Assembly: GCA_040880425.1 (NCBI GenBank)
Contig: JBBDIL010000003.1
Span: 9,225 to 73,224, forward strand
Origin: Burkholderiales bacterium
GTDB lineage: Bacteria > Pseudomonadota > Gammaproteobacteria > Burkholderiales > Eutrophovitaceae
Direction of reading: 5' to 3'
DNA length: 64,000 nt
A program made the position numbers and the translations under genes. How positions within the stretch are numbered: the stretch's first letter is position 1; every line of letters begins with the position of its first letter. Under the pieces are notes generated by a model that saw nothing but the letters and a program-made list of their open reading frames with translations, did not search any database and was not told where the DNA came from. Positions 1-64,000 of this stretch are shown piece after piece.

Positions 1-843
1 AAGATCGCGGTGGACGAAAACTTCGCGCTGCGAGCGGACGATCTCGATGCAGCCATTGCGCAAGACAAACGGGCCGGCGCGACGCCGATCTGCGTGGTCG
101 CCTCGCTCGGCACCACCGGCGTCGGCGCGATGGACCCTTTGCGCGCCATCGGCGAAGTCTGCCGCCGGCATGAGGTCTGGCTGCACGTGGATGCTGCCTG
201 GGCCGGGTCCGCGCTGATCCTGCCGGAGTATCGCGATCTCCTGGACGGTATCGAGCATGTAGACTCGTTCGTTTTCAATCCGCACAAGTGGCTGTTCACC
301 AATTTCGACTGTTCGGCGCATTTCGTGCGCGACCCGGATGCACTGGTGCGCACGCTGGAGATCCTCCCCGCCTACCTGAAGACGCGCGAGAAGGGACACG
401 TCATCGATTACCGCGACTGGTCGGTGCCGCTCGGTAGGCGCTTCCGCGCGCTCAAGCTGTGGTTCGTGATCCGTTCGTATGGCGTCGCCCGGCTGCGCGA
501 GATGGTCGCCGCGCATATCGACATGGCCCGCGAACTGGAAGGCTGGATCGGGGAAGCATCGGATTTCGAACTGGTGGCGCCGCGTTCTCTGGCACTGATC
601 AATTTCCGCTATCGCCCGCGGGACATCGACGACGCGGCAGCGCTCGACCGTCTGAACGAGCGCCTGCTCGAACAACTGAACGACAGCGGCAAGCTGTATC
701 TCACACAGAATCGTGTGCGCGAGCACTTTGTCATCCGCTTCTCCATTGGCCAGACCTACACGCAGCGCAGCCATGTTGAAGCCGCCTGGCGTGCCATCGC
801 GGAAACCGCGCAGTCGCTGTCACGCACAGACCCAAAGGAGTGA
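1..843 (+). CDS. PLP-dependent group II amino-acid decarboxylase (aromatic-L-amino-acid/tyrosine decarboxylase-like), 3' part; gene begins upstream of window
   Basis: Frame open from base 1 (track ORF 10..843); 'FNPHKW' PLP-lysine motif; DDC-like C-terminal domain. Confidence 0.8.
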   Translation, partial: KIAVDENFALRADDLDAAIAQDKRAGATPICVVASLGTTGVGAMDPLRAIGEVCRRHEVWLHVDAAWAGSALILPEYRDLLDGIEHVDSFVFNPHKWLFTNFDCSAHFVRDPDALVRTLEILPAYLKTREKGHVIDYRDWSVPLGRRFRALKLWFVIRSYGVARLREMVAAHIDMARELEGWIGEASDFELVAPRSLALINFRYRPRDIDDAAALDRLNERLLEQLNDSGKLYLTQNRVREHFVIRFSIGQTYTQRSHVEAAWRAIAETAQSLSRTDPKE

Positions 844-845
844 GC

Positions 846-1637
846 ATGATCATCGAACAGATCTGGACTGCAAACGCCTATCGCAACTTCAATTACCTGA
901 TCGCCTGTGCGGAATCCGGCGAGGCGCTGGCGATCGATCCGCTGGACCACGAGAAGTGCCTGGCCGCGGCAAGGAAGCGCGGCTGGGAGATTACGCAGAT
1001 TCTCAACACGCACGAACACGGCGACCACACCGGCGGCAATCGCGCGATGAAAGCCGCCACCGGCGCAAAGCTGCTGGCGCACAAGAACGCCGGCAACCGC
1101 ATCCCCGGCGTCGATCGCGGCCTCGGCGCCGGCGATGTCATCAAGGTCGGCAAATCGGTCGAACTGGAAGTGCTCGACACACCCGGGCACACGATGAGTC
1201 ATGTCTGCCTGCTGTCGCATACCGACACGCCGGCACTTTTCAGTGGCGACACGCTGTTCAATGCGGGAGCGGGCAACTGCCACAATGGCGGACATCCGAA
1301 CGAGCTGTACCAGACCTTTGTCAGCCAGCTTGCAAAGCTGCCGGAGCATACAAAGGTGTATCCGGGCCACGACTACATCGCCAACAACCTCGCCTTCACG
1401 CTGGACCGCGAGCCGGACAATGGCAAGGCAAAACAGATGCTGGAGAACGTGCACAATCAGGACCCGGCGCATGCGCTGGTTACCACGCTGGCGCTGGAAA
1501 AAGAGATCAATACCTTCTTCCGTCTGCACAGCCCGAGCGTGATCGCGCGGCTGCGCGAGGCGTTTCCCGACCTGCCCGACGAACCGGATCCGAAGACGGT
1601 GTTCCTCAGGCTGCGCGAGTTACGCAATAGCTGGTAG
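846..1637 (+). CDS. gloB: hydroxyacylglutathione hydrolase (metallo-beta-lactamase fold, glyoxalase II)
   Basis: 'THEHGDH' metal motif, 'DTPGHT'; AAGGAG 5 nt upstream of ATG 846 (track ORF starts at GTG 840). Confidence 0.85.
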   Translation: MIIEQIWTANAYRNFNYLIACAESGEALAIDPLDHEKCLAAARKRGWEITQILNTHEHGDHTGGNRAMKAATGAKLLAHKNAGNRIPGVDRGLGAGDVIKVGKSVELEVLDTPGHTMSHVCLLSHTDTPALFSGDTLFNAGAGNCHNGGHPNELYQTFVSQLAKLPEHTKVYPGHDYIANNLAFTLDREPDNGKAKQMLENVHNQDPAHALVTTLALEKEINTFFRLHSPSVIARLREAFPDLPDEPDPKTVFLRLRELRNSW

Positions 1638-1674
1638 AACCCGGACGCGCGGCCATTCCAGCAGAGAGGCAGGC

Positions 1675-2706
1675 ATGGACCTGAATCGCGAAATGTTGAA
1701 ACAGGCGGCCGCGGAAGGGTTGCTCAGCGAGCAGCAGGCCGAGCGCTTATGGCAGTTTCTGCACGCGCGCGGCGCCGACACGCCAGGCTTCCGCTTCACC
1801 CATATCCTCTACTACCTGGGCGGCATGATCGCCATCGGCGCCATGAGCCTGTTCATGACCATGGGATGGGAGCGTTTCGGCGGCTGGGGCCTGATGTGTA
1901 TCGCGCTCGCCTACGCGGTCGCCGGACTGGGCCTGACGGAGTACTTTCTGCAACGCCGGCTGCCGATTCCCGCCGGCATCACGGCGACCCTCGTCGTGGT
2001 GCTGACGCCGCTTGCCGCCTATGGACTGCAGGCCGGGCTCGGCTTGTGGGCGGAGGGCCGCATCTATCGCGACTACCACGCGTACATCGACTGGCGCTGG
2101 ATCCTGATGGAGCTGGCGACGCTCGCGGTGGCGGCAGGCATGCTCTGGCGCTATCGGCTGCCGTTCCTGCTGATGCCGGTCGCGGTGACCCTCTGGTACA
2201 TGAGCATGGACCTGACGCCGTTCCTGTTCGGCGCGGAAGCTTTCACCTGGGAACTCCGAGCCTATGTGTCGTTGTGGTTCGGTCTGCTGGTGGTGCTGCT
2301 GGCATTCTGGGTCGACGTTCGCGCGCGGCACGGCCGGGACTTTGCGTTCTGGCTTTACCTGTTCGGGGTGCTGGCGTTCTGGGGCGGCCTGTCCTCCATG
2401 GAATCCGACAGCGAGTTGAGCAAGTTCCTTTACCTCTGCATCAATCTCGCGATGATCGGCATCGGCGCCGTTCTTTCGCGCCGGGTGTTCGCCGTGTTCG
2501 GTGGTCTCGGCGCTGCTGGATACCTGGGATATCTCGCGCACAGCGTGTTCAAGGACAGCCTGATGTTCCCGTTCGTGCTGACCGCCATCGGACTGGGCGT
2601 GGTCTGGCTCGGGATCCTATGGCAGCGACATGAAAGCGCGATCTCGGCGCGGCTTCGCGCCCTGTTGCCGACGCAGTTGAGAGAATTGATGGAGACGCGG
2701 CACTGA
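1675..2706 (+). CDS. polytopic membrane protein of unknown function (DUF2157-like N-terminus)
   Basis: 343-aa ORF, soluble N-terminal helix then about 9 hydrophobic segments; no catalytic motif recognised. Confidence 0.55.
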   Translation: MDLNREMLKQAAAEGLLSEQQAERLWQFLHARGADTPGFRFTHILYYLGGMIAIGAMSLFMTMGWERFGGWGLMCIALAYAVAGLGLTEYFLQRRLPIPAGITATLVVVLTPLAAYGLQAGLGLWAEGRIYRDYHAYIDWRWILMELATLAVAAGMLWRYRLPFLLMPVAVTLWYMSMDLTPFLFGAEAFTWELRAYVSLWFGLLVVLLAFWVDVRARHGRDFAFWLYLFGVLAFWGGLSSMESDSELSKFLYLCINLAMIGIGAVLSRRVFAVFGGLGAAGYLGYLAHSVFKDSLMFPFVLTAIGLGVVWLGILWQRHESAISARLRALLPTQLRELMETRH

Positions 2707-2899
2707 TCATCACTCGCCGCGCATGGCAAAGCTTGTCGGTTGTGGACAGCGGGCCGGGAATTTTTCCCGCGATTTTGTGCTGAATTACATCGAACTTAGC
2801 CGGCATACGTGCTTCTAAGAGGATTCCTGCATCCGGATGCGCGACAATCCGTGCGTTTTCAGGTTGTTTTAAGGTTCAACAAGACTAAGGAGGATGACT

Positions 2900-3991
2900 A
2901 TGAAATTCCTGACCGCGAAACGGCCGCAGATCGCTGGGGTGCTGTTTGGCCTCATCTGTATGGCAGGTGCGCCGCTGCAGGCGGCGGACGGCGGCAAGGG
3001 AATGGCTTACGTCAGCAACCAGAACGGCGATGTCACCGTCATCGATCTGGACACGCTGGAAGTGGTTTCCGAGATAGACGTCGAAGCCGAGGGCCCGCGC
3101 GGCATCGGCCTGACGGCGGACGGCAAGTGGCTGGTCACGGCAAATGCCGATGACGGCAACCTGTCGGTGATCGACCGCAAGAGCGGGAAAGTTCTTCGGC
3201 ACATTGCAATCGGCGAGAACCCGGAGTTCGTGCGCATCCGTGGTTACCACGCGTTTGTGTCGTTCGAACCCGAGGCTCTGGGCGGCCCGCCGCCGACACC
3301 CGGTTCCGAGGAGGCAAAAGCACTCGAGCGCGAGCGCGAAGAGGAGGGCACCGAACCCGCGAAGATCGCGGTGGTCGACCTCAAGCGCGGCAAGGTGATC
3401 CGCGAGATCACCGGCGGCGTGGAAACCGAGGGCATCGAGTTCTCCGCGGACGGCAAGAAAATCATCGTCACCAACGAGGCGGACGAGAATCTCTCGGTGC
3501 ATGAAATCGCCACCGGCAAGCTGGTGAAGACGATCGACACCAGGAAGTACGGCAACCGCCCGCGCGGCATCAAGATGGCACCGGACGGAAAATCCTACGT
3601 GGCTTCGATCGAATACGGAAACAAGCTGGTCGTGCTGGACGAGAATTTCGACGTCACGAGAGTGGTCGACACCGGTGAGGTGCCATATGGCCTCGCATTC
3701 GACCGCAAGGGCGAACGTCTCTATGTAGCACTCGCGTACGGCAAGGCGCTGCAAGTGTTCGACGCCAAGACCTACAAGCCGATCAAGAGTGTTCCCACCG
3801 GCACGCGGTGCTGGCACTTCACGTTTACGCCGGACGACAGCCAGATTCTCGTGGCCTGCGGGCGCTCTCACAACGTGGTCGTAATCGACGTGAAGACGCT
3901 CGAACCGGTCAAGACGATCGAGGACAAGAAGCTGCCGTGGGGTATCGTCGCTTATCCGAAATCGGTTGGTACCCTGGACTGGCCAGAATAA
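2900..3991 (+). CDS. secreted YVTN-family beta-propeller repeat protein
   Basis: Signal peptide (MKFLTAKRPQIAGVLFGLICMAGAPLQA); repeated 'YVxNxxxxxVsVID' units; AAGGAGG 6 nt upstream of ATG 2900. Confidence 0.7.
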   Translation: MKFLTAKRPQIAGVLFGLICMAGAPLQAADGGKGMAYVSNQNGDVTVIDLDTLEVVSEIDVEAEGPRGIGLTADGKWLVTANADDGNLSVIDRKSGKVLRHIAIGENPEFVRIRGYHAFVSFEPEALGGPPPTPGSEEAKALEREREEEGTEPAKIAVVDLKRGKVIREITGGVETEGIEFSADGKKIIVTNEADENLSVHEIATGKLVKTIDTRKYGNRPRGIKMAPDGKSYVASIEYGNKLVVLDENFDVTRVVDTGEVPYGLAFDRKGERLYVALAYGKALQVFDAKTYKPIKSVPTGTRCWHFTFTPDDSQILVACGRSHNVVVIDVKTLEPVKTIEDKKLPWGIVAYPKSVGTLDWPE

Positions 3992-4127
3992 TTCTCTGGT
4001 AGCGATACCCTTGAAGGGCCTCCACACGGAGGCTCTTCGTTTTTCCTGCCACCGGTTCGTGGCTCGACCGCCGGACAAGGAATAGAATTTCCGCGTTCCT
4101 GTACATGGTCACGAGAGGTCACCCAGA

Positions 4128-4505
4128 ATGATGCTGGTTCCGGTAAAACTCGATCGAAGCCCGAACCACGGTATGGGGGTGTTTGCCACCCGGTTCATCC
4201 CCAGCGGTACGGAAGTCTGGCGCTTCATGGCCGGCTTCGACCTCGATCTCGACCCGGCGCTGGTGGAAGCGCAGCCGGCTCATATCCGAAAAGTGCTCAT
4301 GCATTATGGATACATCGATTCGCGGCTGCGGCGTTACATTCTGTGCTGTGACGACGCGCGATTCATGAACCACAGCGACGATCCGAATACCCGCTCGGAT
4401 TCTTCCACCGATTCCTACGGCGTGGATATTGCGGTGCGTGATATCGCCGAAGGGGAAGAGATCACCACGGACTACGGATTGATGGATGGACAACGACCGG
4501 CGTGA
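4128..4505 (+). CDS. SET domain-containing protein (putative protein-lysine methyltransferase)
   Basis: 'GMGVFATRFIPSGTEV', 'FMNHSDDPN', 'IAEGEEITTDY' SET-domain motifs. Confidence 0.75.
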   Translation: MMLVPVKLDRSPNHGMGVFATRFIPSGTEVWRFMAGFDLDLDPALVEAQPAHIRKVLMHYGYIDSRLRRYILCCDDARFMNHSDDPNTRSDSSTDSYGVDIAVRDIAEGEEITTDYGLMDGQRPA

Positions 4506-5172
4506 ACATGTCGCCCCGGCCGCGTGCACGCTGGACCATATCGTGGTCATAGCGCCGACTCTGAGGTCTGGTGTCGAATGGGTGCGGGACGCGCTCGGCG
4601 TCGCGCCGCAGCCTGGCGGCGCGCATCGCGAAATGGGTACGCACAACTGTCTGCTCAGGCTGGGCGAATCCGCTTACCTGGAAGTGATCGCGGTCGATGC
4701 CGACGCCCCTGCGCCGGACCGGCCGCGCTGGTTCGGCCTCGACCGGCTGGCGCTGGACGATGCGCCGCGGCTGGCTGCATGGGTTGCGCGCACGGCGGAT
4801 ATCCGCGCAGCGCATTCTGTATGCGGCGAACCCCTTGGCGGCATCGAGCGCATGAGCCGCGGCGACCTGAGTTGGCTGATCACGATTCCCGAAGACGGCA
4901 GCCTGCCGCAAGCCGGAGCGGCGCCGATGCTGATCGAGTGGGCCACGGGGACTCCGCATCCCGCCACGCGGCTGGACGATTCGCGCCACGAACTGCTGCA
5001 GCTGCAGGTGTTCCACGCGCAGCCCGACCGCATCGCCGCCGTGCTTGACTCGATCGGATTCGAAGGCGCCGTGCGGATGCACCCGTCGCCGCCGGACGCG
5101 CCGCCCTGTCTGCTGGCACGGATCCGCACGCCGAACGGCATACGTGTTCTGGGCAATGCCTTATCCGGCTGA
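4486..5172 (+). CDS. VOC/glyoxalase-like domain protein
   Basis: 'LDHIVVIAPTL...GGAHREMGTHNCLLRLGESAYLEVIAVD' resembles the glyoxalase-like domain family; 20-nt overlap with the SET gene. Confidence 0.55.
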   Translation: MDNDRREHVAPAACTLDHIVVIAPTLRSGVEWVRDALGVAPQPGGAHREMGTHNCLLRLGESAYLEVIAVDADAPAPDRPRWFGLDRLALDDAPRLAAWVARTADIRAAHSVCGEPLGGIERMSRGDLSWLITIPEDGSLPQAGAAPMLIEWATGTPHPATRLDDSRHELLQLQVFHAQPDRIAAVLDSIGFEGAVRMHPSPPDAPPCLLARIRTPNGIRVLGNALSG

Positions 5173-6231
5173 CAGCGCGCCCGGATCCATGATCTCGCCC
5201 GCGCCAGTGGCGTCGTAGCCGGGCAGCGCGGCCACGGCCTGGGCAAAGGCCGGCGAACGCAGCATTTCGCACAATGCCGGTATGGCGAATTCCGCGGTTG
5301 CTTTCGCCTCGCATGCAAGCAGATAGCGCTCGCGACAGACCGGGATGAAGTCCAGCCGGTATTGCGCGGCCGCGGACTGTACGCCGAACGCCGCGTCGGC
5401 CTGTCCCGCAGCCACCAGTGCGGCGACCGCGGCGTGCGTGGTTTCCTCCGTATCGTAGCCGGTGATACCGGCTGCATCGATGTGCTCGGCCGCGAACAGC
5501 AGATCGAGCAGTGCGCGCGTACCCGACCCGCGCTGGCGGTTGGCCATGCGCACGCCCTCGCGTGCCAGGTCCGACACCGCAAGGATGCGCTTCGGATTGC
5601 CGGCGGCAACGATGAGTCCCTGCGTGCGTGTCGCGAAGCCGATCAGGCGGCAGGCGTCGGCCGGCAGCAGGTCGGCGTACTGCCGGGCAAGCCTGGCGCC
5701 GACCGGTCCGAGCGGCACGTGAAATCCGGCCACCGCGCAGTCGCCCCGGCGCAAGGCGGCGAGCGCATCGAAACTGCCGCGAAACTGCACATCCAGGATC
5801 AGGCCGAAGCGGCCGGCAAGCTCGCGCAGCGCTGCCACGGCGAAATCGTGGCTCGCGTGCATGACCAGCAGCACCCCGCCCGTACCGCGTACCGCATTCA
5901 GCGCGGCTGCGAATTCGGACGCCAGGCTGTCCAGTTCGGGGGCCACGCGTGCGCGTGCGCGCTGACCCGCCCACAACAGGTTCCATCCGAGGGTGGTCAG
6001 CCGGGAACCTTTGCCGCGTTCCATCTCGACCAGCGGCGCACCGAGAAATGTCTGCCACCGCTCGATGAGGTTCCAGGCGTGGCGATAGGAAATGCCGGCG
6101 CGCGCGGCGGCCCGCGTCAGTTTCGATTCCTCGTGCAAGGCCTCCAGCAGCCGGATCAGCAGGAAATCGAAGTCGCGCTCCTGGCCGTCGATCGTGAAGC
6201 GCCACACGGGGCGGATGTGTACACCGATCAT
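5161..6231 (-). CDS. ModE-N-type HTH regulator fused to a periplasmic-binding-protein-like domain (probable oxyanion-responsive regulator of tup genes)
   Basis: N-terminal 'LTRAAARAGISYRHAWNLIERWQTFLGAPLVEMERGKGSRLT' ModE-like wHTH; long C-terminal PBP-like domain; adjacent to tupBCA. Confidence 0.7.
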   Translation of the reverse strand: MIGVHIRPVWRFTIDGQERDFDFLLIRLLEALHEESKLTRAAARAGISYRHAWNLIERWQTFLGAPLVEMERGKGSRLTTLGWNLLWAGQRARARVAPELDSLASEFAAALNAVRGTGGVLLVMHASHDFAVAALRELAGRFGLILDVQFRGSFDALAALRRGDCAVAGFHVPLGPVGARLARQYADLLPADACRLIGFATRTQGLIVAAGNPKRILAVSDLAREGVRMANRQRGSGTRALLDLLFAAEHIDAAGITGYDTEETTHAAVAALVAAGQADAAFGVQSAAAQYRLDFIPVCRERYLLACEAKATAEFAIPALCEMLRSPAFAQAVAALPGYDATGAGEIMDPGALSAG

Positions 6232-6395
6232 CCCGCGATTATCGCAACGATCGCCGGTCCGCGGAGGCTGGCACGAAACCGGTCGAAGATCGAAGCAACC
6301 ACCGGGAACAGCAGGAAGAATTTCGCTGCCTGGTTCTGACGGGTGTTCCAGGTGTTTTCAGGGCTTTGTTCCTGCTGGAGAGACGTGCCGGACCG

Positions 6396-7190
6396 TCAGC
6401 GTCGCGCGTTCGGGAAGAACAGCTGCTGTCCGCCGATCTCGTAGGCCGCGACCGCCGCCTGACCTTCCGGCGAGACGATCCAGTCGATGAACTTCTGCCC
6501 CGCTTCCTTCTTCACGTGTGGGTGGCGGTCCGGGTTGACGAGGATCACGCCGTACTGGTTGAACAGTCTTTGGTCGCCTTCGACCAGCACGACCAGCTCG
6601 CCGCGATTGCGGAAGGAAAGCCAGGTGCTGCGGTCGGTGAGCGCGTAGCCGTTCATCGCGCTCGCAGTGTTGAGTGTCGGGCCCATCCCGGAACCGGTCT
6701 CGCGATACCACTCGCCCCATGGGCGCCCGATACCGGCCGCCTTCCAGAACCGCAGTTCGGCGGCATGCGTGCCGCTGTTGTCGGCGCGCGAAACGAACGG
6801 CGCGCGCGCGCCGGCGATCGCCGCCAGCGCTTTTGCCACGTCGCTGCCGCGCGCCCCGGCCGGATCGGATGCCGGGCCGACTACCACGAAGTCGTTAAAC
6901 ATCACCTCGATGCGTTCGACACCGTAACCCTCAGCCACGAACCTGCGCTCGGCGGCTGCGTCGTGCACGAACACCACGTCGGCATCGCCGCGCCTGCCGA
7001 CGTCGAGCGCCTGCCCGGTGCCGAGCGCAACCACGCGCGCCTCGACGCCGGTGGCGCGGGTAAATGCCGGCAGGATCGTCCTGAACAGGCCGGACTGCTC
7101 GGTGGAAGTGGTCGAGGCAATGGTAATGAACTGCTGCGCGCCGGCGGCCTGGGCGAGCAGGAACAGGATGGTAAAAACGACGCGGTTCAT
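6396..7190 (-). CDS. tupA: tungstate/oxyanion ABC transporter substrate-binding protein
   Basis: Signal peptide from internal Met (MNRVVFTILFLLAQAAGA); 'ASTTSTEQSGL' TupA-type anion-binding motif; ATGA overlap with the upstream ATPase gene. Confidence 0.7.
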   Translation of the reverse strand: MNRVVFTILFLLAQAAGAQQFITIASTTSTEQSGLFRTILPAFTRATGVEARVVALGTGQALDVGRRGDADVVFVHDAAAERRFVAEGYGVERIEVMFNDFVVVGPASDPAGARGSDVAKALAAIAGARAPFVSRADNSGTHAAELRFWKAAGIGRPWGEWYRETGSGMGPTLNTASAMNGYALTDRSTWLSFRNRGELVVLVEGDQRLFNQYGVILVNPDRHPHVKKEAGQKFIDWIVSPEGQAAVAAYEIGGQQLFFPNARR

Positions 7191-7900
7191 GGCAGTTCTT
7201 CCTGCAGGTATGCGTGCGCTTCGGCGGAAGCCGGCGCGCCGAAGAATCGGTCGGCGGGCGTGCATTCGGTTACGCGCCCTTCATGCAGGAACACCACCGT
7301 CTCCGCCTGGCGGCGGGCAAATCCCAGATGATGGGTGGTCATCACGATCGCAGTGCCTGCCGCATGAATCTCGTGAACGAGGCGCTCGATCTCGGCGGAT
7401 GCGGCAGGATCGAGGCTGGCGGTGGGCTCGTCGAGAAACAGCACGCGCGGGCGCAGCGCCCACGCGCGGGCGAGCGCAAGCCGCTGCCGTTCGCCGCCGG
7501 ACAGCACGCGCGCCTGGCGCTGCGCGACATGTCCGAGGCCGACGCGTTCGATCGCCTCGCGCGCGCGTTGGCGCCGTTCGGCGCGGCCAACCCGGTTCAC
7601 CGCCAGCGCATAGTCGATGTTGGCGAGCGCGGGGCGGCGCAGCAACACCGCGCGCTGGAACACCATCGCCTGTTGTGCCGGCCGCCGCGTGCTGCCGGCC
7701 CAGGTGATGGTGCCCGCGTCCGGCGCGATCAGCCCGTGCAGCACGCGCAGCAGCACGCTCTTGCCGGCGCCGTTGGCGCCGAGCACCACGGTGCGGGCGA
7801 GCGCGTCGACGCGCAGGTTCACGTCTTTGAGCGCGTGGTGCGTGCCGAGCGTGACGTGCACGCCGCGCACCTCGAGCGGAAAGATCGATGCTTCAACCAT
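7187..7900 (-). CDS. tupC: ABC transporter ATP-binding protein
   Basis: Walker A 'GANGAGKS', signature 'LSGGERQR', Walker B 'LFLDEP'; start set at internal Met to fit the permease stop. Confidence 0.75.
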   Translation of the reverse strand: MVEASIFPLEVRGVHVTLGTHHALKDVNLRVDALARTVVLGANGAGKSVLLRVLHGLIAPDAGTITWAGSTRRPAQQAMVFQRAVLLRRPALANIDYALAVNRVGRAERRQRAREAIERVGLGHVAQRQARVLSGGERQRLALARAWALRPRVLFLDEPTASLDPAASAEIERLVHEIHAAGTAIVMTTHHLGFARRQAETVVFLHEGRVTECTPADRFFGAPASAEAHAYLQEELP

Positions 7901-8555
7901 GGCGGCGCACGCTCCACTCGCGGATCGCGTAGGCAAGCACGTTGAGCCCGAGTACGACGGTGATCAGCACCATGCCCAGCCAAAGTGCGAGCGGCAGATC
8001 GCCCTTGCTCGTCTCCAGCGCAATTGCGGTGGTCATCACGCGGGTGACGCCATCGATGTTGCCGCCCACGATCATCACCGCGCCGACTTCGCTGGTCGCG
8101 CGGCCGAAACCGGCGAGCACGACGGTGAGCAGAGAATAGCGGCAATCGCGCAGCAGAGTCGGAATCGCCCGCGCGCGGGAAACACCGAGTGACGTGAACT
8201 GTTCGCGATACTCGCCCCAGGCGTCGTCGACGACCTGGCGGGCGAGCGCGGAGACGATCGGCAGTACCAGTATGGTCTGCGCGATCACGATCGCGGCCGG
8301 CGTGAACAGGATGCCAAGCGATCCGAGCGGGCCGGCGCGCGAAAGCAGCAGGTAGACCGCGAGGCCGACGACCACCGAAGGCAAGCCGAGCAGTGCGTTC
8401 AGCGCGACGACCGCTGCACGGCGGCCGGGAAATCGTCCGATCGCCACCAGCGCGCCGAGCGGCAGCCCGAGCGCGCACGCCAGCAGCGTCGCCGCGAAAC
8501 TGACCTGCAGCGACAGCGAGACGATGCGCCACAGGTCCGGCGGAAATTCAGGCAT
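7893..8555 (-). CDS. tupB: ABC transporter permease
   Basis: BPD-type permease with 5-6 TM; start set at 'MPEFPPDLWRIV' (the upstream ORF extension is Arg/Pro-rich). Confidence 0.7.
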   Translation of the reverse strand: MPEFPPDLWRIVSLSLQVSFAATLLACALGLPLGALVAIGRFPGRRAAVVALNALLGLPSVVVGLAVYLLLSRAGPLGSLGILFTPAAIVIAQTILVLPIVSALARQVVDDAWGEYREQFTSLGVSRARAIPTLLRDCRYSLLTVVLAGFGRATSEVGAVMIVGGNIDGVTRVMTTAIALETSKGDLPLALWLGMVLITVVLGLNVLAYAIREWSVRRHG

Positions 8556-8794
8556 GCCGCATTCTCGCAAGGACGGTCGCCAGTGCCCATATGAAGTGCA
8601 GTGCCTATGTCTTTGATCCAGGGGCAAAACACGCCTGGGCGACGATGCCGGGAGAATTCCGCGCAGGTCGCGTTGTCTGCCCAGGGCGGTTTTCGGCAAC
8701 CGCGATTCGCCTGGCGCCGCTGCCAGGCTGCTGTGGTACGGTTGGCCCATCCGTCATGACATGACCGCCGGCGCGGCGGGTAAATTGAACAAGA

Positions 8795-9901
8795 ATGAAC
8801 ACGATCGTGCGACATCGTTTGCGCCTCGGTACCACGGCGGTGCTGCTCGCGTTGACGGGCATCGCGGACATCCCGGCATGGGCGCAGCAGCCCGCACCCG
8901 TAGTCGTTGCGACCGTACGCCAGGCACCCCTGGAACGCATGCTGCGCCTGACCGGAACGGTTACCTCGGAACGCCTGGCCGCGCTTTCGCCGCGTGTCAG
9001 CGGCCTGGTGAGCAGGATGCGCGTGGACGCGGGCGACCAGGTGAAAACCGGGGCCGTCCTGCTCGAACTCGACGCCACCATCGCGCAGCTCGCGCTTGCA
9101 CGCGCGAGCGCCGGCCTCGAGGAAGCGCGCGCGCAGCTCGAGGAAGCACAACGCCTTTACGAAGAAGCGGAGCGTTTGGTCGAGCGCGGGTTCCTGCCGG
9201 AAACGCGACTGCATGCCGCCGCAGCTGAACGGCGGGTTGCGGCGGCGACGGTGGAACGGCTGGCGGCCGAACGCAGGCAGCAGGCGGAACTGGTCGCGCG
9301 TCACAGGGTGATCGCGCCCTTCGACGGCGTCGTGGGCAGGCGTTTGGCTGACGCCGGCGAGTGGGTCGAAACCGGCACGCCCGTGCTCGAGCTGGTCGAC
9401 ACGCGGCGCTTGCGTGTCGACGTGCAGGTGCCGCAGGAGCGCTTTCATGACGTTTCGGTTGGCAGCGAGGCACGTGTCGAGCTCGATGCGTTGTCCGGCC
9501 GCGTCCTCGAGGGCAAGGTTCAGGCGCGCGTGCCGGTCAACGACCCGGGTGCGCGCACCTTTCTCGCACGTATCGTGGTCGGGGACGGCGACCGTCTGAT
9601 GACGCCGGGCATGTCGGCGCGGGTGGTGCTGACGCTCAAGAGCGGGGAGCCCGCCCTCAGCGTGCCGCGCGATGCCATCCTGCGGCGCCCCGACGGCAGT
9701 ACCAGTGTTTGGGTTCTGAACGAGGGGGAGACCCTTACGGTGTCCGAACGCCGTGTCGAACTGGTGCCATCGTTGCAGGACGCGATCGAGGTGCGCAGCG
9801 GCGTTTCCGCCGGCGAGAAGATCGTGGTGCGTGGAAACGAGACGCTGCGCGACGGGCAGCGTGTACGCATCGTCGGTTCCGGGCCCGCTGAAGGGAGCTG
9901 A
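8795..9901 (+). CDS. efflux RND transporter periplasmic adaptor (MFP) subunit
   Basis: Signal peptide, coiled-coil hairpin (LELDATIAQLALARASAGLEEARAQLEEAQRL...), barrel-sandwich and beta-barrel regions. Confidence 0.85.
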   Translation: MNTIVRHRLRLGTTAVLLALTGIADIPAWAQQPAPVVVATVRQAPLERMLRLTGTVTSERLAALSPRVSGLVSRMRVDAGDQVKTGAVLLELDATIAQLALARASAGLEEARAQLEEAQRLYEEAERLVERGFLPETRLHAAAAERRVAAATVERLAAERRQQAELVARHRVIAPFDGVVGRRLADAGEWVETGTPVLELVDTRRLRVDVQVPQERFHDVSVGSEARVELDALSGRVLEGKVQARVPVNDPGARTFLARIVVGDGDRLMTPGMSARVVLTLKSGEPALSVPRDAILRRPDGSTSVWVLNEGETLTVSERRVELVPSLQDAIEVRSGVSAGEKIVVRGNETLRDGQRVRIVGSGPAEGS

Positions 9902-9906
9902 CGCCG

Positions 9907-12900
9907 ATGCTGGAAGGCGCGATCAGACACGGCACGCTGCTCGCCATCGGCGTGCTGATCGTTTGCGTGTTCGGGGTGCTGGCCGTGATGCGCGTGCCGG
10001 TGCAGATGATCCCGGACCTCGAAACCCGCGTCATCACGGTGCGCACGTCCTGGCCGGGGGCAACCCCGCAGGACGTGGAAAAGGAGCTCCTGATCGAGCA
10101 GGAGGAATACCTCCGCAGCGTCCCTTCCCTGCAGCGCATGGTTTCCACCGCGACCATGGGCGAAGCGCGCATCGAACTCGAGTTTCCGTTCGGAGTCGAT
10201 GTCAACAATGCGCTGATCCGCGTGAACAATGCGCTCAGCCAGGTTCCAGCTTACCCGGAGAATGTAGACGAGCCGCGCCTGTATACCACGTCGTTCTCCG
10301 ACAACGCTTTCATCTTCCTGCGGGTCATGCCACTGCCGGGCAATCCGCAGGGCGTGAACATGAACATGATGCGGGATTTCATCGACGACAACGTGCGCGC
10401 GCGTTTCGAGCGCGTGCGAGACGTGTCGGAAGTCCGCATCGGCGGCGGCGCCGAACGCCAGGTGCAGATCTTCGTCGATCCGGGCCGGCTGGCCGAGCGC
10501 GGCCTCACCCTCACCGGGCTGCGTACGGCGATCCGCGAGCGCAACCTCGACGTCTCCGGGGGCGATCTGGAAAGTGGCAAGCGGCGCTACCTGCTGCGCA
10601 CGATGGGCCGCTTCGAGAACCTCGCCGACATCCAGAGCATGGTCATCGCGGAACGCGGCGGAACCATCGTGCGGTTGCGCGACGTCGCCAGCGTGCGGCT
10701 GCATCACTTCGAAATCCGCCAGCACGCGTTTACCGATGGCGAACCGATCGTCAGCCTCTCGATCCGGCGCAACCGCGGCTCGAACGTCATCGCCATCAAG
10801 GAAGCCGTCCTGCCGGTGATCGAGCAGCTGAACCGGGAAGTGCTGGAGCCCGCCGGCATGCGCATGGCGCTCACCACCGACGACGTGCGTTACGTGCAGG
10901 CGTCGATCGCCAATGTCTGGACCAATCTCGCGATCGGCGCCTGCCTGGCGACGCTGGTGATGTTCCTGTTCCTGCGTTCGGTATCGGCGACGCTGGTCGG
11001 CATCATCGGCGTGCCGATCTGCGCCATCGCCGCGTTCCTCGGCTTGCTGCTCGCCGGGCGCACCATCAACGTGATCTCACTGGCGGGCGTGGCGTTCGCG
11101 ATCGGCATGACGCTGGACAACAGCATCGTGGTGCTGGAGAGCATCGTGCGCGAGCGTGCCAGAGGGCTCGACCGTTTGCAGGCGGCGATTGCGGGCGTGC
11201 GCAGGGTATGGCCCGCGGTGCTCGCGTCCACCCTGACGACCGTGCTGGTGTTCGCTCCTGTGCTGTTCCTGGTCGAGGAAGCAGGGCAGTTGTACTCGGA
11301 TGTCGCGGTGGCGATTGCGGCGTCGATATTCGTGTCCATGCTGGTCGCGGTGACCGTGGTGCCGGCGGCAAGCGCACGCTTCGCCTTCGGGGGCGCCGCG
11401 AAGACGCAGGATGTGCCCGGCAAGCGCCGCATGGTCCGCGCGCTCGGCGCGCTGTTTGCGACGCGTCCGCGACGCACCGCCTGTCTCGTTGGCACGCTGG
11501 CAGCAATGACTGCGGCGATGGTGCTGCTGACGCCGCCGGCGGAGTACCTGCCCGAGGGCGAGGAAGCGAAATCCTTCTCCATGATGATTCCGCCGACCGG
11601 ATACAACCTGACCGAGATGTCAGCGATCGCCGATCGGCTGCATGAGGAGTTCCTGCCGCACCTGGACAGCGACCCAGGCGATTTCGATAACCGCGATGGC
11701 GCCATTCCGGCGCTCGAATACTTCATCGTCTGGGTGCGGCCGCAATACCTGCGTGTGATCGCGGAAACCAAGGATCCGAAGCACATCAATGCGCTGATGC
11801 GCGCGATCGACGCGCGCTTCGAACAGTATCCGGGCATGCGCTCGTTCTCTACGCGCGGGTCCATCATCTCCAGCAACGACGGCGGCACCCGCAGCGTCAA
11901 CCTCGATATCGCCGGCCCGGAGCTCGCTGCCATCTATGACGTCGCGCTGGCGGCCTACCTGCGCGCGCGGGAAGTATTCGACGACCCGCAGGTGCGGCCC
12001 GATCCGCCAACGCTTACGCTCGGTCAGCCGATGCTCGAACTGCGCCCGCGCTGGGAGCGTGCCGCGGAACTGGGCCTGACGACGCAGGAAGTCGGATACG
12101 CGGTCGCCGGAATGACCAACGGCGCATACGTCGACGAATTCTTCCTCGCCGACGACAAGATCGACATCTACCTGTATACGACTACCATGCCCGCCGGGCA
12201 GCTCGGCGACATCGAAAGTCTGCCGGTGTATACGCCACAGGGCACAGTCCTGCCGGTCGGCGCGATCGTGGACATGGTGGAAACGGTGGACACGGACACC
12301 ATCCGCCGTGTGGACGGTCGCCGCACGGTGACACTGAATATCATCCCGCCGCGCTCGGTGGCTCTGGAGACCGGCGTGGAGATCGTGCAGTCCGACCTGA
12401 TCGAACATCTCAGGGCGAATGGCGCCGTGCCCGCTGAGGTCAGCCTCGACATCTCGGGCGCAAGCGACCGCCTGCAGGCGACGCGTGAAGCGCTGTCCGG
12501 AAATTACGCGGTGGCCATCCTGCTGTGCTATCTGCTGCTGGTCGCGGTGTTCACCAACTGGGGCTACCCGCTGCTGATCATGACCGCGGTTCCGCTCGGC
12601 ATCGCCGGCGGCATCGTCGGTCTTTGGCTGCTGAACGTGGTCGGCGCGTGGCTGCCGGCGATCGGCCTGCAGCCGATCCGGCAGCCGCTGGACATGATCA
12701 CCATGCTCGGCTTCCTCATCCTGGTCGGCACGGTGGTGAACAACCCGATCCTGCTGGTGGATCGCGCCCTGCACAACCTGCGCAAAGCCGGCATGGATGC
12801 CGTGCAAGCGGTGAAGGACGCGGTACAGGTGCGGTTGCGCCCGATCCTGATGTCGAGCATCACCACGATATTCGGGCTGGCGCCGCTGGTGTTCATCCCC

Positions 12901-13059
12901 GGCGCCGGTACCGAACTTTATCGCGGCGTCGGCGTGATCGTATTGTTCGGTCTGATGTTCGCCACTATCGTCACGCTGGTGTTCCTGCCTTCACTGCTGG
13001 TCGAGGTGTTCACGTGGCGTTCGCGCAGGGCGGCGACTGCCGCCGCTGCGCAACCCTGA
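9907..13059 (+). CDS. efflux RND transporter permease (AcrB/HAE family)
   Basis: 1050 aa, two 6-TM bundles with large periplasmic loops, typical AcrB-family layout; 5 nt after the adaptor gene. Confidence 0.9.
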   Translation: MLEGAIRHGTLLAIGVLIVCVFGVLAVMRVPVQMIPDLETRVITVRTSWPGATPQDVEKELLIEQEEYLRSVPSLQRMVSTATMGEARIELEFPFGVDVNNALIRVNNALSQVPAYPENVDEPRLYTTSFSDNAFIFLRVMPLPGNPQGVNMNMMRDFIDDNVRARFERVRDVSEVRIGGGAERQVQIFVDPGRLAERGLTLTGLRTAIRERNLDVSGGDLESGKRRYLLRTMGRFENLADIQSMVIAERGGTIVRLRDVASVRLHHFEIRQHAFTDGEPIVSLSIRRNRGSNVIAIKEAVLPVIEQLNREVLEPAGMRMALTTDDVRYVQASIANVWTNLAIGACLATLVMFLFLRSVSATLVGIIGVPICAIAAFLGLLLAGRTINVISLAGVAFAIGMTLDNSIVVLESIVRERARGLDRLQAAIAGVRRVWPAVLASTLTTVLVFAPVLFLVEEAGQLYSDVAVAIAASIFVSMLVAVTVVPAASARFAFGGAAKTQDVPGKRRMVRALGALFATRPRRTACLVGTLAAMTAAMVLLTPPAEYLPEGEEAKSFSMMIPPTGYNLTEMSAIADRLHEEFLPHLDSDPGDFDNRDGAIPALEYFIVWVRPQYLRVIAETKDPKHINALMRAIDARFEQYPGMRSFSTRGSIISSNDGGTRSVNLDIAGPELAAIYDVALAAYLRAREVFDDPQVRPDPPTLTLGQPMLELRPRWERAAELGLTTQEVGYAVAGMTNGAYVDEFFLADDKIDIYLYTTTMPAGQLGDIESLPVYTPQGTVLPVGAIVDMVETVDTDTIRRVDGRRTVTLNIIPPRSVALETGVEIVQSDLIEHLRANGAVPAEVSLDISGASDRLQATREALSGNYAVAILLCYLLLVAVFTNWGYPLLIMTAVPLGIAGGIVGLWLLNVVGAWLPAIGLQPIRQPLDMITMLGFLILVGTVVNNPILLVDRALHNLRKAGMDAVQAVKDAVQVRLRPILMSSITTIFGLAPLVFIPGAGTELYRGVGVIVLFGLMFATIVTLVFLPSLLVEVFTWRSRRAATAAAAQP

Positions 13060-13072
13060 TCGTCGCGCCGGA

Positions 13073-14125
13073 TCAGGAAGGCAGGATCACGCCCTTGCCG
13101 GACGTCTGCGCGTCGAACAGTTTGTAGGCTTCTTCCGCCTGTTCCAGCTTCCAGCGATGGGTGAACAGCTTGTCGACCGCGACGCCGCGATCGGCGATGA
13201 AGCGCGCGCATTCGCCTTGCCCGACAGTCGAGAAGGTCCATGACCCGATCAGCGTCACCTGACGGCGCAGCAGGTCGTTGCTGACATCCAGTGTGACGCT
13301 GTCGCCTTCGCCGACGAAACAGGCTTTGCCCCAGGTGCGCACGCATTTCACCGCTTGGGTGCGCGCTTGCGGCGAGGATGACGCATCCAGGGAGAGATGC
13401 GCGCCGAGTCCATGCGTCAGATCCTTGATCGCCTGCACGACATTCTCGGTGGATTCGGGATTGATCAGCACATCAGCGCCGAATTCTTTCGCACGCGCCA
13501 GTCGCTCGTCGCTGGTGTCGAGCGCGATCACGCGCGCGCCCATGTCGGCGGCGAGCTGGGTTGCGGACAAACCGACCGGGCCCTGGCCGAAGATTGCGAT
13601 GCTGTGATCGCCCTGCAGCCCGAGCCGGTGCAACGCACCCCAGGCGGTGCCGGTGCCGCAGGAGATCGCCGCGCCGGTTTCGAAGGACAGCTCATCCGGC
13701 AGCGGCACCAGCGTGCGCGCGGGGCATTTCATGTATTTCGCGTGCGCGCCATTGCCGGTGATGCCGTACACCTCGGCCACGCCTTCGACGCACAGCTGCA
13801 TCCAGCCGGTCGAACAATGCGGGCACACGCCGCAGCCACGATAGTGATGCTGCATCACGCGCATGCCGACCTTCGCCTGTTTCTCCGATACTCCGGGGCC
13901 GACCGCCGCCACCACGCCGCAGGGTTCGTGTCCCGCGACGATCGGTCCGCTGACCTTGCCCAGGCCCAGCGACGACGCGCCGCCGGCGGCGCGGTAGAAT
14001 TTCAGGTCGCTGCCGCACATGCCCGAGGCCTTGATCTCCAGCACCACTTCCCCCGGTCCCGGCGTCGGATCCGGAAAATCCAGGATCTCGAGTTTGCGGT
14101 CTCCGCGAAATACGACGCCTTTCAT
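13073..14125 (-). CDS. zinc-dependent alcohol dehydrogenase family oxidoreductase
   Basis: 'GMCGSDLKFY', 'GHEPCG', structural-zinc Cys cluster 'CGVCPHCSTG', Rossmann 'GQGPVGL'. Confidence 0.85.
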   Translation of the reverse strand: MKGVVFRGDRKLEILDFPDPTPGPGEVVLEIKASGMCGSDLKFYRAAGGASSLGLGKVSGPIVAGHEPCGVVAAVGPGVSEKQAKVGMRVMQHHYRGCGVCPHCSTGWMQLCVEGVAEVYGITGNGAHAKYMKCPARTLVPLPDELSFETGAAISCGTGTAWGALHRLGLQGDHSIAIFGQGPVGLSATQLAADMGARVIALDTSDERLARAKEFGADVLINPESTENVVQAIKDLTHGLGAHLSLDASSSPQARTQAVKCVRTWGKACFVGEGDSVTLDVSNDLLRRQVTLIGSWTFSTVGQGECARFIADRGVAVDKLFTHRWKLEQAEEAYKLFDAQTSGKGVILPS

Positions 14126-14376
14126 GCTCTCCTCCGTTATTTTCGATTTTCAGTCCAGACTCTACCGTATCCGGTACCGGAACTGGGCGTTCCGCTCGAA
14201 GCCGGTTGCCTGGCGCCGAATGGTCGATTCGGCGTGGCAGTTGTGATCGAATACACTTTCACGAACCCGATTGCAAATGTGTGGTCCCTCCGATTTTTGC
14301 AGGCGTGACAGGAAATCTGAAACACGCATGTGGTACAGGCTGCCCCGGCCAATCTGATTGAGGAGTTCTGCGCATC

Positions 14377-14868
14377 GTGAAATCTGCATCGCCCATGCTG
14401 GTCATTGTCCTGAGCATAACGCTTTTCGACTTGGCGCACGCCGACGACACCGGCAGCCGGTTGAGCCTCCAGCTCGGCCCGCGCATCTATCACTATGATC
14501 CGGATCCGGAGCACAACAACGATACCTGGCTGACGGGCCTGGAACTGGAGTCCGCCGAACGCTGGCTCGCCGGCGCAGTCTCTTTCAGGAACTCCTTTCA
14601 CCAGCGCAGCAGCTATATCTATTTCGGCAAGCGCTGGTTTCCGGACGTCCTGCCGGAGGACGTCTATGTCAAGCTCACCGGCGGGCTGCTTCTCGGCTAC
14701 AAAGAGCCCTACGAGAACAAGATTCCGCTCAATCACCGCGACGGTATCGGCTTTGGCGTTCTTCCGGCGGTCGGCTACCAGTTCGAACGCGCCAACGTCC
14801 AGCTCGTCCTGCTCGGCACTGCCGGCCTCATGGTGACTCTTGGGGTCGATCTGCTGAAACTCGATTGA
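14377..14868 (+). CDS. small secreted beta-barrel-like protein, paralog 1 (PagP-like size and pattern; function unknown)
   Basis: Signal peptide, alternating aromatic/Gly beta-strand pattern; paralogous to 14954..15451. Confidence 0.6.
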   Translation: MKSASPMLVIVLSITLFDLAHADDTGSRLSLQLGPRIYHYDPDPEHNNDTWLTGLELESAERWLAGAVSFRNSFHQRSSYIYFGKRWFPDVLPEDVYVKLTGGLLLGYKEPYENKIPLNHRDGIGFGVLPAVGYQFERANVQLVLLGTAGLMVTLGVDLLKLD

Positions 14869-14953
14869 GCAACACTGTACCTAGTCGCGCATTTCTCGGA
14901 GGAGATCGCCTCAGGGCCGTCACCAATATCAAGATCGAAGGGACTCAAGGATC

Positions 14954-15451
14954 ATGAATCGGACAGAGCGTGCGATGTGTATCATGCTGACGTTGATTCC
15001 CCTCGCCGTGGCGTATGCCGACGAGCCCAACAATGACGGCCGGCTCATGTTTCAGTTGGGCCCATACGCCCATCATTTTGGGTACGATCCGGAGCACAAC
15101 AATTATCCGTGGATGATGGGCCTCGAATGGGAGTCGCGCGATAACTGGCTCGGAGGCGCGGCGTACTTCAGAAACTCGTTCAACCAGCCAAGTCGATACA
15201 TCTACGTCGGCAAACAATGGTTCCCCGACTTCCTGCCCGGGAACGTCTATCTGAAACTGACTGCCGGCATACTGCTTGGTTACAAGGAACCCTACGAAGA
15301 TACAATTCCATTCAACCATCGCAAAGGCATCGCCCCCGGAGTGCTGCCGGCGATCGGCTACCAGTTCGAACGCGTCAATATTCAGCTCGTTCCATTCGCC
15401 GACGCCGGTCTGCTCCTCACTTTTGGCATCGACCTGCTCAATCTGCGTTGA
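14954..15451 (+). CDS. small secreted beta-barrel-like protein, paralog 2
   Basis: About 60-65% identical to 14377..14868 over the mature region by manual alignment (DPEHNN, FRNSF, LLGYKEPYE, GVLPAxGYQFER). Confidence 0.6.
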   Translation: MNRTERAMCIMLTLIPLAVAYADEPNNDGRLMFQLGPYAHHFGYDPEHNNYPWMMGLEWESRDNWLGGAAYFRNSFNQPSRYIYVGKQWFPDFLPGNVYLKLTAGILLGYKEPYEDTIPFNHRKGIAPGVLPAIGYQFERVNIQLVPFADAGLLLTFGIDLLNLR

Positions 15452-16809
15452 GCAAGGCTGCTGCCCGCTGATCTGGCAAGGGACGGCGCGGCCTGCGCAC
15501 ATAGATTTGATGCGCGTTCTGACGCGCCAGTCGCGATAAACCCGCGGTAAACCCGCAATGCACTCAGCAGGTTCCACCACAGCAGCGAAAACGAGAGCGC
15601 AGCGGCAACGCCTGCAATGCGGGCCAACCCTTCCGGCCAGACTGTAGACGAGAGCAGCAACGCCAGCGCGGCCAGATGAATACGCGACTGAAGTCGTTGC
15701 CGCGACCGCTGCAGGATCCGGTGCAGATGGGGAACGCCTGCGGGTGTGCGTGCCTGTTCCTGCATGTGCAGCCAAAGCAGGAACGGCACGACCTTGTACA
15801 GCATGCCATTGACCACCGAGGTGGCGAAGCCGAATATCATCAGCACCCCGAGCGCGATGTCGTAGAAGCCGGCCCCTGCAATCGCCGGCTGCACCGTCGC
15901 CGCCGCGAAGGCAAGCGCGGCGAGCAGCACGCATAGCATCCCGGTGGTCCAGAGCATGGTTGTCGCATCCGGCTGGCGCCGGCGCCTGCGGTATTGAAGG
16001 TGCAGCGTGTACGCGGCGAATGTTGCCGCAGCGAGCGCAACGAAGAGCAGCGCAGTCGACCGAACAATTGAGGGCAGGGATGTCGAGAGCGCGATGGGGG
16101 TGGCCACAACGAGCGCGGCGAATAACAGCCGTGCCAGCCAGCGCACGCCTTGTTGCGGGTAGGCGGGCGTGGTCTGGAACATCGGTACCACCTGCATAGC
16201 CACTGCCGCCACCAGCAGGCCGATCCAGCCGATCAGGCCCCACTGCAGATGCAGGTCGGTCAGCGCGACAATGCGCAGAGGCCACCCGCGCGCGAGAGCA
16301 ATCGCCAGAATCGCGCCGAGCGTTATGGTTATCGCGAGGCTGAACAATGCGAGCCGTGCAACCGAGACCATCGCGTGACCGGTCCTGCTGCGCCACAACC
16401 CCCAGCCGATCGCGACGATCGCCCAGCCGAACACCGGCACCAGCACGCCTGAGGCGAGCTGCAGTAATACCGGGCTGCCGACCCAGAATCCAGTCGCGAG
16501 ACAGACCGTCCCCGATATGAGCAGCGGGTGAACCAGGCCGGTGGTGAGTCTTTGCGCGCCGACCGCAGCGCCTGCAACGACGGGGAGCACCTGCAGCAGT
16601 GCGCCGATCATCACCATCGCGAGGAAGCCCAACGTCATCAGGTGCGTGATCGCGAGCAACTGCGGTGTCCAGCGCGACTGCAGGGCATCCGGTTCGGCCC
16701 AGACCAGCAGCAATGCCGCGGCGATGCCGAACGCCGGCGCAGTGAGCAGAAAGCGCAGTGGAGCCCACAGCGGCGGCGAGCGATCGAATTCCAGCCGCGG
16801 CGCCGTCAC
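15382..16809 (-). CDS. polytopic membrane protein of unknown function (possibly distantly NnrS-like)
   Basis: 475 aa, about 12 hydrophobic segments with conserved His in TMs (THLMTLGF, DLHLQWGLIGW, LLWLHMQ); last gene of the hemerythrin/DUF2249 operon; 4-nt overlap with DUF2249. Confidence 0.5.
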   Translation of the reverse strand: MTAPRLEFDRSPPLWAPLRFLLTAPAFGIAAALLLVWAEPDALQSRWTPQLLAITHLMTLGFLAMVMIGALLQVLPVVAGAAVGAQRLTTGLVHPLLISGTVCLATGFWVGSPVLLQLASGVLVPVFGWAIVAIGWGLWRSRTGHAMVSVARLALFSLAITITLGAILAIALARGWPLRIVALTDLHLQWGLIGWIGLLVAAVAMQVVPMFQTTPAYPQQGVRWLARLLFAALVVATPIALSTSLPSIVRSTALLFVALAAATFAAYTLHLQYRRRRRQPDATTMLWTTGMLCVLLAALAFAAATVQPAIAGAGFYDIALGVLMIFGFATSVVNGMLYKVVPFLLWLHMQEQARTPAGVPHLHRILQRSRQRLQSRIHLAALALLLSSTVWPEGLARIAGVAAALSFSLLWWNLLSALRVYRGFIATGASERASNLCAQAAPSLARSAGSSLAQRRLSRSMPKVRSRPASANGTS

Positions 16810-17036
16810 GGCTCGTGCCAGATCAGTATCTCGAAGATGCCGGATGGGTGAAACCGGGAATCGTAGCGGTAGCCGTTGCGCTCAAGAATGCGGTACAGCG
16901 GCCGCGGTTCGCGGTCGATAATCATCAGCAGCCGTTCATCCGGACCCAGATCGCCGAGCGCGGACAGCACCCTCTCGAGCGGTTCCGGGGGCTCCAACCC
17001 CCGCACATCCAGCACGACGCGCGCGTCCGGTCCCAT
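16806..17036 (-). CDS. DUF2249 domain protein (TusA-like fold)
   Basis: 76 aa; 'LDVRGLEPPEPLERVLSAL...LLMIIDREPRPLYRILERNGY' typical DUF2249. Confidence 0.75.
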   Translation of the reverse strand: MGPDARVVLDVRGLEPPEPLERVLSALGDLGPDERLLMIIDREPRPLYRILERNGYRYDSRFHPSGIFEILIWHEP

Positions 17037-17042
17037 TGTGTG

Positions 17043-17492
17043 TCAACCCGACGCGCTGAGCCTCGTGGCCTCGGCCACGGTTCCTGCGTCCGCTTGAAGT
17101 ACTTCATCCAGCATCGGATAGAGCACGTTCTCTTCCTTAATGTTGTGCTGCTGCAGGAAGATCACCAGCATTTCTGCCAGATCCAGGAAGCGGTCCCGCT
17201 CGCCGTTGTCGGCCGCACGCACCATTTCCGCCATGAGCGCGCGCATCTGGTGGTGCTCCGCCCGCATCACCCGGGTCGGTCCCGAGTCCACTCCGGTGCT
17301 GCGCTCGAAGGCGGGGAAAAGCAGTTCTTCCTCGACCGACAGGTGCGTGACCATCGCATCCCGGAACGCGACGAAGTGCTGCGCACATTCCAGAATCTCG
17401 CCTTTGCCCGCGGCATTCTCCGCGAGAGAGAACTGCTCGTCGCATTGGCGATGCACGCGGCCCAGCAATTCGCTGATTTTTTCCATTTGCAT
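17043..17492 (-). CDS. hemerythrin domain-containing protein
   Basis: 149 aa from 'MQMEKISELL'; hemerythrin His/Glu pattern (HFVAFRDAMVTHLSVEEELLFP ... MRAEHHQM ... FLQQHNIKEENVLYP); FNR-like box 58 bp upstream. Confidence 0.75.
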   Translation of the reverse strand: MQMEKISELLGRVHRQCDEQFSLAENAAGKGEILECAQHFVAFRDAMVTHLSVEEELLFPAFERSTGVDSGPTRVMRAEHHQMRALMAEMVRAADNGERDRFLDLAEMLVIFLQQHNIKEENVLYPMLDEVLQADAGTVAEATRLSASG

Positions 17493-17543
17493 GACCTTTC
17501 TGCCATTGCAGAGCATCTTGACCGCTGTCTGGCCCTCCTGGCC

Positions 17544-17557
17544 TTGATTCGGGTCAA
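17544..17557. promoter_or_regulatory. FNR/Dnr-type box TTGATTCGGGTCAA upstream of the hemerythrin operon
   Basis: TTGAT-N4-GTCAA, centred about 58 bp upstream of the hemerythrin ATG. Confidence 0.5.
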
Positions 17558-18531
17558 TTTCGTGGAAAGGCATCGCGGCCCGATGTGGCGTATGCCAGCG
17601 CCGCCAGCAGCATGAGCACGGCGATACCGAGCAGATCGTGTGCAAGCACCATGGCAAACGGGAAATCCGGGCGGATGCCGAACGTGGCAACGGCTGCCTG
17701 CGCAAGTGCGACAGCCGATGTAAAGAGCGCCAGTATGCGCAGTGATCGGGCGGTATGCGAAAGCTGCAGTACCACGCCGCCTGCCGCCACCAGCAGCAAG
17801 ACCGGGGAGAGGCGCTGCGCAAGGCCGAGCGCCTGCCGTGCCGCGTCCGCCGCGGCAGGCTCCAACTGTGCCTCCAGCGCGATAAGCGGATTGAACGCCA
17901 CCAAGTCGGGTCCGCGCCACACCGCACCACATTCTGCAAGCGTCGGGCAGGCGAGCACGACATGATGCGCGTACGCCACGACATTCAGCGCGAAGTACGC
18001 TAAGCCGAGCGACAGCGCGACTGCGGCCGAACCTGCGGTTCTGCGATCCGGGTGCTCAGGCTGCCGAGAGCGGGCACGCAGGTACAGCCACCAGAGAAGC
18101 AGCAGCAGGACCGTCCCCGCCGCGACGTTGCCGAGGATCACCGACGGCGACCCGAATGATTTCGCCATCCGGCCGAGGACGGCAAGGAAAATGGTGAGCA
18201 CGATCACTGCAGTTGCAATGGTCAGGTCGCCCCGTCGCCGCGGTTTCTGCACCCAGGCCAGTCCGACCGCGAGAATCGCCACTGCTCCCATTCCCGAAGC
18301 GGCCAGCCGGTGCAGCGGCCGTGCAATACGATGCAACGGCCGCAGTTCCTCCTGTGCCTGCACCCCGTAACATTCGGGCCAGTCTTCGCAACCGAACCCG
18401 CTCGCGACCAGCCGCATGTAGCCGCTGGTGGTCAGCACCAGAAACATGAGCGCAACGCCGCCGAGCGCCGTCCACCGGAGGAGCGCGCGTTCGTTCCCGT
18501 TGTGCGCAACCAGGCGTGCTGCCCCGCTCAC
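17554..18531 (-). CDS. COX15/CtaA-family protein (Cys-pair type haem A synthase-like)
   Basis: 'GFGCEDWPECYG' and second pair 'ACPTLAECG'; His in TMs (PLHRLAASG, LAHDLLG); about 8 TM. Confidence 0.65.
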   Translation of the reverse strand: MSGAARLVAHNGNERALLRWTALGGVALMFLVLTTSGYMRLVASGFGCEDWPECYGVQAQEELRPLHRIARPLHRLAASGMGAVAILAVGLAWVQKPRRRGDLTIATAVIVLTIFLAVLGRMAKSFGSPSVILGNVAAGTVLLLLLWWLYLRARSRQPEHPDRRTAGSAAVALSLGLAYFALNVVAYAHHVVLACPTLAECGAVWRGPDLVAFNPLIALEAQLEPAAADAARQALGLAQRLSPVLLLVAAGGVVLQLSHTARSLRILALFTSAVALAQAAVATFGIRPDFPFAMVLAHDLLGIAVLMLLAALAYATSGRDAFPRN

Positions 18532-18591
18532 CCGCGCCTCATCGCGTCGAGAGACGGGAAAGCCGCGTGCTCCGATTTGCCGGCCACACGA

Positions 18592-19698
18592 TCAGACGAT
18601 CTGCACAGCATGCTCGCCGATCTGACCACGCAGGGCGGGCTCTGTCGCCCGGACCGAAGCGGCTGCCGCGCGCAACTCGTGCATTGCCCAGATGACTGCG
18701 CTCAGCAGCAGCACTGCACCGCCTTGGTGTGCTACAGCCAGCGGAACCGGAACCACCAGCAGCAGCGTCGCGACGCCGAGTGCGATCTGTATTGCAAGCG
18801 CAGCCGCCAATGCATGCACCGCAATGCGTGCGCCGCGCGGCATGCCGACGCGCTGTGCGGTCAGCCAGAATCCCGCCACTAACGCCATCAGCAGCCAGGC
18901 AATCATGCGATGGGTGAATTGCACCGTCGTCATGTTGTTGAAGAAGTTCAGCCACGACGGATCGAGCATTAGCATCCCGGGTGGCAGGAAATGCCCGTTC
19001 ATCAGCGGAAACGTGTTGTAGGCATAGCCGGCGCGGATGCCCGCGACCAGCGCCCCGCTCAGCGCCATGACGAAGATCAGCACGGCGAGGCTACCCGCAT
19101 AACCCGAGAGTCTGAGCAGTGCGCCGCTGCCGGCGGCGCGTGCGGGCCGCAGCAAATCAAGCGCGACCCACAACATCCAGCCATAGATCACAAGTGCGAG
19201 CCCGAAATGCGCAGTCAGACGCAGATGACTGACGCGCGGATTGTCCACCAGACCGCTCTTGACCATGTACCAACCCATCGCACCCTGCAAGGCGCCCAGC
19301 ACGAAGATGCCGCCGAGCTGCCAGCGCAGCGCGCCGCGAATCTCGCCGCGTACGAGAAACCATACGAAGGGAACAAGGAAAGCCAGGCCGATCGCACGCC
19401 CGAGCAGCCGGTGGAAGTATTCCCACCAGAAAATGCCCTTGAACTCCGCCAGCGACATGCCCTTGTTCACCTGAAGATACTCGGGCGTCTGCCGGTACTT
19501 CTCGAAGAGAACATCCCAGTCGTTCTGGCTGAGCGGCGGAATGGTTCCAACGATCGGTTGCCATTCCACGATCGAAAGGCCGGATTGCGTAAGGCGAGTC
19601 GCACCGCCTACCACCACCATCGCGAATACCAGCAGGCAGCAGGCGAACAGCCAAATCATGACATTGCGCTGTGCGGCATCGGCAACATTCTCGCGCAT
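18592..19698 (-). CDS. ctaA: haem A synthase (COX15/CtaA, proteobacterial type)
   Basis: '[44 protein letters not shown]...[17 protein letters not shown]' canonical COX15 N-terminus. Confidence 0.85.
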
Positions 19699-19780
19699 GG
19701 ATCGGTTCTCTCCGAAGTCTGAAGTTCGGATGGAATTCTAGACGTCAGAAATACGCCTTGCGCAGCCAGGCCGGTTTTTC

Positions 19781-19794
19781 TTGATGCGAATCAA
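19781..19794. promoter_or_regulatory. FNR/Dnr-type box TTGATGCGAATCAA in the divergent ctaA / oxidase intergenic region
   Basis: Perfect TTGAT-N4-ATCAA palindrome; about 89 bp from the ctaA start and about 100 bp from the 61-aa ORF start. Confidence 0.65.
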
Positions 19795-19886
19795 TTTCTT
19801 TCACCTGACGCGCGCGTAGCTTCGGCAACGTAGGAAACCGAACCGCAGGCAACCTGCCGCGGCACTTTACGCCGGAGATCGAAACA

Positions 19887-20072
19887 ATGGCAAACGCTGA
19901 CGATACTTCCAATGCCGGTGAGGGAACGGAAAACACAGGTGAAAAGCTGCCTGTGATGCAGCAGTTGCTCGACAACCCGTTTCTCCTGTTGTTCATCGGT
20001 GTGACCATGCCGACGGTCTTTTACATCATCTGGGGTGTGATGGAGATCGTCACCATTCCGATCGCCCAATAG
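19887..20072 (+). CDS. small single-TM protein preceding oxidase subunit II (candidate subunit IIa-like component)
   Basis: 61 aa, acidic N-terminus then one TM (FLLLFIGVTMPTVFYIIWGVMEIV); GGAG upstream; 42 nt before subunit II. Confidence 0.5.
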   Translation: MANADDTSNAGEGTENTGEKLPVMQQLLDNPFLLLFIGVTMPTVFYIIWGVMEIVTIPIAQ

Positions 20073-20114
20073 CGACGGACGCGCAAGCGGAGCGAAATAA
20101 AAGAGAGGCGAACA

Positions 20115-20660
20115 ATGAGTGCAATACTGCCGCCGAGTACCAAGGCCTGGTGGAAGCAGCCGCTGGATCGCGTGGAAGGCACCTGGATAGCGATTGCCTT
20201 CATTTGGTGCCTGATCATGTTTTTCATGATGCCGTACTGGCATGTTTTCGGAAAACAGAATCTTTCCAACGAGGCCTACCGGGTCACGCCGGAGTACTTC
20301 AGCCAGAAGACGCAGGAAATGGTCGATCAGTACACAGTCCGCACCGAGACTGATCTCCAGACACCGGTGGTACGGCCGCCCGCGGGATCCGACGTTTATC
20401 TCATTGCCCGCCTCTGGTCCTGGTGGCCGATCCTTGAACTGGAGAAGGGGCAGAGCTATCGCCTGCATCTTTCTTCCATGGACTATGTCCACTCGTTCTC
20501 CCTGCAGCCGGAGAACATGAACATCCAGGTGTTTCCCGGCTACATGGGCGTCTACACGATCACGCCAACGCGGGCAGGTACCTATTCGATCGTGTGCAAC
20601 GAGTTCTGCGGCATCGGGCACCACACGATGGTGTCGAATCTTTACGTGGTCGAGAGATAA
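20115..20660 (+). CDS. haem-copper oxidase subunit II, single-TM CuA type (B-family-like)
   Basis: One N-terminal TM; CuA motif 'CNEFCGIGHHTM' with upstream His (YVHSFSL). Confidence 0.85.
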   Translation: MSAILPPSTKAWWKQPLDRVEGTWIAIAFIWCLIMFFMMPYWHVFGKQNLSNEAYRVTPEYFSQKTQEMVDQYTVRTETDLQTPVVRPPAGSDVYLIARLWSWWPILELEKGQSYRLHLSSMDYVHSFSLQPENMNIQVFPGYMGVYTITPTRAGTYSIVCNEFCGIGHHTMVSNLYVVER

Positions 20661-20673
20661 GGGAGACCGGGCA

Positions 20674-22386
20674 ATGAACAACGCTGCAAGTTACCGCATC
20701 TGTCCGGATACCGGATTGCAGTTTCACAAGTCCGCGGAACTGCTGATGAAGGCGAACGCCGTCGCAGGGGTGCTTGCGCTGCTTGTCGGTGGCATTCTTG
20801 CGCTGCTGGTAACGCTGACGCGCTGGCCCGCGGTGCGGCTGCTGCCCGCAGACCAGTTCTACCTGGTTCTGACTGCGCACGGCATCGACATGCTGATCTT
20901 CTGGATCATCTTCTTCGAGATGGCGGTCCTGTACTTCTGCTCGTCGACCCTGCTGCGCAGCCGGCTTGCCACCCCGCGCATCGCCTGGGCGGGATTCTCG
21001 CTGATGGTGATCGGCGCGATCGTCACCAACGTCGCGATCTTCCAGGGGGGATCGAGCGTGATGATGACCTCGTATGTACCGATGCCGGCAGCGCCGCATT
21101 TCTATCTCGGGCTGATCCTGTTTGCGGTCGGTGCGCTGATTGGATGCTTCGTGTTCCTCGGCACGCTGGTGGTCGCCCGCGCGGAACGCACGTACGAGGG
21201 CTCGGTACCGCTGGTGACCTTTGGCGCGCTCACCGCCGCGATCATCGCGATATTCACGATTGCGTCCGGCGCGATCATTTTGATCCCGACTTTTCTGTGG
21301 TCGGTTGGTTACATCAACCAGATTGATCCCCTGATGTACAAGACCGTGTGGTGGGCGTTCGGCCACTCTTCGCAGCAGATCAACGTTTCTGCGCACGTGG
21401 CGGTGTGGTACGCGATCGCGGCGATCGTATTCGGCGCCAAGCCCATGTCCGAGAAGGTGAGCCGCGGGGCGTTCCTGCTGTACATCCTTTTCCTGCAGCT
21501 GGCGAGCGCGCACCATCTGCTGGCCGATCCGGGCATCAGTTCCGAATGGAAGATATTCAATACCAGCTACGCCATGTATCTCGCGGTATTGGCGAGCATG
21601 GTGCACGGGCTGACCGTGCCGGGATCGATCGAAGTCGCCCAGCGGGAGAAAGGCCTGAACCGCGGTCTGTTCGAGTGGATCCGTAAAGCACCATGGGGAA
21701 ATCCGGTGTTCTCGGGGATGTTCATTTCACTCATCGGTTTCGGTTTTCTCGGCGGCATCTCCGGCGTGATGATGGGCACAGAGCAGCTCAACATCATCAT
21801 CCACAACACCATCTACGTGCCGGGGCATTTCCACGCGACCGTGGTGGTGGGCACCACGCTCGCCTTCATGGCGTTGACCTACTTTCTTATTCCGACGCTG
21901 TTCCGGCGGGAGATGATCATGCCCGGGCTGGCGAAGTGGCAGCCCTACCTGTTCGGAATCGGGATGTCGCTGTTCTCGCTGTTCATGATGGGCGCGGGCA
22001 CGCTCGGCGTCTCGCGCCGGCACTGGGACATGGCGTTCAGCGGCGCGCAAATGCCGTACGAGTATCCCGGCACCGCCTACCTGATGATGGGGTTGATGGC
22101 GCTGGCGGGTATCGCCGCCACCGTCGGTGGCGTGATCTACCTGCTGGTGACTGTCGGCTCGCTGCTCTGGGGCCGGAGGCTGGACGCGAAGGACACCTAT
22201 ACCGCGAAACTCGTGCCGCATCGACTGCCGCCGGTCGCAGCCGCGATCGAGGGCCATGGCGGCCTCGGCATCAAGGGGTTCGCCGCACCGGGTACGTTCG
22301 TATTCGCGATGGTGTTCCTTGCGGCGTTCGTCCTGTACTACTTCGTGAACTGGAAGTACCTGTCGGAAATCTGGTACATCGGGTGA
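20674..22386 (+). CDS. haem-copper oxidase subunit I, B-family-like but lacking the HPxVY cross-link tyrosine (possible NO reductase of the B-derived NOR clades)
   Basis: Collinear with ba3 subunit I as recalled (DPLMYKTVWWAFGH..., LASAHHLLADPGISSEWK, LFEWIRKAPWGNP, HNTIYVPGHFHATV); the ba3 'GHPIVY' position reads 'GHSSQQ'. Confidence 0.8.
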   Translation: MNNAASYRICPDTGLQFHKSAELLMKANAVAGVLALLVGGILALLVTLTRWPAVRLLPADQFYLVLTAHGIDMLIFWIIFFEMAVLYFCSSTLLRSRLATPRIAWAGFSLMVIGAIVTNVAIFQGGSSVMMTSYVPMPAAPHFYLGLILFAVGALIGCFVFLGTLVVARAERTYEGSVPLVTFGALTAAIIAIFTIASGAIILIPTFLWSVGYINQIDPLMYKTVWWAFGHSSQQINVSAHVAVWYAIAAIVFGAKPMSEKVSRGAFLLYILFLQLASAHHLLADPGISSEWKIFNTSYAMYLAVLASMVHGLTVPGSIEVAQREKGLNRGLFEWIRKAPWGNPVFSGMFISLIGFGFLGGISGVMMGTEQLNIIIHNTIYVPGHFHATVVVGTTLAFMALTYFLIPTLFRREMIMPGLAKWQPYLFGIGMSLFSLFMMGAGTLGVSRRHWDMAFSGAQMPYEYPGTAYLMMGLMALAGIAATVGGVIYLLVTVGSLLWGRRLDAKDTYTAKLVPHRLPPVAAAIEGHGGLGIKGFAAPGTFVFAMVFLAAFVLYYFVNWKYLSEIWYIG

Positions 22387-22390
22387 ACAC

Positions 22391-23320
22391 ATGCGCAGCC
22401 CAAACTGCGTGACTGAGATGCAGCGCCAGGAGGTGCGCGGCCCGCGGACAAAGCTCGCCGAGGATGTGCGCGCCGTCACGGGTCTGTTCAAGATGCGCAT
22501 CGGCGTCGTCATCACCTGGACTGCGCTGGCCGCGGCCGCGACGACGCCGGGACAAGGACTCCCGGCATGGAAGTTCGCCGTACTCGCGTTCTCGGTGTTC
22601 ATCGCCTCGGCTGCCGCGGGCGCACTCAACCAGTATCTCGAGCGCGACATAGACGCGCGGATGTCACGCACCCGCAACCGTCCGTTCGTCACCGGCGCCG
22701 CGGCCCACGACGGGCGCTGGGTCTGGCTGATCATGGCGCTGACGGCCGGCGCGGTGCTGGCGGCCGCGTACTCCATCAACATGCTGACTGCGCTGTACGT
22801 GTTTCTGGGAGCGTTCTTCTACGCCGTGGTGTACACGGCGTGGCTGAAACGGCGCACCTGGATGAACATCGTGATCGGCGGACTGGCCGGCAGCTTCGCC
22901 GTGCTCGCCGGCGCAGCTGCAGTAGCGCCAGGGCTGCCGATGCAGGCGCTGATCCTGGCGATCGTGCTGTTCCTGTGGACGCCGTCGCACTTCTGGAGTC
23001 TGGCAATCGCCTACCGGGAAGATTATCTGGCGGCAAAGGTGCCGATGCTGCCGGTGGTGATCGGCAACGCCCGCACCGCGCGCGTCATCCTCGCGAACAC
23101 GGTGGTCCTTGTGGCGGTGTCCCTGCTGCCGGTGTTCTACGGCAGTGGCTGGATCTACCTTGCCGGCGCCGCGGCCGGCGGCGCCTGGTTCATCCTGCGC
23201 AATATCGACCTGGTACGCCGGCCGGACGACAGGCGCACGGCAATGAGAAGTTTCTTCGCGTCGCTGGTGCAGCTCTCGCTGCTGCTCGCCGCGGCGATGA
23301 TCGACGCGGCCCTGCTTTGA
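22391..23320 (+). CDS. ctaB: protohaem IX farnesyltransferase (haem O synthase)
   Basis: UbiA-family; 'NQYLERDIDARMSRTRNRP' motif, about 8-9 TM; start may be the internal Met at 22418. Confidence 0.85.
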   Translation: MRSPNCVTEMQRQEVRGPRTKLAEDVRAVTGLFKMRIGVVITWTALAAAATTPGQGLPAWKFAVLAFSVFIASAAAGALNQYLERDIDARMSRTRNRPFVTGAAAHDGRWVWLIMALTAGAVLAAAYSINMLTALYVFLGAFFYAVVYTAWLKRRTWMNIVIGGLAGSFAVLAGAAAVAPGLPMQALILAIVLFLWTPSHFWSLAIAYREDYLAAKVPMLPVVIGNARTARVILANTVVLVAVSLLPVFYGSGWIYLAGAAAGGAWFILRNIDLVRRPDDRRTAMRSFFASLVQLSLLLAAAMIDAALL

Positions 23321-23403
23321 AGGTGCACGTTTCGGCCGCGGAAAATGCAGATTGAGGCGGGAGCAGGGTTTTCCCGCTCTCTGCGGTGCGAGTGTGGAAC
23401 GAA

Positions 23404-24219
23404 ATGACTCGAATACGTTTCCGGTGCCTGCGATGGTTCGCTGCGACCGTGGCAGCCGTCTCGTCGCTCGGCCTCATGGCAGCGACCAGCGTGCAGCCGG
23501 ATGAAACGGCCGCGCTCGAGTTCAGCCAGGGCGTCCTCGGCAAGAGGGTGCCCGACTACGCGTTTGCGACGCATGCCGGAGAATCGCGTCGTCTGCGCGA
23601 CTACCGCGGCAAACCGCTGCTGGTGACATTCGTCTATACAGCGTGTTTCCAGGCCTGCCCGGTCGGAGTGAAATTCCTCGACCAGGCCGTGGCCCAGGCG
23701 CACAAGGTGATCGGCGCAGACCGGTTTTCCGTCGCGGTCATCGGCTTCAATCAGCCTTTCGATACGCCTGAGGCAATGCGCGCGTTCGCCGTGCGTCACG
23801 GCCTGGTTGATTCCGGGTGGGATTTCGTGAGCCCCGATGCCGGATCGGTGCAGGCGTTGACGGATGATTTCGGTTTCAGCTGGTACGCGACGCCGAAAGG
23901 GTTCGATCACATCGCGCAGGTTACGCTGCTCGATGCAGAAGGGCGCGTGTATCGGCAGATCTACGGCGAGACCTTCGAGGCGCGTGAGCTGATCGAACCC
24001 ATGAGGCAGCTCATCGCCGGGACGCCCGCCCCTGCGGGAGACTGGCGTGCATTCGTCGACAAGGTGCGCCTGTTGTGCACCGTGTACGATCGCTCCAGCG
24101 GTCGCTACCGGCTCGATTATTCTCTGTTCCTGGGTATCGCGATCGGCCTGGGCATTCTCGGTGCCGTGGTCGCCAGCCTGGTGCACGAGTGGCGGCGCAA
24201 CCGGCGTCCGGCGGTCTGA
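23404..24219 (+). CDS. SCO/SenC-family copper chaperone with C-terminal TM extension
   Basis: Thioredoxin fold with 'YTACFQACP' CxxxC and downstream His (FDHIAQV); extra C-terminal TM (LFLGIAIGLGILGAVVASLV); track ORF starts at GTG 23386. Confidence 0.75.
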   Translation: MTRIRFRCLRWFAATVAAVSSLGLMAATSVQPDETAALEFSQGVLGKRVPDYAFATHAGESRRLRDYRGKPLLVTFVYTACFQACPVGVKFLDQAVAQAHKVIGADRFSVAVIGFNQPFDTPEAMRAFAVRHGLVDSGWDFVSPDAGSVQALTDDFGFSWYATPKGFDHIAQVTLLDAEGRVYRQIYGETFEARELIEPMRQLIAGTPAPAGDWRAFVDKVRLLCTVYDRSSGRYRLDYSLFLGIAIGLGILGAVVASLVHEWRRNRRPAV

Positions 24220-24309
24220 CGCGAATCACGCTGCGCAGAAAATATCCGCGTTGCGCGCGCGGCAATGCTTCGCGACTGAGCTTCACCCCGATTCCGGATC
24301 ATAGGGTGC

Positions 24310-24323
24310 TTGATGCGCATCAA
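24310..24323. promoter_or_regulatory. FNR/Dnr-type box TTGATGCGCATCAA upstream of the cytochrome b fusion / HCO-like module
   Basis: Perfect palindrome; about 134 bp upstream of the proposed GTG 24451. Confidence 0.6.
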
Positions 24324-24450
24324 TGCACCTCCCGCGCCCCATGGAGGAGCATGCTTGGGTGAGCGTGCCGGTTTTCCCCGGTGCGCAGGACATCGGGGCG
24401 AGGATGACGGCGGCAACCATCGGGACCTGGCTTATCGTGCGGAGCGCGCG

Positions 24451-26325
24451 GTGATCGCGCCTCTGCAGCGCGGCGGGCAATGGCTGTTCATGCGCGTCGA
24501 GGGCGGATTCAATCTGTTCTTCGGGCAGGCGCTCAACCCGCTCTACCACCTGGGCGCAATCACCTTCCTGCTTTTCTGGATTGCGCTTGCGAGCGGTATC
24601 TATCTATACGTGTTCTTCGACACCAGCGTAACGGGGGCGTATGACTCGGTGGCGCGCCTGACGCACGGTCAGTGGTATCTGGGCGGCGTCATGCGCAGCC
24701 TGCATCGCTATGCATCCGACGGCATGGTCATCACCATGCTGTTGCACATGGTGCGGTATTTCGTTTTCGATCGTTACCGGAACTTCCGCTGGTTCTCCTG
24801 GGTGACCGGGGTGATTCTGCTTTGGCTGGTATACGCTTCCGGCATCAACGGCTACATGCTGCCGTGGGACCGTCTCGCCCAGTTCGTGGCGACCGCAACT
24901 GCGGAGTGGATCGACTGGTTCCCCATGTTCGCGGGCGCGCTTGCTCGCAACTTCAGCTTCGAGGGATCGGTGAACGACCGGCTCTTCTCTCTGCTGGCAT
25001 TCCTGCACATCGGTATCCCGCTCGGCCTGTTGATCGCAATGTGGGTGCACACCCAGCGCGTGCCCGGCGCCAGGAGCAGTCCGCCGCCGGCGATCGCGGC
25101 GATGACCGGCGTCGCGCTGCTGGTGCTCGCGGCGGTGAAGCCGGCGGTCAGCCAGGGGCGCGCGGATCTCTCCACCGCAGTCGCGGCGGTCGGGCTCGAC
25201 TGGTTCTACCTCCCACTCTATCCGTTGATCTACGCATGGTCGCCGCGCGATGTCTGGGCGCTGGCGCTGGGCGCAACCTTGCTGCTGTTCGCGATCCCCT
25301 GGCTTGGACGCCGGCGGCGCGAGCGGCTGGCGGAGTTCAAGGCGACTTTCCGTCCGGGCAATCTTTCTGCCCCGGTGCGTGCCGGAGAGACGCTGCTGGA
25401 AGCCGGACTGCGCCAGGGCATACCGCTGCCTTACGACTGCCGCAACGGCGGCTGCGGCGTGTGCAAGGCGGATCTGCTGCAGGGCGCCGTGGACTACGGC
25501 GTGTACCAGAAGACGGCGCTATCCGACGAGGAGAAGGAAGATGGCAGTCTGCTGCTGTGTTGCGCTACCCCGCTATCGGATGTGGACATCGAACTGGAGA
25601 CATCGCGCGAGCACACCGCCACGGTGGTGGACATGCAGCAGCTTGCGCCGGATGTCATGCTGCTCAGGCTAAGGCCCAACAGGCCGGTTTCGTACGTGGC
25701 AGGTCAGTACATCAACATCGTGCTGGAGAACGGCGATACCCGCAGCTTTTCCTTTGCGACCGCGCCTGGCGCGGGTGAACTGATCGAACTGCATGTGCGC
25801 CTGATTCCGGGCGGCAGGTTTACCACGCATGTCTTCACGCGCATGTGCGAAGGCGACCGGCTGCGTTTCCGCGGGCCGTTTGGCGCTTTCACGTTGCAGG
25901 AGGACAGTCCGAGACCGATTATCTTTGTGGCGGGCGCTACCGGATTTGCGCCGGTGAAGAGCATGCTCGAGTACGCGTTCGAGCATGGCATCCGCCGCCC
26001 CATGGTGCTGTACTGGGGTGTGCGCTCGCGTAAAGACCTGTACATGGCGGAAATGCCGGAGTGCTGGGCGCGCGAGCACCAGAATTTCAGCTTTGTGCCG
26101 GTGCTGTCCGAACCGCAGCCGGAAGATGAGTGGACCGGAAGGACCGGCATGGTGCACGAAGCAATACTCGAGGACTTCCCTACGTTGCAGGGCTACGAGC
26201 TGTACGCCTGCGGGTCGATGCAGATGGTGGAGTCCGCGCATCCGGAGTTCATCGCGCAGGGGCTGTCCGAGGATGCCTGTTTCTCCGATGCCTTCACCCA
26301 CGCAGCGCAGGGATCACCGGCATGA
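24451..26325 (+). CDS. fusion protein: di-haem cytochrome b (bc1/b6 N-terminal type) + plant-type [2Fe-2S] ferredoxin + FNR-like FAD/NAD(P)H reductase
   Basis: His pairs 14 residues apart in two helices (SLHRYASDGMVITMLLH; FLHIGIPLGLLIAMWVH), 'NGYMLPWD'; 'CRNGGCGVCK...LLCC'; 'RSFSFA', 'GPFG', 'GATGFAPVKSM'. Start moved to GTG 24451 (GGAG upstream; N-terminus aligns with the paralog; an FNR box sits at the track start 24310). Confidence 0.8.
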   Translation: MIAPLQRGGQWLFMRVEGGFNLFFGQALNPLYHLGAITFLLFWIALASGIYLYVFFDTSVTGAYDSVARLTHGQWYLGGVMRSLHRYASDGMVITMLLHMVRYFVFDRYRNFRWFSWVTGVILLWLVYASGINGYMLPWDRLAQFVATATAEWIDWFPMFAGALARNFSFEGSVNDRLFSLLAFLHIGIPLGLLIAMWVHTQRVPGARSSPPPAIAAMTGVALLVLAAVKPAVSQGRADLSTAVAAVGLDWFYLPLYPLIYAWSPRDVWALALGATLLLFAIPWLGRRRRERLAEFKATFRPGNLSAPVRAGETLLEAGLRQGIPLPYDCRNGGCGVCKADLLQGAVDYGVYQKTALSDEEKEDGSLLLCCATPLSDVDIELETSREHTATVVDMQQLAPDVMLLRLRPNRPVSYVAGQYINIVLENGDTRSFSFATAPGAGELIELHVRLIPGGRFTTHVFTRMCEGDRLRFRGPFGAFTLQEDSPRPIIFVAGATGFAPVKSMLEYAFEHGIRRPMVLYWGVRSRKDLYMAEMPECWAREHQNFSFVPVLSEPQPEDEWTGRTGMVHEAILEDFPTLQGYELYACGSMQMVESAHPEFIAQGLSEDACFSDAFTHAAQGSPA

Positions 26326-26873
26326 ACACGCGAGCCGCATCCAGCGTGACCGTGCGCTACATTGGCCAGGCGCTGCTGTATGGACTGTTTGTCACGGCCA
26401 TCGGCTATTTTTCGACTTCGCCGGAGTACACGCATCTTCGGCCGCGAGAGGCGCTGATGAAGGTCTCCTTCACGCATGCCGCACAGCGGGTCGGAGATTG
26501 CCGCATGCGCACCGATGAGGAACTCGCTCGCATGCCGCCGAACATGCGCATCCGTGAAGACTGCCCGCGCGAGCGCGCGCCGGTGACGATCGAGGTCGCT
26601 CTGGACGGACAGATGCACTTCCGCGAAGTGCTTAACCCGACCGGTTTGGCGCGCGACGGCGCGGCCTCCATGTACCGTCGCATCGTCGTCCCTGCCGGCG
26701 AGCACCATGTTGCGGCACGCCTGTCCGACCGGCGCGATGGCGCGTTCAATCATGCGAAAGAGCAGACCATTCTGCTTGCTCCGGCCGATATCCTGGTGAT
26801 TGAGTTCCATGCAACCGCCGGCGGTTTCGATTTCCTTTATCCGCTCAGGGAGGCGCAGCTTGATCGAGATTAA
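26322..26873 (+). CDS. hypothetical membrane-anchored protein (one N-terminal TM plus about 140-aa soluble domain)
   Basis: ATG 26322 overlaps the upstream stop (ATGA); TM 'IGQALLYGLFVTAIGYF'; no recognisable cofactor motif. Confidence 0.55.
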   Translation: MNTRAASSVTVRYIGQALLYGLFVTAIGYFSTSPEYTHLRPREALMKVSFTHAAQRVGDCRMRTDEELARMPPNMRIREDCPRERAPVTIEVALDGQMHFREVLNPTGLARDGAASMYRRIVVPAGEHHVAARLSDRRDGAFNHAKEQTILLAPADILVIEFHATAGGFDFLYPLREAQLDRD

Positions 26874-26930
26874 GTTTCCAGCTGTGTACCCCCTGTAGGA
26901 TGGTTTCAATGTCGGGTGGTGAACTCAATC

Positions 26931-28451
26931 ATGCTCTCGGGCATCCGGGTCTCTTTGCTGCACGGCTGGCGCGCGCTCGAGACGACGTTCGATCGAGCGT
27001 TTGGCGCACGCGACAATCCGCTGCGCCACCTGGGCGCTCTGGGTTTCTACTTCTTCTGGGTAGCGGCGGCGAGCGGGATCTACCTGTATGTGTTTTTCGA
27101 TACCAGCGTCGCCGGTGCGTACCGCAGTGTGGAGGCGCTGAGGCACCAGCCGTGGCTGATCGGCAGCGTCGCGCGCAGCCTGCATCGCTATGCTTCCGAC
27201 GGCTTCGTGGCGGTGATGTTTCTCCATCTCGTGAAGGAAACGCTGGCCGCCCACTACCGCGGATTCCGTCTGTTCTCGTGGCTTACCGGTGTGCCGCTGA
27301 TCTGGCTGGTATACGTGTCCGGAATCGGTGGCTACTGGCTGGTATGGGACCGCGTTGCGCAGTTTTCCGCTGCCGCGACGATGGAATGGCTCGACTGGCT
27401 GCCGCTTTTCGGCGAACCGCTTGCGAGAAATTTTCTGCATGCCGGCAGCGTGAGCGACCGCTTTTTCTCGTTGCTTGTGTTCGTGCACATTGGCGTGCCG
27501 CTGCTGCTGCTGCTCGGCATGTGGGTGCATATCCAGCGCGTGAGCCTGGCCGACACCGCGCCGCCGCGCCGGTTGGGCTGGGGCGTGGCTGTCGCGCTGC
27601 TCGCGCTTTCACTGCTGAAACCGGCGCTCAGCGCGCCGCCCGCCCATCTCGATACCGAACCGGCGCGCGTCGCGCTCGACTGGTTCTATCTGTTCGTGCA
27701 TCCGCTGGCCTACCGGACATCCGCCGGGTTCGCCTGGGCGCTGGTGTTCGGTGCGACCCTGTTGCTCGCCGCCGCGCCGTTGTTGTCACGCGCGCGGCCC
27801 GAACCAGTGGCGAAAGTCGATCCGGAAAACTGCAACGGCTGCGGCCGCTGCGTGGCCGATTGTCCGTACGCCGCGGTACAGCTGGTGCCGCATTCGTTGA
27901 AAGGGAAGTACCGTATGCAGGCGCAGGTCGACCCGGACCTGTGCGCAGCCTGCGGCATCTGCGCCGGCGCCTGTCCGTCCTCGACACCGTTTCGCCGGAT
28001 GGAGACGCTGGTGAGCGGTATCGACATGCCTTTGCTGCCGATCGGCGTGTTACGGGGACGGCTCGATTCTGCGCTTTCCCGGCTCGTCAGCAGACCGCGC
28101 GTGGTGATTTTCGGCTGCGAATGCGCGGCGGACGTAAACACGCTTGCGGCGCCGGGCGTTGCAAGTTTCAGCCTGCCGTGTATCGGCAACCTGCCGCCTT
28201 CGTTTGTCGAGTACGCGCTGCGCAACGGCGCGGACCGCGTGCTGGTGACTGGCTGCCGCGAGGGCGACTGCGCGTACCGGTTCGGCAATCGGTGGATCGA
28301 GCAGCGATTCTCAGGGGAGCGCGAACCTCATTTGCGCCGGCATGTGGCGCGCGAGCGCGTGCGCATCGCCTGGGCGAACGCCGGCGACGAGGAACGGCTG
28401 CGTGCTCAACTGACGGAATTCTGCGAGCCCCGGGCGCGGCGTTTGTCGTGA
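26931..28451 (+). CDS. fusion protein: di-haem cytochrome b + 2x[4Fe-4S] ferredoxin + MvhD/FlpD-like domain
   Basis: Paralogous cyt b domain (SLHRYASDGFVAVMFLH; FVHIGVPLLLLLGMWVH; GGYWLVWD); 'CNGCGRCVADCP' and 'CAACGICAGACP'; 'VVIFGCECAAD...LPCIGNLPPSFVEYALRNGADRVLVTGCREGDCAYRFGNRW' FlpD/MvhD pattern; alternative GTG start 26916. Confidence 0.8.
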   Translation: MLSGIRVSLLHGWRALETTFDRAFGARDNPLRHLGALGFYFFWVAAASGIYLYVFFDTSVAGAYRSVEALRHQPWLIGSVARSLHRYASDGFVAVMFLHLVKETLAAHYRGFRLFSWLTGVPLIWLVYVSGIGGYWLVWDRVAQFSAAATMEWLDWLPLFGEPLARNFLHAGSVSDRFFSLLVFVHIGVPLLLLLGMWVHIQRVSLADTAPPRRLGWGVAVALLALSLLKPALSAPPAHLDTEPARVALDWFYLFVHPLAYRTSAGFAWALVFGATLLLAAAPLLSRARPEPVAKVDPENCNGCGRCVADCPYAAVQLVPHSLKGKYRMQAQVDPDLCAACGICAGACPSSTPFRRMETLVSGIDMPLLPIGVLRGRLDSALSRLVSRPRVVIFGCECAADVNTLAAPGVASFSLPCIGNLPPSFVEYALRNGADRVLVTGCREGDCAYRFGNRWIEQRFSGEREPHLRRHVARERVRIAWANAGDEERLRAQLTEFCEPRARRLS

Positions 28452-28467
28452 GAGGGGGAGTCAATCC

Positions 28468-29904
28468 ATGAGATCAGGCGGTCAGGTTAACGGCACCGCA
28501 GGAACTTTCGGCCACCGTCTCGTGCTGCCGGCCCTGCCGCAGGTGCTCTATACGCTTGATGTGCCGCGGGATGCGCGCGCACGGCTGGCGCTGAACTGGA
28601 TCGTTCTCGGTCTGGTAGCGTTGATCGGAGCAGGCGTGTTTTCGGCCCTGCTGGTGGCATCGCGCACCCCCTTCGTGCAGAGCGTGTTTCCGCTGGTGGA
28701 CTTCTTCCGGGTTGCGCTGGTGGTGCATGTGGACCTTTCCGTGCTGGTCTGGTTTCTGGCGTTTGCCGGCGCGCTTTGGAGTCTGAACAGTACCCGGCGC
28801 TGGATGCCGCTGGGCTGGACTGCGCTTGCCGCCTGCGCCCTTGCCACACTGATGATGGTGATCGCACCGTTTGTCGGTCAGCCGGTGCCCATCATGAGCA
28901 ACTACATCCCGGTGCTCGACAGCCCGCTGTTTCGATGGTCACTGGTGGTGTTCGCCGCAGGGGTGGCGGCGGTTCTGCTGCGCGGCATGGGCGCGGTCCC
29001 CAAGGTGGGTGCGCAACTGGACGGAGCCGGCGTGCTGCGTTTCGGGCTGAACGCCGCGGCGATTTCAGCGGCGGTTGCGCTGGGCGCGTTCATCTGGTCC
29101 TGGCTCGCAGTGCCGCCGGCGCTCGACGGCAAGGCCTACTACGAATTGCTGTTCTGGGGCGGCGGCCACGTGCTGCAGTTCACCTGGACGCTGCTCATGT
29201 TCGCCGCATGGCTGTGGCTCGCCGGCGAAGGCGGTTGCCCGATTCCGCTCACGCCCCGCGTGACACTGCTGCTGTTCGCCATCACGCTCGCAATCGTGTT
29301 TCTGACTCCGGTGATCTATCTTGCGCACGACGTTACTTCAGTCGAGCATCACAAGCTGTTCACCTGGCAGATGCGCTTCGGCGGCGGGCTGACAATCCTG
29401 CCGATGGCGCTCGCGGTGGTGATTGCGCTGGCGCGCGCCGCGCCGGCCCGTGCCGAGGAGAAACCGCTGCGTGCGGCGCTGATCATGTCGCTCGCTCTGT
29501 TCGCCTTTGGAGGCCTGATCGGTGTGGGCATCGACGGCTCGAATGTGAAAGTCCCGGCGCATTATCACGGCAGCATCGTCGGCGTAACACTCGCGTTCAT
29601 GGGCGTGGTCTATCTCCTGCTGCCGCGCCTGGGGTTTGCGTCCCCGCCTTCGCGCGCTGCCGCACTGCAATGCTGGCTCTACGGTGCGGGGCAGATGCTG
29701 CATATCACCGGGCTGGTGTGGTCCGGCGGCTACGGCGTGCAGCGCAAGGTCGCAGGAGCGGAGCAAGGCCTGGATGCGATCGAGAAGATTGCGGGCATGG
29801 CACTGATGGGTTTCGGCGGCCTCGTCGCCGTGATCGGAGGACTGATGTTCCTGGTGATCGTGCTGCGCGTGCTGGCGCGCGGACGTACGGGTGCGCCACG
29901 GTAG
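28468..29904 (+). CDS. orphan haem-copper-oxidase subunit I-like protein (12-TM core, no cognate subunit II)
   Basis: All six canonical HCO His present: H87 (VVHVD), H234 (GGGHVLQF), H294/H295 (VEHHK), H365/H367 (VPAHYHGSIVGVTLAF, compare VPGHFHATVVVGTTLAF in the 570-aa subunit I); Phe, not Tyr, at His234+4; GGGGGAG SD. Confidence 0.7.
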   Translation: MRSGGQVNGTAGTFGHRLVLPALPQVLYTLDVPRDARARLALNWIVLGLVALIGAGVFSALLVASRTPFVQSVFPLVDFFRVALVVHVDLSVLVWFLAFAGALWSLNSTRRWMPLGWTALAACALATLMMVIAPFVGQPVPIMSNYIPVLDSPLFRWSLVVFAAGVAAVLLRGMGAVPKVGAQLDGAGVLRFGLNAAAISAAVALGAFIWSWLAVPPALDGKAYYELLFWGGGHVLQFTWTLLMFAAWLWLAGEGGCPIPLTPRVTLLLFAITLAIVFLTPVIYLAHDVTSVEHHKLFTWQMRFGGGLTILPMALAVVIALARAAPARAEEKPLRAALIMSLALFAFGGLIGVGIDGSNVKVPAHYHGSIVGVTLAFMGVVYLLLPRLGFASPPSRAAALQCWLYGAGQMLHITGLVWSGGYGVQRKVAGAEQGLDAIEKIAGMALMGFGGLVAVIGGLMFLVIVLRVLARGRTGAPR

Positions 29905-29928
29905 CGGGCGCGGGTGCGGTGGCGTGAC

Positions 29929-30369
29929 ATGACGACGAACCCGGATCTCCCTCTGGTGTATTCCTGCTCTGGATACTCGAGCGCGGCGCAGATGGCGAAC
30001 TACCTCGCGCTCCGGCTGGATCGTATCGGTGCGGCGGAAATGTCGTGCATCGCGGGCGTGGGCGGCGCCGTGCCGCATCTGGTCCGGATCGCACGATCCG
30101 GACGACCGATCGTGGCGATCGACGGTTGCCAGCTGGTGTGCACGGCGAGCTGCCTCGGTCGGCAAGGCCTGCAGCCGGTACTGCACCGCGTCCTGTCCGA
30201 CCACGGTGTGCGCAAGCGCTATCACACCGAATTCGACGAGCGGGAAGCGCAGCGCCTGCTGTCGGAACTGCTGCCGGCGGTCGAACACGCGCGCCGCGGC
30301 GCACGGGAATTGCCGGCGCTCCCCGGCGGCGCGGGCGCAGACGGCGGCGCACCGGGCGGGCATCGGTGA
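29929..30369 (+). CDS. DGC-domain putative metal-binding protein
   Basis: 'VYSCSGYSSAAQ...', 'AIDGCQLVC' DGC motif; GTGA overlap with ubiU. Confidence 0.6.
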   Translation: MTTNPDLPLVYSCSGYSSAAQMANYLALRLDRIGAAEMSCIAGVGGAVPHLVRIARSGRPIVAIDGCQLVCTASCLGRQGLQPVLHRVLSDHGVRKRYHTEFDEREAQRLLSELLPAVEHARRGARELPALPGGAGADGGAPGGHR

Positions 30370-31379
30370 GCGGGCGCGCGCCCATCGAACTGGTCTGCCC
30401 CGCCGGCAGCCTGGCCGCGCTCAAGGCCGCGGTCGACGCCGGTGCCGACTGCGTGTATCTCGGTTTTCGCGACGACACGAACGCGCGCAACTTCAAGGGT
30501 CTGAACCTGGACGCGGCGGATCTTGCGGACGGATTGCGCTACGCGCACGCGCGCGGCCGGCGCGTGTTCGTGGCGATCAACACCTATGCGCAGGCGGGCG
30601 CCTTCGAGCGCTGGTGCCAGGCAGTCGACCGGGCGGCGCAGCTCGGTGCCGATGCGGTGATTCTGGCCGACCCTGCGCTGCTGCAGTACGCCGCTTCGGC
30701 ACAACCGGATCTGCGCCGGCACCTGTCGGTGCAGGGTTCGGCCACCACGTACGAGGCGATCAACTTCTACCGCAGACAGTTCGGCGTGTGCCGCGCTGTG
30801 CTGCCACGTGTGCTGGCGCTGCCGCAGATCGAGAAGCTGATGCAGCATGCCGAAACGGAGATCGAGGTGTTCGGCTTCGGCAGCCTGTGCGTGATGGTGG
30901 AAGGCCGCTGCGCGCTGTCGTCCTACGTCACCGGGCAGTCGCCGAATACGGCAGGCGCGTGTTCCCCGGCTGGCGCGGTACGCTGGCAGCAGACGCCGCG
31001 GGGCCTGGAATCGCGGCTCTCGGATGTGCTGATCAACTGCTATGCCGACGGCGAAAAGGCCGCGTATCCGACGCTGTGCAAGGGGCGCTATCGCGTCGAC
31101 GACGACGTCTACTACGCGATCGAGGAGCCGGCCAGCCTGAACACGCTCGCGCTGCTGCCGGAATTGCTGCGCATCGGCGTCTCGGCGATCAAGATCGAAG
31201 GCCGCCAGCGCAGCGTGGCCTATGTGGCGGAAGTCACGCGTACCTGGCGCGCGGCGATCGACGTTTGTGCCGCCGATCCCGCACGTTTCGCGCCGCGCGG
31301 CGCCTGGATGTCGCAGCTCGACCGGCTGGCCGAGGGCCAGCAGCACACGCTCGGTGCGTACCACCGGCCATGGCGGTGA
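30366..31379 (+). CDS. ubiU: U32-family protein UbiU (O2-independent ubiquinone hydroxylation)
   Basis: 'IELVCPAGSLAALKAAVDAGADCVYLGFRDDTNARNF' peptidase-U32 N-terminus, Cys cluster (CVMVEGRCALSS...C); followed by ubiV and an SCP2 gene; start set at GTG 30366. Confidence 0.75.
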   Translation: MSGRAPIELVCPAGSLAALKAAVDAGADCVYLGFRDDTNARNFKGLNLDAADLADGLRYAHARGRRVFVAINTYAQAGAFERWCQAVDRAAQLGADAVILADPALLQYAASAQPDLRRHLSVQGSATTYEAINFYRRQFGVCRAVLPRVLALPQIEKLMQHAETEIEVFGFGSLCVMVEGRCALSSYVTGQSPNTAGACSPAGAVRWQQTPRGLESRLSDVLINCYADGEKAAYPTLCKGRYRVDDDVYYAIEEPASLNTLALLPELLRIGVSAIKIEGRQRSVAYVAEVTRTWRAAIDVCAADPARFAPRGAWMSQLDRLAEGQQHTLGAYHRPWR

Positions 31380-31383
31380 CGCG

Positions 31384-32286
31384 GTGAAACTCGCGCTCGG
31401 ACCGCTGCTGTACTACTGGCCCCGCGACGCGGTGTTCGCTTTCTACGAGCGTGTCTCCCGGGCGCCGGTGGACATCGTCTATCTCGGTGAAGTCGTCTGC
31501 TCGCGTCGGCGCGAGCTGCGCATGCAGGACTTGATGGAGATTGCGGACGGACTGGCGCGTGCCGGCAAACAGGTGGTGCTTTCCACGCTGGCCCTGCCCG
31601 AGACCGACGCCGACCTGCGCCAGGTAAAGAAGGTGTGCGACAACAGCCGCCACGTGGTCGAGGCGAACGACATGGCGGCGGTCCACATGCTTTCACGCGC
31701 CGGGACCGCATTCGTCTCGGGACCGCACGTCAACGTCTACAACGGGCCCACCCTCAGGCTGCTGAGCGGACTCGGAGCCGAGCGCTGGGTCATGCCGCTG
31801 GAGCTGGCGTCGGACGCGCTCGCGGCGATCCTGCGCGACCGGCCGGAAGGCATGGAAACCGAGGTGTTCGTGCTCGGACGCATGCCGCTTGCGTTCTCGG
31901 CGCGATGCTTCACCGCACGCCATTACGATCGCGCCAAGGACGACTGCGGTTTCATGTGCCGGGATCACCCGGACGGTCTCGCTTTGCAGACACGCGAGCG
32001 TTCGCCCTTCCTCGTATTGAACGGCATCCAGACCCAGTCGTGGCGCGTGTACAACCTCGCGCGCGAACTACCGGCGCTCGCCGCAGCCGGTGTGGACGTG
32101 GTGCGCATCAGCCCGCAGTCAGTCGATACCATCGAGTTGCTGGAATGCGTGCGTGCGATGCTCGACCGGAATCCGGTGCCGGAGGGGCAGCTCGCGCATC
32201 TGGACGCATTGCTGCCGGCGGAAAGCTGTAACGGTTACTGGCACGGGCTGCCCGGCATGACGCGTGCGCCGGCAGAACCGGCATGA
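31384..32286 (+). CDS. ubiV: U32-family protein UbiV
   Basis: 'KLALGPLLYYWPRDAVFAFYERV...VDIVYLGEVVCSRRRE' YhbV-like; partner of ubiU; start set at GTG 31384. Confidence 0.75.
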   Translation: MKLALGPLLYYWPRDAVFAFYERVSRAPVDIVYLGEVVCSRRRELRMQDLMEIADGLARAGKQVVLSTLALPETDADLRQVKKVCDNSRHVVEANDMAAVHMLSRAGTAFVSGPHVNVYNGPTLRLLSGLGAERWVMPLELASDALAAILRDRPEGMETEVFVLGRMPLAFSARCFTARHYDRAKDDCGFMCRDHPDGLALQTRERSPFLVLNGIQTQSWRVYNLARELPALAAAGVDVVRISPQSVDTIELLECVRAMLDRNPVPEGQLAHLDALLPAESCNGYWHGLPGMTRAPAEPA

Positions 32287-32777
32287 GTTTCTTCCCGCTG
32301 CCGTTTCCATCGTCTCTCGTCGACGCACGGGCGATGATCTCTTCGCTTGCCGGCCTGCCGGGTTCGCTGGCGCTCGTGACTGCATTGAACGTCGCCTTCG
32401 AGAGATTTCCGGAGGGACTCGATTCTCTGGAGGGTAAGCGCGTGTGCATGCATACGACCGATCTGGGATTGCGCGCCTATCTCACACTCCGCGGCCAGGC
32501 GTTCGTGGTCTGCCACCCGGTATCGGATCCGGATGTCCTGATCCGGGCAAGTGCGGCGGACTTTTTTCGACTCGCGAGCCGAAAAGCGGACGCCGACACG
32601 CTGTTCTTCGCGCGTCGCCTGCTGATCGAAGGCGACACCGAGGCAGGACTCCTGCTGAAGAATGCGCTGGATGCGCTTGACCTGGCCCGGCTGCTGCACA
32701 ATCCGCCTGCTCTGCATCGGCTTCTGGCGGTGCTCCGCGCAAGCTTCCGCGGTCCGGCTGTCAAACCCTGGAGCTAA
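32283..32777 (+). CDS. ubiT: SCP2 domain protein UbiT (ubiquinone biosynthesis accessory factor)
   Basis: SCP2 sterol-carrier pattern ('IRASAADFFRLASRKADADTLFFARRLLIEGDTEAGLLLKNALD'); ATGA overlap with ubiV. Confidence 0.7.
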   Translation: MSFFPLPFPSSLVDARAMISSLAGLPGSLALVTALNVAFERFPEGLDSLEGKRVCMHTTDLGLRAYLTLRGQAFVVCHPVSDPDVLIRASAADFFRLASRKADADTLFFARRLLIEGDTEAGLLLKNALDALDLARLLHNPPALHRLLAVLRASFRGPAVKPWS

Positions 32778-32947
32778 GAGGTTCCGATCAGAGAAAAGGT
32801 CAGCAGCGCGGCGCCGAGAATGATCGCAAAGAAGACGATGTCACGATGCTTCAAACGCGCGCCGCGTTTGCGTTCGATCCGGTCGAGCAGCCAGTCGGAA
32901 AAGAAATACAGACCGATGCCGATCAGAGTGAAGTAGACGAGCTCCAT
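32774..32947 (-). CDS. possible small two-TM membrane protein (57 aa; below the ORF-track cutoff)
   Basis: Manual translation: MELVYFTLIGIGLYFFSDWLLDRIERKRGARLKHRDIVFFAIILGAALLTFSLIGTS*; two hydrophobic helices around a basic loop. Confidence 0.35.
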   Translation of the reverse strand: MELVYFTLIGIGLYFFSDWLLDRIERKRGARLKHRDIVFFAIILGAALLTFSLIGTS

Positions 32948-32983
32948 CGATTAGTCCGTAATTGCGCGCCTGCGGGAGAGGTC

Positions 32984-33056
32984 CATCCCCGGGGCGGGGG
33001 AAGTCCGAAGGGGTGTGTCGCCCCGGGGATGAAAGGCGGGAGGAGACATTCCCGCC
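32984..33056 (-). terminator. GC-rich hairpins downstream of the 166-aa gene (possible terminator)
   Basis: 11-bp inverted repeat CATCCCCGGGG/CCCCGGGGATG (32984..32994 / 33021..33031) and stem GGCGGGA/TCCCGCC (33035..33056) with a short TTTC tail on the minus strand. Confidence 0.3.
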
Positions 33057-33068
33057 CGTCCTCATTGA

Positions 33069-33569
33069 TCAATCTTTCGGGAGTTTGAAGCCGGGGTGAT
33101 CGAAGTAGGCTGCGTAGTTGTGTAGTGCGTGTACTACCGTAACTGCGCCATCCCTTTGCCCCGGGCCCGACTGCTCTCCTTTCATGGCCCTTGTTCCCTG
33201 CATGATATCGGCGAGCACGAGGTGCAGCATGCCATCCGCGTCCGCCGGTAGCTTGCAGTTCTTGAATATATAGGCGATGTCCTCGTCGATTGTCTTTCCC
33301 AGAGCAGCGTAGTCGGCCCCACCCAACCTGTCGTCATGGATTGCCGGAAGCTTGGCATTGACTGCATTGCGAATGCGAGTCATGGCCAATCTCAATGGAG
33401 CATCGGTTTGCCACTTCTTGCCATCGTCCAGAACAAGCCTGCCATGGTCGGCATCGTGCCGATGTTCGTCCGCGGCGTGTCCCGTAGCGAACTGCGTCCA
33501 TATAAATGAAACCAGGACCAGCATCAACATCAGGCCGAGGAACCGGTAAAGCGTGTACATGGGATTCAT
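33069..33569 (-). CDS. hypothetical exported/anchored protein with His-rich segment
   Basis: N-terminal TM/signal anchor, 'HAADEHRHDADHG'; sits at the downstream (3') end of the MacAB-like exporter genes on the same strand. Confidence 0.5.
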   Translation of the reverse strand: MNPMYTLYRFLGLMLMLVLVSFIWTQFATGHAADEHRHDADHGRLVLDDGKKWQTDAPLRLAMTRIRNAVNAKLPAIHDDRLGGADYAALGKTIDEDIAYIFKNCKLPADADGMLHLVLADIMQGTRAMKGEQSGPGQRDGAVTVVHALHNYAAYFDHPGFKLPKD

Positions 33570-33730
33570 GGAATGTTCCTAATTTGCGGAAAACAAACTC
33601 CACAGCAGCTAAGCGGTTGATGACAAGTTTTTTCCAAAATATCCTCAACGGCTGCGGGAGACCTTGATATGTGTTAAGAAACTGGAGCCATGACACGAAT
33701 TGGTTTACGCCTGATGAAGGGAGTGCTGAT

Positions 33731-34462
33731 TCATCCGAAGCCGCGTCCTTCGCCGGCCTCCTCGAAAGTCTTGCCGTCGCGGATGTGATACAGGCGCTTG
33801 AAAGTCGGGATGATCTTCTCGTCGTGGGTGACGACAATGATCGCTGTGCGATATTGGCTCGCAAGCTGATTGAGGATACGGATGACCGTTAGGGCTCGCT
33901 CGCTATCGAGCGGTGCCGTCGGCTCATCGGCGAGGATCACGGGCGGCCTGTTGGCGAGCGCGCGGGCAATGGCGACGCGCTGTTGTTCGCCGCCCGACAA
34001 CTCGACGATCCGGGCGGCAGCGCGATGCGCCACGTCGAGTGCGCCCAGTATCTCCAGCGCGCGTCGCCGCGCATCGCCGTTTGCCATCCCCGCCAGCATC
34101 GGCAGCAATGCCACGTTATCGGTCGCGTTGAGAAACGGGATCAGATAGGGGGCCTGGAAGATGAAACCGATGCGATCGCGTCTAAGCGCGCGCAGGTCGC
34201 TGATCTTCCATCCGTTGTCGTAAATGGCTTCCCCGTCGAGGATCATTCTTCCGGCGCTCGGTTCGATCACTGCACCGAGGCACTTGAGCAAGGTGGTTTT
34301 TCCGGAACCGCTCGGCCCGATCAGCCCGACGACCTCACCCGCCAGGATTTCCATGTTTACGTCGTTGAGAGCGTTCACGGCGGTATCGCCGGAACCGTAG
34401 CGCTTCGACAGGTTCTCGATGCGGATCGCGGGACGTGAAGTGGGAAACACCATGGGCCTCAA
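33731..34462 (-). CDS. ABC transporter ATP-binding protein (MacB/LolD family)
   Basis: Walker A 'GPSGSGKTT', 'LSGGEQQRVAIARAL', 'ILADEPT'. Confidence 0.85.
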   Translation of the reverse strand: MRPMVFPTSRPAIRIENLSKRYGSGDTAVNALNDVNMEILAGEVVGLIGPSGSGKTTLLKCLGAVIEPSAGRMILDGEAIYDNGWKISDLRALRRDRIGFIFQAPYLIPFLNATDNVALLPMLAGMANGDARRRALEILGALDVAHRAAARIVELSGGEQQRVAIARALANRPPVILADEPTAPLDSERALTVIRILNQLASQYRTAIIVVTHDEKIIPTFKRLYHIRDGKTFEEAGEGRGFG

Positions 34463-35652
34463 CCGCCTATTGCAGTGGCAGGGTCGACGCGCAGTGCCGC
34501 GCGGATCGCGAGCAGACTTGCTGCCGCGCAGATCACCATTACCGCTACCAGGCCGCGCACTGTGTCTTCAGGTACAAGCAGCACGTACTTCGGAAAAACA
34601 GGTGCCCATAGCGTTGCCGCGGTTTTCCCAATCATGAAGCCGAGCACCCCGAGGCCTAGTGCCTCCTGGAGAATCATCCCCGCAATGGTGCGGTTCTTCG
34701 TGCCGATCAGTTTCAGCACGGCGATCTCCTTTATCTTGTTCAGCGTCATCGTATAAATGATGAAAGACACGATCGCCGCGCTGACCACCGCGAGGATCAC
34801 CAGAAACAACCCGATCTGGCGTGCCGAAGTGGCGATCAGTTTTGCCACCAGAATCTCCTCCATCTGCACCCGTGTGTACGCCTGCAGGCGTTTCCAACGC
34901 ATGATTTCCACGCCGACTGCATCGGCTTTCCACCCCGGGGCAACGCGCACCAGCACAGCATTGACGTTGCTGCTTTTCACCTGGCTTTCCTGGATTGCTT
35001 CGAGCAGTCCCGGAACGCCGGGGCGATTGAGCTCCGGATTTGCCTCGGTACGGGCCCGCTCGTTGTGGATTGAGTCGCTGTCCTTGAGAAACTGCGCTTC
35101 CTGCGCGTCCCTGAGGGGAATAAACAGCATCGGATCGCCGGCAGAGGACACCATACGGCGTGTGAGTCCCACCACCGTGTACTCGTGGCGACGGATGCGC
35201 ACGCGCTCACCAATTCGGAAGCCGGTAGTGACGTCGGCGATCGCCTCGTAATGCGCGCGCGTAATGCGTCTGCCGGCAACGAGATAGGACGGTTCGCCGG
35301 GTCGGTCGCGCTCGAAGCCGACCACCATTGCGCGCACGTCCTCGGCGCCGCGCTGCACCTGCATGGTCAGATAGGTGACGTTGCCGGCTGCGGCGACGCC
35401 CGGCAGGCCGAGCAGGCTGCGGTACACGTCGTCGCGGATAGTGGACGGTTCGGCATATGGCCCAAGTGTCCCTTGCTGAACCACCCAGATATCTGCGCCA
35501 CTGTTGTGCAGCAGCACTTTTGCGTCGTCCACCATGCCGCGATATACGCCCGCCATGGTGAGTGTGGTACCGATCAGCAGTCCGAGTCCGATGGCCGTGA
35601 GAACGTATCTGCCCCAGGCATGAAGAATGTCCCGGCTCGCGAGGTTGATCAT
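34459..35652 (-). CDS. ABC transporter permease (FtsX/MacB type)
   Basis: TM1, large periplasmic domain, 3 C-terminal TM; ATGA-type overlaps with neighbours. Confidence 0.8.
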   Translation of the reverse strand: MINLASRDILHAWGRYVLTAIGLGLLIGTTLTMAGVYRGMVDDAKVLLHNSGADIWVVQQGTLGPYAEPSTIRDDVYRSLLGLPGVAAAGNVTYLTMQVQRGAEDVRAMVVGFERDRPGEPSYLVAGRRITRAHYEAIADVTTGFRIGERVRIRRHEYTVVGLTRRMVSSAGDPMLFIPLRDAQEAQFLKDSDSIHNERARTEANPELNRPGVPGLLEAIQESQVKSSNVNAVLVRVAPGWKADAVGVEIMRWKRLQAYTRVQMEEILVAKLIATSARQIGLFLVILAVVSAAIVSFIIYTMTLNKIKEIAVLKLIGTKNRTIAGMILQEALGLGVLGFMIGKTAATLWAPVFPKYVLLVPEDTVRGLVAVMVICAAASLLAIRAALRVDPATAIGG

Positions 35653-36851
35653 CGCGCGGCCCGCGTTCCGGGCAGGCCTGGGACTGAAAGCAGCTTGTCG
35701 ACCTTCACTTTCTGCCCCGCGGACAGTTCCAGCGGACTGTAGAGCACGACTTCATCGTTCGCTGCGAGCCCGCTTAGTACCTGGGTGCGCCCGTCCAGTG
35801 TCCGCACTCCTGTGCTAATCGGAACGAAGTGCGTCCGTCCGTCACGGATCTGCCACACGCCGTGCTGTCCGTCTGCCCGGGCGAGTGCGGCGCTCGGAAT
35901 CCAGACCGCATCCTGCACCGCCGGCAGCCGGACGGTTACTTCCGCCAGGTCGCCGAGGGGCACTCCTGCCGGTCGACCGTCGAATGCGATGTTTACCATG
36001 CGTTCTTCCGTTACCGGATCGCCCGCCTCTTCTATTCGCGCCACGTGTCCTTGCAGCGTCGCCGATGGCCGCGAACGCAATGCGATCTCTGCCGCGTGGC
36101 CGACCGCTATGCCCTCGGCACGGCCCTGATCGATGCGCGCTCGAACCCAGTAGCTTTCGGGTTGCACCATGCGCAGCACGGCCTGACCCGGCACCACGGT
36201 GCTGCCGGGTTCGACGTCGCGGGCGATAACCAGGCTATCAGCGGGACTCTTGAGCAGGAGATCGCCGCGTAGTCGAGACAACCCTTTGTGCTCAGCTGTT
36301 ACACGCGACAGATCGCGTTGCGCTGCCGCCAACTGAGCGCGTGCACTCGCGACGGCCGAAATGGCTGCGGCAGCATCGTGCTGTCTCGCATCGACCGCCT
36401 CGGCGCTTACGAAGCCGACAAGGCCGAGTTCAGCGTATCGTTTGGCGCTGGCTTCTGCCATTTGCCTGCGGCTCTGCGCCTCGTGCAGGCTGGCTGCCGC
36501 CGCGTCAACATTATGCGCGGCGCGCTGCCGCGCAAACTCCGCAGCAGCCAGACGCATGTCGAAATCTACCGCATCCATCTCGGCGACGACCTGACCGGCG
36601 CGGACCCGGTCGCCCTGGTCAACAAAGATGTGCTTTACGCGCCCGGGCTGCGTCGGGCCAACAGCGTAGGCATAGCGTGCCTCCACAACCCCGATACCGA
36701 AAATCTCGGGCTGCAAAGTCCCCTGTGCGGCACTTGCCGTCCCTACGCGCACGGTCGCCATCGGTCCCTGCGTGACAACGACCCAAAGAAAGCCTGCCAT
36801 TACCGCGGCCAGCACGCCGAACAGCGATAGTTTTTGCGCGCGGGCGTTCAT
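35649..36851 (-). CDS. efflux periplasmic adaptor (HlyD/MFP family)
   Basis: Signal anchor, coiled coil, barrel-sandwich motifs. Confidence 0.8.
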   Translation of the reverse strand: MNARAQKLSLFGVLAAVMAGFLWVVVTQGPMATVRVGTASAAQGTLQPEIFGIGVVEARYAYAVGPTQPGRVKHIFVDQGDRVRAGQVVAEMDAVDFDMRLAAAEFARQRAAHNVDAAAASLHEAQSRRQMAEASAKRYAELGLVGFVSAEAVDARQHDAAAAISAVASARAQLAAAQRDLSRVTAEHKGLSRLRGDLLLKSPADSLVIARDVEPGSTVVPGQAVLRMVQPESYWVRARIDQGRAEGIAVGHAAEIALRSRPSATLQGHVARIEEAGDPVTEERMVNIAFDGRPAGVPLGDLAEVTVRLPAVQDAVWIPSAALARADGQHGVWQIRDGRTHFVPISTGVRTLDGRTQVLSGLAANDEVVLYSPLELSAGQKVKVDKLLSVPGLPGTRAAR

Positions 36852-37495
36852 GACCGCTTCCGCTGTGAGCGGTTCCGGTGCGAAGCCTTGCGGTCCCGGA
36901 TGCCCTCGAGAAAGATCGGAAAGACGCGTCGGGCCTGCTGCACCATGTTGCCAGCGGCGTGTCCACCGCCGTAGATCGATGTCTGCATGACCAAACCCTG
37001 CACTGTCCCGATGAACAGCGTGGCTGCGTCCTGCGCGTCCACGTCGGAACGCACCAGGCCCATTCTCTTGCTGTCTTCGAATAACTCTACGAGCCGTGCG
37101 CGATAGGTGCTCATCATTTCACGTACCAGCGGTGTTAGCTTCGAGCCGCGAGCCTGCTGCAGTTGCCGAAACAGCAATCTCGGGATTGCCGGGTGCTCCG
37201 CTACGAAGCCCACGTGGGCGTAGAACATGCGCTCCAGCATCTCCAGGGGATGTGAGCCGCCGGCGGCGGCGGCGTCCGTCACGGACAGCAGTCGGCTACC
37301 CGCCCAGCTGAGTACCGCAATCCAGATCGATTCTTTGGTCGGGAAGTGTCGGAAAATCGCGCCCTGCGTGACTCCCACCGCCTGCGCCATGTCCAGCGTG
37401 GTGATGTTTTCCACATCCTGTTCGCCGACGAGGTTGACCGCCGCGCGAACGATCTGCTGCTGACGCTCATCTGCTTTGAGTCGTTCTCTGGACAC
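36848..37495 (-). CDS. TetR/AcrR family transcriptional regulator
   Basis: N-terminal HTH 'ITTLDMAQAVGVTQGAIFRHFPTKESI'; first gene of the exporter operon. Confidence 0.85.
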   Translation of the reverse strand: MSRERLKADERQQQIVRAAVNLVGEQDVENITTLDMAQAVGVTQGAIFRHFPTKESIWIAVLSWAGSRLLSVTDAAAAGGSHPLEMLERMFYAHVGFVAEHPAIPRLLFRQLQQARGSKLTPLVREMMSTYRARLVELFEDSKRMGLVRSDVDAQDAATLFIGTVQGLVMQTSIYGGGHAAGNMVQQARRVFPIFLEGIRDRKASHRNRSQRKRS

Positions 37496-37553
37496 GACGA
37501 ACCTCCAAGTAAGTGATTGGGCACTATCTTAGAGTTGTGCGGCCAAGTGTTTC

Positions 37554-37567
37554 TTAATCTGCATCAA
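37554..37567. promoter_or_regulatory. FNR-like box TTAATCTGCATCAA upstream of nrdD
   Basis: One mismatch to TTGAT-N4-ATCAA; about 110 bp upstream of the nrdD start. Confidence 0.45.
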
Positions 37568-37671
37568 GAAAAACGGACTACGCACCGCATCCTGCCGGCT
37601 CGTGCATTGCTGCCTACCAGGTGTTGGCCTAGTGTTCGCTGGGAACACAAGATCTTGGGAGGAAAGACACG

Positions 37672-39714
37672 GTGCTTGCGGCGAGTGAGGTGGCGAAGAA
37701 CACACAGCATCCGGCCCTGCCGAAGCAGGTCCTCAAGCGCGACGGGACCGTGGTGGCGTTCGATGCGGACAAGATCACGAATGCGATCGCCCGCGCCGGC
37801 GGTGCCACCGGCGAATTCGGAGCCGAGGAAGCGGAGCGACTGTCGGCCCTTGTGACCAAGGTTCTCGCCTATCGCAAGCAAGCCGAAGCATTGCACATCG
37901 AGCGCATCCAGGACCTCGTCGAGCAGACGCTGGTCGCTGCCGACCATTTCAGGACCGCTCGCGCGTACATCGTCTACCGGGAACAGCATCGCAAGCTGCG
38001 CACCGACCGCCGAACGCTGGTCGACGTGGCGGCCTCGATTGACGAGTACTTGCAGCGCCAGGACTGGCGCATCAATGCCAACGCCAACCAGGGCTATTCG
38101 CTGGGCGGACTGATCCTGAACGTCTCCGGCAAGGTGATCGCCAATTACTGGCTCAGTCACGTCTACCCGCCCGAAGTCGGCGAGGCGCATCGCGCGGGTG
38201 ATATCCACATACACGATCTCGACATGCTCGCCGGCTACTGCGCCGGCTGGTCGCTGCGCACGCTGCTGGCCGAAGGCCTGAACGGCGTGCCGGGCAAAGT
38301 GGAGGCGGCGCCGCCGAAGCACATGTCGAGCGCGGTCGGGCAGATCGTCAACTTTCTCGGCACGCTGCAGAACGAGTGGGCCGGCGCGCAGGCGTTCAGT
38401 TCCTTCGATACCTACATGGCCCCATATGTGCGCAAGGATCGCATGAGCTATGCAGAGGTCAGGCAGTGCATCCAGGAGCTGATCTACAACCTGAACGTGC
38501 CGTCACGCTGGGGCACGCAGACGCCGTTCACCAATCTGACCTTCGACTGGACCTGCCCCGAGGACCTGAAACTGCAGGTGCCGGTGATCGCCGGGTGCGA
38601 AATGCCGTTTGCCTACGGCGAGCTGCAGGCCGAGATGGACATGATCAACCGTGCGTACATCGAAGTAATGACCACGGGCGACGCCAAAGGGCGGGTTTTT
38701 ACCTTTCCGATTCCGACCTACAACGTGACGCGCGATTTCCCCTGGGAGCATCCGAATACCGAGCTGCTGTTCGCCATGACCGCGAAGTACGGGTTGCCGT
38801 ATTTCCAGAATTTCATCAACTCGGACCTGCAGCCGAACATGATCCGCTCCATGTGCTGCCGGCTGCAGCTGGATCTGCGCGAGCTGCTGAAGCGGGGCAA
38901 TGGCCTGTTCGGCTCCGCCGAGCAGACGGGATCGCTCGGCGTGGTAACCGTAAACTGCGCCAGGCTGGGCTATCTGCATAAGGACGACGAGGCCGCTCTA
39001 TTCGTGCGGGCGGAGGCTCTTGCCGGACTGGCGAAAACCAGCCTGGAAATCAAGCGCAAGGTGATCCAGCGCCACATGGACGAAGGGCTGTTTCCATACA
39101 CGAAGCGTTACCTGGGGACGCTGCGCAACCACTTCTCGACGGTGGGGGTAAACGGCATCAACGAGATGATCCGCAACTTCAGCGACGATGCGTACGACAT
39201 TACGGATCCGCGCGGCCACGCGATGGCATGCCGGCTGCTCGACCGGCTGCGCGCACGCCTGCTGCGGTTCCAGGACGAAACCGGGCACATGTACAACCTC
39301 GAGGCGACCCCGGCGGAAGGCACCACCTACCGCTTTGCAAAGGAAGACCGCAAGCGCTGGCCGGACATCCTCCAGGCCGGCACGCCCGACATGCCCTACT
39401 ACACCAATTCCTCTCAGCTCCCGGTCGGTTTCACCGACGATCCGTTCGAGGCGCTCGAGCGTCAGGACGAGCTGCAATGCAAGTACACGGGCGGCACCGT
39501 GCTCCACCTGTACATGAGCGAACACATCAGTTCGCCAAGAGCTTGCATGACCCTCGTGCGTCGCGCGCTCGAACGTTTCCGTCTCCCATACATCACGGTG
39601 ACACCGACGTTTTCCATCTGCCCGAAACATGGCTATCTCTCCGGAGAGTACGAGTTCTGTCCGAAGTGCGACGAGATCCTCCTCGCACGGAAACGTCATG
39701 CAGTGGCAGCGTAA
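37672..39714 (+). CDS. nrdD: anaerobic ribonucleoside-triphosphate reductase, large fragment (ATP-cone, barrel, Zn site) ending before the glycyl-radical motif
   Basis: ATP-cone 'VLKRDGTVVAFDADKITNAIARA'; class III core; Zn site 'CPKHGYLSGEYEFCPKCD'; stops 11 codons later with no RVxGY motif; GGGAGG SD before GTG 37672. Confidence 0.85.
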   Translation: MLAASEVAKNTQHPALPKQVLKRDGTVVAFDADKITNAIARAGGATGEFGAEEAERLSALVTKVLAYRKQAEALHIERIQDLVEQTLVAADHFRTARAYIVYREQHRKLRTDRRTLVDVAASIDEYLQRQDWRINANANQGYSLGGLILNVSGKVIANYWLSHVYPPEVGEAHRAGDIHIHDLDMLAGYCAGWSLRTLLAEGLNGVPGKVEAAPPKHMSSAVGQIVNFLGTLQNEWAGAQAFSSFDTYMAPYVRKDRMSYAEVRQCIQELIYNLNVPSRWGTQTPFTNLTFDWTCPEDLKLQVPVIAGCEMPFAYGELQAEMDMINRAYIEVMTTGDAKGRVFTFPIPTYNVTRDFPWEHPNTELLFAMTAKYGLPYFQNFINSDLQPNMIRSMCCRLQLDLRELLKRGNGLFGSAEQTGSLGVVTVNCARLGYLHKDDEAALFVRAEALAGLAKTSLEIKRKVIQRHMDEGLFPYTKRYLGTLRNHFSTVGVNGINEMIRNFSDDAYDITDPRGHAMACRLLDRLRARLLRFQDETGHMYNLEATPAEGTTYRFAKEDRKRWPDILQAGTPDMPYYTNSSQLPVGFTDDPFEALERQDELQCKYTGGTVLHLYMSEHISSPRACMTLVRRALERFRLPYITVTPTFSICPKHGYLSGEYEFCPKCDEILLARKRHAVAA

Positions 39715-39726
39715 AGAAAGATGTAA

Positions 39727-39878
39727 CCGCAGAGACACCGAGGCGCGGAGATAAAGAGAACAGAAAGCGATTGGCAAGCCATGCGAGTGCTTTGGGCATT
39801 GATGACCAAGACAACCGTTTCCTGCTGCCTCGGTCTTCGTGCCGGATACGCCTCCCGTGCTTGACTGTACCTCTGCGG
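39727..39878. repeat. intergenic inverted-repeat element, copy 1 (between the nrdD large fragment and the B12-rSAM gene)
   Basis: CCGCAGAG (39727)/CTCTGCGG (39871) and CCGAGGC (39738)/GCCTCGG (39827); shares 'TCTTCGTGCC' and a 'GAC(C)AAG' core with copy 3. Confidence 0.5.
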
Positions 39879-39897
39879 TAAATGAAGGATTTTTTTT

Positions 39898-41760
39898 ATG
39901 AAACTGTTGTTGATCAACCCGAAATACCCGGAAAGCTTCTGGAGCTTCAAGTGGGCTGTGAAGGAGGTTCTGCCGCGCAAGCGTGCGGTGAATCCGCCGC
40001 TCGGCCTTGCGACGCTGGCGGCACTGAGCCCGACGGGCTGGGATGTCACCATCGTCGACGAGAACGTGGAATCGATCCTGCTTGCGCCGGATGCCGATCT
40101 GGTGGGTGTGTGCGGCATGGGAGTGCAATTCCCGAGGCAGACGGAGCTGCTCGCCTTCTATAGAGAGGCGGGCTATCCGACCGTCGCAGGAGGCAGCTTT
40201 GCCTCGCTCTGCCCGGAACGCTACGTGCCGCTGGCCGACAGTGTGGTTGCGGGAGAAGCCGAGTACATCTGGAAGCGGTTCTGTGCTGACTTCGAGACCG
40301 GCCGGGCGCAGCCGCTCTACCGCGAAACCGGAACGGTTTCGCTGTCCGATTCCCCGGTGCCGCGTTTCGACCTGCTCAAAATCGGGAAATACACGACGGC
40401 GACCTTGCAGTTCTCACGCGGATGCCCGTACATGTGCGAGTTCTGCGACATCATTGTCATGTTCGGCCGCAAGCCGCGGCACAAGAGTGTCGAGCAGGTC
40501 GGTCGCGAGCTTGACGCATTGCGCGCGACCGGTGCGCGCAATGCATTCTTCGTCGATGACAATCTGATCGGCCATCGCGCGGCGGCAAAAGAGCTGCTGC
40601 GCTACCTGGCGGAGTACCAGCGGCAACACGGTTACCCGTTCAATTTCGGTACGGAAGTGTCGCTCAACCTTGCGCAGGACAAGGAACTGCTTGAGCTGTT
40701 CCGGGCGGCGGGGTTCTCCTGGGTATTCGTGGGCATCGAATCTTCCGACCCGGAGGCGCTGAAGCAGACGCGCAAGACGCAGAATACGCACGAAGACGTA
40801 CTGACTTCGGTGCGCCGCATCTATGCACACGATATCGACGTGCTGGGCGGTTTCATCGTCGGCTTCGATTCGGACACCGAGGCAACCTTCGGACACCAGG
40901 AACGCTTTATCCTGGATTCCGGCGTGCAGGCGGCGATGGTCGGTCTGCTGACCGCGCTGCCGAAGACGCCCTTGTACCAGCGGCTCGAAAAGGAAGGCAG
41001 GTTGCGTCCGGACGTCGCCGGAACGGACAACACCAAGCCGGCGACCAACGTCGAACCAAAGCACATGTCCTACGAGGCGATGGTGGCAGGCTACGAGACC
41101 ATGTACCGGCGGCTCACCAGACCCGCGGCGATAGCGGAACGCATCCGCAACAAATTGCGCTACATGCGAGCGCCGGTCTACCAGGGCGAGTATTCGACCG
41201 TGGATCGTATCGGCATCATCTGGCGGCTGCTGACGAAGGGGATCCTGCCCGGCGGCCTGCCGCGCATATGGCATTTCCTGTTTTCTTTGCCGCTGTTCGC
41301 GCCGCGCAAGCTGCCGGTGGCGATCGTGGACTGGATTGCGGGTCTGTCCATGCGCGATTACGTGCAGCGGCATTTCCCGATTGCACCGAGCGATGCCGGC
41401 AGGGCTCAGCAACTGTTCGAGGCATTGCTGCAGGGTGCCCGCCGTCACGGTGCAGCTGTCAGAGTGTCGTTGTCGTTGCGTACGGTGGCGCCTTCAGTGT
41501 CGATCAGCCTGCGCGGTGGTCTGCCGGGTGCGTTCTTCCGGCGTGCGGCGCGTAAACTGGATCGCCTGCTTTCCAGAACGCAGGCCAGCGTCACGCTGCG
41601 TATCGATGCATTGCGTGAGTCCGAACTGCCCCACCTTCATCGCCTGCTCGAACGTCTCGCCCGGCATGGCGACCGCATTTCCGTGATCGTCAGCAAGCGC
41701 CTGCGGGGTGTGGTGAAAATCGATTCGTCGGTATTCCGGCTCGTGCTCGCGCGAGAGTAA
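39898..41760 (+). CDS. B12-binding-domain radical SAM protein (DUF4070-type C-terminus)
   Basis: N-terminal B12-binding-like domain (LLLINPKYPE...), 'SRGCPYMCEFCDI' CxxxCxxC; lies between the two nrdD pieces. Confidence 0.8.
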   Translation: MKLLLINPKYPESFWSFKWAVKEVLPRKRAVNPPLGLATLAALSPTGWDVTIVDENVESILLAPDADLVGVCGMGVQFPRQTELLAFYREAGYPTVAGGSFASLCPERYVPLADSVVAGEAEYIWKRFCADFETGRAQPLYRETGTVSLSDSPVPRFDLLKIGKYTTATLQFSRGCPYMCEFCDIIVMFGRKPRHKSVEQVGRELDALRATGARNAFFVDDNLIGHRAAAKELLRYLAEYQRQHGYPFNFGTEVSLNLAQDKELLELFRAAGFSWVFVGIESSDPEALKQTRKTQNTHEDVLTSVRRIYAHDIDVLGGFIVGFDSDTEATFGHQERFILDSGVQAAMVGLLTALPKTPLYQRLEKEGRLRPDVAGTDNTKPATNVEPKHMSYEAMVAGYETMYRRLTRPAAIAERIRNKLRYMRAPVYQGEYSTVDRIGIIWRLLTKGILPGGLPRIWHFLFSLPLFAPRKLPVAIVDWIAGLSMRDYVQRHFPIAPSDAGRAQQLFEALLQGARRHGAAVRVSLSLRTVAPSVSISLRGGLPGAFFRRAARKLDRLLSRTQASVTLRIDALRESELPHLHRLLERLARHGDRISVIVSKRLRGVVKIDSSVFRLVLARE

Positions 41761-41778
41761 AGCAGGAAGCAGAGGCGC

Positions 41779-41914
41779 AAAACACGAAGGCACGAAGAAA
41801 GACAAACCCGGAAGAGAAGCCCAAAGCAATGGCCGCAAACACAGAGTCCGACAAGACTTCTACGCCCTTGGGTCTCCGGGGTCATGTCGGTGTTCCTGGT
41901 GTTTCGCTTCCGGG
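41779..41914. repeat. intergenic inverted-repeat element, copy 2 (between the B12-rSAM gene and the NrdD glycyl-radical ORF)
   Basis: 19 nt 'AAACACGAAGGCACGAAGA' identical to the copy 3 left arm; 'CAGAGTCCGACAAG' and 'GTGTTTCGCT' also shared with copy 3. Confidence 0.6.
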
Positions 41915-41941
41915 AGGCGCGTTTTTTTGTTGAAGGAGGAG

Positions 41942-42127
41942 ATGATGACAGTACGGACTCAAACAACCCAAACGCAAATCAGGCTGCGCGACGAGGAGAG
42001 GCAGCGATGCGAGGTCTGGACGCGGGTGATGGGGTATCACCGGCCGGTGGCATCGTTCAACATCGGCAAACAGGGCGAGCACCGCGAGCGAAGGTTCTTC
42101 GATGAGTCATGCGCGAGCCTGTCCTGA
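41942..42127 (+). CDS. stand-alone glycyl-radical C-terminal piece of NrdD (61 aa from ATG 41942)
   Basis: 'CEVWTRVMGYHRPVASFNIGKQGEHRERRFF' is the class III RNR glycyl-radical motif; GAAGGAGGAG immediately upstream of ATGATG 41942; different frame from the large fragment. Confidence 0.7.
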   Translation: MMTVRTQTTQTQIRLRDEERQRCEVWTRVMGYHRPVASFNIGKQGEHRERRFFDESCASLS

Positions 42128-42860
42128 AACGGCAAGCCGTATGCGCGCGTGCCGGTCATCCGTCGACGTTTTTCGCGTCGGCGGGTTCGTGCCGTTCTCC
42201 ACGGTCGACTTTCCCGGCAAACTCGCCGCGGTTGTGTTCTGTCAGGGCTGCCCGTGGCGCTGTTCCTATTGCCACAATACGCACCTTCAGTCCCGGCGGG
42301 CACAGACGCCCTACGCCTGGCGCGATCTGCTTGCGCAACTGTCGGCCCGCCGTGGAATGCTCGATGCAGTGGTGTTCAGTGGCGGCGAACCCACTGCACA
42401 GGTTTCGCTGCCGCGTGCCGCCGCGCACGTGCACGGCGCCGGCTTCCGCGTCGGTCTGCATACCGCGGGCGTCTATCCGGATCGTCTGCAGCAGACGCTA
42501 CCTTTGCTGGACTGGGTAGGCATCGACATCAAGACGGTTCCGATGGAGTACGCCTCGCTCACCGGGGCAGGCAACGCCGCCGGCCGCGCGTGGGAGAGCC
42601 TGCGGTTGATCCTCTCCAGCGGGGTCGACTACGAAGTGCGCACCACCGTGCACCCCGATCTGGTCACGGCACGCCACCTTCGCAGGCTCGCGCTCGGGCT
42701 TGCACATTTCGGCGTCCGCCGTTATGCGTTGCAGGCCTTCCGGCCGCAGGGCTGCGACGATGGCCAGCTGGCGCGCTCGGTGGCGCCGGACTATCTGACC
42801 CCGCGCCTCGGCAGGGAGATTGGCTCGCTGTTCGAGCATTTCGAAATACGAGGTGGCTGA
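42102..42860 (+). CDS. nrdG: anaerobic ribonucleotide reductase activating protein (radical SAM)
   Basis: 'VGGFVPFSTVDFPGKLAAVVFCQGCPWRCSYCHN'; alternative start ATG 42141. Confidence 0.85.
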   Translation: MSHARACPETASRMRACRSSVDVFRVGGFVPFSTVDFPGKLAAVVFCQGCPWRCSYCHNTHLQSRRAQTPYAWRDLLAQLSARRGMLDAVVFSGGEPTAQVSLPRAAAHVHGAGFRVGLHTAGVYPDRLQQTLPLLDWVGIDIKTVPMEYASLTGAGNAAGRAWESLRLILSSGVDYEVRTTVHPDLVTARHLRRLALGLAHFGVRRYALQAFRPQGCDDGQLARSVAPDYLTPRLGREIGSLFEHFEIRGG

Positions 42861-43173
42861 CCGAGTGATCGTTGCGTGTCCTTGATCCGGATTAAGCAAT
42901 CGACCGCCGGGCCGAGCCAAGACATAAAACAATGAAAATCACCAGGCCGTTTTCGGTAGCCCGCGTAGCGCAAGTTACGCAAAGGCGCCTGATCCCATGG
43001 AACGTTGCCGCAACATAATTCGCACAGGTAGCAGACCGCGGCGGCGAAGTCCTCCAATCGTCTTCACAGCTTCAACGTCGCGTTCCCGCTGCCCCGGCGA
43101 TGTCGGGAACGGATGGCGCCCGCCGCTGCCGGTGACCTTTGCCATCGTTCACATTGCTGCAAGGAGAAACTCG

Positions 43174-43251
43174 ATGAGACAGTGGACAGATCCGGCATAC
43201 AGCGACATTCGCCTTGGCTTCGAAGTCACCGCGTACGTCTACGTTCGCTGA
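43174..43251 (+). CDS. pqqA: PQQ precursor peptide PqqA (25 aa)
   Basis: MRQWTDPAYSDIRLGFEVTAYVYVR: W..P, E-x3-Y (EVTAY) signature; AAGGAGA 6 nt upstream. Confidence 0.85.
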   Translation: MRQWTDPAYSDIRLGFEVTAYVYVR

Positions 43252-43321
43252 GGTTGAGCGGGGGCTTGTGCCAGAGCGTACGGCGCAAGCGCCCCGTGCT
43301 CGCCATACCGAGACTCAGCCC

Positions 43322-43615
43322 ATGAGCGTCCAAAATCATTTCGAGACGGATGATCTTCCAACTCTTAATCCGTTGTTCATGTTCCGCTGGGAAGAAACCC
43401 AGCACGCGTATGTGCTGCTGTACCCGGAGGGCGTGGTCAAGCTCAACGATACGGCGGGGGAGATCCTGAAACGGTGTACCGGAAAGCTGACGGTGGCGGA
43501 ACTGACTGCCGAACTTGGGCGGCTGTTCGACGCAGACCCACAGCAGCTCGAAGGCAGCGTCCTGAAATTTCTGGAGGTGTCGCATGCCAAAGGATGGATC
43601 CGTCGTCAGGCTTGA
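43322..43615 (+). CDS. pqqD: PQQ biosynthesis peptide chaperone PqqD
   Basis: 'FMFRWEETQHAYVLLYPEGVVKLNDTAGEILKRC...TVAELTAEL' PqqD pattern; start at the internal Met of track ORF 43214..43615. Confidence 0.8.
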   Translation: MSVQNHFETDDLPTLNPLFMFRWEETQHAYVLLYPEGVVKLNDTAGEILKRCTGKLTVAELTAELGRLFDADPQQLEGSVLKFLEVSHAKGWIRRQA

Positions 43616-44726
43616 CGGCGAAGGCAAGCCGCTGTGGCTTGTTCTGGAGCTGACTTACCGCTGCCCGCTTGCCTGCCCGTGGTGCAGCAATCCGGTCGAC
43701 TACGCGCGCTACGAGAACGAGCTTTCCACCGAGGAGTGGAAGCGCGTGCTGCGAGAAGGGCGCGAACTCGGCGCACTGCAGCTCGGATTCACCGGTGGGG
43801 AGCCGATGCTGCGGAAGGATCTGGAGGAGCTGGTCGGCGAGGCGCACCGGCTTGGCTACTACACCAACCTGATCACCTCGGGTATCGGCTTGAACGAGCC
43901 GCGGCTGATTGCTCTCAAGAACGCGGGACTCAACCAGATCCAGCTGTCCATCCAGTCGAGCCGCAGGGACATGACCGACGCACTGGTCGGAACCCGTGCG
44001 TTCGATCACAAGCTGAAGGTCGCGCGGCTGATCAAAGCATACGGCTTTCCGATGGTGCTGAACGTTCCCGTGTTCCGGCAGAACGTCGAGCTCGCGGCGG
44101 AAATACTGGATATGGCAGAGGACATCGGCACGGACTATCTCGAATTCGCCAACATCCAGTACTACAACTGGGCCATGGTCAACCGCGACGAACTGTTGCC
44201 CTCGCTGCAGCAGTTGCAGAGTGCCGAAGCGGTGGTGCAGAAGGCGCGCAAGCGGCTCGAGGGCAGGATGACGATTTACTTCGTGATCCCGGACTATTAC
44301 GAACAGCGGCCCAAGGCCTGTATGAACGGATGGGGTTCGATTCATCTGACCATCGCGCCCGATGGTGCTGCCCTTCCGTGCCAGGAGGCGCGGGTCATCG
44401 AGGAACTCGCCTTTCCTACGGTTCGCGAGAAAAGCCTTGCCTGGCTATGGAACGAATCCCCAGCCTTTCGCAAATTCCGCGGCAACGACTGGATGAAGGA
44501 GCCGTGCCGCAGTTGCAGCGAGAACGAGAAAGATTACGGCGGCTGCCGCTGTCAGGCGCTGCTACTGACCGGTGATGCTGCCAATACCGACCCTGCATGC
44601 GCGAAATCGCCGCATCATCATGTGATCGTCGAGGCGGTGGCGCGCGCCAATGACCCTGCTCGCGCGCAGCAGCCGCTGGTGATGCGCCGCGTCGGAACAA
44701 GCGAAGTCGATATCGCGCTCGGATGA
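43584..44726 (+). CDS. pqqE: PQQ biosynthesis radical SAM/SPASM enzyme PqqE
   Basis: 'PLWLVLELTYRCPLACPWCSNP' and C-terminal SPASM Cys (CRSCSENEKDYGGCRCQA). Confidence 0.85.
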   Translation: MPKDGSVVRLDGEGKPLWLVLELTYRCPLACPWCSNPVDYARYENELSTEEWKRVLREGRELGALQLGFTGGEPMLRKDLEELVGEAHRLGYYTNLITSGIGLNEPRLIALKNAGLNQIQLSIQSSRRDMTDALVGTRAFDHKLKVARLIKAYGFPMVLNVPVFRQNVELAAEILDMAEDIGTDYLEFANIQYYNWAMVNRDELLPSLQQLQSAEAVVQKARKRLEGRMTIYFVIPDYYEQRPKACMNGWGSIHLTIAPDGAALPCQEARVIEELAFPTVREKSLAWLWNESPAFRKFRGNDWMKEPCRSCSENEKDYGGCRCQALLLTGDAANTDPACAKSPHHHVIVEAVARANDPARAQQPLVMRRVGTSEVDIALG

Positions 44727-44857
44727 AGAACCCGTTCGACTCAGCCTTCGGCACCATCGTGCTCGGCGTCGGCCTTACTGTCGGGCTCTGGTTGCTCGCA
44801 CGCTGGTGCGTCGCCGGATTCTGATGCCTGTGATCGACGCGTGAAGGAACTGAGCCA

Positions 44858-45016
44858 CGGAGGACACGGAAAAGAAACGAGAAAGGCGATGAGATCTGGA
44901 ACCACTTGCGCCGGGCTGGCACTCCGAATAGGCAGGGCTGTTCGAGTGCACAAGACGCTGCAATGCCCGCGCCGGAATATCCGGTGTCGAATCTTCGACT
45001 CTCGCCGTGTCCTCCG
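44858..45016. repeat. intergenic inverted-repeat element, copy 4 (after pqqE)
   Basis: 12-bp termini CGGAGGACACGG (44858..44869) / CCGTGTCCTCCG (45005..45016); left arm resembles copy 5 (GAGGACACGG). Confidence 0.5.
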
Positions 45017-45028
45017 GGGTGAGATTAT

Positions 45029-45538
45029 TTGATGGAAACGCAAACGCTCGATCTTCTGCTGCGCTGGCTGCATTTCTTCGCCGGGATCGTGTGGATCGGC
45101 CACAACTACTCCACGCTGATCCAGCGCCCGGGCTACTTGCCGCTGACCGCGGCCGAGCTGGTGAACGAGGGCAGCCCGCGCTTCATGGGCCTGCTCGCCC
45201 GCGAGCACGGCATCTTCCGCTGGGCCGCGGTGGTGGCTTGGACGACGGGCATGTTGATGCTGTGGCAGCGCGGCTGGCTGGTTGACGCGATTACTCTCTC
45301 GGGGTACGCGGCGGTCATTGGTCTGGGCACGTGGATCGGCACTTTCATGATGCTCAACGTATGGTTCGTGCTCTGGCCGCACCAGAAGAAGGTGCTCGGT
45401 TTTGTGGCGGCGCCGGTTGATGAGCGCCTGCGCGCGTCGCGTGTGACCTTTCTGTCTGCGCGGGTCAACACGATGCTGTCGATCCCGCTGCTGTTCTTCA
45501 TGGCCTCTGCGCAGCACGGCGCTTTCCTGTATGGCTGA
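45029..45538 (+). CDS. four-TM membrane protein (urate-hydroxylase PuuD N-terminal-like?)
   Basis: 'LRWLHFFAGIVWIGHNY', 'NVWFVLWPHQKK' resemble that family from memory; function unknown. Confidence 0.45.
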   Translation: MMETQTLDLLLRWLHFFAGIVWIGHNYSTLIQRPGYLPLTAAELVNEGSPRFMGLLAREHGIFRWAAVVAWTTGMLMLWQRGWLVDAITLSGYAAVIGLGTWIGTFMMLNVWFVLWPHQKKVLGFVAAPVDERLRASRVTFLSARVNTMLSIPLLFFMASAQHGAFLYG

Positions 45539-46631
45539 CGGCGCAGTCCTGGAAACGCGGCGCGGCGGCTGCGTTCGGTCAGTCGGCGGTACCGTGAGTT
45601 TCTCAGCGTCGGGCGGACATCTGCCGAACGAGGTGCTCGCACAGGCGATACGCGAGCTTTCGGAGTGGCGCGGTACCGGACAGGGTGTCCTGGAGCTGCC
45701 GTTTACCGGGCCTGCATTCAAAGATCTGCAAGCCGGAGCAATGAGCTCTCTCCGCGCGCTGTTACGCTTGCCCGAGGGTTATCGCGTACTGTTCATGCAG
45801 GGCGGGGCTTCTACACAGTTTTCACTGGTGCCGATGAACCTGCTTCGCGGGAAAGAGACGGCTTCTTATACCGACACCGGCTATTGGTCGAAGCGCGCGA
45901 TTGCGGAGGCGCTGCGCTATTGCAGAATCGAGCTTCTGCCACCGCATGGCCTACCGGCTACGCCGGGCACCGCGTACCTGCATGTGACTTCGAACGAAAC
46001 CGCTGACGGCTGGCAGTATCGTGAGTTTCCGGATACCGGTGGCCTGCCGCTGGTTGCAGACATGACTTCGGATTTTCTGACGCGGCCGATAGATGTCTCG
46101 CGTTTCGGCCTGATCTATGCCAGCGCGCAGAAAAACATCGGCGTGGCCGGGTTGACCGTGGTTATCGTCCGCGAAGACCTCCTGGGCGGCGCGCATATGC
46201 TCACGCCATCTGCCTTCGACTACCGGATGCAGGCGCAAAGCGACTCGCTTTACAACACACCGCCCGTGTTCGCAGTGCATGTCGCCGGACTGGTGTTCGC
46301 ATGGCTGTTGGCCCAGGGTGGGCTGGAGTCGATGCAGGCTGCAGCCAGACGCAAGAGTTTATGCCTGTACGATGTGATCGACCGATCGGACGGATTTTAT
46401 CGATGCCAGGTTGCGCCGGAAGCCAGATCCTGCGTGAGTGTCTGCTTCAGGCTCGCCGGCACTGCGTTGACTCGCGCTTTTCTGGGCGAGGCGGAATCGG
46501 AGGGTTTCCTGCATCTCGCCGGTCATTCGCGAGTTGGGGGCATTCGCGCGAGCCTGTACAACGCGGTGAGTGAAGAGGCTGCGACGGCACTCGCGGAATT
46601 CATGCAGGATTTCGCAAACAGGCGCGGTTGA
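45531..46631 (+). CDS. phosphoserine aminotransferase-like class V aminotransferase
   Basis: 'FSASGGHLPNEVL', 'VLFMQGGASTQF', 'YASAQKNIGVAGLTVVIV' (PLP Lys); likely start GTG 45594. Confidence 0.75.
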   Translation: MADGAVLETRRGGCVRSVGGTVSFSASGGHLPNEVLAQAIRELSEWRGTGQGVLELPFTGPAFKDLQAGAMSSLRALLRLPEGYRVLFMQGGASTQFSLVPMNLLRGKETASYTDTGYWSKRAIAEALRYCRIELLPPHGLPATPGTAYLHVTSNETADGWQYREFPDTGGLPLVADMTSDFLTRPIDVSRFGLIYASAQKNIGVAGLTVVIVREDLLGGAHMLTPSAFDYRMQAQSDSLYNTPPVFAVHVAGLVFAWLLAQGGLESMQAAARRKSLCLYDVIDRSDGFYRCQVAPEARSCVSVCFRLAGTALTRAFLGEAESEGFLHLAGHSRVGGIRASLYNAVSEEAATALAEFMQDFANRRG

Positions 46632-47536
46632 GGCATTCCGTGATCCGCCGGGGGTGGATGCCGCACGCTGCGCAACGCGCGGCGCTTCTGCGGCTTAAGT
46701 TTGGCGCGGCGCCCGGGCGTACGCGCCTTCCGGAGGGCGGCTCGTTCACAACGATGGGACTCGTATTTCCGTCGCGCGTGGGAATGGCCGCCGGTCTGGA
46801 CCGCTACGGCAGCATGGCTCATCTTGCACACCGGATCGGGCTCGGATTTGTGGAGACGGGCACCGTCACGCCGCGCGCCGAACCGGAACACAATCGCGGC
46901 ATTGACGAACTGTTGCGAAACCTGGAGCGCCACGGCTGGGCGGATTCCAGCGCGCGCGCCGACCGTGCCAGGCTTGGCATCAGCATTGCGCGCAACTCCT
47001 CGACGCCGCACACCGATGCCTGGTGCGATTTTGCCGAATGCATGGAACGCGCCTGGCACCTCGCCGACTACTTTGCGCTGAATCTCGGCTCCCTTATGCC
47101 CGTGATGCTGAAAGACCGTGAACTGCTGCGCGGATTTCTGGAACGCATCGCGAACTGCCGGCGCGCACTGCAATTTGAGCGATATCGGTGCGTGCCGATG
47201 GTGGTGAAGTTGCAGCTCCGCGAAGGCGCATGGGGTGACACCGTGCGTGCTGCCGAGAGCGTCGTCGCGGCGGGCCTGGAAGGCTTTCTCGCGGTCACCT
47301 GCGACAATCGCACGACCGGATCAGCGTCTGCCGGCGCCTTGAAGGACCTGGCAGATATTGTCGACGGCCGATGCGTAATCCTGTCCGTCGGCGGCATCCG
47401 CACGCCGGCGGTCGCCATCGAACGACTGCAAGCCGGTGCGGCCCTGGTTCAGATACATCGCGCGCTGATCTGGCCAGGCCCACGTGTTGCACGGACGATC
47501 TCAGCGGCGCTTGCCGTCGCTGCAAAGCGTTTTTAG
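46628..47536 (+). CDS. dihydroorotate dehydrogenase-family flavoprotein (divergent, short)
   Basis: 'MGLVFPSRVGMAAGLDRYGS', 'GFVETGTVTPRAEP', C-terminal 'SVGGIRTPAVAIERLQAGAALVQIHRALIWPGP'. Confidence 0.6.
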   Translation: MRHSVIRRGWMPHAAQRAALLRLKFGAAPGRTRLPEGGSFTTMGLVFPSRVGMAAGLDRYGSMAHLAHRIGLGFVETGTVTPRAEPEHNRGIDELLRNLERHGWADSSARADRARLGISIARNSSTPHTDAWCDFAECMERAWHLADYFALNLGSLMPVMLKDRELLRGFLERIANCRRALQFERYRCVPMVVKLQLREGAWGDTVRAAESVVAAGLEGFLAVTCDNRTTGSASAGALKDLADIVDGRCVILSVGGIRTPAVAIERLQAGAALVQIHRALIWPGPRVARTISAALAVAAKRF

Positions 47537-48045
47537 CGCAATTCCTTCAGGTAGAGGATGATTTTGCGTCGCACCTCGGGATCACGTTGTCGGTAGAACA
47601 TCGTGATTCCCGGTACCCAGCGCTGTGTATCGGTGATGAAGACGTTCAGCGTGGACTCATTCCATTCCATTCCTTCGAACGCGGCCCGAAACTCCTTGGA
47701 GTAGGCATAACCCTCGACCGTTCCTGCAATGCGTCCGTATACACCGCGCAGGTGGGGGCCGTATGGCGGCGACACCGCGATGCGCTCGCCTTCGATCGTG
47801 TGCGCATGAACCAGCACGTCGGTCGCGGTATTATTGTCACCGTGATCGAGTGCAGCCCATACAGGCTGTGCCAATGGATGCATGTCGAGGTTGCGCGCCG
47901 CAGTAGTCTCAGGGCTGCCGTGGCACATCACGCATTCCTTCTCATAGAGTTTTGCGCCCTCCTCGAAGTCGCTGGCCAACGCGCTCGCGGCACTCGTGAA
48001 AATCAGTGCCGCCATCAAGCCCGCCGTTGCGATCCTGCCGTTCAT
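47533..48045 (-). CDS. class I c-type cytochrome (c2-like with insertion)
   Basis: Signal peptide from internal Met (MNGRIATAGLMAALIFTSAASALA), 'CVMCH', distal 'GITMFY', C-terminal 'ILYLKEL'; GGAGGG SD. Confidence 0.75.
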   Translation of the reverse strand: MNGRIATAGLMAALIFTSAASALASDFEEGAKLYEKECVMCHGSPETTAARNLDMHPLAQPVWAALDHGDNNTATDVLVHAHTIEGERIAVSPPYGPHLRGVYGRIAGTVEGYAYSKEFRAAFEGMEWNESTLNVFITDTQRWVPGITMFYRQRDPEVRRKIILYLKELR

Positions 48046-48126
48046 ATTGCTACCCTCCGCATGATGCAGTGCATCAAGAATGAATACACCCAATTGCCAA
48101 CCTAGTCCCCGGCGCCGCAATGGGCC

Positions 48127-48140
48127 TTGACCCACATCAA
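48127..48140. promoter_or_regulatory. FNR/Dnr-like box TTGACCCACATCAA upstream of the c2-like cytochrome gene
   Basis: One mismatch; centred about 88 bp upstream of ATG 48045. Confidence 0.45.
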
Positions 48141-48271
48141 GCCGGTTTGCCGCATCCTTCGAGCCAGGCATCAAACCGGGAGTGGATTGCGTCTGATTCT
48201 GTCAGATGGGTCGGATCGCAGGCAAGCGCCGATACGCAATGGCGACACAAAGGTGCGTCCAGCGTTGTTGG

Positions 48272-49846
48272 TCAGTGACTCGTGCCGCGGGAACGGGTGA
48301 TCTTGTTGTACACGTTGTATTTGCCCGATGGTTTGTTCATCGGCAGGCGTTTGACTTCCTCCAGCGTATTCGCATCGTAAATCACCAGCGCGCCTTCCAG
48401 GTCCCAGACGCTTGCGAGCGCGTAGCGTCCGTCGCGGGTGAATTCGATATGCGCCGCGGTCTTTCCAGGCGACGGTGTCAGGTTTCGCACGACCTCCAGG
48501 GCGAGCTTGTCGATGACCTGCAGCGTATCCCGCGTCGGGCCGTTCATGCCATCTACCCATGCATAGCGGCTCTCCTCGTGACTGCGCAGGAAGAAGCCCG
48601 GTCCCGCGGTCTCGATCTGTTTTACGGTCTCCCAGGTTTGCATGTCGATTACGGTGACCAAGCCATGCGCGAGGTTCGGCGTGGCCATCACTCGTCGGCC
48701 GTTGAGTTCCCAGTTGATGCCTGAGCCGAGGTGCGGCAGTCCGGTAAGTGCAACATCCGCGATCTTTCGGCGAACGTCGAGATTGACCACCTGGCCTTTC
48801 CCGCCGCCTCGCTCCGCGCCGACTACATAAGCGTAGCTTGGGTCAAAGAAGAAGTCGTCCAGAATCGCATCGAGCGGAATCCGTCGGATGGGAAAAGGGC
48901 CTCGCGCGGCAACGCCCTCCTTCAGCCGGTAGTCGTGTACCAGACCTTCGTAGACCGGCTCCGCGCCGACGCGGTAGGGAATCTCCCAGATTTCCGGCAC
49001 GTCCTTCAGTGCCGCGACGAAGCTGCCGCGCGGCGCGGCATCGTAAACCGCGGACACACGCGAGGAAGTGCCGGAGAGGTCGGCAACCGGAATGATCTTC
49101 ACCGGTGCGAGGTCGACCGCATCGAGCACTACCAGCGTGTGCGGCAGGTAATTGGCCACCATCGCGTAGCGCCCGTCGGAAGACAATGCCAGGTTTCGGG
49201 TGTTGATCCCGGCGCGAACCTCCGCCACGGTCTTGAGGTTCCAGATGTCGAATTTGGAGATCCAGCCGTCGCGCGAAGCGAAATAGACGTAGCGTCCATC
49301 GGGCGAGAACTTCGGGCCGCCGTGGAGCGCATAGTGTGTGCGAATACGCGCGAGCGGCTCGAAGCGGTCGCCGTCGAGAATGGTTGCATGATGGTCTCCG
49401 GTTTCCACCACGACAAACAGGTTGAGCGGATCGGCGTCGAACGCCGGCTGGTCTGGCAGGCTCCCGGACGCGTGATGCACGCGGCGGGAATCGGCGATTT
49501 GCGGCAGATCCCACTGCGGCACCCGTTCCAACGGGCGATATATATAGTCCACGAGTGCCTGCGTATCCTGCGCGGAAAGCTGGTTGGAGAAGCCGGGCAT
49601 CTGCGTCGCGATCCGCCCGTCCGCAATAATGCGTGCGGCCTCGCCCGGTTTTACACGCGAAAGATTCTCCGGCAGCAGAGCTGGGCCCATCCCGCCAAGC
49701 CGGTCAGCCCCGTGACACGACGCGCAGTGCTGGCGGTACAGCTCGTCGGGCTCGGCCGCCAGGGTAGTCTGCGCAACGGCCAGGAGGATTAAACACGGTA
49801 GAAACGAAACACGAAGGCACGAAGACACGAAGAAAAGAAGAATCAC
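48272..49846 (-). CDS. nirN: cytochrome cd1-like dihydro-haem d1 dehydrogenase NirN
   Basis: 'CASCHG' c-domain plus cd1 beta-propeller (homologous to NirS/NirF here); start set at GTG 49846 (or 49828), giving a signal peptide ...FLPCLILLAVAQTTLA/AEP; the long 838-aa track ORF is not credible. Confidence 0.8.
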   Translation of the reverse strand: MILLFFVSSCLRVSFLPCLILLAVAQTTLAAEPDELYRQHCASCHGADRLGGMGPALLPENLSRVKPGEAARIIADGRIATQMPGFSNQLSAQDTQALVDYIYRPLERVPQWDLPQIADSRRVHHASGSLPDQPAFDADPLNLFVVVETGDHHATILDGDRFEPLARIRTHYALHGGPKFSPDGRYVYFASRDGWISKFDIWNLKTVAEVRAGINTRNLALSSDGRYAMVANYLPHTLVVLDAVDLAPVKIIPVADLSGTSSRVSAVYDAAPRGSFVAALKDVPEIWEIPYRVGAEPVYEGLVHDYRLKEGVAARGPFPIRRIPLDAILDDFFFDPSYAYVVGAERGGGKGQVVNLDVRRKIADVALTGLPHLGSGINWELNGRRVMATPNLAHGLVTVIDMQTWETVKQIETAGPGFFLRSHEESRYAWVDGMNGPTRDTLQVIDKLALEVVRNLTPSPGKTAAHIEFTRDGRYALASVWDLEGALVIYDANTLEEVKRLPMNKPSGKYNVYNKITRSRGTSH

Positions 49847-49990
49847 CGGGAATCGCGCATGGCGTACGTGAGTACGTGGCCAATTCGCGGCGTTGACCGG
49901 AACAGCCGTTGCGAATACGGGGAAAAGTGCGTCGTCCCAAAGAAACAGTCCGACAAGTATTCCTTCGTGTCTTCGTGCCTTCGTGTTTCG
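49801..49990. repeat. intergenic inverted-repeat element, copy 3 (between nirJ and nirN)
   Basis: Perfect 28-bp inverted repeat CGAAACACGAAGGCACGAAGACACGAAG (49805..49832) / reverse complement (49963..49990) around 130 bp. Confidence 0.75.
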
Positions 49991-50049
49991 CTCTTTCATG
50001 CGGTTCTCGCATTTCACGTTTTCTCGGGTCTTCGTGTACCGCATCTGCG

Positions 50050-51261
50050 TCATTCCGGTAATACCGTCGCGGTGCGCTGCCGGCGGGAGTAGGGCGTTAC
50101 GCTCAGGCGTTCGCGTGAGCTCTCGACGCCGATCTCTTCGTCTTCCAGATAGCAGCCGGGGTCCTCCTCCCAGGGGTCGCCGGTAAGCTGCCATGCGCGG
50201 GTGCGCGTGTTTCCGCCGCAAACGTCGAGAAAACCGCACTCGCGGCAGCGGCCTTTCACCGGTCGCGGCCGCCGCCTGAGTCCCGCCATGAGCGAGTCGG
50301 TCGCATCGGACCAGATTTCTGAAAAGCGACGTTCGCGCACATTGCCGAGCGTGTATTCCCACCACATCGTGTCCGGGTGCACGTTGCCGAGATTGTCGAT
50401 ATTGGCGATACCGACGCCGGTGGCGTTGCCACCCCATTGGCGCAGCCGCGCGCGCAGCGCGGGTTCGGCTTGGGGATGGTGGCGTTTGACCCACAGCAGC
50501 AGCCAGGCCGCGTCGGCGTCGTTGTTGCCGGTGACGAACTCGGTCGGCAGACCTCGCTCGAGGTGATCCCACGCCGCCCGGATGAGCAGGTCGATCGCCC
50601 ATCGCGCGGAGAGATGCATGGCATCGCGCGCACGGTTGACGTTGCCGCGGCCCGCGTAATTCAGGTGTGACAGGTAGAACTTGTCCACGCGTTCCCGCTC
50701 TACCAGCGCCAGCAGCTGCGGCAGGTGCGGTGCGTTGTCGCCTGTCAGCGTAAAGCGCACGCCCGCCTTGATGCCGGCATCCCGGCACAACCGTAAGCCT
50801 TCGAGCGCGCCGTCGAAGGCGCCCGCCTTGCGGCGAAAGCGGTCGTGCGTATCGCCGATGCCATCCAGGCTGATTCCCACATAATCGAAGCCGATTGCCC
50901 TGATCGCGTTCAGGTTATGCTGGTCGATCAGAGTGCCGTTGGTGGACAGCCCGACGTAAAAACCCAGGCTCTTTGCGCGCCCGGCGATCGTGAAAATGTC
51001 CGGGTGCAGCAATGGTTCCCCGCCGGACAGAATCAGCACCTGTACGCCGAAACGCCTGAGGTCATCCATCACGCCGAAGATTTCCGGCGTTGTCAGCTCG
51101 CCCGCAAAGTCGTGGTCCGTCGAGATCGAATAACAATGCTGGCACGCCAGGTTGCAGCGCCGGATCAAGTTCCAGATCACCACCGGCCCGGAAGGCGCGC
51201 GTTGCGACGAGGGCGCTGGCTGCCCGCGGATTCCCTTCAGATACTGTGTCAATCGGAACAT
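50050..51261 (-). CDS. nirJ: haem d1 biosynthesis radical SAM protein NirJ
   Basis: 'VIWNLIRRCNLACQHCYS' CxxxCxxC; C-terminal auxiliary Cys cluster (CRECGFLDVCGG). Confidence 0.9.
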   Translation of the reverse strand: MFRLTQYLKGIRGQPAPSSQRAPSGPVVIWNLIRRCNLACQHCYSISTDHDFAGELTTPEIFGVMDDLRRFGVQVLILSGGEPLLHPDIFTIAGRAKSLGFYVGLSTNGTLIDQHNLNAIRAIGFDYVGISLDGIGDTHDRFRRKAGAFDGALEGLRLCRDAGIKAGVRFTLTGDNAPHLPQLLALVERERVDKFYLSHLNYAGRGNVNRARDAMHLSARWAIDLLIRAAWDHLERGLPTEFVTGNNDADAAWLLLWVKRHHPQAEPALRARLRQWGGNATGVGIANIDNLGNVHPDTMWWEYTLGNVRERRFSEIWSDATDSLMAGLRRRPRPVKGRCRECGFLDVCGGNTRTRAWQLTGDPWEEDPGCYLEDEEIGVESSRERLSVTPYSRRQRTATVLPE

Positions 51262-51431
51262 CGATCGCTCCTAAGTTTGTGTTCGCGTGAACTGACCGGG
51301 AAAAGAACGGCTGCCCACCAAGCGCACCGAAGCCAGCAGGAAATCATCCGGACCGGCATTGTCGTCTTTACGAGCATTGCGCTCCGTGGCTGCCTTCGCG
51401 TCGAGCCTTTCCTTCCGGTGCTCAGCCACGG

Positions 51432-51926
51432 CTATGTCAGCCTCAGTCCGGTCTTTTTCAGAATCCGGCTGCTGTAGAGCACTTCGTGACTGCGAAGTGC
51501 AGATCCGAGAAGCTGCGCGATTTGGTGCACCTTGCTCTCGACCTCGCCGCGATCGTGTCCGTGCACCATCGCGAACAGGTTATAGGGCCACAGCGGCGGA
51601 TGCCGGCTGCGCAGGTAGCAGTGGCTTGCAAGACCGCCATTGGCTACCCGCATGGCAAGACTGTCCACCGCCGCATCGTCAACGTCCCATACCGACATCC
51701 CGTTTGCGACGTATCCGATCGCGTAGTGATTCGGCACCGCCGCGATGCGCCGGATCACACCGATGTCCAGCATGCGCTGCATGCGCCGCATTACGTTTTC
51801 CGGCGTCGTGTCCACCCATGCCGCGATGTCATGGTACGGGCGAGGTGTAAGCGGAAGTCCCGCCTGCGTGGCTCTGACAATGGCCGTATCCAGCGCGTCG
51901 AGTACCGGTTCGGTCGCCATGTTCAT
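51432..51926 (-). CDS. nirH: sirohaem decarboxylase subunit NirH (Lrp/AsnC-like)
   Basis: AsnC-type fold, 'LPLTPRPYHDIA'; start ambiguous (51953/51926/51920). Confidence 0.75.
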   Translation of the reverse strand: MNMATEPVLDALDTAIVRATQAGLPLTPRPYHDIAAWVDTTPENVMRRMQRMLDIGVIRRIAAVPNHYAIGYVANGMSVWDVDDAAVDSLAMRVANGGLASHCYLRSRHPPLWPYNLFAMVHGHDRGEVESKVHQIAQLLGSALRSHEVLYSSRILKKTGLRLT

Positions 51927-51930
51927 GTGG

Positions 51931-52383
51931 TCAGACCGGGAGATCGAGCGCAACGAAATACTCGCGCAGTTTGTGGAACTCGAACACGGGATACCCGCAA
52001 CTCCGCTCTATGTCGAACAACGTGCGCGCGATATCCGGCCGCCCTGCAGCGGCGATCACAAACCACATGTTCAGCGCATGTTCGCGTCGGTAATTGTGCG
52101 CGACCTCCGGGAAAGCATTGACGATTCCGGTGACCCGTTCGTAATCATGCTCGGGTACCTGGATCGCGGCCAGCGTGTAGGCGCCTCCCAGGCGTTCCGC
52201 CTGATACAGCGGGCCAAACCGCGTGAGCGTGCCCTCGGCAAGCAGACGCCTCAAACGTTCAATCAGCGATTCCTCTGAAAGCCCGAGTTCTGCGGCCAGC
52301 TGCAGATACGGCCGGTCGCAGACCGGAAAGCCTTGCTGCAGACGGTTCAGGATCCGGCGATAGTCTTCATCTAGCTTCTGCAT
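51931..52383 (-). CDS. nirG: sirohaem decarboxylase subunit NirG
   Basis: 'LDEDYRRILNRLQQGFPVCDRPY'; start at the internal Met of track ORF. Confidence 0.75.
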   Translation of the reverse strand: MQKLDEDYRRILNRLQQGFPVCDRPYLQLAAELGLSEESLIERLRRLLAEGTLTRFGPLYQAERLGGAYTLAAIQVPEHDYERVTGIVNAFPEVAHNYRREHALNMWFVIAAAGRPDIARTLFDIERSCGYPVFEFHKLREYFVALDLPV

Positions 52384-53344
52384 ATCGCGCACCCTGTTGT
52401 TTGAAGCGCCGCAGGCCGAACAGAATCTGTTGGGAGTAATGCGCCAGCCCGCAGCTCTGGCCAAGCGAGTCGATCGTGGCCTTGACCAGGTTACGGTTAC
52501 CGCCGTGGATCATGCAGTACAGATTGAAGGGCCACGCCTCGGGATCGCGTGCGCGCCGGTAGCACAGATTGACCAACCCGGTGCCGGCTGCCGCCATGCC
52601 ATGCATGTCAACTGTTTCGTCCGGCACGTCCCACACGACCATCGCATTTTCGGTGAAGCCCAGTTCCCTGTGGCGCACGATCACGCCGATGCGCCGCAGT
52701 GCGCCGAGTGAAAGCCAGTTTTCCAGCGTGTCGATCACCTCGCTCTCGTTCATGCCGCACAGCTCACCGAGCAACGCATACGGCCGGGCCGCCAGCGGCA
52801 GCCCCTCGCCCAGCGCTGCGAGCAGCGCCCGCTCGGGTGCCGTCAGGCAGAGCGGACGGGCAGGCGGCCGCGCACACGTTACCGCGCGCGGCGAACGCCG
52901 GCGTGCGAGATCGAAGCCGAGATCGATGTGATACTCGGCGAGCAGCGGCAGCCGCATGACCGGCAGTGCGCAACTGGTTTCGATGCGCGCGATCGTCTGG
53001 ATGAGCGCATTCCCGTCCGACGCAGCGATCACGAACCAAAGGTTGACCACGTGATCGCGCTGGTAGTTATGGTTGACTTCCGGAATGGCGCTGACCTGCC
53101 GTGCGACCGAGTCCAGTCGCGATGCCGGCACCTGCATTGCTGCGAGCGTGCTTGCACCAAAGGCGCCGGGGCGATAGGTTGCGCCGACGCGACTGACCTT
53201 GCCGTCGAAGCGCAATCGCGCAAGCGCGGCCAGAACGCCGCCCACATCGTGGCCTAGTTGCATCGCGATCTGGTCATAAGGCTCGGACACCAGCGGAAAG
53301 CCGCGCTGGAAATCGTTCAGCAGCCGGTCTTCCAGCGCGTTCAT
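52367..53344 (-). CDS. nirDL: sirohaem decarboxylase NirD-NirL fusion
   Basis: Two tandem AsnC-like modules (LLNDFQRGFPLVSEPY...; LLAALGEGLPLAARPY...) in one 325-aa ORF. Confidence 0.8.
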   Translation of the reverse strand: MNALEDRLLNDFQRGFPLVSEPYDQIAMQLGHDVGGVLAALARLRFDGKVSRVGATYRPGAFGASTLAAMQVPASRLDSVARQVSAIPEVNHNYQRDHVVNLWFVIAASDGNALIQTIARIETSCALPVMRLPLLAEYHIDLGFDLARRRSPRAVTCARPPARPLCLTAPERALLAALGEGLPLAARPYALLGELCGMNESEVIDTLENWLSLGALRRIGVIVRHRELGFTENAMVVWDVPDETVDMHGMAAAGTGLVNLCYRRARDPEAWPFNLYCMIHGGNRNLVKATIDSLGQSCGLAHYSQQILFGLRRFKQQGARYAEAR

Positions 53345-54523
53345 TCAGAATCCAATCCGGAAAGCGCGCGCAGTGAAGAAAATGCCGCTCGGCTTGTCTG
53401 CCGGAACCACGGCGATACGCTGAAGGCTCGCCGTGTCGTACACCACGACCCGGTCGTCGTCGCGTGCCGAGATCCAGACAGACTCGCCGCGTGGCGTGAA
53501 CTCCATGTGCAGTACCGCACGTCCGGGCTCCAGCGTGTCGGTCACCTCGAGCCGCTCGGTATCGATTACCTGCACGCGCCCGTTGTCGGGGAAGGCAAAG
53601 CTCGTCCATACTTGCCTGCCGTCGGGCCGCGCCATTACGAACACCGGTTGCCCCGCAACCGGGATGCGCCCCACTTCCTGCCAGGTCCCGGTGTCGATGA
53701 CCAGCACTTCGTGACGGCCGACGGCGGGCAGGAATGCACGGCTGCCCGCGACGGCCCAGCCGCGAAGATGCGGCATTTTGTAGACGGGCAGACGCTCTTC
53801 ACCTCGACCGTAGCCGTCGAGCACGCGGCTGACGCCTTGTTCCGGATACCAAAGATCGAGCAGTGCAACGCCGTCCTCGCCGAACAGACCCGCGAGGTAG
53901 TACCGCCCGCCCGGAGTGATCAGGGCGTCGTAAGGCTGGCGGCCGATGTTGCGAAACTTCGTGAGCTTCGGCACGCGCGGTTCGGACAAGTCGGCGATCC
54001 AGATCTCGCCGGCATCGAACAGGCTGAATACGAAACGATTGCCCGGCGCGTCTGCCAGTCCGACAACCTTCGAGCGAGCGCCGTCGCCACCGTACTCCGC
54101 CGGAATATCCGCAAGCAGCTCGAGCGAGTCCGCTGAGAAAACTCTCACGCCGCCGGGTTCGTAATTCTGCGCGACGACGAAGCGGCCATCCTGGGATATT
54201 GCACCGCCGATGCTGTTGCCCGCCTGTATGACGCGTGCTTCGATCCTTGCCAGCAGCAGGTCGACCTTGGTGAGGCCGCCATCACGCCCGAACACGAACG
54301 CGTAACGACCGTCGCGCGAGTACACCGCCGATGCATGTGACAGATCGCCCAGTCCCTCGACTCGCGCGAGGCTCGCGCGTGCGCTCGTGTCGATGATCTG
54401 CAGGGACCCCGCGGCGCGCTCGACAACGATTCCGAGATCGCCGGTTCCGCGCAATGGCGTCTGTGCACCGACTGCCCCGGCGAGCAGCAGGGCCGCAGCG
54501 GCGATTGCCCCGCTAGTCCTCAT
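53345..54523 (-). CDS. nirF: haem d1 biosynthesis protein NirF (cd1-like propeller, no haem c motif)
   Basis: Signal peptide; propeller homologous to the NirS C-domain; no CxxCH. Confidence 0.85.
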   Translation of the reverse strand: MRTSGAIAAAALLLAGAVGAQTPLRGTGDLGIVVERAAGSLQIIDTSARASLARVEGLGDLSHASAVYSRDGRYAFVFGRDGGLTKVDLLLARIEARVIQAGNSIGGAISQDGRFVVAQNYEPGGVRVFSADSLELLADIPAEYGGDGARSKVVGLADAPGNRFVFSLFDAGEIWIADLSEPRVPKLTKFRNIGRQPYDALITPGGRYYLAGLFGEDGVALLDLWYPEQGVSRVLDGYGRGEERLPVYKMPHLRGWAVAGSRAFLPAVGRHEVLVIDTGTWQEVGRIPVAGQPVFVMARPDGRQVWTSFAFPDNGRVQVIDTERLEVTDTLEPGRAVLHMEFTPRGESVWISARDDDRVVVYDTASLQRIAVVPADKPSGIFFTARAFRIGF

Positions 54524-54890
54524 CTGCCAGGCCTTTCAACAGAACTTCCACCAGCCAGGCCGCTTCGCTTTCGTTCAAAAACGCGCTCCATCCGGGCATC
54601 GCGCTGCCGGGCCGGCCATGGAGGATCACGTGCCGAAGATTCTCTGCAGACCTGCTGCGCAGATCGGCGGCAAGCAACGGCGGCCCCAGACCGCCTGCGA
54701 GGCTCAGACCGTGACAGGAGCCGCAGTCATGACGCAACAGATGGAGCAGCTCCATGCCTCGCGCAGGTTCTGGTGCTGCAATTTCCGTGGCGCGAGCGTC
54801 CGCCAATACAAGAATTGCGATTGCTGCCAGGGCGGCTGTCAGTTTCTCCGTACGCAGTCGCATGTGTTTCGCTGGTTTGATGGTCGTCAC
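54513..54890 (-). CDS. nirC: cytochrome c55X NirC
   Basis: 'CGSCHG', 'GRPGSAMPGW'; start uncertain (GTG 54890 or ATG 54863). Confidence 0.75.
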   Translation of the reverse strand: MTTIKPAKHMRLRTEKLTAALAAIAILVLADARATEIAAPEPARGMELLHLLRHDCGSCHGLSLAGGLGPPLLAADLRSRSAENLRHVILHGRPGSAMPGWSAFLNESEAAWLVEVLLKGLADED

Positions 54891-54934
54891 ATCGAGTGTG
54901 CAGAATGATTCTGCTTTGTTTGTGAGCCAACCTG

Positions 54935-54948
54935 TTGACGAAGGTCAA
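54935..54948. promoter_or_regulatory. FNR/Dnr-like box TTGACGAAGGTCAA upstream of nirC
   Basis: Palindromic TTGAC-N4-GTCAA just downstream of the nirM terminator. Confidence 0.5.
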
Positions 54949-54965
54949 GCCGCGCTTTCGTGCAG

Positions 54966-54995
54966 ACAAAAAAGCGGGGGACGCGAAGTCCCCCA
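54966..54995 (-). terminator. rho-independent terminator after nirM
   Basis: Minus strand reads GGGGGAC-TTCGC-GTCCCCC followed by GCTTTTTTG. Confidence 0.7.
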
Positions 54996-55083
54996 ATAAT
55001 GGTGGAGTGAACGATATGGAGAACGTCCTCTTCTATATACCTCTCCTTTCTCTCCCGTACAGGGAGCATTGCGAATGCAGTAC

Positions 55084-55413
55084 CTACCGGGCCAGGACCC
55101 AGCTCACCAGGATGGTGAGTTCTGCATCGCTTATTCGTCCCTTGTGCGGCGGCATCGGGATCGCACCCCAGACGCCGCTCCCGCCATCTCGCACTTTCTT
55201 TTCCAGGTTCGCCTGTGCACCGGCGTCGCCGTTGTACTTGGCGGCGATTTCCTGGTACGCCGGTCCGACCAATTTCTTGTCGAGCGCATGACAGGCCGAG
55301 CAGCCTTTGTCCTTGTTAAGTTTCTCCGCGTCGGCCGCATGCGCAATGACAGCATTGAAGAACACGGCGGCGGCTAACGCTGCGATCAGGATGGCCAAAA
55401 TGTCGGATTTCAT
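55084..55413 (-). CDS. nirM: cytochrome c551/c552 (NirM)
   Basis: 'CSACHALDKKLVGPAYQEIAAKY...GVWGAIPMPP' class ID cytochrome c. Confidence 0.85.
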   Translation of the reverse strand: MKSDILAILIAALAAAVFFNAVIAHAADAEKLNKDKGCSACHALDKKLVGPAYQEIAAKYNGDAGAQANLEKKVRDGGSGVWGAIPMPPHKGRISDAELTILVSWVLAR

Positions 55414-55425
55414 CGCGCGTGCTCC

Positions 55426-57247
<1,822 letters not shown>

Positions 57248-57297
57248 TTTTTCGGGAATGGCCCTTCGGTTAGAGTGGCCTTCGAGGAGAAGAACAA

Positions 57298-58722
57298 ATG
57301 GATTACTTCCCGGCGTTTTTCGATATCAGGAGCAGGCCTTGCCTGGTCGTAGGCGGAGGCGAGGTCGCGAGCCGCAAGGCCGCTCTGCTGCAAAAGGCGG
57401 GTGCACGCGTGACCATGGTCTCACCGGAACTAAGCCCGTCGTCCACGCGCATGGTTCAAAGCGGCGACGTGGTGCACATACCGGCACGTTTCACGGCCGA
57501 ACACCTGCGCGGTGTGGTTCTGGTGATTGCCGCTACCAACGATGCTGCGGTAAACGAAGCGGTCTTCAGGGCCGCGAGCGAGTTGCATCTGCCGGTGAAC
57601 GTAGTGGATGCGCCGCACTTGTGTTCATTCATCGTGCCGTCGATCGTCGACCGCTCGCCTGTCGTCATCGCGATAGGCAGCAGTGGCAAGGCGCCGGTGC
57701 TGGCGCGGCAGTTGCGCACGCGCCTTGAGGGTCTGATCCCGCAGTCAGTGGGACGCCTGGCGGTGCTTGCCGGTGCTTTTCGCGAGCATGCGAAGAAACG
57801 CTTCCCGCAGGTCGAGCAAAGGCGCAGATTCTGGGAAGGCATTCTCGATGGGCCGATCGCGGAAATGGTGTACTCGGGCCAGGAGGCGGCAGCGCGCCAC
57901 GCGCTACTGGACGTGCTGAACCGCGGCGGCACCGGTTCGCGGAGCCCCGGCGAGGTTTATCTAATTGGCGCCGGGCCCGGCAATCCAGACCTGCTGACTT
58001 TCCGCGCATTGCGGCTCATGCAGAAGGCGGATGTCGTGGTGTATGACCATCTGGTTGGCGAAGGTATCCTCGAACTCGTCCGGCGCGACGCGCAGCTCGT
58101 CTATGCGGGCAAAGAGAGCAACAATCACGCGCTGCCGCAGCCGGACATCAATGCTTTACTGGTGCGCATGGCGAAGGAAGGCAAATGCGTGGTGCGGCTG
58201 AAAGGCGGAGACCCGTTTATCTTTGGTCGCGGCGGCGAGGAGATGGAAGCGCTGGTGGAACACGACATACGATTTGAAGTAGTGCCCGGGGTCACGGCTG
58301 CATGCGGGGTGTCCTGTTACGCGGGCATCCCGCTTACGCACCGCGACTACGCGCAGTCCGTGGTTTTCGTTACCGGGCATCTCAGGGACGGCAGCGTGAA
58401 TCTCGATTTTGCGGCGCTCGCGCGCCCGGCGCAGACCGTGGTGATCTACATGGGGGTCGGCGGCCTGGCGCAGATCTGCGAACAATTGATCGTGCATGGC
58501 CAGCGGGCGGACATGCCCGCCGCGGTGGTCGAGCGCGGCGCAACCGACCGGCAGCGTGTCGTGACCGCCACGCTCGCGACACTACCCGCGCGCGCAGCAC
58601 AGGCCTGCGTGAAACCTCCGGCACTGGTGATCGTAGGGGAGGTTGTCGCACTGCATGACCGGCTTGCCTGGTACGGCAACGCGTCAGCCGATGCCGGACG
58701 GGAGGTGGCATCCGCAGTCTGA
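57298..58722 (+). CDS. cysG: sirohaem synthase (precorrin-2 dehydrogenase/ferrochelatase + uroporphyrinogen-III C-methyltransferase)
   Basis: N-terminal 'VVGGGEVASRKA' Rossmann; C-terminal 'VYLIGAGPGNPDLLT', 'VVRLKGGDPFIFGRGGEE'. Confidence 0.9.
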   Translation: MDYFPAFFDIRSRPCLVVGGGEVASRKAALLQKAGARVTMVSPELSPSSTRMVQSGDVVHIPARFTAEHLRGVVLVIAATNDAAVNEAVFRAASELHLPVNVVDAPHLCSFIVPSIVDRSPVVIAIGSSGKAPVLARQLRTRLEGLIPQSVGRLAVLAGAFREHAKKRFPQVEQRRRFWEGILDGPIAEMVYSGQEAAARHALLDVLNRGGTGSRSPGEVYLIGAGPGNPDLLTFRALRLMQKADVVVYDHLVGEGILELVRRDAQLVYAGKESNNHALPQPDINALLVRMAKEGKCVVRLKGGDPFIFGRGGEEMEALVEHDIRFEVVPGVTAACGVSCYAGIPLTHRDYAQSVVFVTGHLRDGSVNLDFAALARPAQTVVIYMGVGGLAQICEQLIVHGQRADMPAAVVERGATDRQRVVTATLATLPARAAQACVKPPALVIVGEVVALHDRLAWYGNASADAGREVASAV

Positions 58723-58826
58723 TCTGCTCGTGACGCTGCGGCGACCTGTTTCCCGCGCCGGAATAAAGCCCCATAATCCGCGTCTGGCGAAGCCAATGCT
58801 CCTGAAGAAGGGGCGCGAGCAGACGC

Positions 58827-59519
58827 GTGCCGACCGTTCCAATAAAAACCCAGGCCTTTCTCAGCAACCTGCCGCTGTTCCGCGAGCTCGCGCCCGAGGA
58901 GATCGAGTTGATCGCGGCCGGTACCCGCGAAGTTCGGATCAGACGCGGCGATATGCTGTTTCAGAAGGGCGACCCGTGCCGCGGCTTTCATATCGTGGTC
59001 TATGGGCAGATCAAACTGCTGTTCATAACGCCCCAGGGTGATGAGAAGGTCATCGAGATCATGGGCCCCGGCCAGAGCTTCGGCGAGGCGGTGATGTTCA
59101 TGGAAAAGCCCTATGTGGTGTCGTCGCAGGCGCTCGCGGACTCGCTTTTGCTGCACGTATCCAGGGATGTCGTGTTCGAGGGGATCGATCGTGACGCCAA
59201 GTTCGCGCGCCGGATGATCGCGGGGCTGAGCCGGCGCCTGCATCATCTGGTCAGCGACGTGGAGGCATACTCTCTGCGCTCCGCCACGCAGCGCGTGATT
59301 GGGTATCTGCTGCGCCCGGAGCACGATCACGACGACGAGGGCAAGGGCACTGTGGTTACGCTGCCGGCGACAAAGTCGGTTATCGCGTCCCGCCTCAACA
59401 TTACGCCGGAGCACTTTTCACGCATCCTCCACGAATTGGGCGAAAAGCATCTGATCGAGGTAGACGGCCGCAATGTCCGGATTCTCGATACCGATCGGTT
59501 ACGTGTTTTCGAGGGCTGA
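58827..59519 (+). CDS. Crp/Fnr-family regulator, Dnr/NnrR type (no N-terminal Cys cluster)
   Basis: cNMP-like domain; HTH 'IASRLNITPEHFSRILHEL' with the E--SR recognition motif that reads TTGAT half-sites. Confidence 0.8.
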   Translation: MPTVPIKTQAFLSNLPLFRELAPEEIELIAAGTREVRIRRGDMLFQKGDPCRGFHIVVYGQIKLLFITPQGDEKVIEIMGPGQSFGEAVMFMEKPYVVSSQALADSLLLHVSRDVVFEGIDRDAKFARRMIAGLSRRLHHLVSDVEAYSLRSATQRVIGYLLRPEHDHDDEGKGTVVTLPATKSVIASRLNITPEHFSRILHELGEKHLIEVDGRNVRILDTDRLRVFEG

Positions 59520-59537
59520 AGCCCGTATCTGCAAGGC

Positions 59538-59551
59538 TTGATCTGTATCAG
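59538..59551. promoter_or_regulatory. FNR/Dnr-like box TTGATCTGTATCAG upstream of the NMO-family gene
   Basis: One mismatch; centred about 69 bp upstream of ATG 59614. Confidence 0.4.
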
Positions 59552-59613
59552 GGACGCCTTCCCTGGTAGCGCGTACCGTGTGCGGCCTGCGATTCAAAGA
59601 GGAACAGGGCGAA

Positions 59614-60774
59614 ATGTCGATGCCCGAATTGCCGTGCTGGGGGCTGAGAGGACGCCAGCTCAAACCCGTGGTCCAGGGCGGAATGGGAATCGGCGTGTCG
59701 GCTCATCGGCTTGCAGGCAGCGTTGCGAAGGCGGGTGCGATGGGGACGGTCGCAAGCATAGACCTGCGGCACCACCATCCGGATCTGATGGAACGATGCA
59801 AGGGTACGCGCGACAGGGCCGCGATCGACCGCGTGAATCTGGAGGCGCTCGATCGTGAAGTCCGCTTGGCGCTGGCGTTGTCCGAAGGGCGGGGCGCGAT
59901 CGCTGTAAACGTCATGAAGGCAGTCAGCGCGCATGCGGATTATGTTCGCCAAGCTTGCGAGAGCGGCGCGCACGCGATCGTAATGGGTGCCGGCTTGCCT
60001 TTCGATCTCCCGGACTTGGCCGCCGAACATCCCCACGTCGCATTGGTGCCCATCCTGTCCGATGCGCGGGGCATTCAGATCGTTATCAGGAAATGGATGC
60101 GCAAGAATCGTTTGCCCGACGGCATCGTAATCGAGCATCCGCGATACGCGGCGGGCCATATCGGCGCGACGCGAAGCGAGGAGATCGACGATCCGCGTTT
60201 TGATTTCGCTCGCGTGATGGAAGAAGCGCAGAACATTTTCCGGAATCTCGGCATAGAGCGCGAAGCAATTCCGCTGATTGCGGCGGGCGGCGTGCATACT
60301 CACGAGCAGGTGCGTGCACTACTGGCAATGGGTGCTTCCGCGGTGCAGATTGGCACGGCGTTCGCCGTGACGGAGGAAGGTGATGCACACCCGAATTTCA
60401 AGAGGGTGCTGGCAGAGGCTCGGCCCGAGGATATCGTCACCTTTATCAGCGTCGCCGGACTACAGGCCCGCGGGGTGTTGACCCCGTGGCTCGTAAACTA
60501 TCTGCGGCGTGAGTCGCGGCTGCAGGCCAATGCCAAGGCTGATCTACGCCGGTGCGTACCCGGATTCCAGTGCCTGACAGCGTGCGGTTTGCGTGACGGA
60601 ATCGCGCGCTTCGGACAATTCTGCATTGAGATGCGGTTGGCCGATGCGCTAAAGGGCGATATTGGCAAAGGCCTGTTCTTTCGCGGATCGGAGAGACTGC
60701 CTTTTGGTACTGCGATCCGCCCGGTGCGCGAATTGATCGACTACTTACTGCACGGGCGCATGCCCGCCCTTTGA
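59614..60774 (+). CDS. nitronate monooxygenase (2-nitropropane dioxygenase-like) family flavoprotein
   Basis: 'VVQGGMGIGVS', 'AGGV'; start at ATG 59614. Confidence 0.7.
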   Translation: MSMPELPCWGLRGRQLKPVVQGGMGIGVSAHRLAGSVAKAGAMGTVASIDLRHHHPDLMERCKGTRDRAAIDRVNLEALDREVRLALALSEGRGAIAVNVMKAVSAHADYVRQACESGAHAIVMGAGLPFDLPDLAAEHPHVALVPILSDARGIQIVIRKWMRKNRLPDGIVIEHPRYAAGHIGATRSEEIDDPRFDFARVMEEAQNIFRNLGIEREAIPLIAAGGVHTHEQVRALLAMGASAVQIGTAFAVTEEGDAHPNFKRVLAEARPEDIVTFISVAGLQARGVLTPWLVNYLRRESRLQANAKADLRRCVPGFQCLTACGLRDGIARFGQFCIEMRLADALKGDIGKGLFFRGSERLPFGTAIRPVRELIDYLLHGRMPAL

Positions 60775-61005
60775 CCGCGGGCCATCGTCCAGCAAGTATC
60801 TTTCGGAATCCTCCGTAAGTTCAGCGGCACCTTCATCCTCGACAGGCGGGTGCCTTTCTGCTGCGTTCGCACTCAAGACAGGCGGCAAAGTCACGCAAAG
60901 TGGTAATCTTCTCGCAGGTTCCTGTGCCGTCTGCCGCGGGCGTTCATCACGTCGAGTATTGCTGGATTCCTTCCGCAGATGGTTTCGTATCCAGTGGAGG
61001 AGTAA

Positions 61006-61431
61006 ATGACAAAACGAGCATTCATCAATCCCGAACGCGTGAGACGCATCGGCGCGTTCTCACATGCCGTGGCTTCGACAGGGGGCGTCACCGTGCATGT
61101 AAGCGGGCAAGTGGCGGTGGACGCGGACGGCAAGGTCATTGCGCCGGGCGACATGAAAGCGCAGGCCACGGCCGTGTTCGACAACCTCGGCCACATCCTC
61201 AAGGAGGCCGGCGGAAGCTACGATGACGTAGTCAAGCTGACGCACTACGTGGTCGACCTGAAACCGGAGCACAGGCCGGTCATCACCGAGATCCGCAACC
61301 GCCACGTCAATCAGACCAACCCCCCGGCCAGCACCATGATCGGCGTGCCGGCATTGGTCATGGACGGACTGGTGATCGAGGTCGAGGTGATCGCGGTAAT
61401 CGACGAATCCCGCGCGAAGCATTTGTTTTGA
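61006..61431 (+). CDS. RidA/YjgF family protein
   Basis: 'GAFSHAVASTGGVTVHVSGQVAVD...', C-terminal 'IEVEVIAV'. Confidence 0.8.
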   Translation: MTKRAFINPERVRRIGAFSHAVASTGGVTVHVSGQVAVDADGKVIAPGDMKAQATAVFDNLGHILKEAGGSYDDVVKLTHYVVDLKPEHRPVITEIRNRHVNQTNPPASTMIGVPALVMDGLVIEVEVIAVIDESRAKHLF

Positions 61432-61457
61432 CGACGCATCGAGTGAACCACTGAGGA

Positions 61458-61594
61458 CACGGCGGAAAACCGGAAAACGAAGCAGCCAGCAGGACACCGG
61501 GGGCACCAGGAAAAGCGAGACGAACCTTCGAGGAAGTTCTTCTCGACCTTAGCGCTCCTTTGCGTACCGATTCTATTTCCGGTTTTCCTCCGTG
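61458..61594. repeat. intergenic inverted-repeat element, copy 5 (after the RidA gene)
   Basis: 19-bp termini CACGGCGGAAAACCGGAAA (61458..61476) / TTTCCGGTTTTCCTCCGTG (61576..61594), 18/19 complementary. Confidence 0.6.
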
Positions 61595-61628
61595 GTAGAA
61601 ATGCATTTTCAGGAGACAGGGAAAGGCT

Positions 61629-62399
61629 ATGAGCAGATTTGCAAACAAGGTGGTGGTGATTACCGGCGGCGGCAGCGGCATCGGGCTGGCAGCGGTGAAG
61701 CGGTTCGCGCAGGAAGGCGCGAAGCTGATGCTGGCCGGGCGCAACGAGCAGGCGCTGAAGGATGCGGTGAGCGGGGCGGGCGCAAAGAACGCCGCGTACA
61801 GGGTGACGGACGTGACGCGGCCGGAGGACAACGAAAGGCTGATCGCGGCGGCCGAGGAGAAATTCGGCGGCATCGATGCGTTTGTCGCCAACGCCGGCAC
61901 CGAGGGTGCGGCAGCGCCGATCGTCGACTATCCGCTCGATGTCTTTGACCAGGTGATGGCGGTGAACGTGCGCGGCGTGTTTCTGGGGCTGAAGTACGCG
62001 ATCCCGGCACTGAAGAAGCGCGTCGGCGGCAGCATCGTGATCGTGTCTTCGATCGGCGGCATCAAGGCGCGCGGCCAGGGGAATTCCGCCTATATCGCCA
62101 GCAAGCACGCTGAGATCGGCCTGATGCGTACCGCGTCCGTGGAGTGCGCGCCGTTCGGTATCCGTGTCAACTGCGTATTGCCTGGGCCGACCGATACCCG
62201 CATGATCCGCAACATCGAAAAGGACCGTTCGCCCGGCGCACCGGAGAAGGCGCGCGAGGCGATTCTCGCGGGACTTCCGCTCAAGCGCTACGGCACGGCG
62301 GAGGAAATCGCGAACCTGATATCGTTTCTGGCGTCCGACGAAGCGAGCATCTGCACCGGCGGCGTATATCTTGCCGACGGCGGGTTGTCGGCGATCTGA
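61629..62399 (+). CDS. SDR family oxidoreductase
   Basis: 'TGGGSGIG', 'NAG', 'YIASKHA' catalytic YxxxK. Confidence 0.85.
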   Translation: MSRFANKVVVITGGGSGIGLAAVKRFAQEGAKLMLAGRNEQALKDAVSGAGAKNAAYRVTDVTRPEDNERLIAAAEEKFGGIDAFVANAGTEGAAAPIVDYPLDVFDQVMAVNVRGVFLGLKYAIPALKKRVGGSIVIVSSIGGIKARGQGNSAYIASKHAEIGLMRTASVECAPFGIRVNCVLPGPTDTRMIRNIEKDRSPGAPEKAREAILAGLPLKRYGTAEEIANLISFLASDEASICTGGVYLADGGLSAI

Positions 62400-62479
62400 G
62401 CGGTGCGGCCAACGCACAGCGGAGCTGGGGAACGCTGCAGGGACTGATCGGGCACGGACTGCTTCAAGGGAGGCGTTCG

Positions 62480-63541
62480 GTGACATCGTTGCGGGTGGAA
62501 GAATATCGACATGCAGCCACGCGTGCCGGCCTCGTGTATGTTTCGGACGGCCTCGCCGGTATCCGCCGAAAGCGGGCGGGCAAAGGTTGGGCGTACTATG
62601 CGCCGGACGGGGCGCGCATCGCGGACGCGAGGGAACGCAAACGGATCGCCTCGCTGGTGATCCCGCCCGCATGGACCGATGTCTGGATCTGCCCGGACCC
62701 CAAGGGCCATATCCAGGCCACCGCGCGCGACGCTCGCGGGCGCAAGCAGTACCGTTACCATCCGATGTATCGGGCTGCGCGCGATACCTCCAAGTTCGGC
62801 CGCATCCTGGAGTTCAGCGAGGTGCTGCCGCAGATTCGCGAACAGGTGGAACGCGACCTGCGCGCGCGCGACCTCACGCGGCGCCAGATTCTCGCCACCG
62901 TGGTGCGCCTGCTCGCGAGAGGATTCGAGCAGCATGCGGATCGACCGGATGCCCGCGAGAATCGTTCCTACGGGCTGACGACGCTGCACGGACGGCACGT
63001 TGCCATCAAGGGAGCGGAACTGCGATTCAGTTTTCGGGGGAAGAGCGGGGTGCAGCACACGGTTGCGGTGAACGATCGCCGTCTCGCGCGCATCGTCCGG
63101 CAATGCGTCGACCTGCCCGGACGCGAACTGTTCAAATTCCTCGATGCTTCCGGCGCGCGGCAGACAGTTTCGTCGGACGACGTAAATGCGTATCTGCGGC
63201 AGATCACCGGGCGCGATATCACCGCCAAGGATTTCCGCACCTGGGGCGGAACCATGATGGCGGCGCAGCAGCTGCGGGACATCGGCCCTGCGGCAAGCCG
63301 GCGCGAAGCCGAACGCAACGTCGTGCGCGTGATCGATACCGTCGCCGAACGCCTTGGCAACACGCGCGCGGTCTGCCGCAAGTATTACGTTCACCCCGGA
63401 CTTCTCGACGCCTATCTCGATGGCCGTGTCGCGCCGGTGCCGGCCGACAAGCCCCCCGCGCGCGCGGCCCAGCCGACCCCTGCGCTGCGGCGAGAGGAAG
63501 TAGCGGTGCTGCAGCTGCTGCAGGAAGTGCTCGCACCTTGA
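62480..63541 (+). CDS. DNA topoisomerase IB (poxvirus-like bacterial type)
   Basis: 'LVYVSDGLAGIRRKRAGKGWAYY', 'IPPAWTDVWICPDPKGHIQATARDARGRKQYRYHP', 'CRKYYVHP' (active-site Tyr region); AGGGAGG SD before GTG 62480. Confidence 0.8.
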   Translation: MTSLRVEEYRHAATRAGLVYVSDGLAGIRRKRAGKGWAYYAPDGARIADARERKRIASLVIPPAWTDVWICPDPKGHIQATARDARGRKQYRYHPMYRAARDTSKFGRILEFSEVLPQIREQVERDLRARDLTRRQILATVVRLLARGFEQHADRPDARENRSYGLTTLHGRHVAIKGAELRFSFRGKSGVQHTVAVNDRRLARIVRQCVDLPGRELFKFLDASGARQTVSSDDVNAYLRQITGRDITAKDFRTWGGTMMAAQQLRDIGPAASRREAERNVVRVIDTVAERLGNTRAVCRKYYVHPGLLDAYLDGRVAPVPADKPPARAAQPTPALRREEVAVLQLLQEVLAP

Positions 63542-63551
63542 TGGGCATGTC

Positions 63552-64000
63552 GTGAGAACGGAGCATCAAGCCGAAGCGTTTCCGACCGAGCTGCACCAGG
63601 AACGTTTGCGCACAGTACTGCAGGCGCTGCTCAGGAGCGGTGCGCAAAGCGTGCTCGACCTCGGTTGCGGTTCGGGTGCGCTCTTGCGACTGCTGATGAG
63701 CGAACCCCAGTTCACGCGGATCACCGGCGTGGATACTTCGATCGAAGCGCTGTCGGTTGCAGAGCAGGAGTTGTGTGGCGGCCCTTGTCCGGAAGGCGAA
63801 CGCGTGTCCCTGCTGCACGCCTCGTATGCAGACAGCGATCGGCGCCTGGAAGGTTACGATGCGGCGGCGATGGTGGAGACGATCGAGCATGTCGATCCGA
63901 GCCGGCTGTCGACCGTTGAACAGGCCGTATTTGCGCGGTATCGCCCGAAAACGGTGGTGATGACTACGCCGAACATCGAATACAACGTGTTGTTCGGCAT
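63552..64000 (+). CDS. class I SAM-dependent methyltransferase (Hen1-like methyltransferase domain), 5' part; runs off the window
   Basis: Manual translation from GTG 63552: '...[16 protein letters not shown]...ITGVDTS...YDAAAMVETIEHVDPSRL...VVMTTPNIEYNVLFG'; absent from the track because there is no stop in the window. Confidence 0.6.
   Translation, partial: MRTEHQAEAFPTELHQERLRTVLQALLRSGAQSVLDLGCGSGALLRLLMSEPQFTRITGVDTSIEALSVAEQELCGGPCPEGERVSLLHASYADSDRRLEGYDAAAMVETIEHVDPSRLSTVEQAVFARYRPKTVVMTTPNIEYNVLFG

Follow-up and report, generated by a model that had tools for sequence, protein, structure and literature searches.

The radical glycine of class III ribonucleotide reductase is encoded by a separate small gene ahead of nrdG in many Proteobacteria

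The class III ribonucleotide reductases of E. coli, T4, Thermotoga maritima, Prevotella copri and Neisseria bacilliformis are one-piece NrdD proteins with an ATP-cone, a catalytic barrel, a finger loop, a zinc ribbon and a glycyl hairpin, and their NrdG is encoded next to them. In the descriptions known to us, a glycyl-radical enzyme is one chain and bears the radical glycine itself. Oxygen cleaves glycyl-radical proteins at the glycine. After such cleavage, full-length pyruvate formate-lyase can be rescued by GrcA/YfiD, a small stand-alone protein consisting, like T4 Y06I, of a disordered N-terminus and a glycyl-radical hairpin. Spare-part proteins exist for formate lyases only, according to a 2026 review, and a 2021 study of YfiD asks outright whether such proteins exist for other glycyl-radical enzymes. 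Interrupted reductase chains are known as well. In Pseudomonas aeruginosa, two consecutive ORFs make up the class II enzyme NrdJa/NrdJb, whose chain is broken close to the C-terminal zinc-finger region, and the coding sequence of T4 nrdD (sunY) is interrupted by a group I intron, whose removal by RNA splicing restores one ORF. The C-terminal piece of NrdJa/NrdJb is far larger than 60 aa. Reviews treat the NrdJa/NrdJb split as exceptional. No description of a split or in-trans NrdD was found in papers and reviews on ribonucleotide reductases and glycyl-radical enzymes, and subscription papers may mention it.

The locus described here has all parts of the one-piece system, with the difference that the last ~35 residues, including the radical glycine, belong to a second polypeptide, which is translated from a start of its own. 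It was found in a stretch of DNA of 64 kb, called the window below, and its features are listed in Table 1.

Table 1 Features of the split nrdD locus in the window
Feature	Position	Strand	Basis or remark
Candidate FNR/Anr-type box TTAATCTGCATCAA	37554..37567	+	1 mismatch to TTGAT-N4-ATCAA; ~105 nt upstream of nrdD start
nrdD large piece, 680 aa	37672..39714	+	ATP-cone, catalytic barrel, finger loop, zinc ribbon, basic tail; profile searches
Conserved basic tail EILLARKRHAVAA of large piece	39673-39711	+	Tail consensus, 83 loci
Spacer 1	39715..39897	+	T8 run right before radical-SAM ATG
B12-binding radical-SAM/DUF4070 gene, 620 aa, complete	39898..41760	+	Pfam
Spacer 2	41761..41941	+	Terminator-like hairpin and T7 (41899-41929), then GAAGGAGGAG (41932-41941)
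nrdD small piece, 61 aa	41942..42127	+	Profile match to NRDD, comparative conservation
nrdG activase, radical SAM	42102..42860	+	TIGR02495 (NrdG2), 198.2 bits, cut-off 131.15
Second FNR-type box TTGATCCGGATTAA	42882..42895	+	Downstream of nrdG, ahead of PqqD-like/radical-SAM-SPASM genes

The large ORF starts with GTG just downstream of GGGAGG, and its product matches the profiles Pfam NRDD PF13597 (570.6 bits, cut-off 26.2, E=5e-171), NF006126 (1128.9 bits, cut-off 548) and TIGR02487 (442.4 bits, cut-off 326), with the ATP-cone at aa 19-107 (81.6 bits). The finger-loop cysteine motif is MCCR (aa 394-397, 38851-38862), one of the two motif classes, MGCR and MCCR, described in PMC9669993, and places the protein in the thioredoxin-type subclass of that study. 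The zinc ribbon, a predicted metal site, comprises CPKH (aa 650-653) and CPKC (aa 663-666; both in 39619-39669), and its C, H and CxxC pair are invariant in an alignment of NrdD relatives. All catalytic motifs are thus kept in the large piece except the glycyl-radical motif: RVxGY does not occur in the large ORF, which ends in CPKCDEILLARKRHAVAA and a stop codon. The first-pass annotation was right that this ORF ends before the glycyl motif, but the stop lies 13 codons past CPKCD, after the C-terminal residues EILLARKRHAVAA, not 11 codons after the zinc site.

The missing motif, RVMGY, lies in a 61-aa ORF 2.2 kb 3' of the large one and in another frame, within the glycyl-radical segment CEVWTRVMGYHRPV. 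This small protein consists of a variable N-terminal extension, a conserved L-x-D-E-E-R-Q-R-C stretch and EVWTRVMGYHRPVASFNIGKQGEHRERRFF, with Gly31 (codon 42032-42034) as the radical glycine. The ORF begins with ATGATG, preceded by the Shine-Dalgarno sequence GAAGGAGGAG, and the second ATG at 41945 would give a 60-aa product. The frame, the position and the strong dedicated start signals had all been proposed in the first-pass annotation, and the ORF positions and the NRDD match agree with it. In a Pfam scan of the small ORF, PF13597 NRDD was the sole match, with no Gly_radical or IPR011140, and when PDB was searched by sequence, the small ORF by itself had no more than a chance match and hit neither GrcA nor PFL. 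The AlphaFold2 model, of modest confidence overall, shows a beta-hairpin (residues 27-34 and 37-45) with the glycine at its tip, a disordered N-terminus and low-confidence ends. A Foldseek search of this model against PDB gave no match below E=4, owing to its small size and low confidence. The nrdG gene, with its radical-SAM motif CPWRCSYC at 42249-42272, follows directly, as had been noted; the last 26 nt of the small ORF are shared with the nrdG ORF, and the true nrdG start could be further downstream. The split nrdD is set in a denitrification island with FNR boxes (26 FNR-type boxes in the window versus 11.7 expected), and the box upstream of the large ORF is a candidate anaerobic promoter element.

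The two pieces abut on the same profile models. On PRK08270/NF006126 (length 684), the large piece covers 3-649 and the small piece 649-682; on Pfam NRDD (length 562), they cover 2-528 and 531-562. The match of the small ORF is therefore no chance motif. Moreover, a chimera of large and small pieces aligns through the junction to the NrdD structures of Thermotoga maritima, Prevotella copri and T4. In unsplit relatives, the corresponding region reads CPxC-(3 to 18 aa)-CEVWTRVMGY, and the break sits in this short variable linker between the zinc ribbon and the CEVWTRVMGY strand. Alignment to intact NrdD, the check suggested by the first-pass annotation, thus gives one position for the breakpoint. 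Some 'NrdD' proteins of 80-128 aa, encoded on long contigs, seemed to point to another break on the N-terminal side of the zinc ribbon. This was rejected, as their contexts are frameshift-fragmented calls of unsplit genes; these calls were used to illustrate the intact junction. An assembly artefact is unlikely as the source of the split, because the same arrangement is present in Logan SRR27977663, which was assembled independently, and in a MAG at NCBI (Burkholderiales bacterium, with MEX0957782.1 as the small ORF).

The same split was found in other genomes, a check that had also been suggested for this locus. Matches to the small ORF fall into more than 6000 clusters at 90% identity, the best 120 of which are all 56-85 aa long. 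At 50% identity, 441 representatives have a match at E<=1e-10, and 149 of the best 150 are 53-104 aa long; the one exception, P0304 (988 aa), is an unrelated repeat protein with GRCEVWTR by chance. Stand-alone small proteins are typically 49-85 aa long with the conserved hairpin, and relatives of the small ORF are present in at least 593 species genomes. The layout was analysed in the best 80 species-genome loci, 75 of which were evaluable, that is, the C-terminus of the large piece was found. In all 75, the large ORF stops before the glycine motif, and the break has the same place between the zinc ribbon and the CEVWTRVMGY strand. The distance from the large-ORF stop to the WTRV motif is usually 34-388 nt in the evaluable loci, and the relative frames 0, 1 and 2 all occur. 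The split is also present in Cupriavidus necator H16, where plasmid pHG1 carries a 676-aa piece, the 66-aa piece H16_RS32675 and nrdG, as well as in Ralstonia solanacearum, C. metallidurans CH34 and the Pseudomonas mendocina group. PA1920 of P. aeruginosa, which at about 675 aa has the length of a large piece only, may be split too. Separate large and small genes are conserved in many Beta-, Gamma- and Alphaproteobacteria, and by these comparisons the split nrdD is a widespread, ancient architecture that is not peculiar to the window.

The small ORF is under strong purifying selection. In 88 loci with the motif, its codon-position entropy is 0.31/0.27/1.04 bits and 69% of the differing codons are synonymous; where a start was assignable (87 loci), 86 begin with ATG and 84 have a Shine-Dalgarno core of at least 4 nt. 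Its stop and a candidate nrdG start often share nucleotides, 4 nt being the commonest overlap, and the small gene is often translationally coupled to nrdG. In addition, the two chain ends created by the split have conserved extensions that unsplit relatives lack. The tail of the large piece has the consensus EE-x-LA-x-KR-x-x-LAA in 83 loci (L+4 in 71, K+7 in 78), and the N-terminal extension of the small piece, variable in its 14-36 residues (median 22 codons), ends in conserved positions (L-8 and R-3 in 88/88, D-6 in 80/88, E-4 in 85/88).

The best explanation, and a very probable one, is that the locus encodes a functional class III reductase that is naturally split and heteromeric, with the radical on a subunit of its own, a replaceable peptide. 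The first-pass annotation had likewise argued for a functional two-piece enzyme over a dead gene, with support now from the identical break in 75/75 loci, the start signals, the purifying selection and pHG1. From the window alone, one might suppose that insertion of the radical-SAM gene broke nrdD and left two remnants to decay, as a whole foreign-looking gene separates the pieces and the large piece is fragmented in one related locus, L095. The intervening gene has PF02310, PF04055 and PF13282 each above cut-off and a cluster motif CxxxCxxC in the form CPYMCEFC (aa 176-183, 40423-40446), and no NCBIfam subfamily reaches its cut-off for the encoded protein. However, its GC of 0.621 is the same as that of its neighbours, and the order large piece, radical-SAM gene, small piece, nrdG recurs in L010, L092 and L093, where the proteins are 73-79% identical. 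The same break also occurs without any inserted gene in about 70 loci, the small ORF is selected and keeps its ATG and Shine-Dalgarno sequence, and the split H16 locus is functional, given its reported role in denitrifying growth cited below. A decaying gene is accordingly extremely improbable. The 2.2-kb distance given in the first-pass annotation holds, but the complete 620-aa gene filling the gap had been overlooked: the pieces lie so far apart because the B12-binding radical-SAM gene sits in the gap of an already split pair. The best reading is that the split was not caused by this gene, a lineage-specific tenant of an intergenic gap that was there before it. Folding of spacer 1 is unexceptional (z of -1.6), and spacer 2 has a z of +0.2. 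If the hairpin in spacer 2 is active, the small gene and nrdG would need their own promoter; a sigma-70 scan detected no promoter for them. A mobile cassette was considered for the window, where the two spacers share collinear weak inverted matches, and was rejected, the local alignment scores being within the shuffled range. The spacers of L092 and L093 are strikingly bracketed by repeats.

Restoration of one polypeptide by an intron, an intein, trans-splicing, programmed frameshifting or ribosome bypass has a precedent in the group I intron of T4 nrdD, and some loci have no more than tens of nucleotides between the two ORFs. The Rfam models, including those of group I and II introns, gave no match in 37000-43500 at E<=1, so this region holds no intron or riboswitch. 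The Pfam scan showed no intein or homing-endonuclease domains, the intervening ORF having no domains other than radical-SAM, B12-binding and DUF4070, and the 14-36 residues of the N-terminal extension are too short for a split-intein half. The varying frames and the gaps of 34-388 nt, the window gap of 2.2 kb with a translated gene in it, and the Shine-Dalgarno sequence and ATG on each small ORF also speak against such a restoration, which we regard as scarcely credible. The view of the first-pass annotation that the T4 mechanism differs agrees with the Rfam and Pfam results: unlike T4 nrdD, the split gene is interrupted by a stop codon, then a spacer or an entire gene, then another start codon, with no intron signature. 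Another reading makes the small protein an optional, GrcA-like spare for some other, intact NrdD, with a radical-independent or regulatory role for the large piece. Stand-alone glycyl-radical proteins do exist, as GrcA/YfiD shows, and the view of this MAG is confined to the 64-kb window. Yet in every locus the small gene lies directly between nrdG and a large piece without the glycine, all the catalytic motifs are kept in the large piece, and H16 is described with a single class III system, the split one on pHG1. An optional spare is very improbable on these grounds. The small protein could also be a substrate of the B12-radical-SAM enzyme, for example for methylation, the three genes forming one functional unit. 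The radical-SAM gene recurs near nrd genes in one of three places, namely between the two pieces, behind the small one or behind nrdG, and its product is weakly similar to protein- or peptide-modifying B12 radical-SAM methyltransferases, all far below cut-offs. Such a gene is absent from about 75 of 80 split loci, however, a close homologue is unlinked to nrd in L094, and the co-location may simply reflect shared anaerobic regulation, so that a modified radical subunit is very improbable.

In the preferred split enzyme, the 680-aa protein would supply the allosteric ATP-cone, the catalytic barrel with the cysteine finger loop and the zinc ribbon, and the protein of ~60 aa would supply the beta-hairpin bearing the radical glycine. 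Presumably Gly31 loses its hydrogen to NrdG while the small protein is free or docked, and the hairpin would then enter the barrel of the large protein, like the C-terminus of a one-piece NrdD, and hand the radical to the finger-loop cysteine. Such a mechanism implies that the two pieces physically associate, and the basic tail of the large piece and the acidic L-x-D-E-E-R-Q of the small piece may help the ends meet. In this lineage, the B12-binding radical-SAM gene has lodged between two already separate genes. Oxygen damage to the split enzyme would cost a 7-kDa peptide, not the 76-kDa subunit, which would suit facultative denitrifiers. More tentatively, and with rather less than even confidence, we propose that the ~60-residue protein is an exchangeable 'radical cartridge': NrdG would load the free or loosely bound peptide, which would plug into the large subunit and be swapped after oxygen cleavage.

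GrcA/YfiD, named in the first-pass annotation as the closest precedent, remains a good analogy of mechanism. It has the same small stand-alone design, and the small NrdD piece is presumably activated, in the same way, by the cognate radical-SAM activase and docked in a partner without a usable radical domain. It is not a homologue, however: the small piece belongs to NRDD, not to Gly_radical, and serves a ribonucleotide reductase, not a formate lyase. Moreover, GrcA rescues a full-length enzyme, whereas in none of the 75 evaluable loci does the large NrdD partner have a radical domain, and the small protein is therefore obligatory rather than a spare. NrdJa/NrdJb resembles the split NrdD in the position of its break but belongs to another, B12-dependent class without a glycyl radical, whereas in the class III split it is the radical site that is supplied in trans.

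The pHG1 nrdDG of H16 is reported, citing Siedow 1999, to be required for denitrifying growth unless B12 lets NrdJ substitute. H16 is described as having one class III system, on pHG1, and the published deletions in it were aimed at nrdD and nrdG, not at the 66-aa gene. This single class III system is the split one.

In summary, a class III reductase with its radical site always in trans, conserved in hundreds of species, would answer the question raised by the 2021 YfiD study. It would also be a natural system for studying how an activase acts on a free radical domain, how that domain docks and how oxygen damage is coped with. Surveys of 'NrdD' by the large gene alone, or those discarding CDSs of ~60 aa, will mis-describe split enzymes, and the large gene expressed alone in a heterologous host would give a dead enzyme. 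If the exchange of the small peptide proposed above is true, no glycyl-radical enzyme made of two obligate polypeptides would have been known before, nor any protein of the spare-part type beyond the formate lyases, and facultative denitrifiers would regain anaerobic DNA synthesis without remaking the 76-kDa subunit.

At the window locus, the large nrdD piece, a gene for a B12-binding radical-SAM protein, the small ORF and nrdG share one direction (ORF listing and direct reading), and nrdG follows the small ORF directly, as the first-pass annotation had described. The same arrangement is present in an independent Logan assembly (locus L009, SRR27977663) and in an NCBI Burkholderiales MAG, where the deposited 61-aa product of the small ORF is named 'anaerobic ribonucleoside-triphosphate reductase'. 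The large protein contains an ATP-cone and an NRDD domain and exceeds the curated cut-offs of PF13597, NF006126 (PRK08270) and TIGR02487 by far; its finger loop reads MCCR and its zinc ribbon CPKH...CPKC. The protein terminates in EILLARKRHAVAA before the stop, 13 residues past the zinc ribbon and not the 11 codons initially counted.

Features of the split nrdD locus and its surroundings in the window
Feature	Position	Strand	Remarks
Further FNR/Anr-type boxes, among others	19781-19794, 24310-24323
COX1/NorB-like oxidase	28468-29904
U32 peptidase	31222-32286
FNR-type box	37554-37567	+	~105 nt upstream of nrdD
nrdD large piece	37672-39714	+	680 aa; GTG start, GGGAGG upstream of it
T8 run	39890-39897		directly before the radical-SAM ATG
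B12-binding radical-SAM/DUF4070 gene	39898-41760	+	620 aa
Terminator-like hairpin with T7	41899-41929		immediately 5' of the small-ORF ribosome-binding site; may stop or attenuate transcription into the small ORF and nrdG
Small ORF	41942-42127	+	61 aa, or 60 aa if translation begins at the second ATG; GAAGGAGGAG directly upstream
nrdG	42102-42860	+
FNR-type box	42882-42895	+	downstream of nrdG
PqqD-like gene	43214-43615
Radical-SAM/SPASM (PqqE-like) gene	43584-44726
33-aa hydrophobic ORF, overlapping	44723-44824
Cytochrome cd1 nitrite-reductase-like gene with c-type cytochrome domain	48272-50788	-

The small ORF aligns to the final 32-34 positions of the models matched by the large piece. Positions 3-649 of PRK08270 (684 positions) are covered by the large piece and 649-682 by the small ORF, and the corresponding ranges in Pfam NRDD (562 positions) are 2-528 and 531-562. 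Because these coverages abut, the two ORFs together make up one NrdD with a single break, which bears out the initial claim that the glycyl-radical C-terminus is a separate small ORF. When the large C-terminus and the small ORF are joined as a chimera, the alignment to the solved NrdD structures of Prevotella copri, Thermotoga maritima and phage T4 continues unbroken across the junction, with matching radical glycines. The unsplit relatives retrieved with a chimeric query, the named ones being actinobacterial taxa, run on through the radical motif and read FSICPxHGYLxGE..CPxC-(3 to 18 variable residues)-CEVWTRVMGY(H/F)RPV; the cut therefore falls inside this short variable linker, which connects the zinc ribbon with the strand towards the radical glycine. 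At two loci, L096 (2424-4288) and L097 (1433-3186), gene calling breaks an unsplit NrdD into several short CDSs of 95-154 aa, separated by uncalled stretches. This was rejected as a further type of split, as the pattern probably reflects frameshift errors in the assemblies. In L096, a thioredoxin gene precedes the first NrdD fragment by ~1.2 kb, with two other genes intervening.

The same split recurs in many other genomes. Homologues of the small ORF form more than 6000 clusters at 90% identity, the best 120 all being 56-85 aa long, and 441 proteins match it at E<=1e-10 (one representative per 50%-identity cluster). Among the best 150 of these representatives, 149 are 53-104 aa; the exception, P0304 (988 aa), is a repeat protein unrelated to NrdD, which matches because the GRCEVWTR motif occurs in it about ten times. 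With one genome scanned per species, at least 593 species genomes have a relative of the small ORF. The best 80 of these are mostly from Betaproteobacteria (Burkholderiales, Thiobacillus, Sulfuricella, Iodobacter and Vogesella); the small ORF is also found in Gammaproteobacteria (Pseudoxanthomonas, Lysobacteraceae, Pseudomonas yangonensis and Nitrincola) and some other groups, and plasmid or megaplasmid records add Ralstonia, Cupriavidus, Bradyrhizobium and Paracoccus. The large ORF ends before the glycine motif in all 75 loci with a large C-terminus found. All three relative frames (0, 1 and 2) occur between the two ORFs, and 34 to 388 nt separate the large-ORF stop from the WTRV motif. Stop and start of the two pieces overlap as ATGA in Ralstonia solanacearum. 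The small piece is even shorter in the Pseudomonas mendocina group (49 aa with a 14-residue N-terminal extension; P. yangonensis locus L070, 6025-6174, and the P0470 protein cluster), and P. aeruginosa nrdD, at about 675 aa, has the size of a large piece alone and may be split as well.

The motif is present in 88 loci, and a small-ORF start could be assigned in 87; of these, 86 begin with ATG and 84 have a Shine-Dalgarno core of 4 nt or longer. The median N-terminal extension is 22 codons long. Across the 35-codon core, the first, second and third codon positions have nucleotide entropies of 0.31, 0.27 and 1.04 bits, and 69% of differing codons are synonymous; the small protein is therefore clearly under purifying selection. 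Its stop often overlaps a candidate nrdG start (most commonly by 4 nt), suggesting translational coupling. The two new chain ends show conservation that has no counterpart in unsplit relatives: the large piece ends in a basic tail, EE-x-L-A-x-K-R-x-x-L-A-A (net charge ~+2.3), and CEVW in the small piece is preceded by an acidic segment, (I/V)-x-L-x-D-(E/D)-E-R-Q-(R/P) (net charge ~-1.7).

The 620-aa gap protein has B12-binding, radical-SAM and DUF4070 domains and reaches the cut-off of no NCBIfam subfamily, and the GC content of its gene equals that of the neighbours. Homologues (73-79% identity) lie between the nrdD pieces in the window and related loci L009, L010, L092 and L093; elsewhere they lie between the small piece and nrdG (L017, L021), after nrdG (L095) or unlinked to nrd (L094). 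Since such a gene is absent from about 75 of 80 genome loci, it is a recurrent neighbour that, in this lineage, sits in a pre-existing gap, and not the cause of the split. Shared anaerobic regulation with nrd is the simplest reading; modification of an NrdD piece by the radical-SAM protein is a low-probability alternative. In L092 (4781-5000, 6867-7068) and L093 (4777-5000, 6870-7149), both spacers flanking the gene open with purine-rich tandem repeats (GCAGAGGC x4; CACGGAGGA x3) and close with their complements, resulting in long hairpins (-120 kcal/mol in L093); the window spacers showed no significant equivalent bracketing.

FNR/Anr-type boxes (TTGAT-N4-ATCAA, up to 2 mismatches) number 26 in the window against 11.7 expected, a count reached by no shuffle, and two are perfect. 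Judged from its predicted genes, the neighbourhood is a denitrification/anaerobiosis island like the pHG1 and Ralstonia loci. The PqqD-like gene, the SPASM gene and the 33-aa ORF, which may form a peptide-modification cluster, are conserved beside the nrd cluster in L009, L092 and L093.

On the megaplasmid pHG1 of Cupriavidus necator H16 (locus L090), genes for a 676-aa 'ribonucleoside triphosphate reductase', a 66-aa protein and NrdG are adjacent to one another beside norB; the 66-aa CDS (3944-4144), deposited as 'oxidoreductase' (AAP85991.1), corresponds to WP_011154154 with RefSeq symbol nrdD. The original 1999 paper by Siedow reportedly gave NrdD a mass of 76.2 kDa, consistent with the 676-aa large piece. 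According to the C. metallidurans genome paper, which summarises earlier work, pHG1 nrdDG is essential for full denitrification in H16, and growth of a plasmid-free strain on nitrate is poor unless cobalamin enables the class II NrdJ to substitute. A split locus of the pHG1 type is therefore functional in vivo, as judged at the level of nrdDG as a whole. The same paper assigns CH34 NrdDG to Rmet_5137 and Rmet_5139, and Rmet_5138 between them goes unmentioned there. With Rmet_5138 and pHG1, the small nrdD piece occurs in classic model strains.

How well the pieces are conserved, the pattern of selection and the phenotype in H16 together exclude a pseudogene, in line with the functional two-piece enzyme first proposed. 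Restoration of one chain by an intron, intein or recoding is contradicted by the varying frames and gaps and by the start signals that every small ORF has of its own; moreover, neither an Rfam match nor an intein domain was found, and the T4 nrdD intron is indeed a different mechanism. The small protein might instead be an optional spare for another, intact NrdD in this MAG, which is unlikely because gene order is invariant and H16 has a single class III system; the 64-kb window holds no second nrdD.

GrcA/YfiD, cited as precedent in the first-pass annotation, holds as regards a radical domain supplied in trans, but the small NrdD piece has no homology to GrcA and is obligatory, whereas GrcA is a spare. 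In gene organisation, split NrdD parallels NrdJa/NrdJb, the split class II enzyme called 'exceptional'. No description of split NrdD was found in the literature searched, which excludes subscription papers such as Siedow 1999 and Wei 2014, or in the RNR reviews examined. A June 2026 review restricts spare-part proteins among glycyl-radical classes to formate lyases, and a 2021 YfiD paper posed their existence outside that class as an open question; the accessible literature either states otherwise or is silent on such proteins. The small CDSs themselves are already in databases as 'anaerobic ribonucleoside-triphosphate reductase', 'oxidoreductase' or 'hypothetical'.

Two polypeptides are translated separately, with the radical glycine on the small one, and the large piece, small piece and activase gene are conserved together. 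In one-piece NrdD, the C-terminus sits inside the barrel. From established knowledge of glycyl-radical enzymes, NrdG with S-adenosylmethionine would take hydrogen from Gly31, and the small-protein hairpin would likewise fill the large-subunit barrel, giving the finger-loop thiyl radical. AlphaFold2 predicted for the small protein alone, at modest confidence (mean pLDDT 62), a hairpin whose tip holds the glycine and whose ends are disordered. The conserved new termini carry complementary charges, suggesting that they serve in docking, and the MCCR loop suggests thioredoxin-type chemistry, as discussed for Neisseria bacilliformis NrdD (PMC9669993). A plausible benefit, as a hypothesis, is that the small piece would be cheap to replace after oxygen cleavage at the glycyl radical; this would suit many of the named carriers, whose lifestyles are facultative and denitrifying.

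Follow-up and report, generated by a model that had tools for sequence, protein, structure and literature searches.

Five inverted repeats between protein-coding genes

The window analyzed here is the whole 64,000-nt stretch of Burkholderiales bacterium (GCA_040880425.1 JBBDIL010000003.1:9225-73224), and the positions of the copies are counted along it. It carries five inverted repeats, all between protein-coding genes and none in 23S rRNA. A first-pass annotation had listed these five loci, and all five are indeed present in the sequence. The copies and their parts are the following (no strand is assigned to any copy).

39727..39878, no strand: copy 1, a decayed foldback which starts 12 nt past the nrdD stop codon
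39727-39750: purine arm of copy 1, CCGCAGAG-ACACCGAG-GCGCGGAG, three CRCNRAG units
39828-39846 and 39870-39878: remnants of the pyrimidine arm of copy 1
41779..41914, no strand: copy 2, a decayed A-type element
41783-41797: purine arm of copy 2, CACGAAGGCACGAAG
41889-41908: degenerate pyrimidine arm of copy 2, GGTGTTCCTGGTGTTTCGCT
41905-41928: small terminator-like hairpin (41905-41919) and T7, overlapping the 3′ end of copy 2
44855..45019, no strand: copy 3, a B-type foldback with a unique loop
44855-44869: purine arm of copy 3, CCACGGAGGACACGG
45005-45016: pyrimidine arm of copy 3, CCGTGTCCTCCG
49803..49992, no strand: copy 4, an intact A2-type foldback between convergent genes, with a unique 124-nt loop
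49803-49835: purine arm of copy 4, AACGAAA(CACGAAGN)3AAA
49960-49992: complement of this arm
61446..61596, no strand: copy 5, a composite B-type foldback between the RidA and SDR genes
61458-61476 and 61576-61594: outer stem of copy 5, CACGGCGGAAAACCGGAAA
61548-61564: remnant of the decayed inner CACCAAG and CTTTGCG arms of copy 5

In all five copies the purine arm lies 5′ of the pyrimidine arm, and the arms are built from tandem C[AG]C-N-[AG]AG units with spacers of 1-3 nt. Among the five copies the units read CGCAGAG/CACCGAG/CGCGGAG, CACGAAG and CACGGAG. The stems range from 12 to 33 bp. The arms of copy 4 match over 33 nt at 94% (31 nt at 97% in a shorter alignment) and contain a perfect 28-nt stretch, 49805-49832 / 49963-49990. 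A perfect 28-bp CACGAAG repeat had been attributed to copy 3; it exists, but in the fourth listed copy. Likewise, the GAGGACACGG termini are real but belong to the third and fifth copies and not to copies 4 and 5, and the 19-nt identity AAACACGAAGGCACGAAGA joins copy 2 and copy 4. Of two proposed internal motifs, GTGTTTCGCT is present but is the end of an arm, with 143 copies genome-wide, and CAG(AG)TCCGACAAG is not a family motif, as the genome contains three copies of CAGTCCGACAAG and 41 of TCCGACAAG, about as many as expected by chance.

The placement of each copy right behind a stop codon is roughly correct; the gaps measure 10-30 nt. The stop before copy 3, however, is that of a 33-aa open reading frame (44723-44824), and the rSAM-SPASM gene does not directly precede the copy. 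Copy 4 is flanked by an upstream open reading frame without a Pfam match (48731-49792) and by a radical-SAM gene on the opposite strand (50050-51261).

We compared the RNA folding of each copy with 100 dinucleotide shuffles. Copies 3, 4 and 5 fold far beyond the shuffles (copy 4, z = -6.9 and MFE -86.4 kcal/mol; copy 3, z = -5.6 and MFE -72.3; copy 5, z = -4.5). Copies 1 and 2 only reach z-scores of -2.0 and -1.2, and we therefore regard them as decayed half-elements. The form of an intrinsic terminator, that is, a short G+C-rich stem with a loop of 3-8 nt and a T run, is found solely at the 3′ edge of copy 2, and the region holds 12 terminator-like sites compared to 8.9 +/- 3.0 in shuffles. 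Rfam gave no match in the window between 36000 and 64000 at E <= 1. In a 20-kb stretch with at least nine elements it gave two chance-level matches, both under the gathering score.

A genome-wide family

The genome comprises 3.86 Mb and is 98.7% complete. It contains 163 copies of CACGAAGGCACGAAG and 57 of GGAGGACACGG, far more than chance would give, and neither is found in reversed-sequence controls. The proposal of a dispersed repeat family is thus borne out, and with hundreds of further copies the five repeats are not unique local hairpins. The CACGAAG-type arms number about 290 purine and about 290 pyrimidine arms, which give 167 pairs. With the general unit we count about 231 hairpin clusters, 223 of which (97%) are intergenic. 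Within 400 nt the order is purine-then-pyrimidine in 233 cases and the reverse in four. An unbiased inverted-repeat scan yielded 178 purine-first and seven pyrimidine-first repeats, and 145 of the 178 contain at least two CRCNRAG units. Copies 3 and 5 and the 57 GGAGGACACGG sites pair at 87-151 nt. The two apparent subfamilies prove to be one: individual composite elements contain CACGAAG-type arms nested with CACGGAGGA-type arms, and both types follow one unit grammar.

This grammar consists of tandem 7-nt words, C[AG]C-N-[AG]AG, separated by 1-3 nt, with a period of 8-10 bp. Arms differ in length by whole units, and the commonest arm type here is AGCGAAA(CACGAAGN)3. Conservation is confined to the arms, the loops being unique in 126 of 128 elements.

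The first-pass annotation had read the repeats as MITE- or REP/BIME-like. Terminal inverted repeats, many intergenic copies and the lack of coding capacity would suit ordinary MITEs or REP/REPIN sequences moved in trans by a transposase or RAYT. We agree that no copy encodes a transposase, and the mosaic make-up does resemble BIMEs. Yet the unique loops imply that whole elements were not copied, and without full-length similarity the elements are not MITEs. Moreover, arm length changes by whole units, a comparison of filled with empty sites revealed no target-site duplication, and neither a related IS nor a linked transposase was found. A REP/RAYT system fails on the Y1 transposase, since PF01797 has no match in this genome while control genomes did match. 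We consider mobilization of this kind highly improbable.

The elements occupy about 7% of the intergenic gaps, including gaps inside respiratory and biosynthetic operons, and start at a median of about 27 nt past stop codons. The genes flanking the 223 intergenic elements are co-directional in 147 cases, convergent in 47 and divergent in 23. Divergent gaps hold 10% of the elements compared to 17% of all gaps. A role specific to the nir, nrd and pqq operons, as had been suggested, does not agree with some 231 elements in every gene-orientation context.

Association with the GxxExxY nuclease gene

All three PF13366/TIGR04256 genes of the genome (GxxExxY, PD-(D/E)XK) lie inside arms of the family type (CACGAAGG, CGCAAAG and CAC[TCA]AAG). 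The single PF05635 gene, which lies between protein genes, has arms of the same architecture with another word, GGACTGAG. The association extends over many phyla: flanking inverted arms with a score of at least 30 are present at 62 of 76 GxxExxY loci compared to 18 of 225 shuffled pairs, and in 50 of these 62 the upstream arm is purine-rich. The 151 units at the sampled loci read CACAGAG, CGCAGAG, CGCAAAG, CACGAAG, CACAAAG, CACCAAG, CACGGAG and similar; the sampled Nostoc and Rivularia genes have CGCAAAG/CGCAGAG arms.

Across many phyla the GxxExxY family is about 45-60% identical to the protein of this genome, and 55 sequences share E39, D75, E85 and K87 without exception. The AF2 model (pLDDT 93.9) has the PD-(D/E)XK fold. 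Judged by the invariant residues and the model, the nuclease looks active. The three paralogs share only 47-53% identity, so the gene has not spread recently.

We also searched 41 related genomes, which are non-independent samples, and found at least 22 three-unit arrays in nine of nine genomes with PF13366 and at most four in 27 of the 32 without. Arrays are nevertheless plentiful in four genomes without a detectable GxxExxY gene (G040, 215; G033, 64; G032, 40, in a 100% complete genome; G019, 19). Therefore the gene is not needed for the persistence of the arrays. In five genomes examined, a gene-bearing master with the commonest arm type was not found. Between the arms of the five window copies we found neither a GxxExxY open reading frame nor a tblastn remnant, and none was detectable in any of the about 230 gene-less elements.

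Orthologous sites in related genomes

At one site the orthologs form a decay series. In the sister genus G007 the GxxExxY gene is intact and enclosed by CGCAAAG/CGCAGAG arms, in the congener G001 its C-terminal half is left, and here a bare 130-nt hairpin remains (C33:32622-32751). This single site shows that the gene is lost from the cassettes by internal deletion, which leaves bare hairpins. The cassettes are also kept by vertical inheritance over a long time. The cassette at C33:27881-28225 has orthologs in G001 (with a TAG stop), G002, G003 (broken), G007 (72% identity) and G012. Short gaps at gene boundaries are the places of insertion: the trpG|trpD junction is empty in G007 and filled here and in G001, and one further site is filled here and empty in G007. 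Between close strains no mobility event was seen.

The gaps of the five window copies compare as follows. In G003 the gap of copy 1 holds a better-preserved CGCGGAGGA/CGCAGAGGA hairpin and that of copy 2 an CACGGAGGA-type hairpin instead. The gap of copy 3 carries CACGAAG-type elements in G003 and G008. The site of copy 4 is occupied by a CACCAAG-type hairpin in G008 and by a degenerate half in G003, and is unoccupied in G007. Copy 5 aligns over its full length with its G001 ortholog at about 83% identity and is as conserved as the flanking genes; in G001 the inner CACCAAG and CTTTGCG arms are intact and the pyrimidine arm has an extra insert of 111 nt.

The same gaps carry other arm types in G003 and G008, and in G001 this is so for most of 11 compared sites. 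This genome has 310 CACGAAG and 64 CACCAAG word-dimers, while G001 has 365 CACCAAG dimers and just 24 copies of the exact 15-mer CACGAAGGCACGAAG. The arm words turn over quickly, with CACGAAG dominant here and CACCAAG in G001. Within one genome, replacement or homogenization of the words far outpaces change in the flanking genes. In the old cassette at C33:27881-28225 the pyrimidine arm is already partly CTTCGTG and the purine arm is still CAC[TCA]AAG.

These comparisons bear on the possibility that the hairpins are kept by the host as RNA elements which, as REP stem–loops do in Escherichia coli operons, stabilize the mRNA upstream, define sites of processing or dampen read-through. The position shortly past stop codons, the frequent co-directional neighbors, the very stable stems and a U-rich flank, TTTCGCT(C/T)TT, past the pyrimidine arm would all fit, as would the occupation of the same gaps across genera and the conservation of copy 5. 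However, stem transitions do not prefer G.U over A.C on the sense strand (185 vs 168, p = 0.39), so that a strand-specific RNA signature was not found. Arm type and loop vary freely at orthologous sites, copies 1, 2 and 5 are decaying, and elements also lie between convergent and divergent genes. Furthermore, G007 lacks an element at two sites, one of them the coupled trpG-trpD junction, and no Rfam family matches. We regard selection by the host as unlikely.

Probable relics of a nuclease cassette

We suggest instead that the five copies are probably gene-less members of a GxxExxY foldback-cassette family, and thus selfish or relic DNA and not a control device of the nrd, nir and pqq genes. 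Their arms use the word that flanks GxxExxY in many phyla, so the hairpins look like leftovers of a little-studied selfish cassette; we class them as gene-less derivatives on account of the one decay series at another site. What speaks against this reading is the lack of gene remnants in the gene-less elements, the missing gene-bearing master, the array-rich genomes without the gene, the divergent paralogs, and that neither a target-site duplication nor a mobility event was seen.

In its complete form the cassette would consist of a gene for a PD-(D/E)XK protein of about 120-130 aa (GxxExxY, PF13366 / TIGR04256), flanked 5′ by a purine-rich arm and 3′ by the complementary pyrimidine-rich arm. 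The GxxExxY nuclease, or another protein which reads the conserved word, could recognize the arms and drive insertion, arm homogenization or both. In transcripts the stems of 20-35 bp may act as RNase III-type processing sites or 3′-end protectors, as in 23S rRNA intervening sequences, and the insert would then be tolerated inside operons at little cost. The activity of the nuclease, its substrate and the cleavage by RNase III are what we infer here.

More tentatively, and with some doubt, we propose that GxxExxY and the CRCNRAG arms might be an undescribed class of mobile or self-maintaining elements across phyla. The nuclease would recognize the word of the arms in DNA folded as a hairpin or cruciform, and it would drive both insertion at gene boundaries and genome-wide rewriting of the arms, with the gene-less hairpins as non-autonomous passengers, a PD-(D/E)XK counterpart of RAYT/REPIN. 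This could also explain the Geobacter sites discussed below and, by way of the sister cassettes with PF05635, how rRNA intervening sequences arose.

Comparison with known systems

The 'class 2 global regulator binding sites' of Geobacter metallireducens have the same structure as the foldback elements. They comprise 21 pairs on opposite strands at variable distance, with three tandem TCTCCGTS[Y] repeats. The pairs are found between the genes of operons, proB-proA among them, and are not the same in sister species (Aklujkar et al. 2009, PMC2700814). The reverse complement, SACGGAGA, is the word of the CACGGAGGA arms in copies 3 and 5, which likewise carry three tandem units in opposite-strand pairs at variable distance between genes. 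In this genome CACGAAG prevails, and copies are about ten times more numerous. The Geobacter sites were described as nucleotide motifs only and read as IHF/HU or regulator sites; they were interpreted neither as hairpins nor as cassettes and were not connected with GxxExxY (PMC2700814).

Sites bound by a nucleoid protein or a global regulator, the reading given to these (TCTCCGTS)3 pairs, would account for the unit spacing of 8-10 bp and for the conservation of the unit word across phyla, which argues that some protein reads it. Against this stand the inverted purine-to-pyrimidine pairing at variable distance, the avoidance of promoter-type (divergent) gaps and arms which enclose and co-occur with a nuclease gene and not a regulator. 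The elements are also absent from most related genomes, which is odd for a global regulator. We find such sites quite improbable here.

The 23S rRNA intervening sequences of Coxiella and Leptospira carry a small open reading frame (S23p / PF05635) in the loop of a terminal-inverted-repeat stem of about 28 bp; the stem is cut by RNase III and the element is regarded as selfish, of unknown origin (PMC4990558). The PF05635 gene here lies in just such a purine/pyrimidine foldback, but between protein genes. All five copies are in protein-gene gaps and not in a 23S rRNA helix, and we rejected this assignment for them. Also, the gene in CRCNRAG arms encodes a PD-(D/E)XK nuclease and that of the intervening sequence an Avd-like four-helix protein.

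With REP/REPIN-RAYT and BIMEs the elements share hundreds of short intergenic palindromes per genome, vertical inheritance, lineage-specific sequence variants and a mosaic of modules. As with RAYT, the dispersed repeats also enclose a gene of low copy number. Unlike RAYT, this gene is a PD-(D/E)XK nuclease and not a Y1 (HUH) transposase, and unlike REPINs, the arms consist of tandem words, varying in their number of units, around long unique loops.

The cyanobacterial STRR are 7-bp tandem repeats which form hairpins in intergenic positions such as that between hupS and hupL; they have no known function, and a part in mRNA stability or in translational coupling has been put forward (PMC2670836). 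These hairpins are of a similar kind to the elements here. The published STRR1-3 consensus words differ from ours, and STRR are not known outside filamentous cyanobacteria, nor are they known to have an associated gene.

Paired tandem-word repeats in operon gaps, such as STRR and the Geobacter sites, have been unexplained motifs for decades. If they are relics and passengers of a conserved nuclease cassette, annotators should no longer read them as regulatory sites of the neighboring genes. GxxExxY, a highly conserved and yet almost unstudied family with an intact PD-(D/E)XK site, would gain a testable substrate, and the origin of the rRNA intervening sequences would become approachable. As a side observation, the repeats break short-read assemblies, and the contigs of G001 end at repeats.

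The five copies in the window

The intergenic foldbacks of this Burkholderiales genome are best classed as gene-less versions of cassettes which carry a GxxExxY gene (PF13366/TIGR04256) between inverted arms. In both forms a purine-rich 5′ arm and a pyrimidine-rich 3′ arm are built from tandem units of a 7-nt word, CRCNRAG. All five hairpin stretches which the first-pass annotation had claimed in the window are present. RNA folding of each copy was compared with 100 dinucleotide shuffles.

39727-39878: copy 1, fold z = -2.0, right arm decayed
41779-41914: copy 2, fold z = -1.2, right arm decayed
44723-44824: 33-aa hydrophobic open reading frame, MKNPFDSAFGTIVLGVGLTVGLWLLARWCVAGF, with an ATGA overlap with the rSAM-SPASM stop
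44855-45019: copy 3, fold z = -5.6
49803-49992: copy 4, fold z = -6.9 (-86 kcal/mol)
61446-61596: copy 5, fold z = -4.5

Copy 4 is the best preserved of the five. Around a loop of 124 nt, AACGAAA(CACGAAGN)3AAA pairs with its complement over 31-33 nt at 94-97%, and a 28-nt core of these arms is perfect. The numbering of the copies was off by one in two sentences of the first-pass annotation. The internal motif CAG(AG)TCCGACAAG, put forward as a family feature, is rejected as chance. With just three occurrences genome-wide, the proposed common internal motif CAGTCCGACAAG is attributed to chance.

The genes flanking the copies code for NrdD, a B12-binding radical-SAM protein, an rSAM-SPASM protein, RidA and an SDR protein, and the genes on both sides of copy 4 are convergent. 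The product of the short reading frame preceding copy 3 could be a precursor peptide, or alternatively a small partner protein in the membrane. Copies 1 and 2 (39727-41914) bracket the B12-binding radical-SAM gene (39898-41760), which has the nrdD body (37672-39714) on one side and a start codon at 41942 on the other; in the related genome G003 the genes follow each other in the same order, and every gap contains an element. We considered copies 1 and 2 as a single cassette around this gene and rejected this reading because their arm word types differ and each copy pairs locally.

A genome-wide repeat family

A copy search over the whole genome (3.86 Mb, 63% G+C, 98.7% complete), as the first-pass annotation had proposed, retrieved hundreds of arms. 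In this assembly the window corresponds to C3:9225-73224. CACGAAGGCACGAAG has 163 copies and GGAGGACACGG has 57. Per orientation there are about 290 arms that contain two or more CACGAAG-like units; they give 167 pairs whose loops measure 6-180 nt. The general word C[AG]C-N-[AG]AG yielded 231 hairpin clusters, about 31 kb in total, and the arms follow the order purine-then-pyrimidine in 233 cases versus 4 in reverse. By our own crude gene caller 223 of the 231 clusters are intergenic (147 between co-directional genes, 47 convergent, 23 divergent) and the element starts at a median of about 27 nt past the upstream stop. With some 231 clusters spread over the genome the family is not specific to the nrd, nir and pqq operons, in which a role had been suggested.

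An unbiased scan for inverted repeats (arm of at least 18 nt, at least 85% complementary) returned 178 purine-first, 7 pyrimidine-first and 96 mixed repeats. The CRCNRAG word builds 145 of the 178 purine-first repeats; two minor word families, GGACTGAG and GGATGAAG, were also found. The GGATGAAG family forms purine-first hairpins at C6:145280-145583 and at six further loci, one of them with perfect 42-nt arms. The two subfamilies suspected among the window copies do merge, since they are nested in composite elements in which CACGGAGGA arms surround CACGAAG and CGCAAAG arms (e.g. C1:11130-11300 and C27:230788-230950). The repeat family is real and abundant, and it is mechanistically unexplained.

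Neither MITEs, REP/RAYT systems nor known RNA families accommodate these elements. The elements had been described as MITE-like. With the arms removed, all-against-all BLAST left 126 of 128 loops as singletons, and with no loop families the MITE reading is rejected. Nor does the REP-like reading hold in the sense of a REP/RAYT system, as a gene for the Y1/RAYT transposase (PF01797) was not found in the 98.7% complete genome. A search of Rfam, likewise suggested at the outset, gave nothing real at a permissive E-value and thus no known RNA family. Two functional signatures at the RNA level were also looked for. A scan for intrinsic terminators showed no enrichment, and tuning to the sense transcript was not seen in the arm mismatches of 144 elements between co-directional genes (185 that would be G.U in the mRNA versus 168 that would be G.U in the antisense, p = 0.39).

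Association with the GxxExxY gene

The genome has exactly three GxxExxY genes, and all three are enclosed by arms of the word types of the gene-less elements.

C31:14754-15229: GxxExxY cassette, CACGAAGG units
C31:171781-172249: GxxExxY cassette, CGCAAAG units
C33:27763-28305: GxxExxY cassette, CAC[TCA]AAG units

This association extends to other organisms. We sampled 80 GxxExxY loci from Proteobacteria, Bacteroidota, Acidobacteriota, Planctomycetota, Cyanobacteria, Chloroflexota, Spirochaetota, Verrucomicrobiota and a metagenome-assembled genome labelled Methanosarcinales; 76 had both flanks. Inverted arms surround the gene at 62 of these 76 loci versus 18 of 225 randomly paired upstream and downstream flanks, and 50 of the 62 have a purine-rich arm upstream. 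Among the 151 arm units recovered are CACAGAG (36), CGCAGAG (31), CGCAAAG (24), CACGAAG (10), CACAAAG (10), CACCAAG (9), CACGGAG (7) and similar words, mostly spaced by 1-3 nt and often with TTAAC or TTCAC as the outer flank. The word grammar of the window copies is thus that of GxxExxY cassettes in general. In the literature on GxxExxY, PF13366 and TIGR04256 we found no paper which treats the association of gene and arms.

The GxxExxY protein is confidently modelled (pLDDT 93.9) as a PD-(D/E)XK fold without a close solved relative. A sequence search of the PDB gave no match at E ≤ 1, and Foldseek with the model returned only weak PD-(D/E)XK neighbours (Cas4 SSO0001, lambda exonuclease, splicing endonuclease), all with E > 0.001. 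E39, D75, E85 and K87 are invariant in 55 GxxExxY sequences.

A single gene of another family, PF05635 (23S rRNA IVS protein/Avd-like), is also found within inverted arms. PF05635 proteins are similar to Avd of diversity-generating retroelements (PMC10053308).

C19:13488-13802 (L001:1501-1815), minus strand: PF05635 gene, the only one in the genome

It lies between the end of a LemA-like gene and the next gene, flanked by a purine arm of the GGACTGAG word and its complement; about nine gene-less GGACTGAG hairpins occur elsewhere in the genome. The orthologous cassette in the related genome G002 has arms of the TCCGAGT word. In G008 (L029, C132:751-4026) the ATCAC-type arrays flanking the PF05635 gene are direct, not inverted, and an ordinary GGACTCAG hairpin lies immediately upstream. 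With tblastn the three GxxExxY proteins and the PF05635 protein detected no gene remnants in any of the gene-less elements; the sole weak match had E = 0.034.

Distribution and history in relatives

The exact 15-mer of the CACGAAG-type arm is present in 24 copies in the congener G001 and in 14-28 copies in two other genera, whereas 36 further genomes of the family and order lack it. Arrays of three CRCNRAG units number 574 in this genome, 285 in the congener and 325 in G008; three small-genome genera have none. Each of the nine genomes with a PF13366 gene has 22 arrays or more, and 27 of the 32 genomes that lack the gene have no more than 4, in a set of few and mutually related genomes. Four genomes without the gene still hold 19-215 arrays (40 in the 100% complete G032, 215 in G040). 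In the congener, the short-read contigs C207, C11, C69, C46 and C297 (L032-L037) are among many which end at or beside these repeats, thus counts from fragmented relatives are lower bounds.

The elements were inserted at gene boundaries in the past. In the sister genus G007 trpG and trpD abut; in this genome and the congener a composite element of 140-210 nt lies between them. A second site is also empty in the sister genus. The slots are kept but their contents change. On contig C33 we compared 12 sites with elements, spread over 40 kb, with the congener, where 11 have their flanks on one contig. The spacer is kept at all 11 and a recognisable foldback at at least 9; in most cases the arms differ and the loop cannot be aligned. 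Copy 5 is the exception, as it aligns with the congener over its whole length at about 83% and its inner arms are undecayed there. In G003 and G008 the gaps that correspond to copies 1-4 are occupied too, but by other arm types: site 2 has CACGAAG here and CACGGAGGA in G003, site 3 the reverse, and site 4 has CACCAAG arms in G008.

The gene can be lost with the arms retained. At C33:32622-32751, the only such series found, the sister genus has an intact GxxExxY gene within the arms, the congener its C-terminal half, and this genome a gene-less element. Elements can also persist vertically for long. The GxxExxY gene at C33:27881-28225 has positional orthologs in the congener (with an in-frame TAG), G002, G003 (broken), the sister genus (72% identical) and G012.

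Arm words turn over fast and in a genome-specific manner. CACGAAG dimers number 310 versus 64 of CACCAAG in this genome; the congener has 365 CACCAAG dimers. In the old, vertically inherited cassette at C33:27763-28305 (L031:5763-6305) the pyrimidine arm ends in CTTCGTG units and the purine arm consists of CACTAAG/CACCAAG, so the two arms mismatch; the orthologs in relatives have CACCAAG in both arms. Such a mismatch is expected if the dominant word of the genome overwrites an arm, and not if a hairpin undergoes compensatory change.

Possible mechanism and related systems

We suggest that some protein reads the conserved arm word, for which the GxxExxY nuclease would be the obvious candidate, and that word recognition could underlie both insertion and homogenisation of the arms. 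In mRNA the stems might be processed or act as 3′ barriers, by analogy with the Coxiella IVS, whose 28-bp stem is cut by RNase III (PMC4990558). Arms made of tandem words can pair in several registers even when they differ in their number of units, a possible reason for the preference for arrays.

Similar structures are known. Geobacter metallireducens has 21 pairs of (TCTCCGTS)3 on opposite strands at variable distance, e.g. between proB and proA, which its genome paper interprets as sites bound by IHF/HU or by an unknown global regulator (PMC2700814). On the other strand the unit is SACGGAGA, and the structure is that of copies 3 and 5. The cyanobacterial STRR heptamer hairpins between hupS and hupL (PMC2670836) are of a similar kind to the window foldbacks. 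Among the known REP-, IVS- and STRR-like intergenic palindromes the present family is best filed as a new variant.

Compact repeats in or beside the arms

Two compact repeats accompany the arms.

C33:9942-10056 (L030:7942-8056), 23405-23501 (L031:1405-1501) and 40430-40544 (L031:18430-18544): CCTTTGACTTCGGCTYACGTTGA...GCGTCGCGTGTTGTGTGGTTCGCT repeat
C33:29629-29859 (L031:7629-7859), C3:171835-171929, C13:19951-20045 and C33:33952-34044: GCCGACACGGCGTTGGCGAAGCCATCCGGGGCGGGAGGC... repeat

The first, of about 100 nt, has about 30 copies of 71-94% identity over the full length; it always adjoins or splits a CACGAAG pyrimidine arm and, unlike the foldbacks, is conserved throughout. The second, of about 97 nt and without a match in Rfam, has at least 14 full copies, is tandemly triplicated at one place, and is inserted within CACGGAGGA-type pyrimidine arms. 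One copy of it lies within the congener's ortholog of window copy 5.
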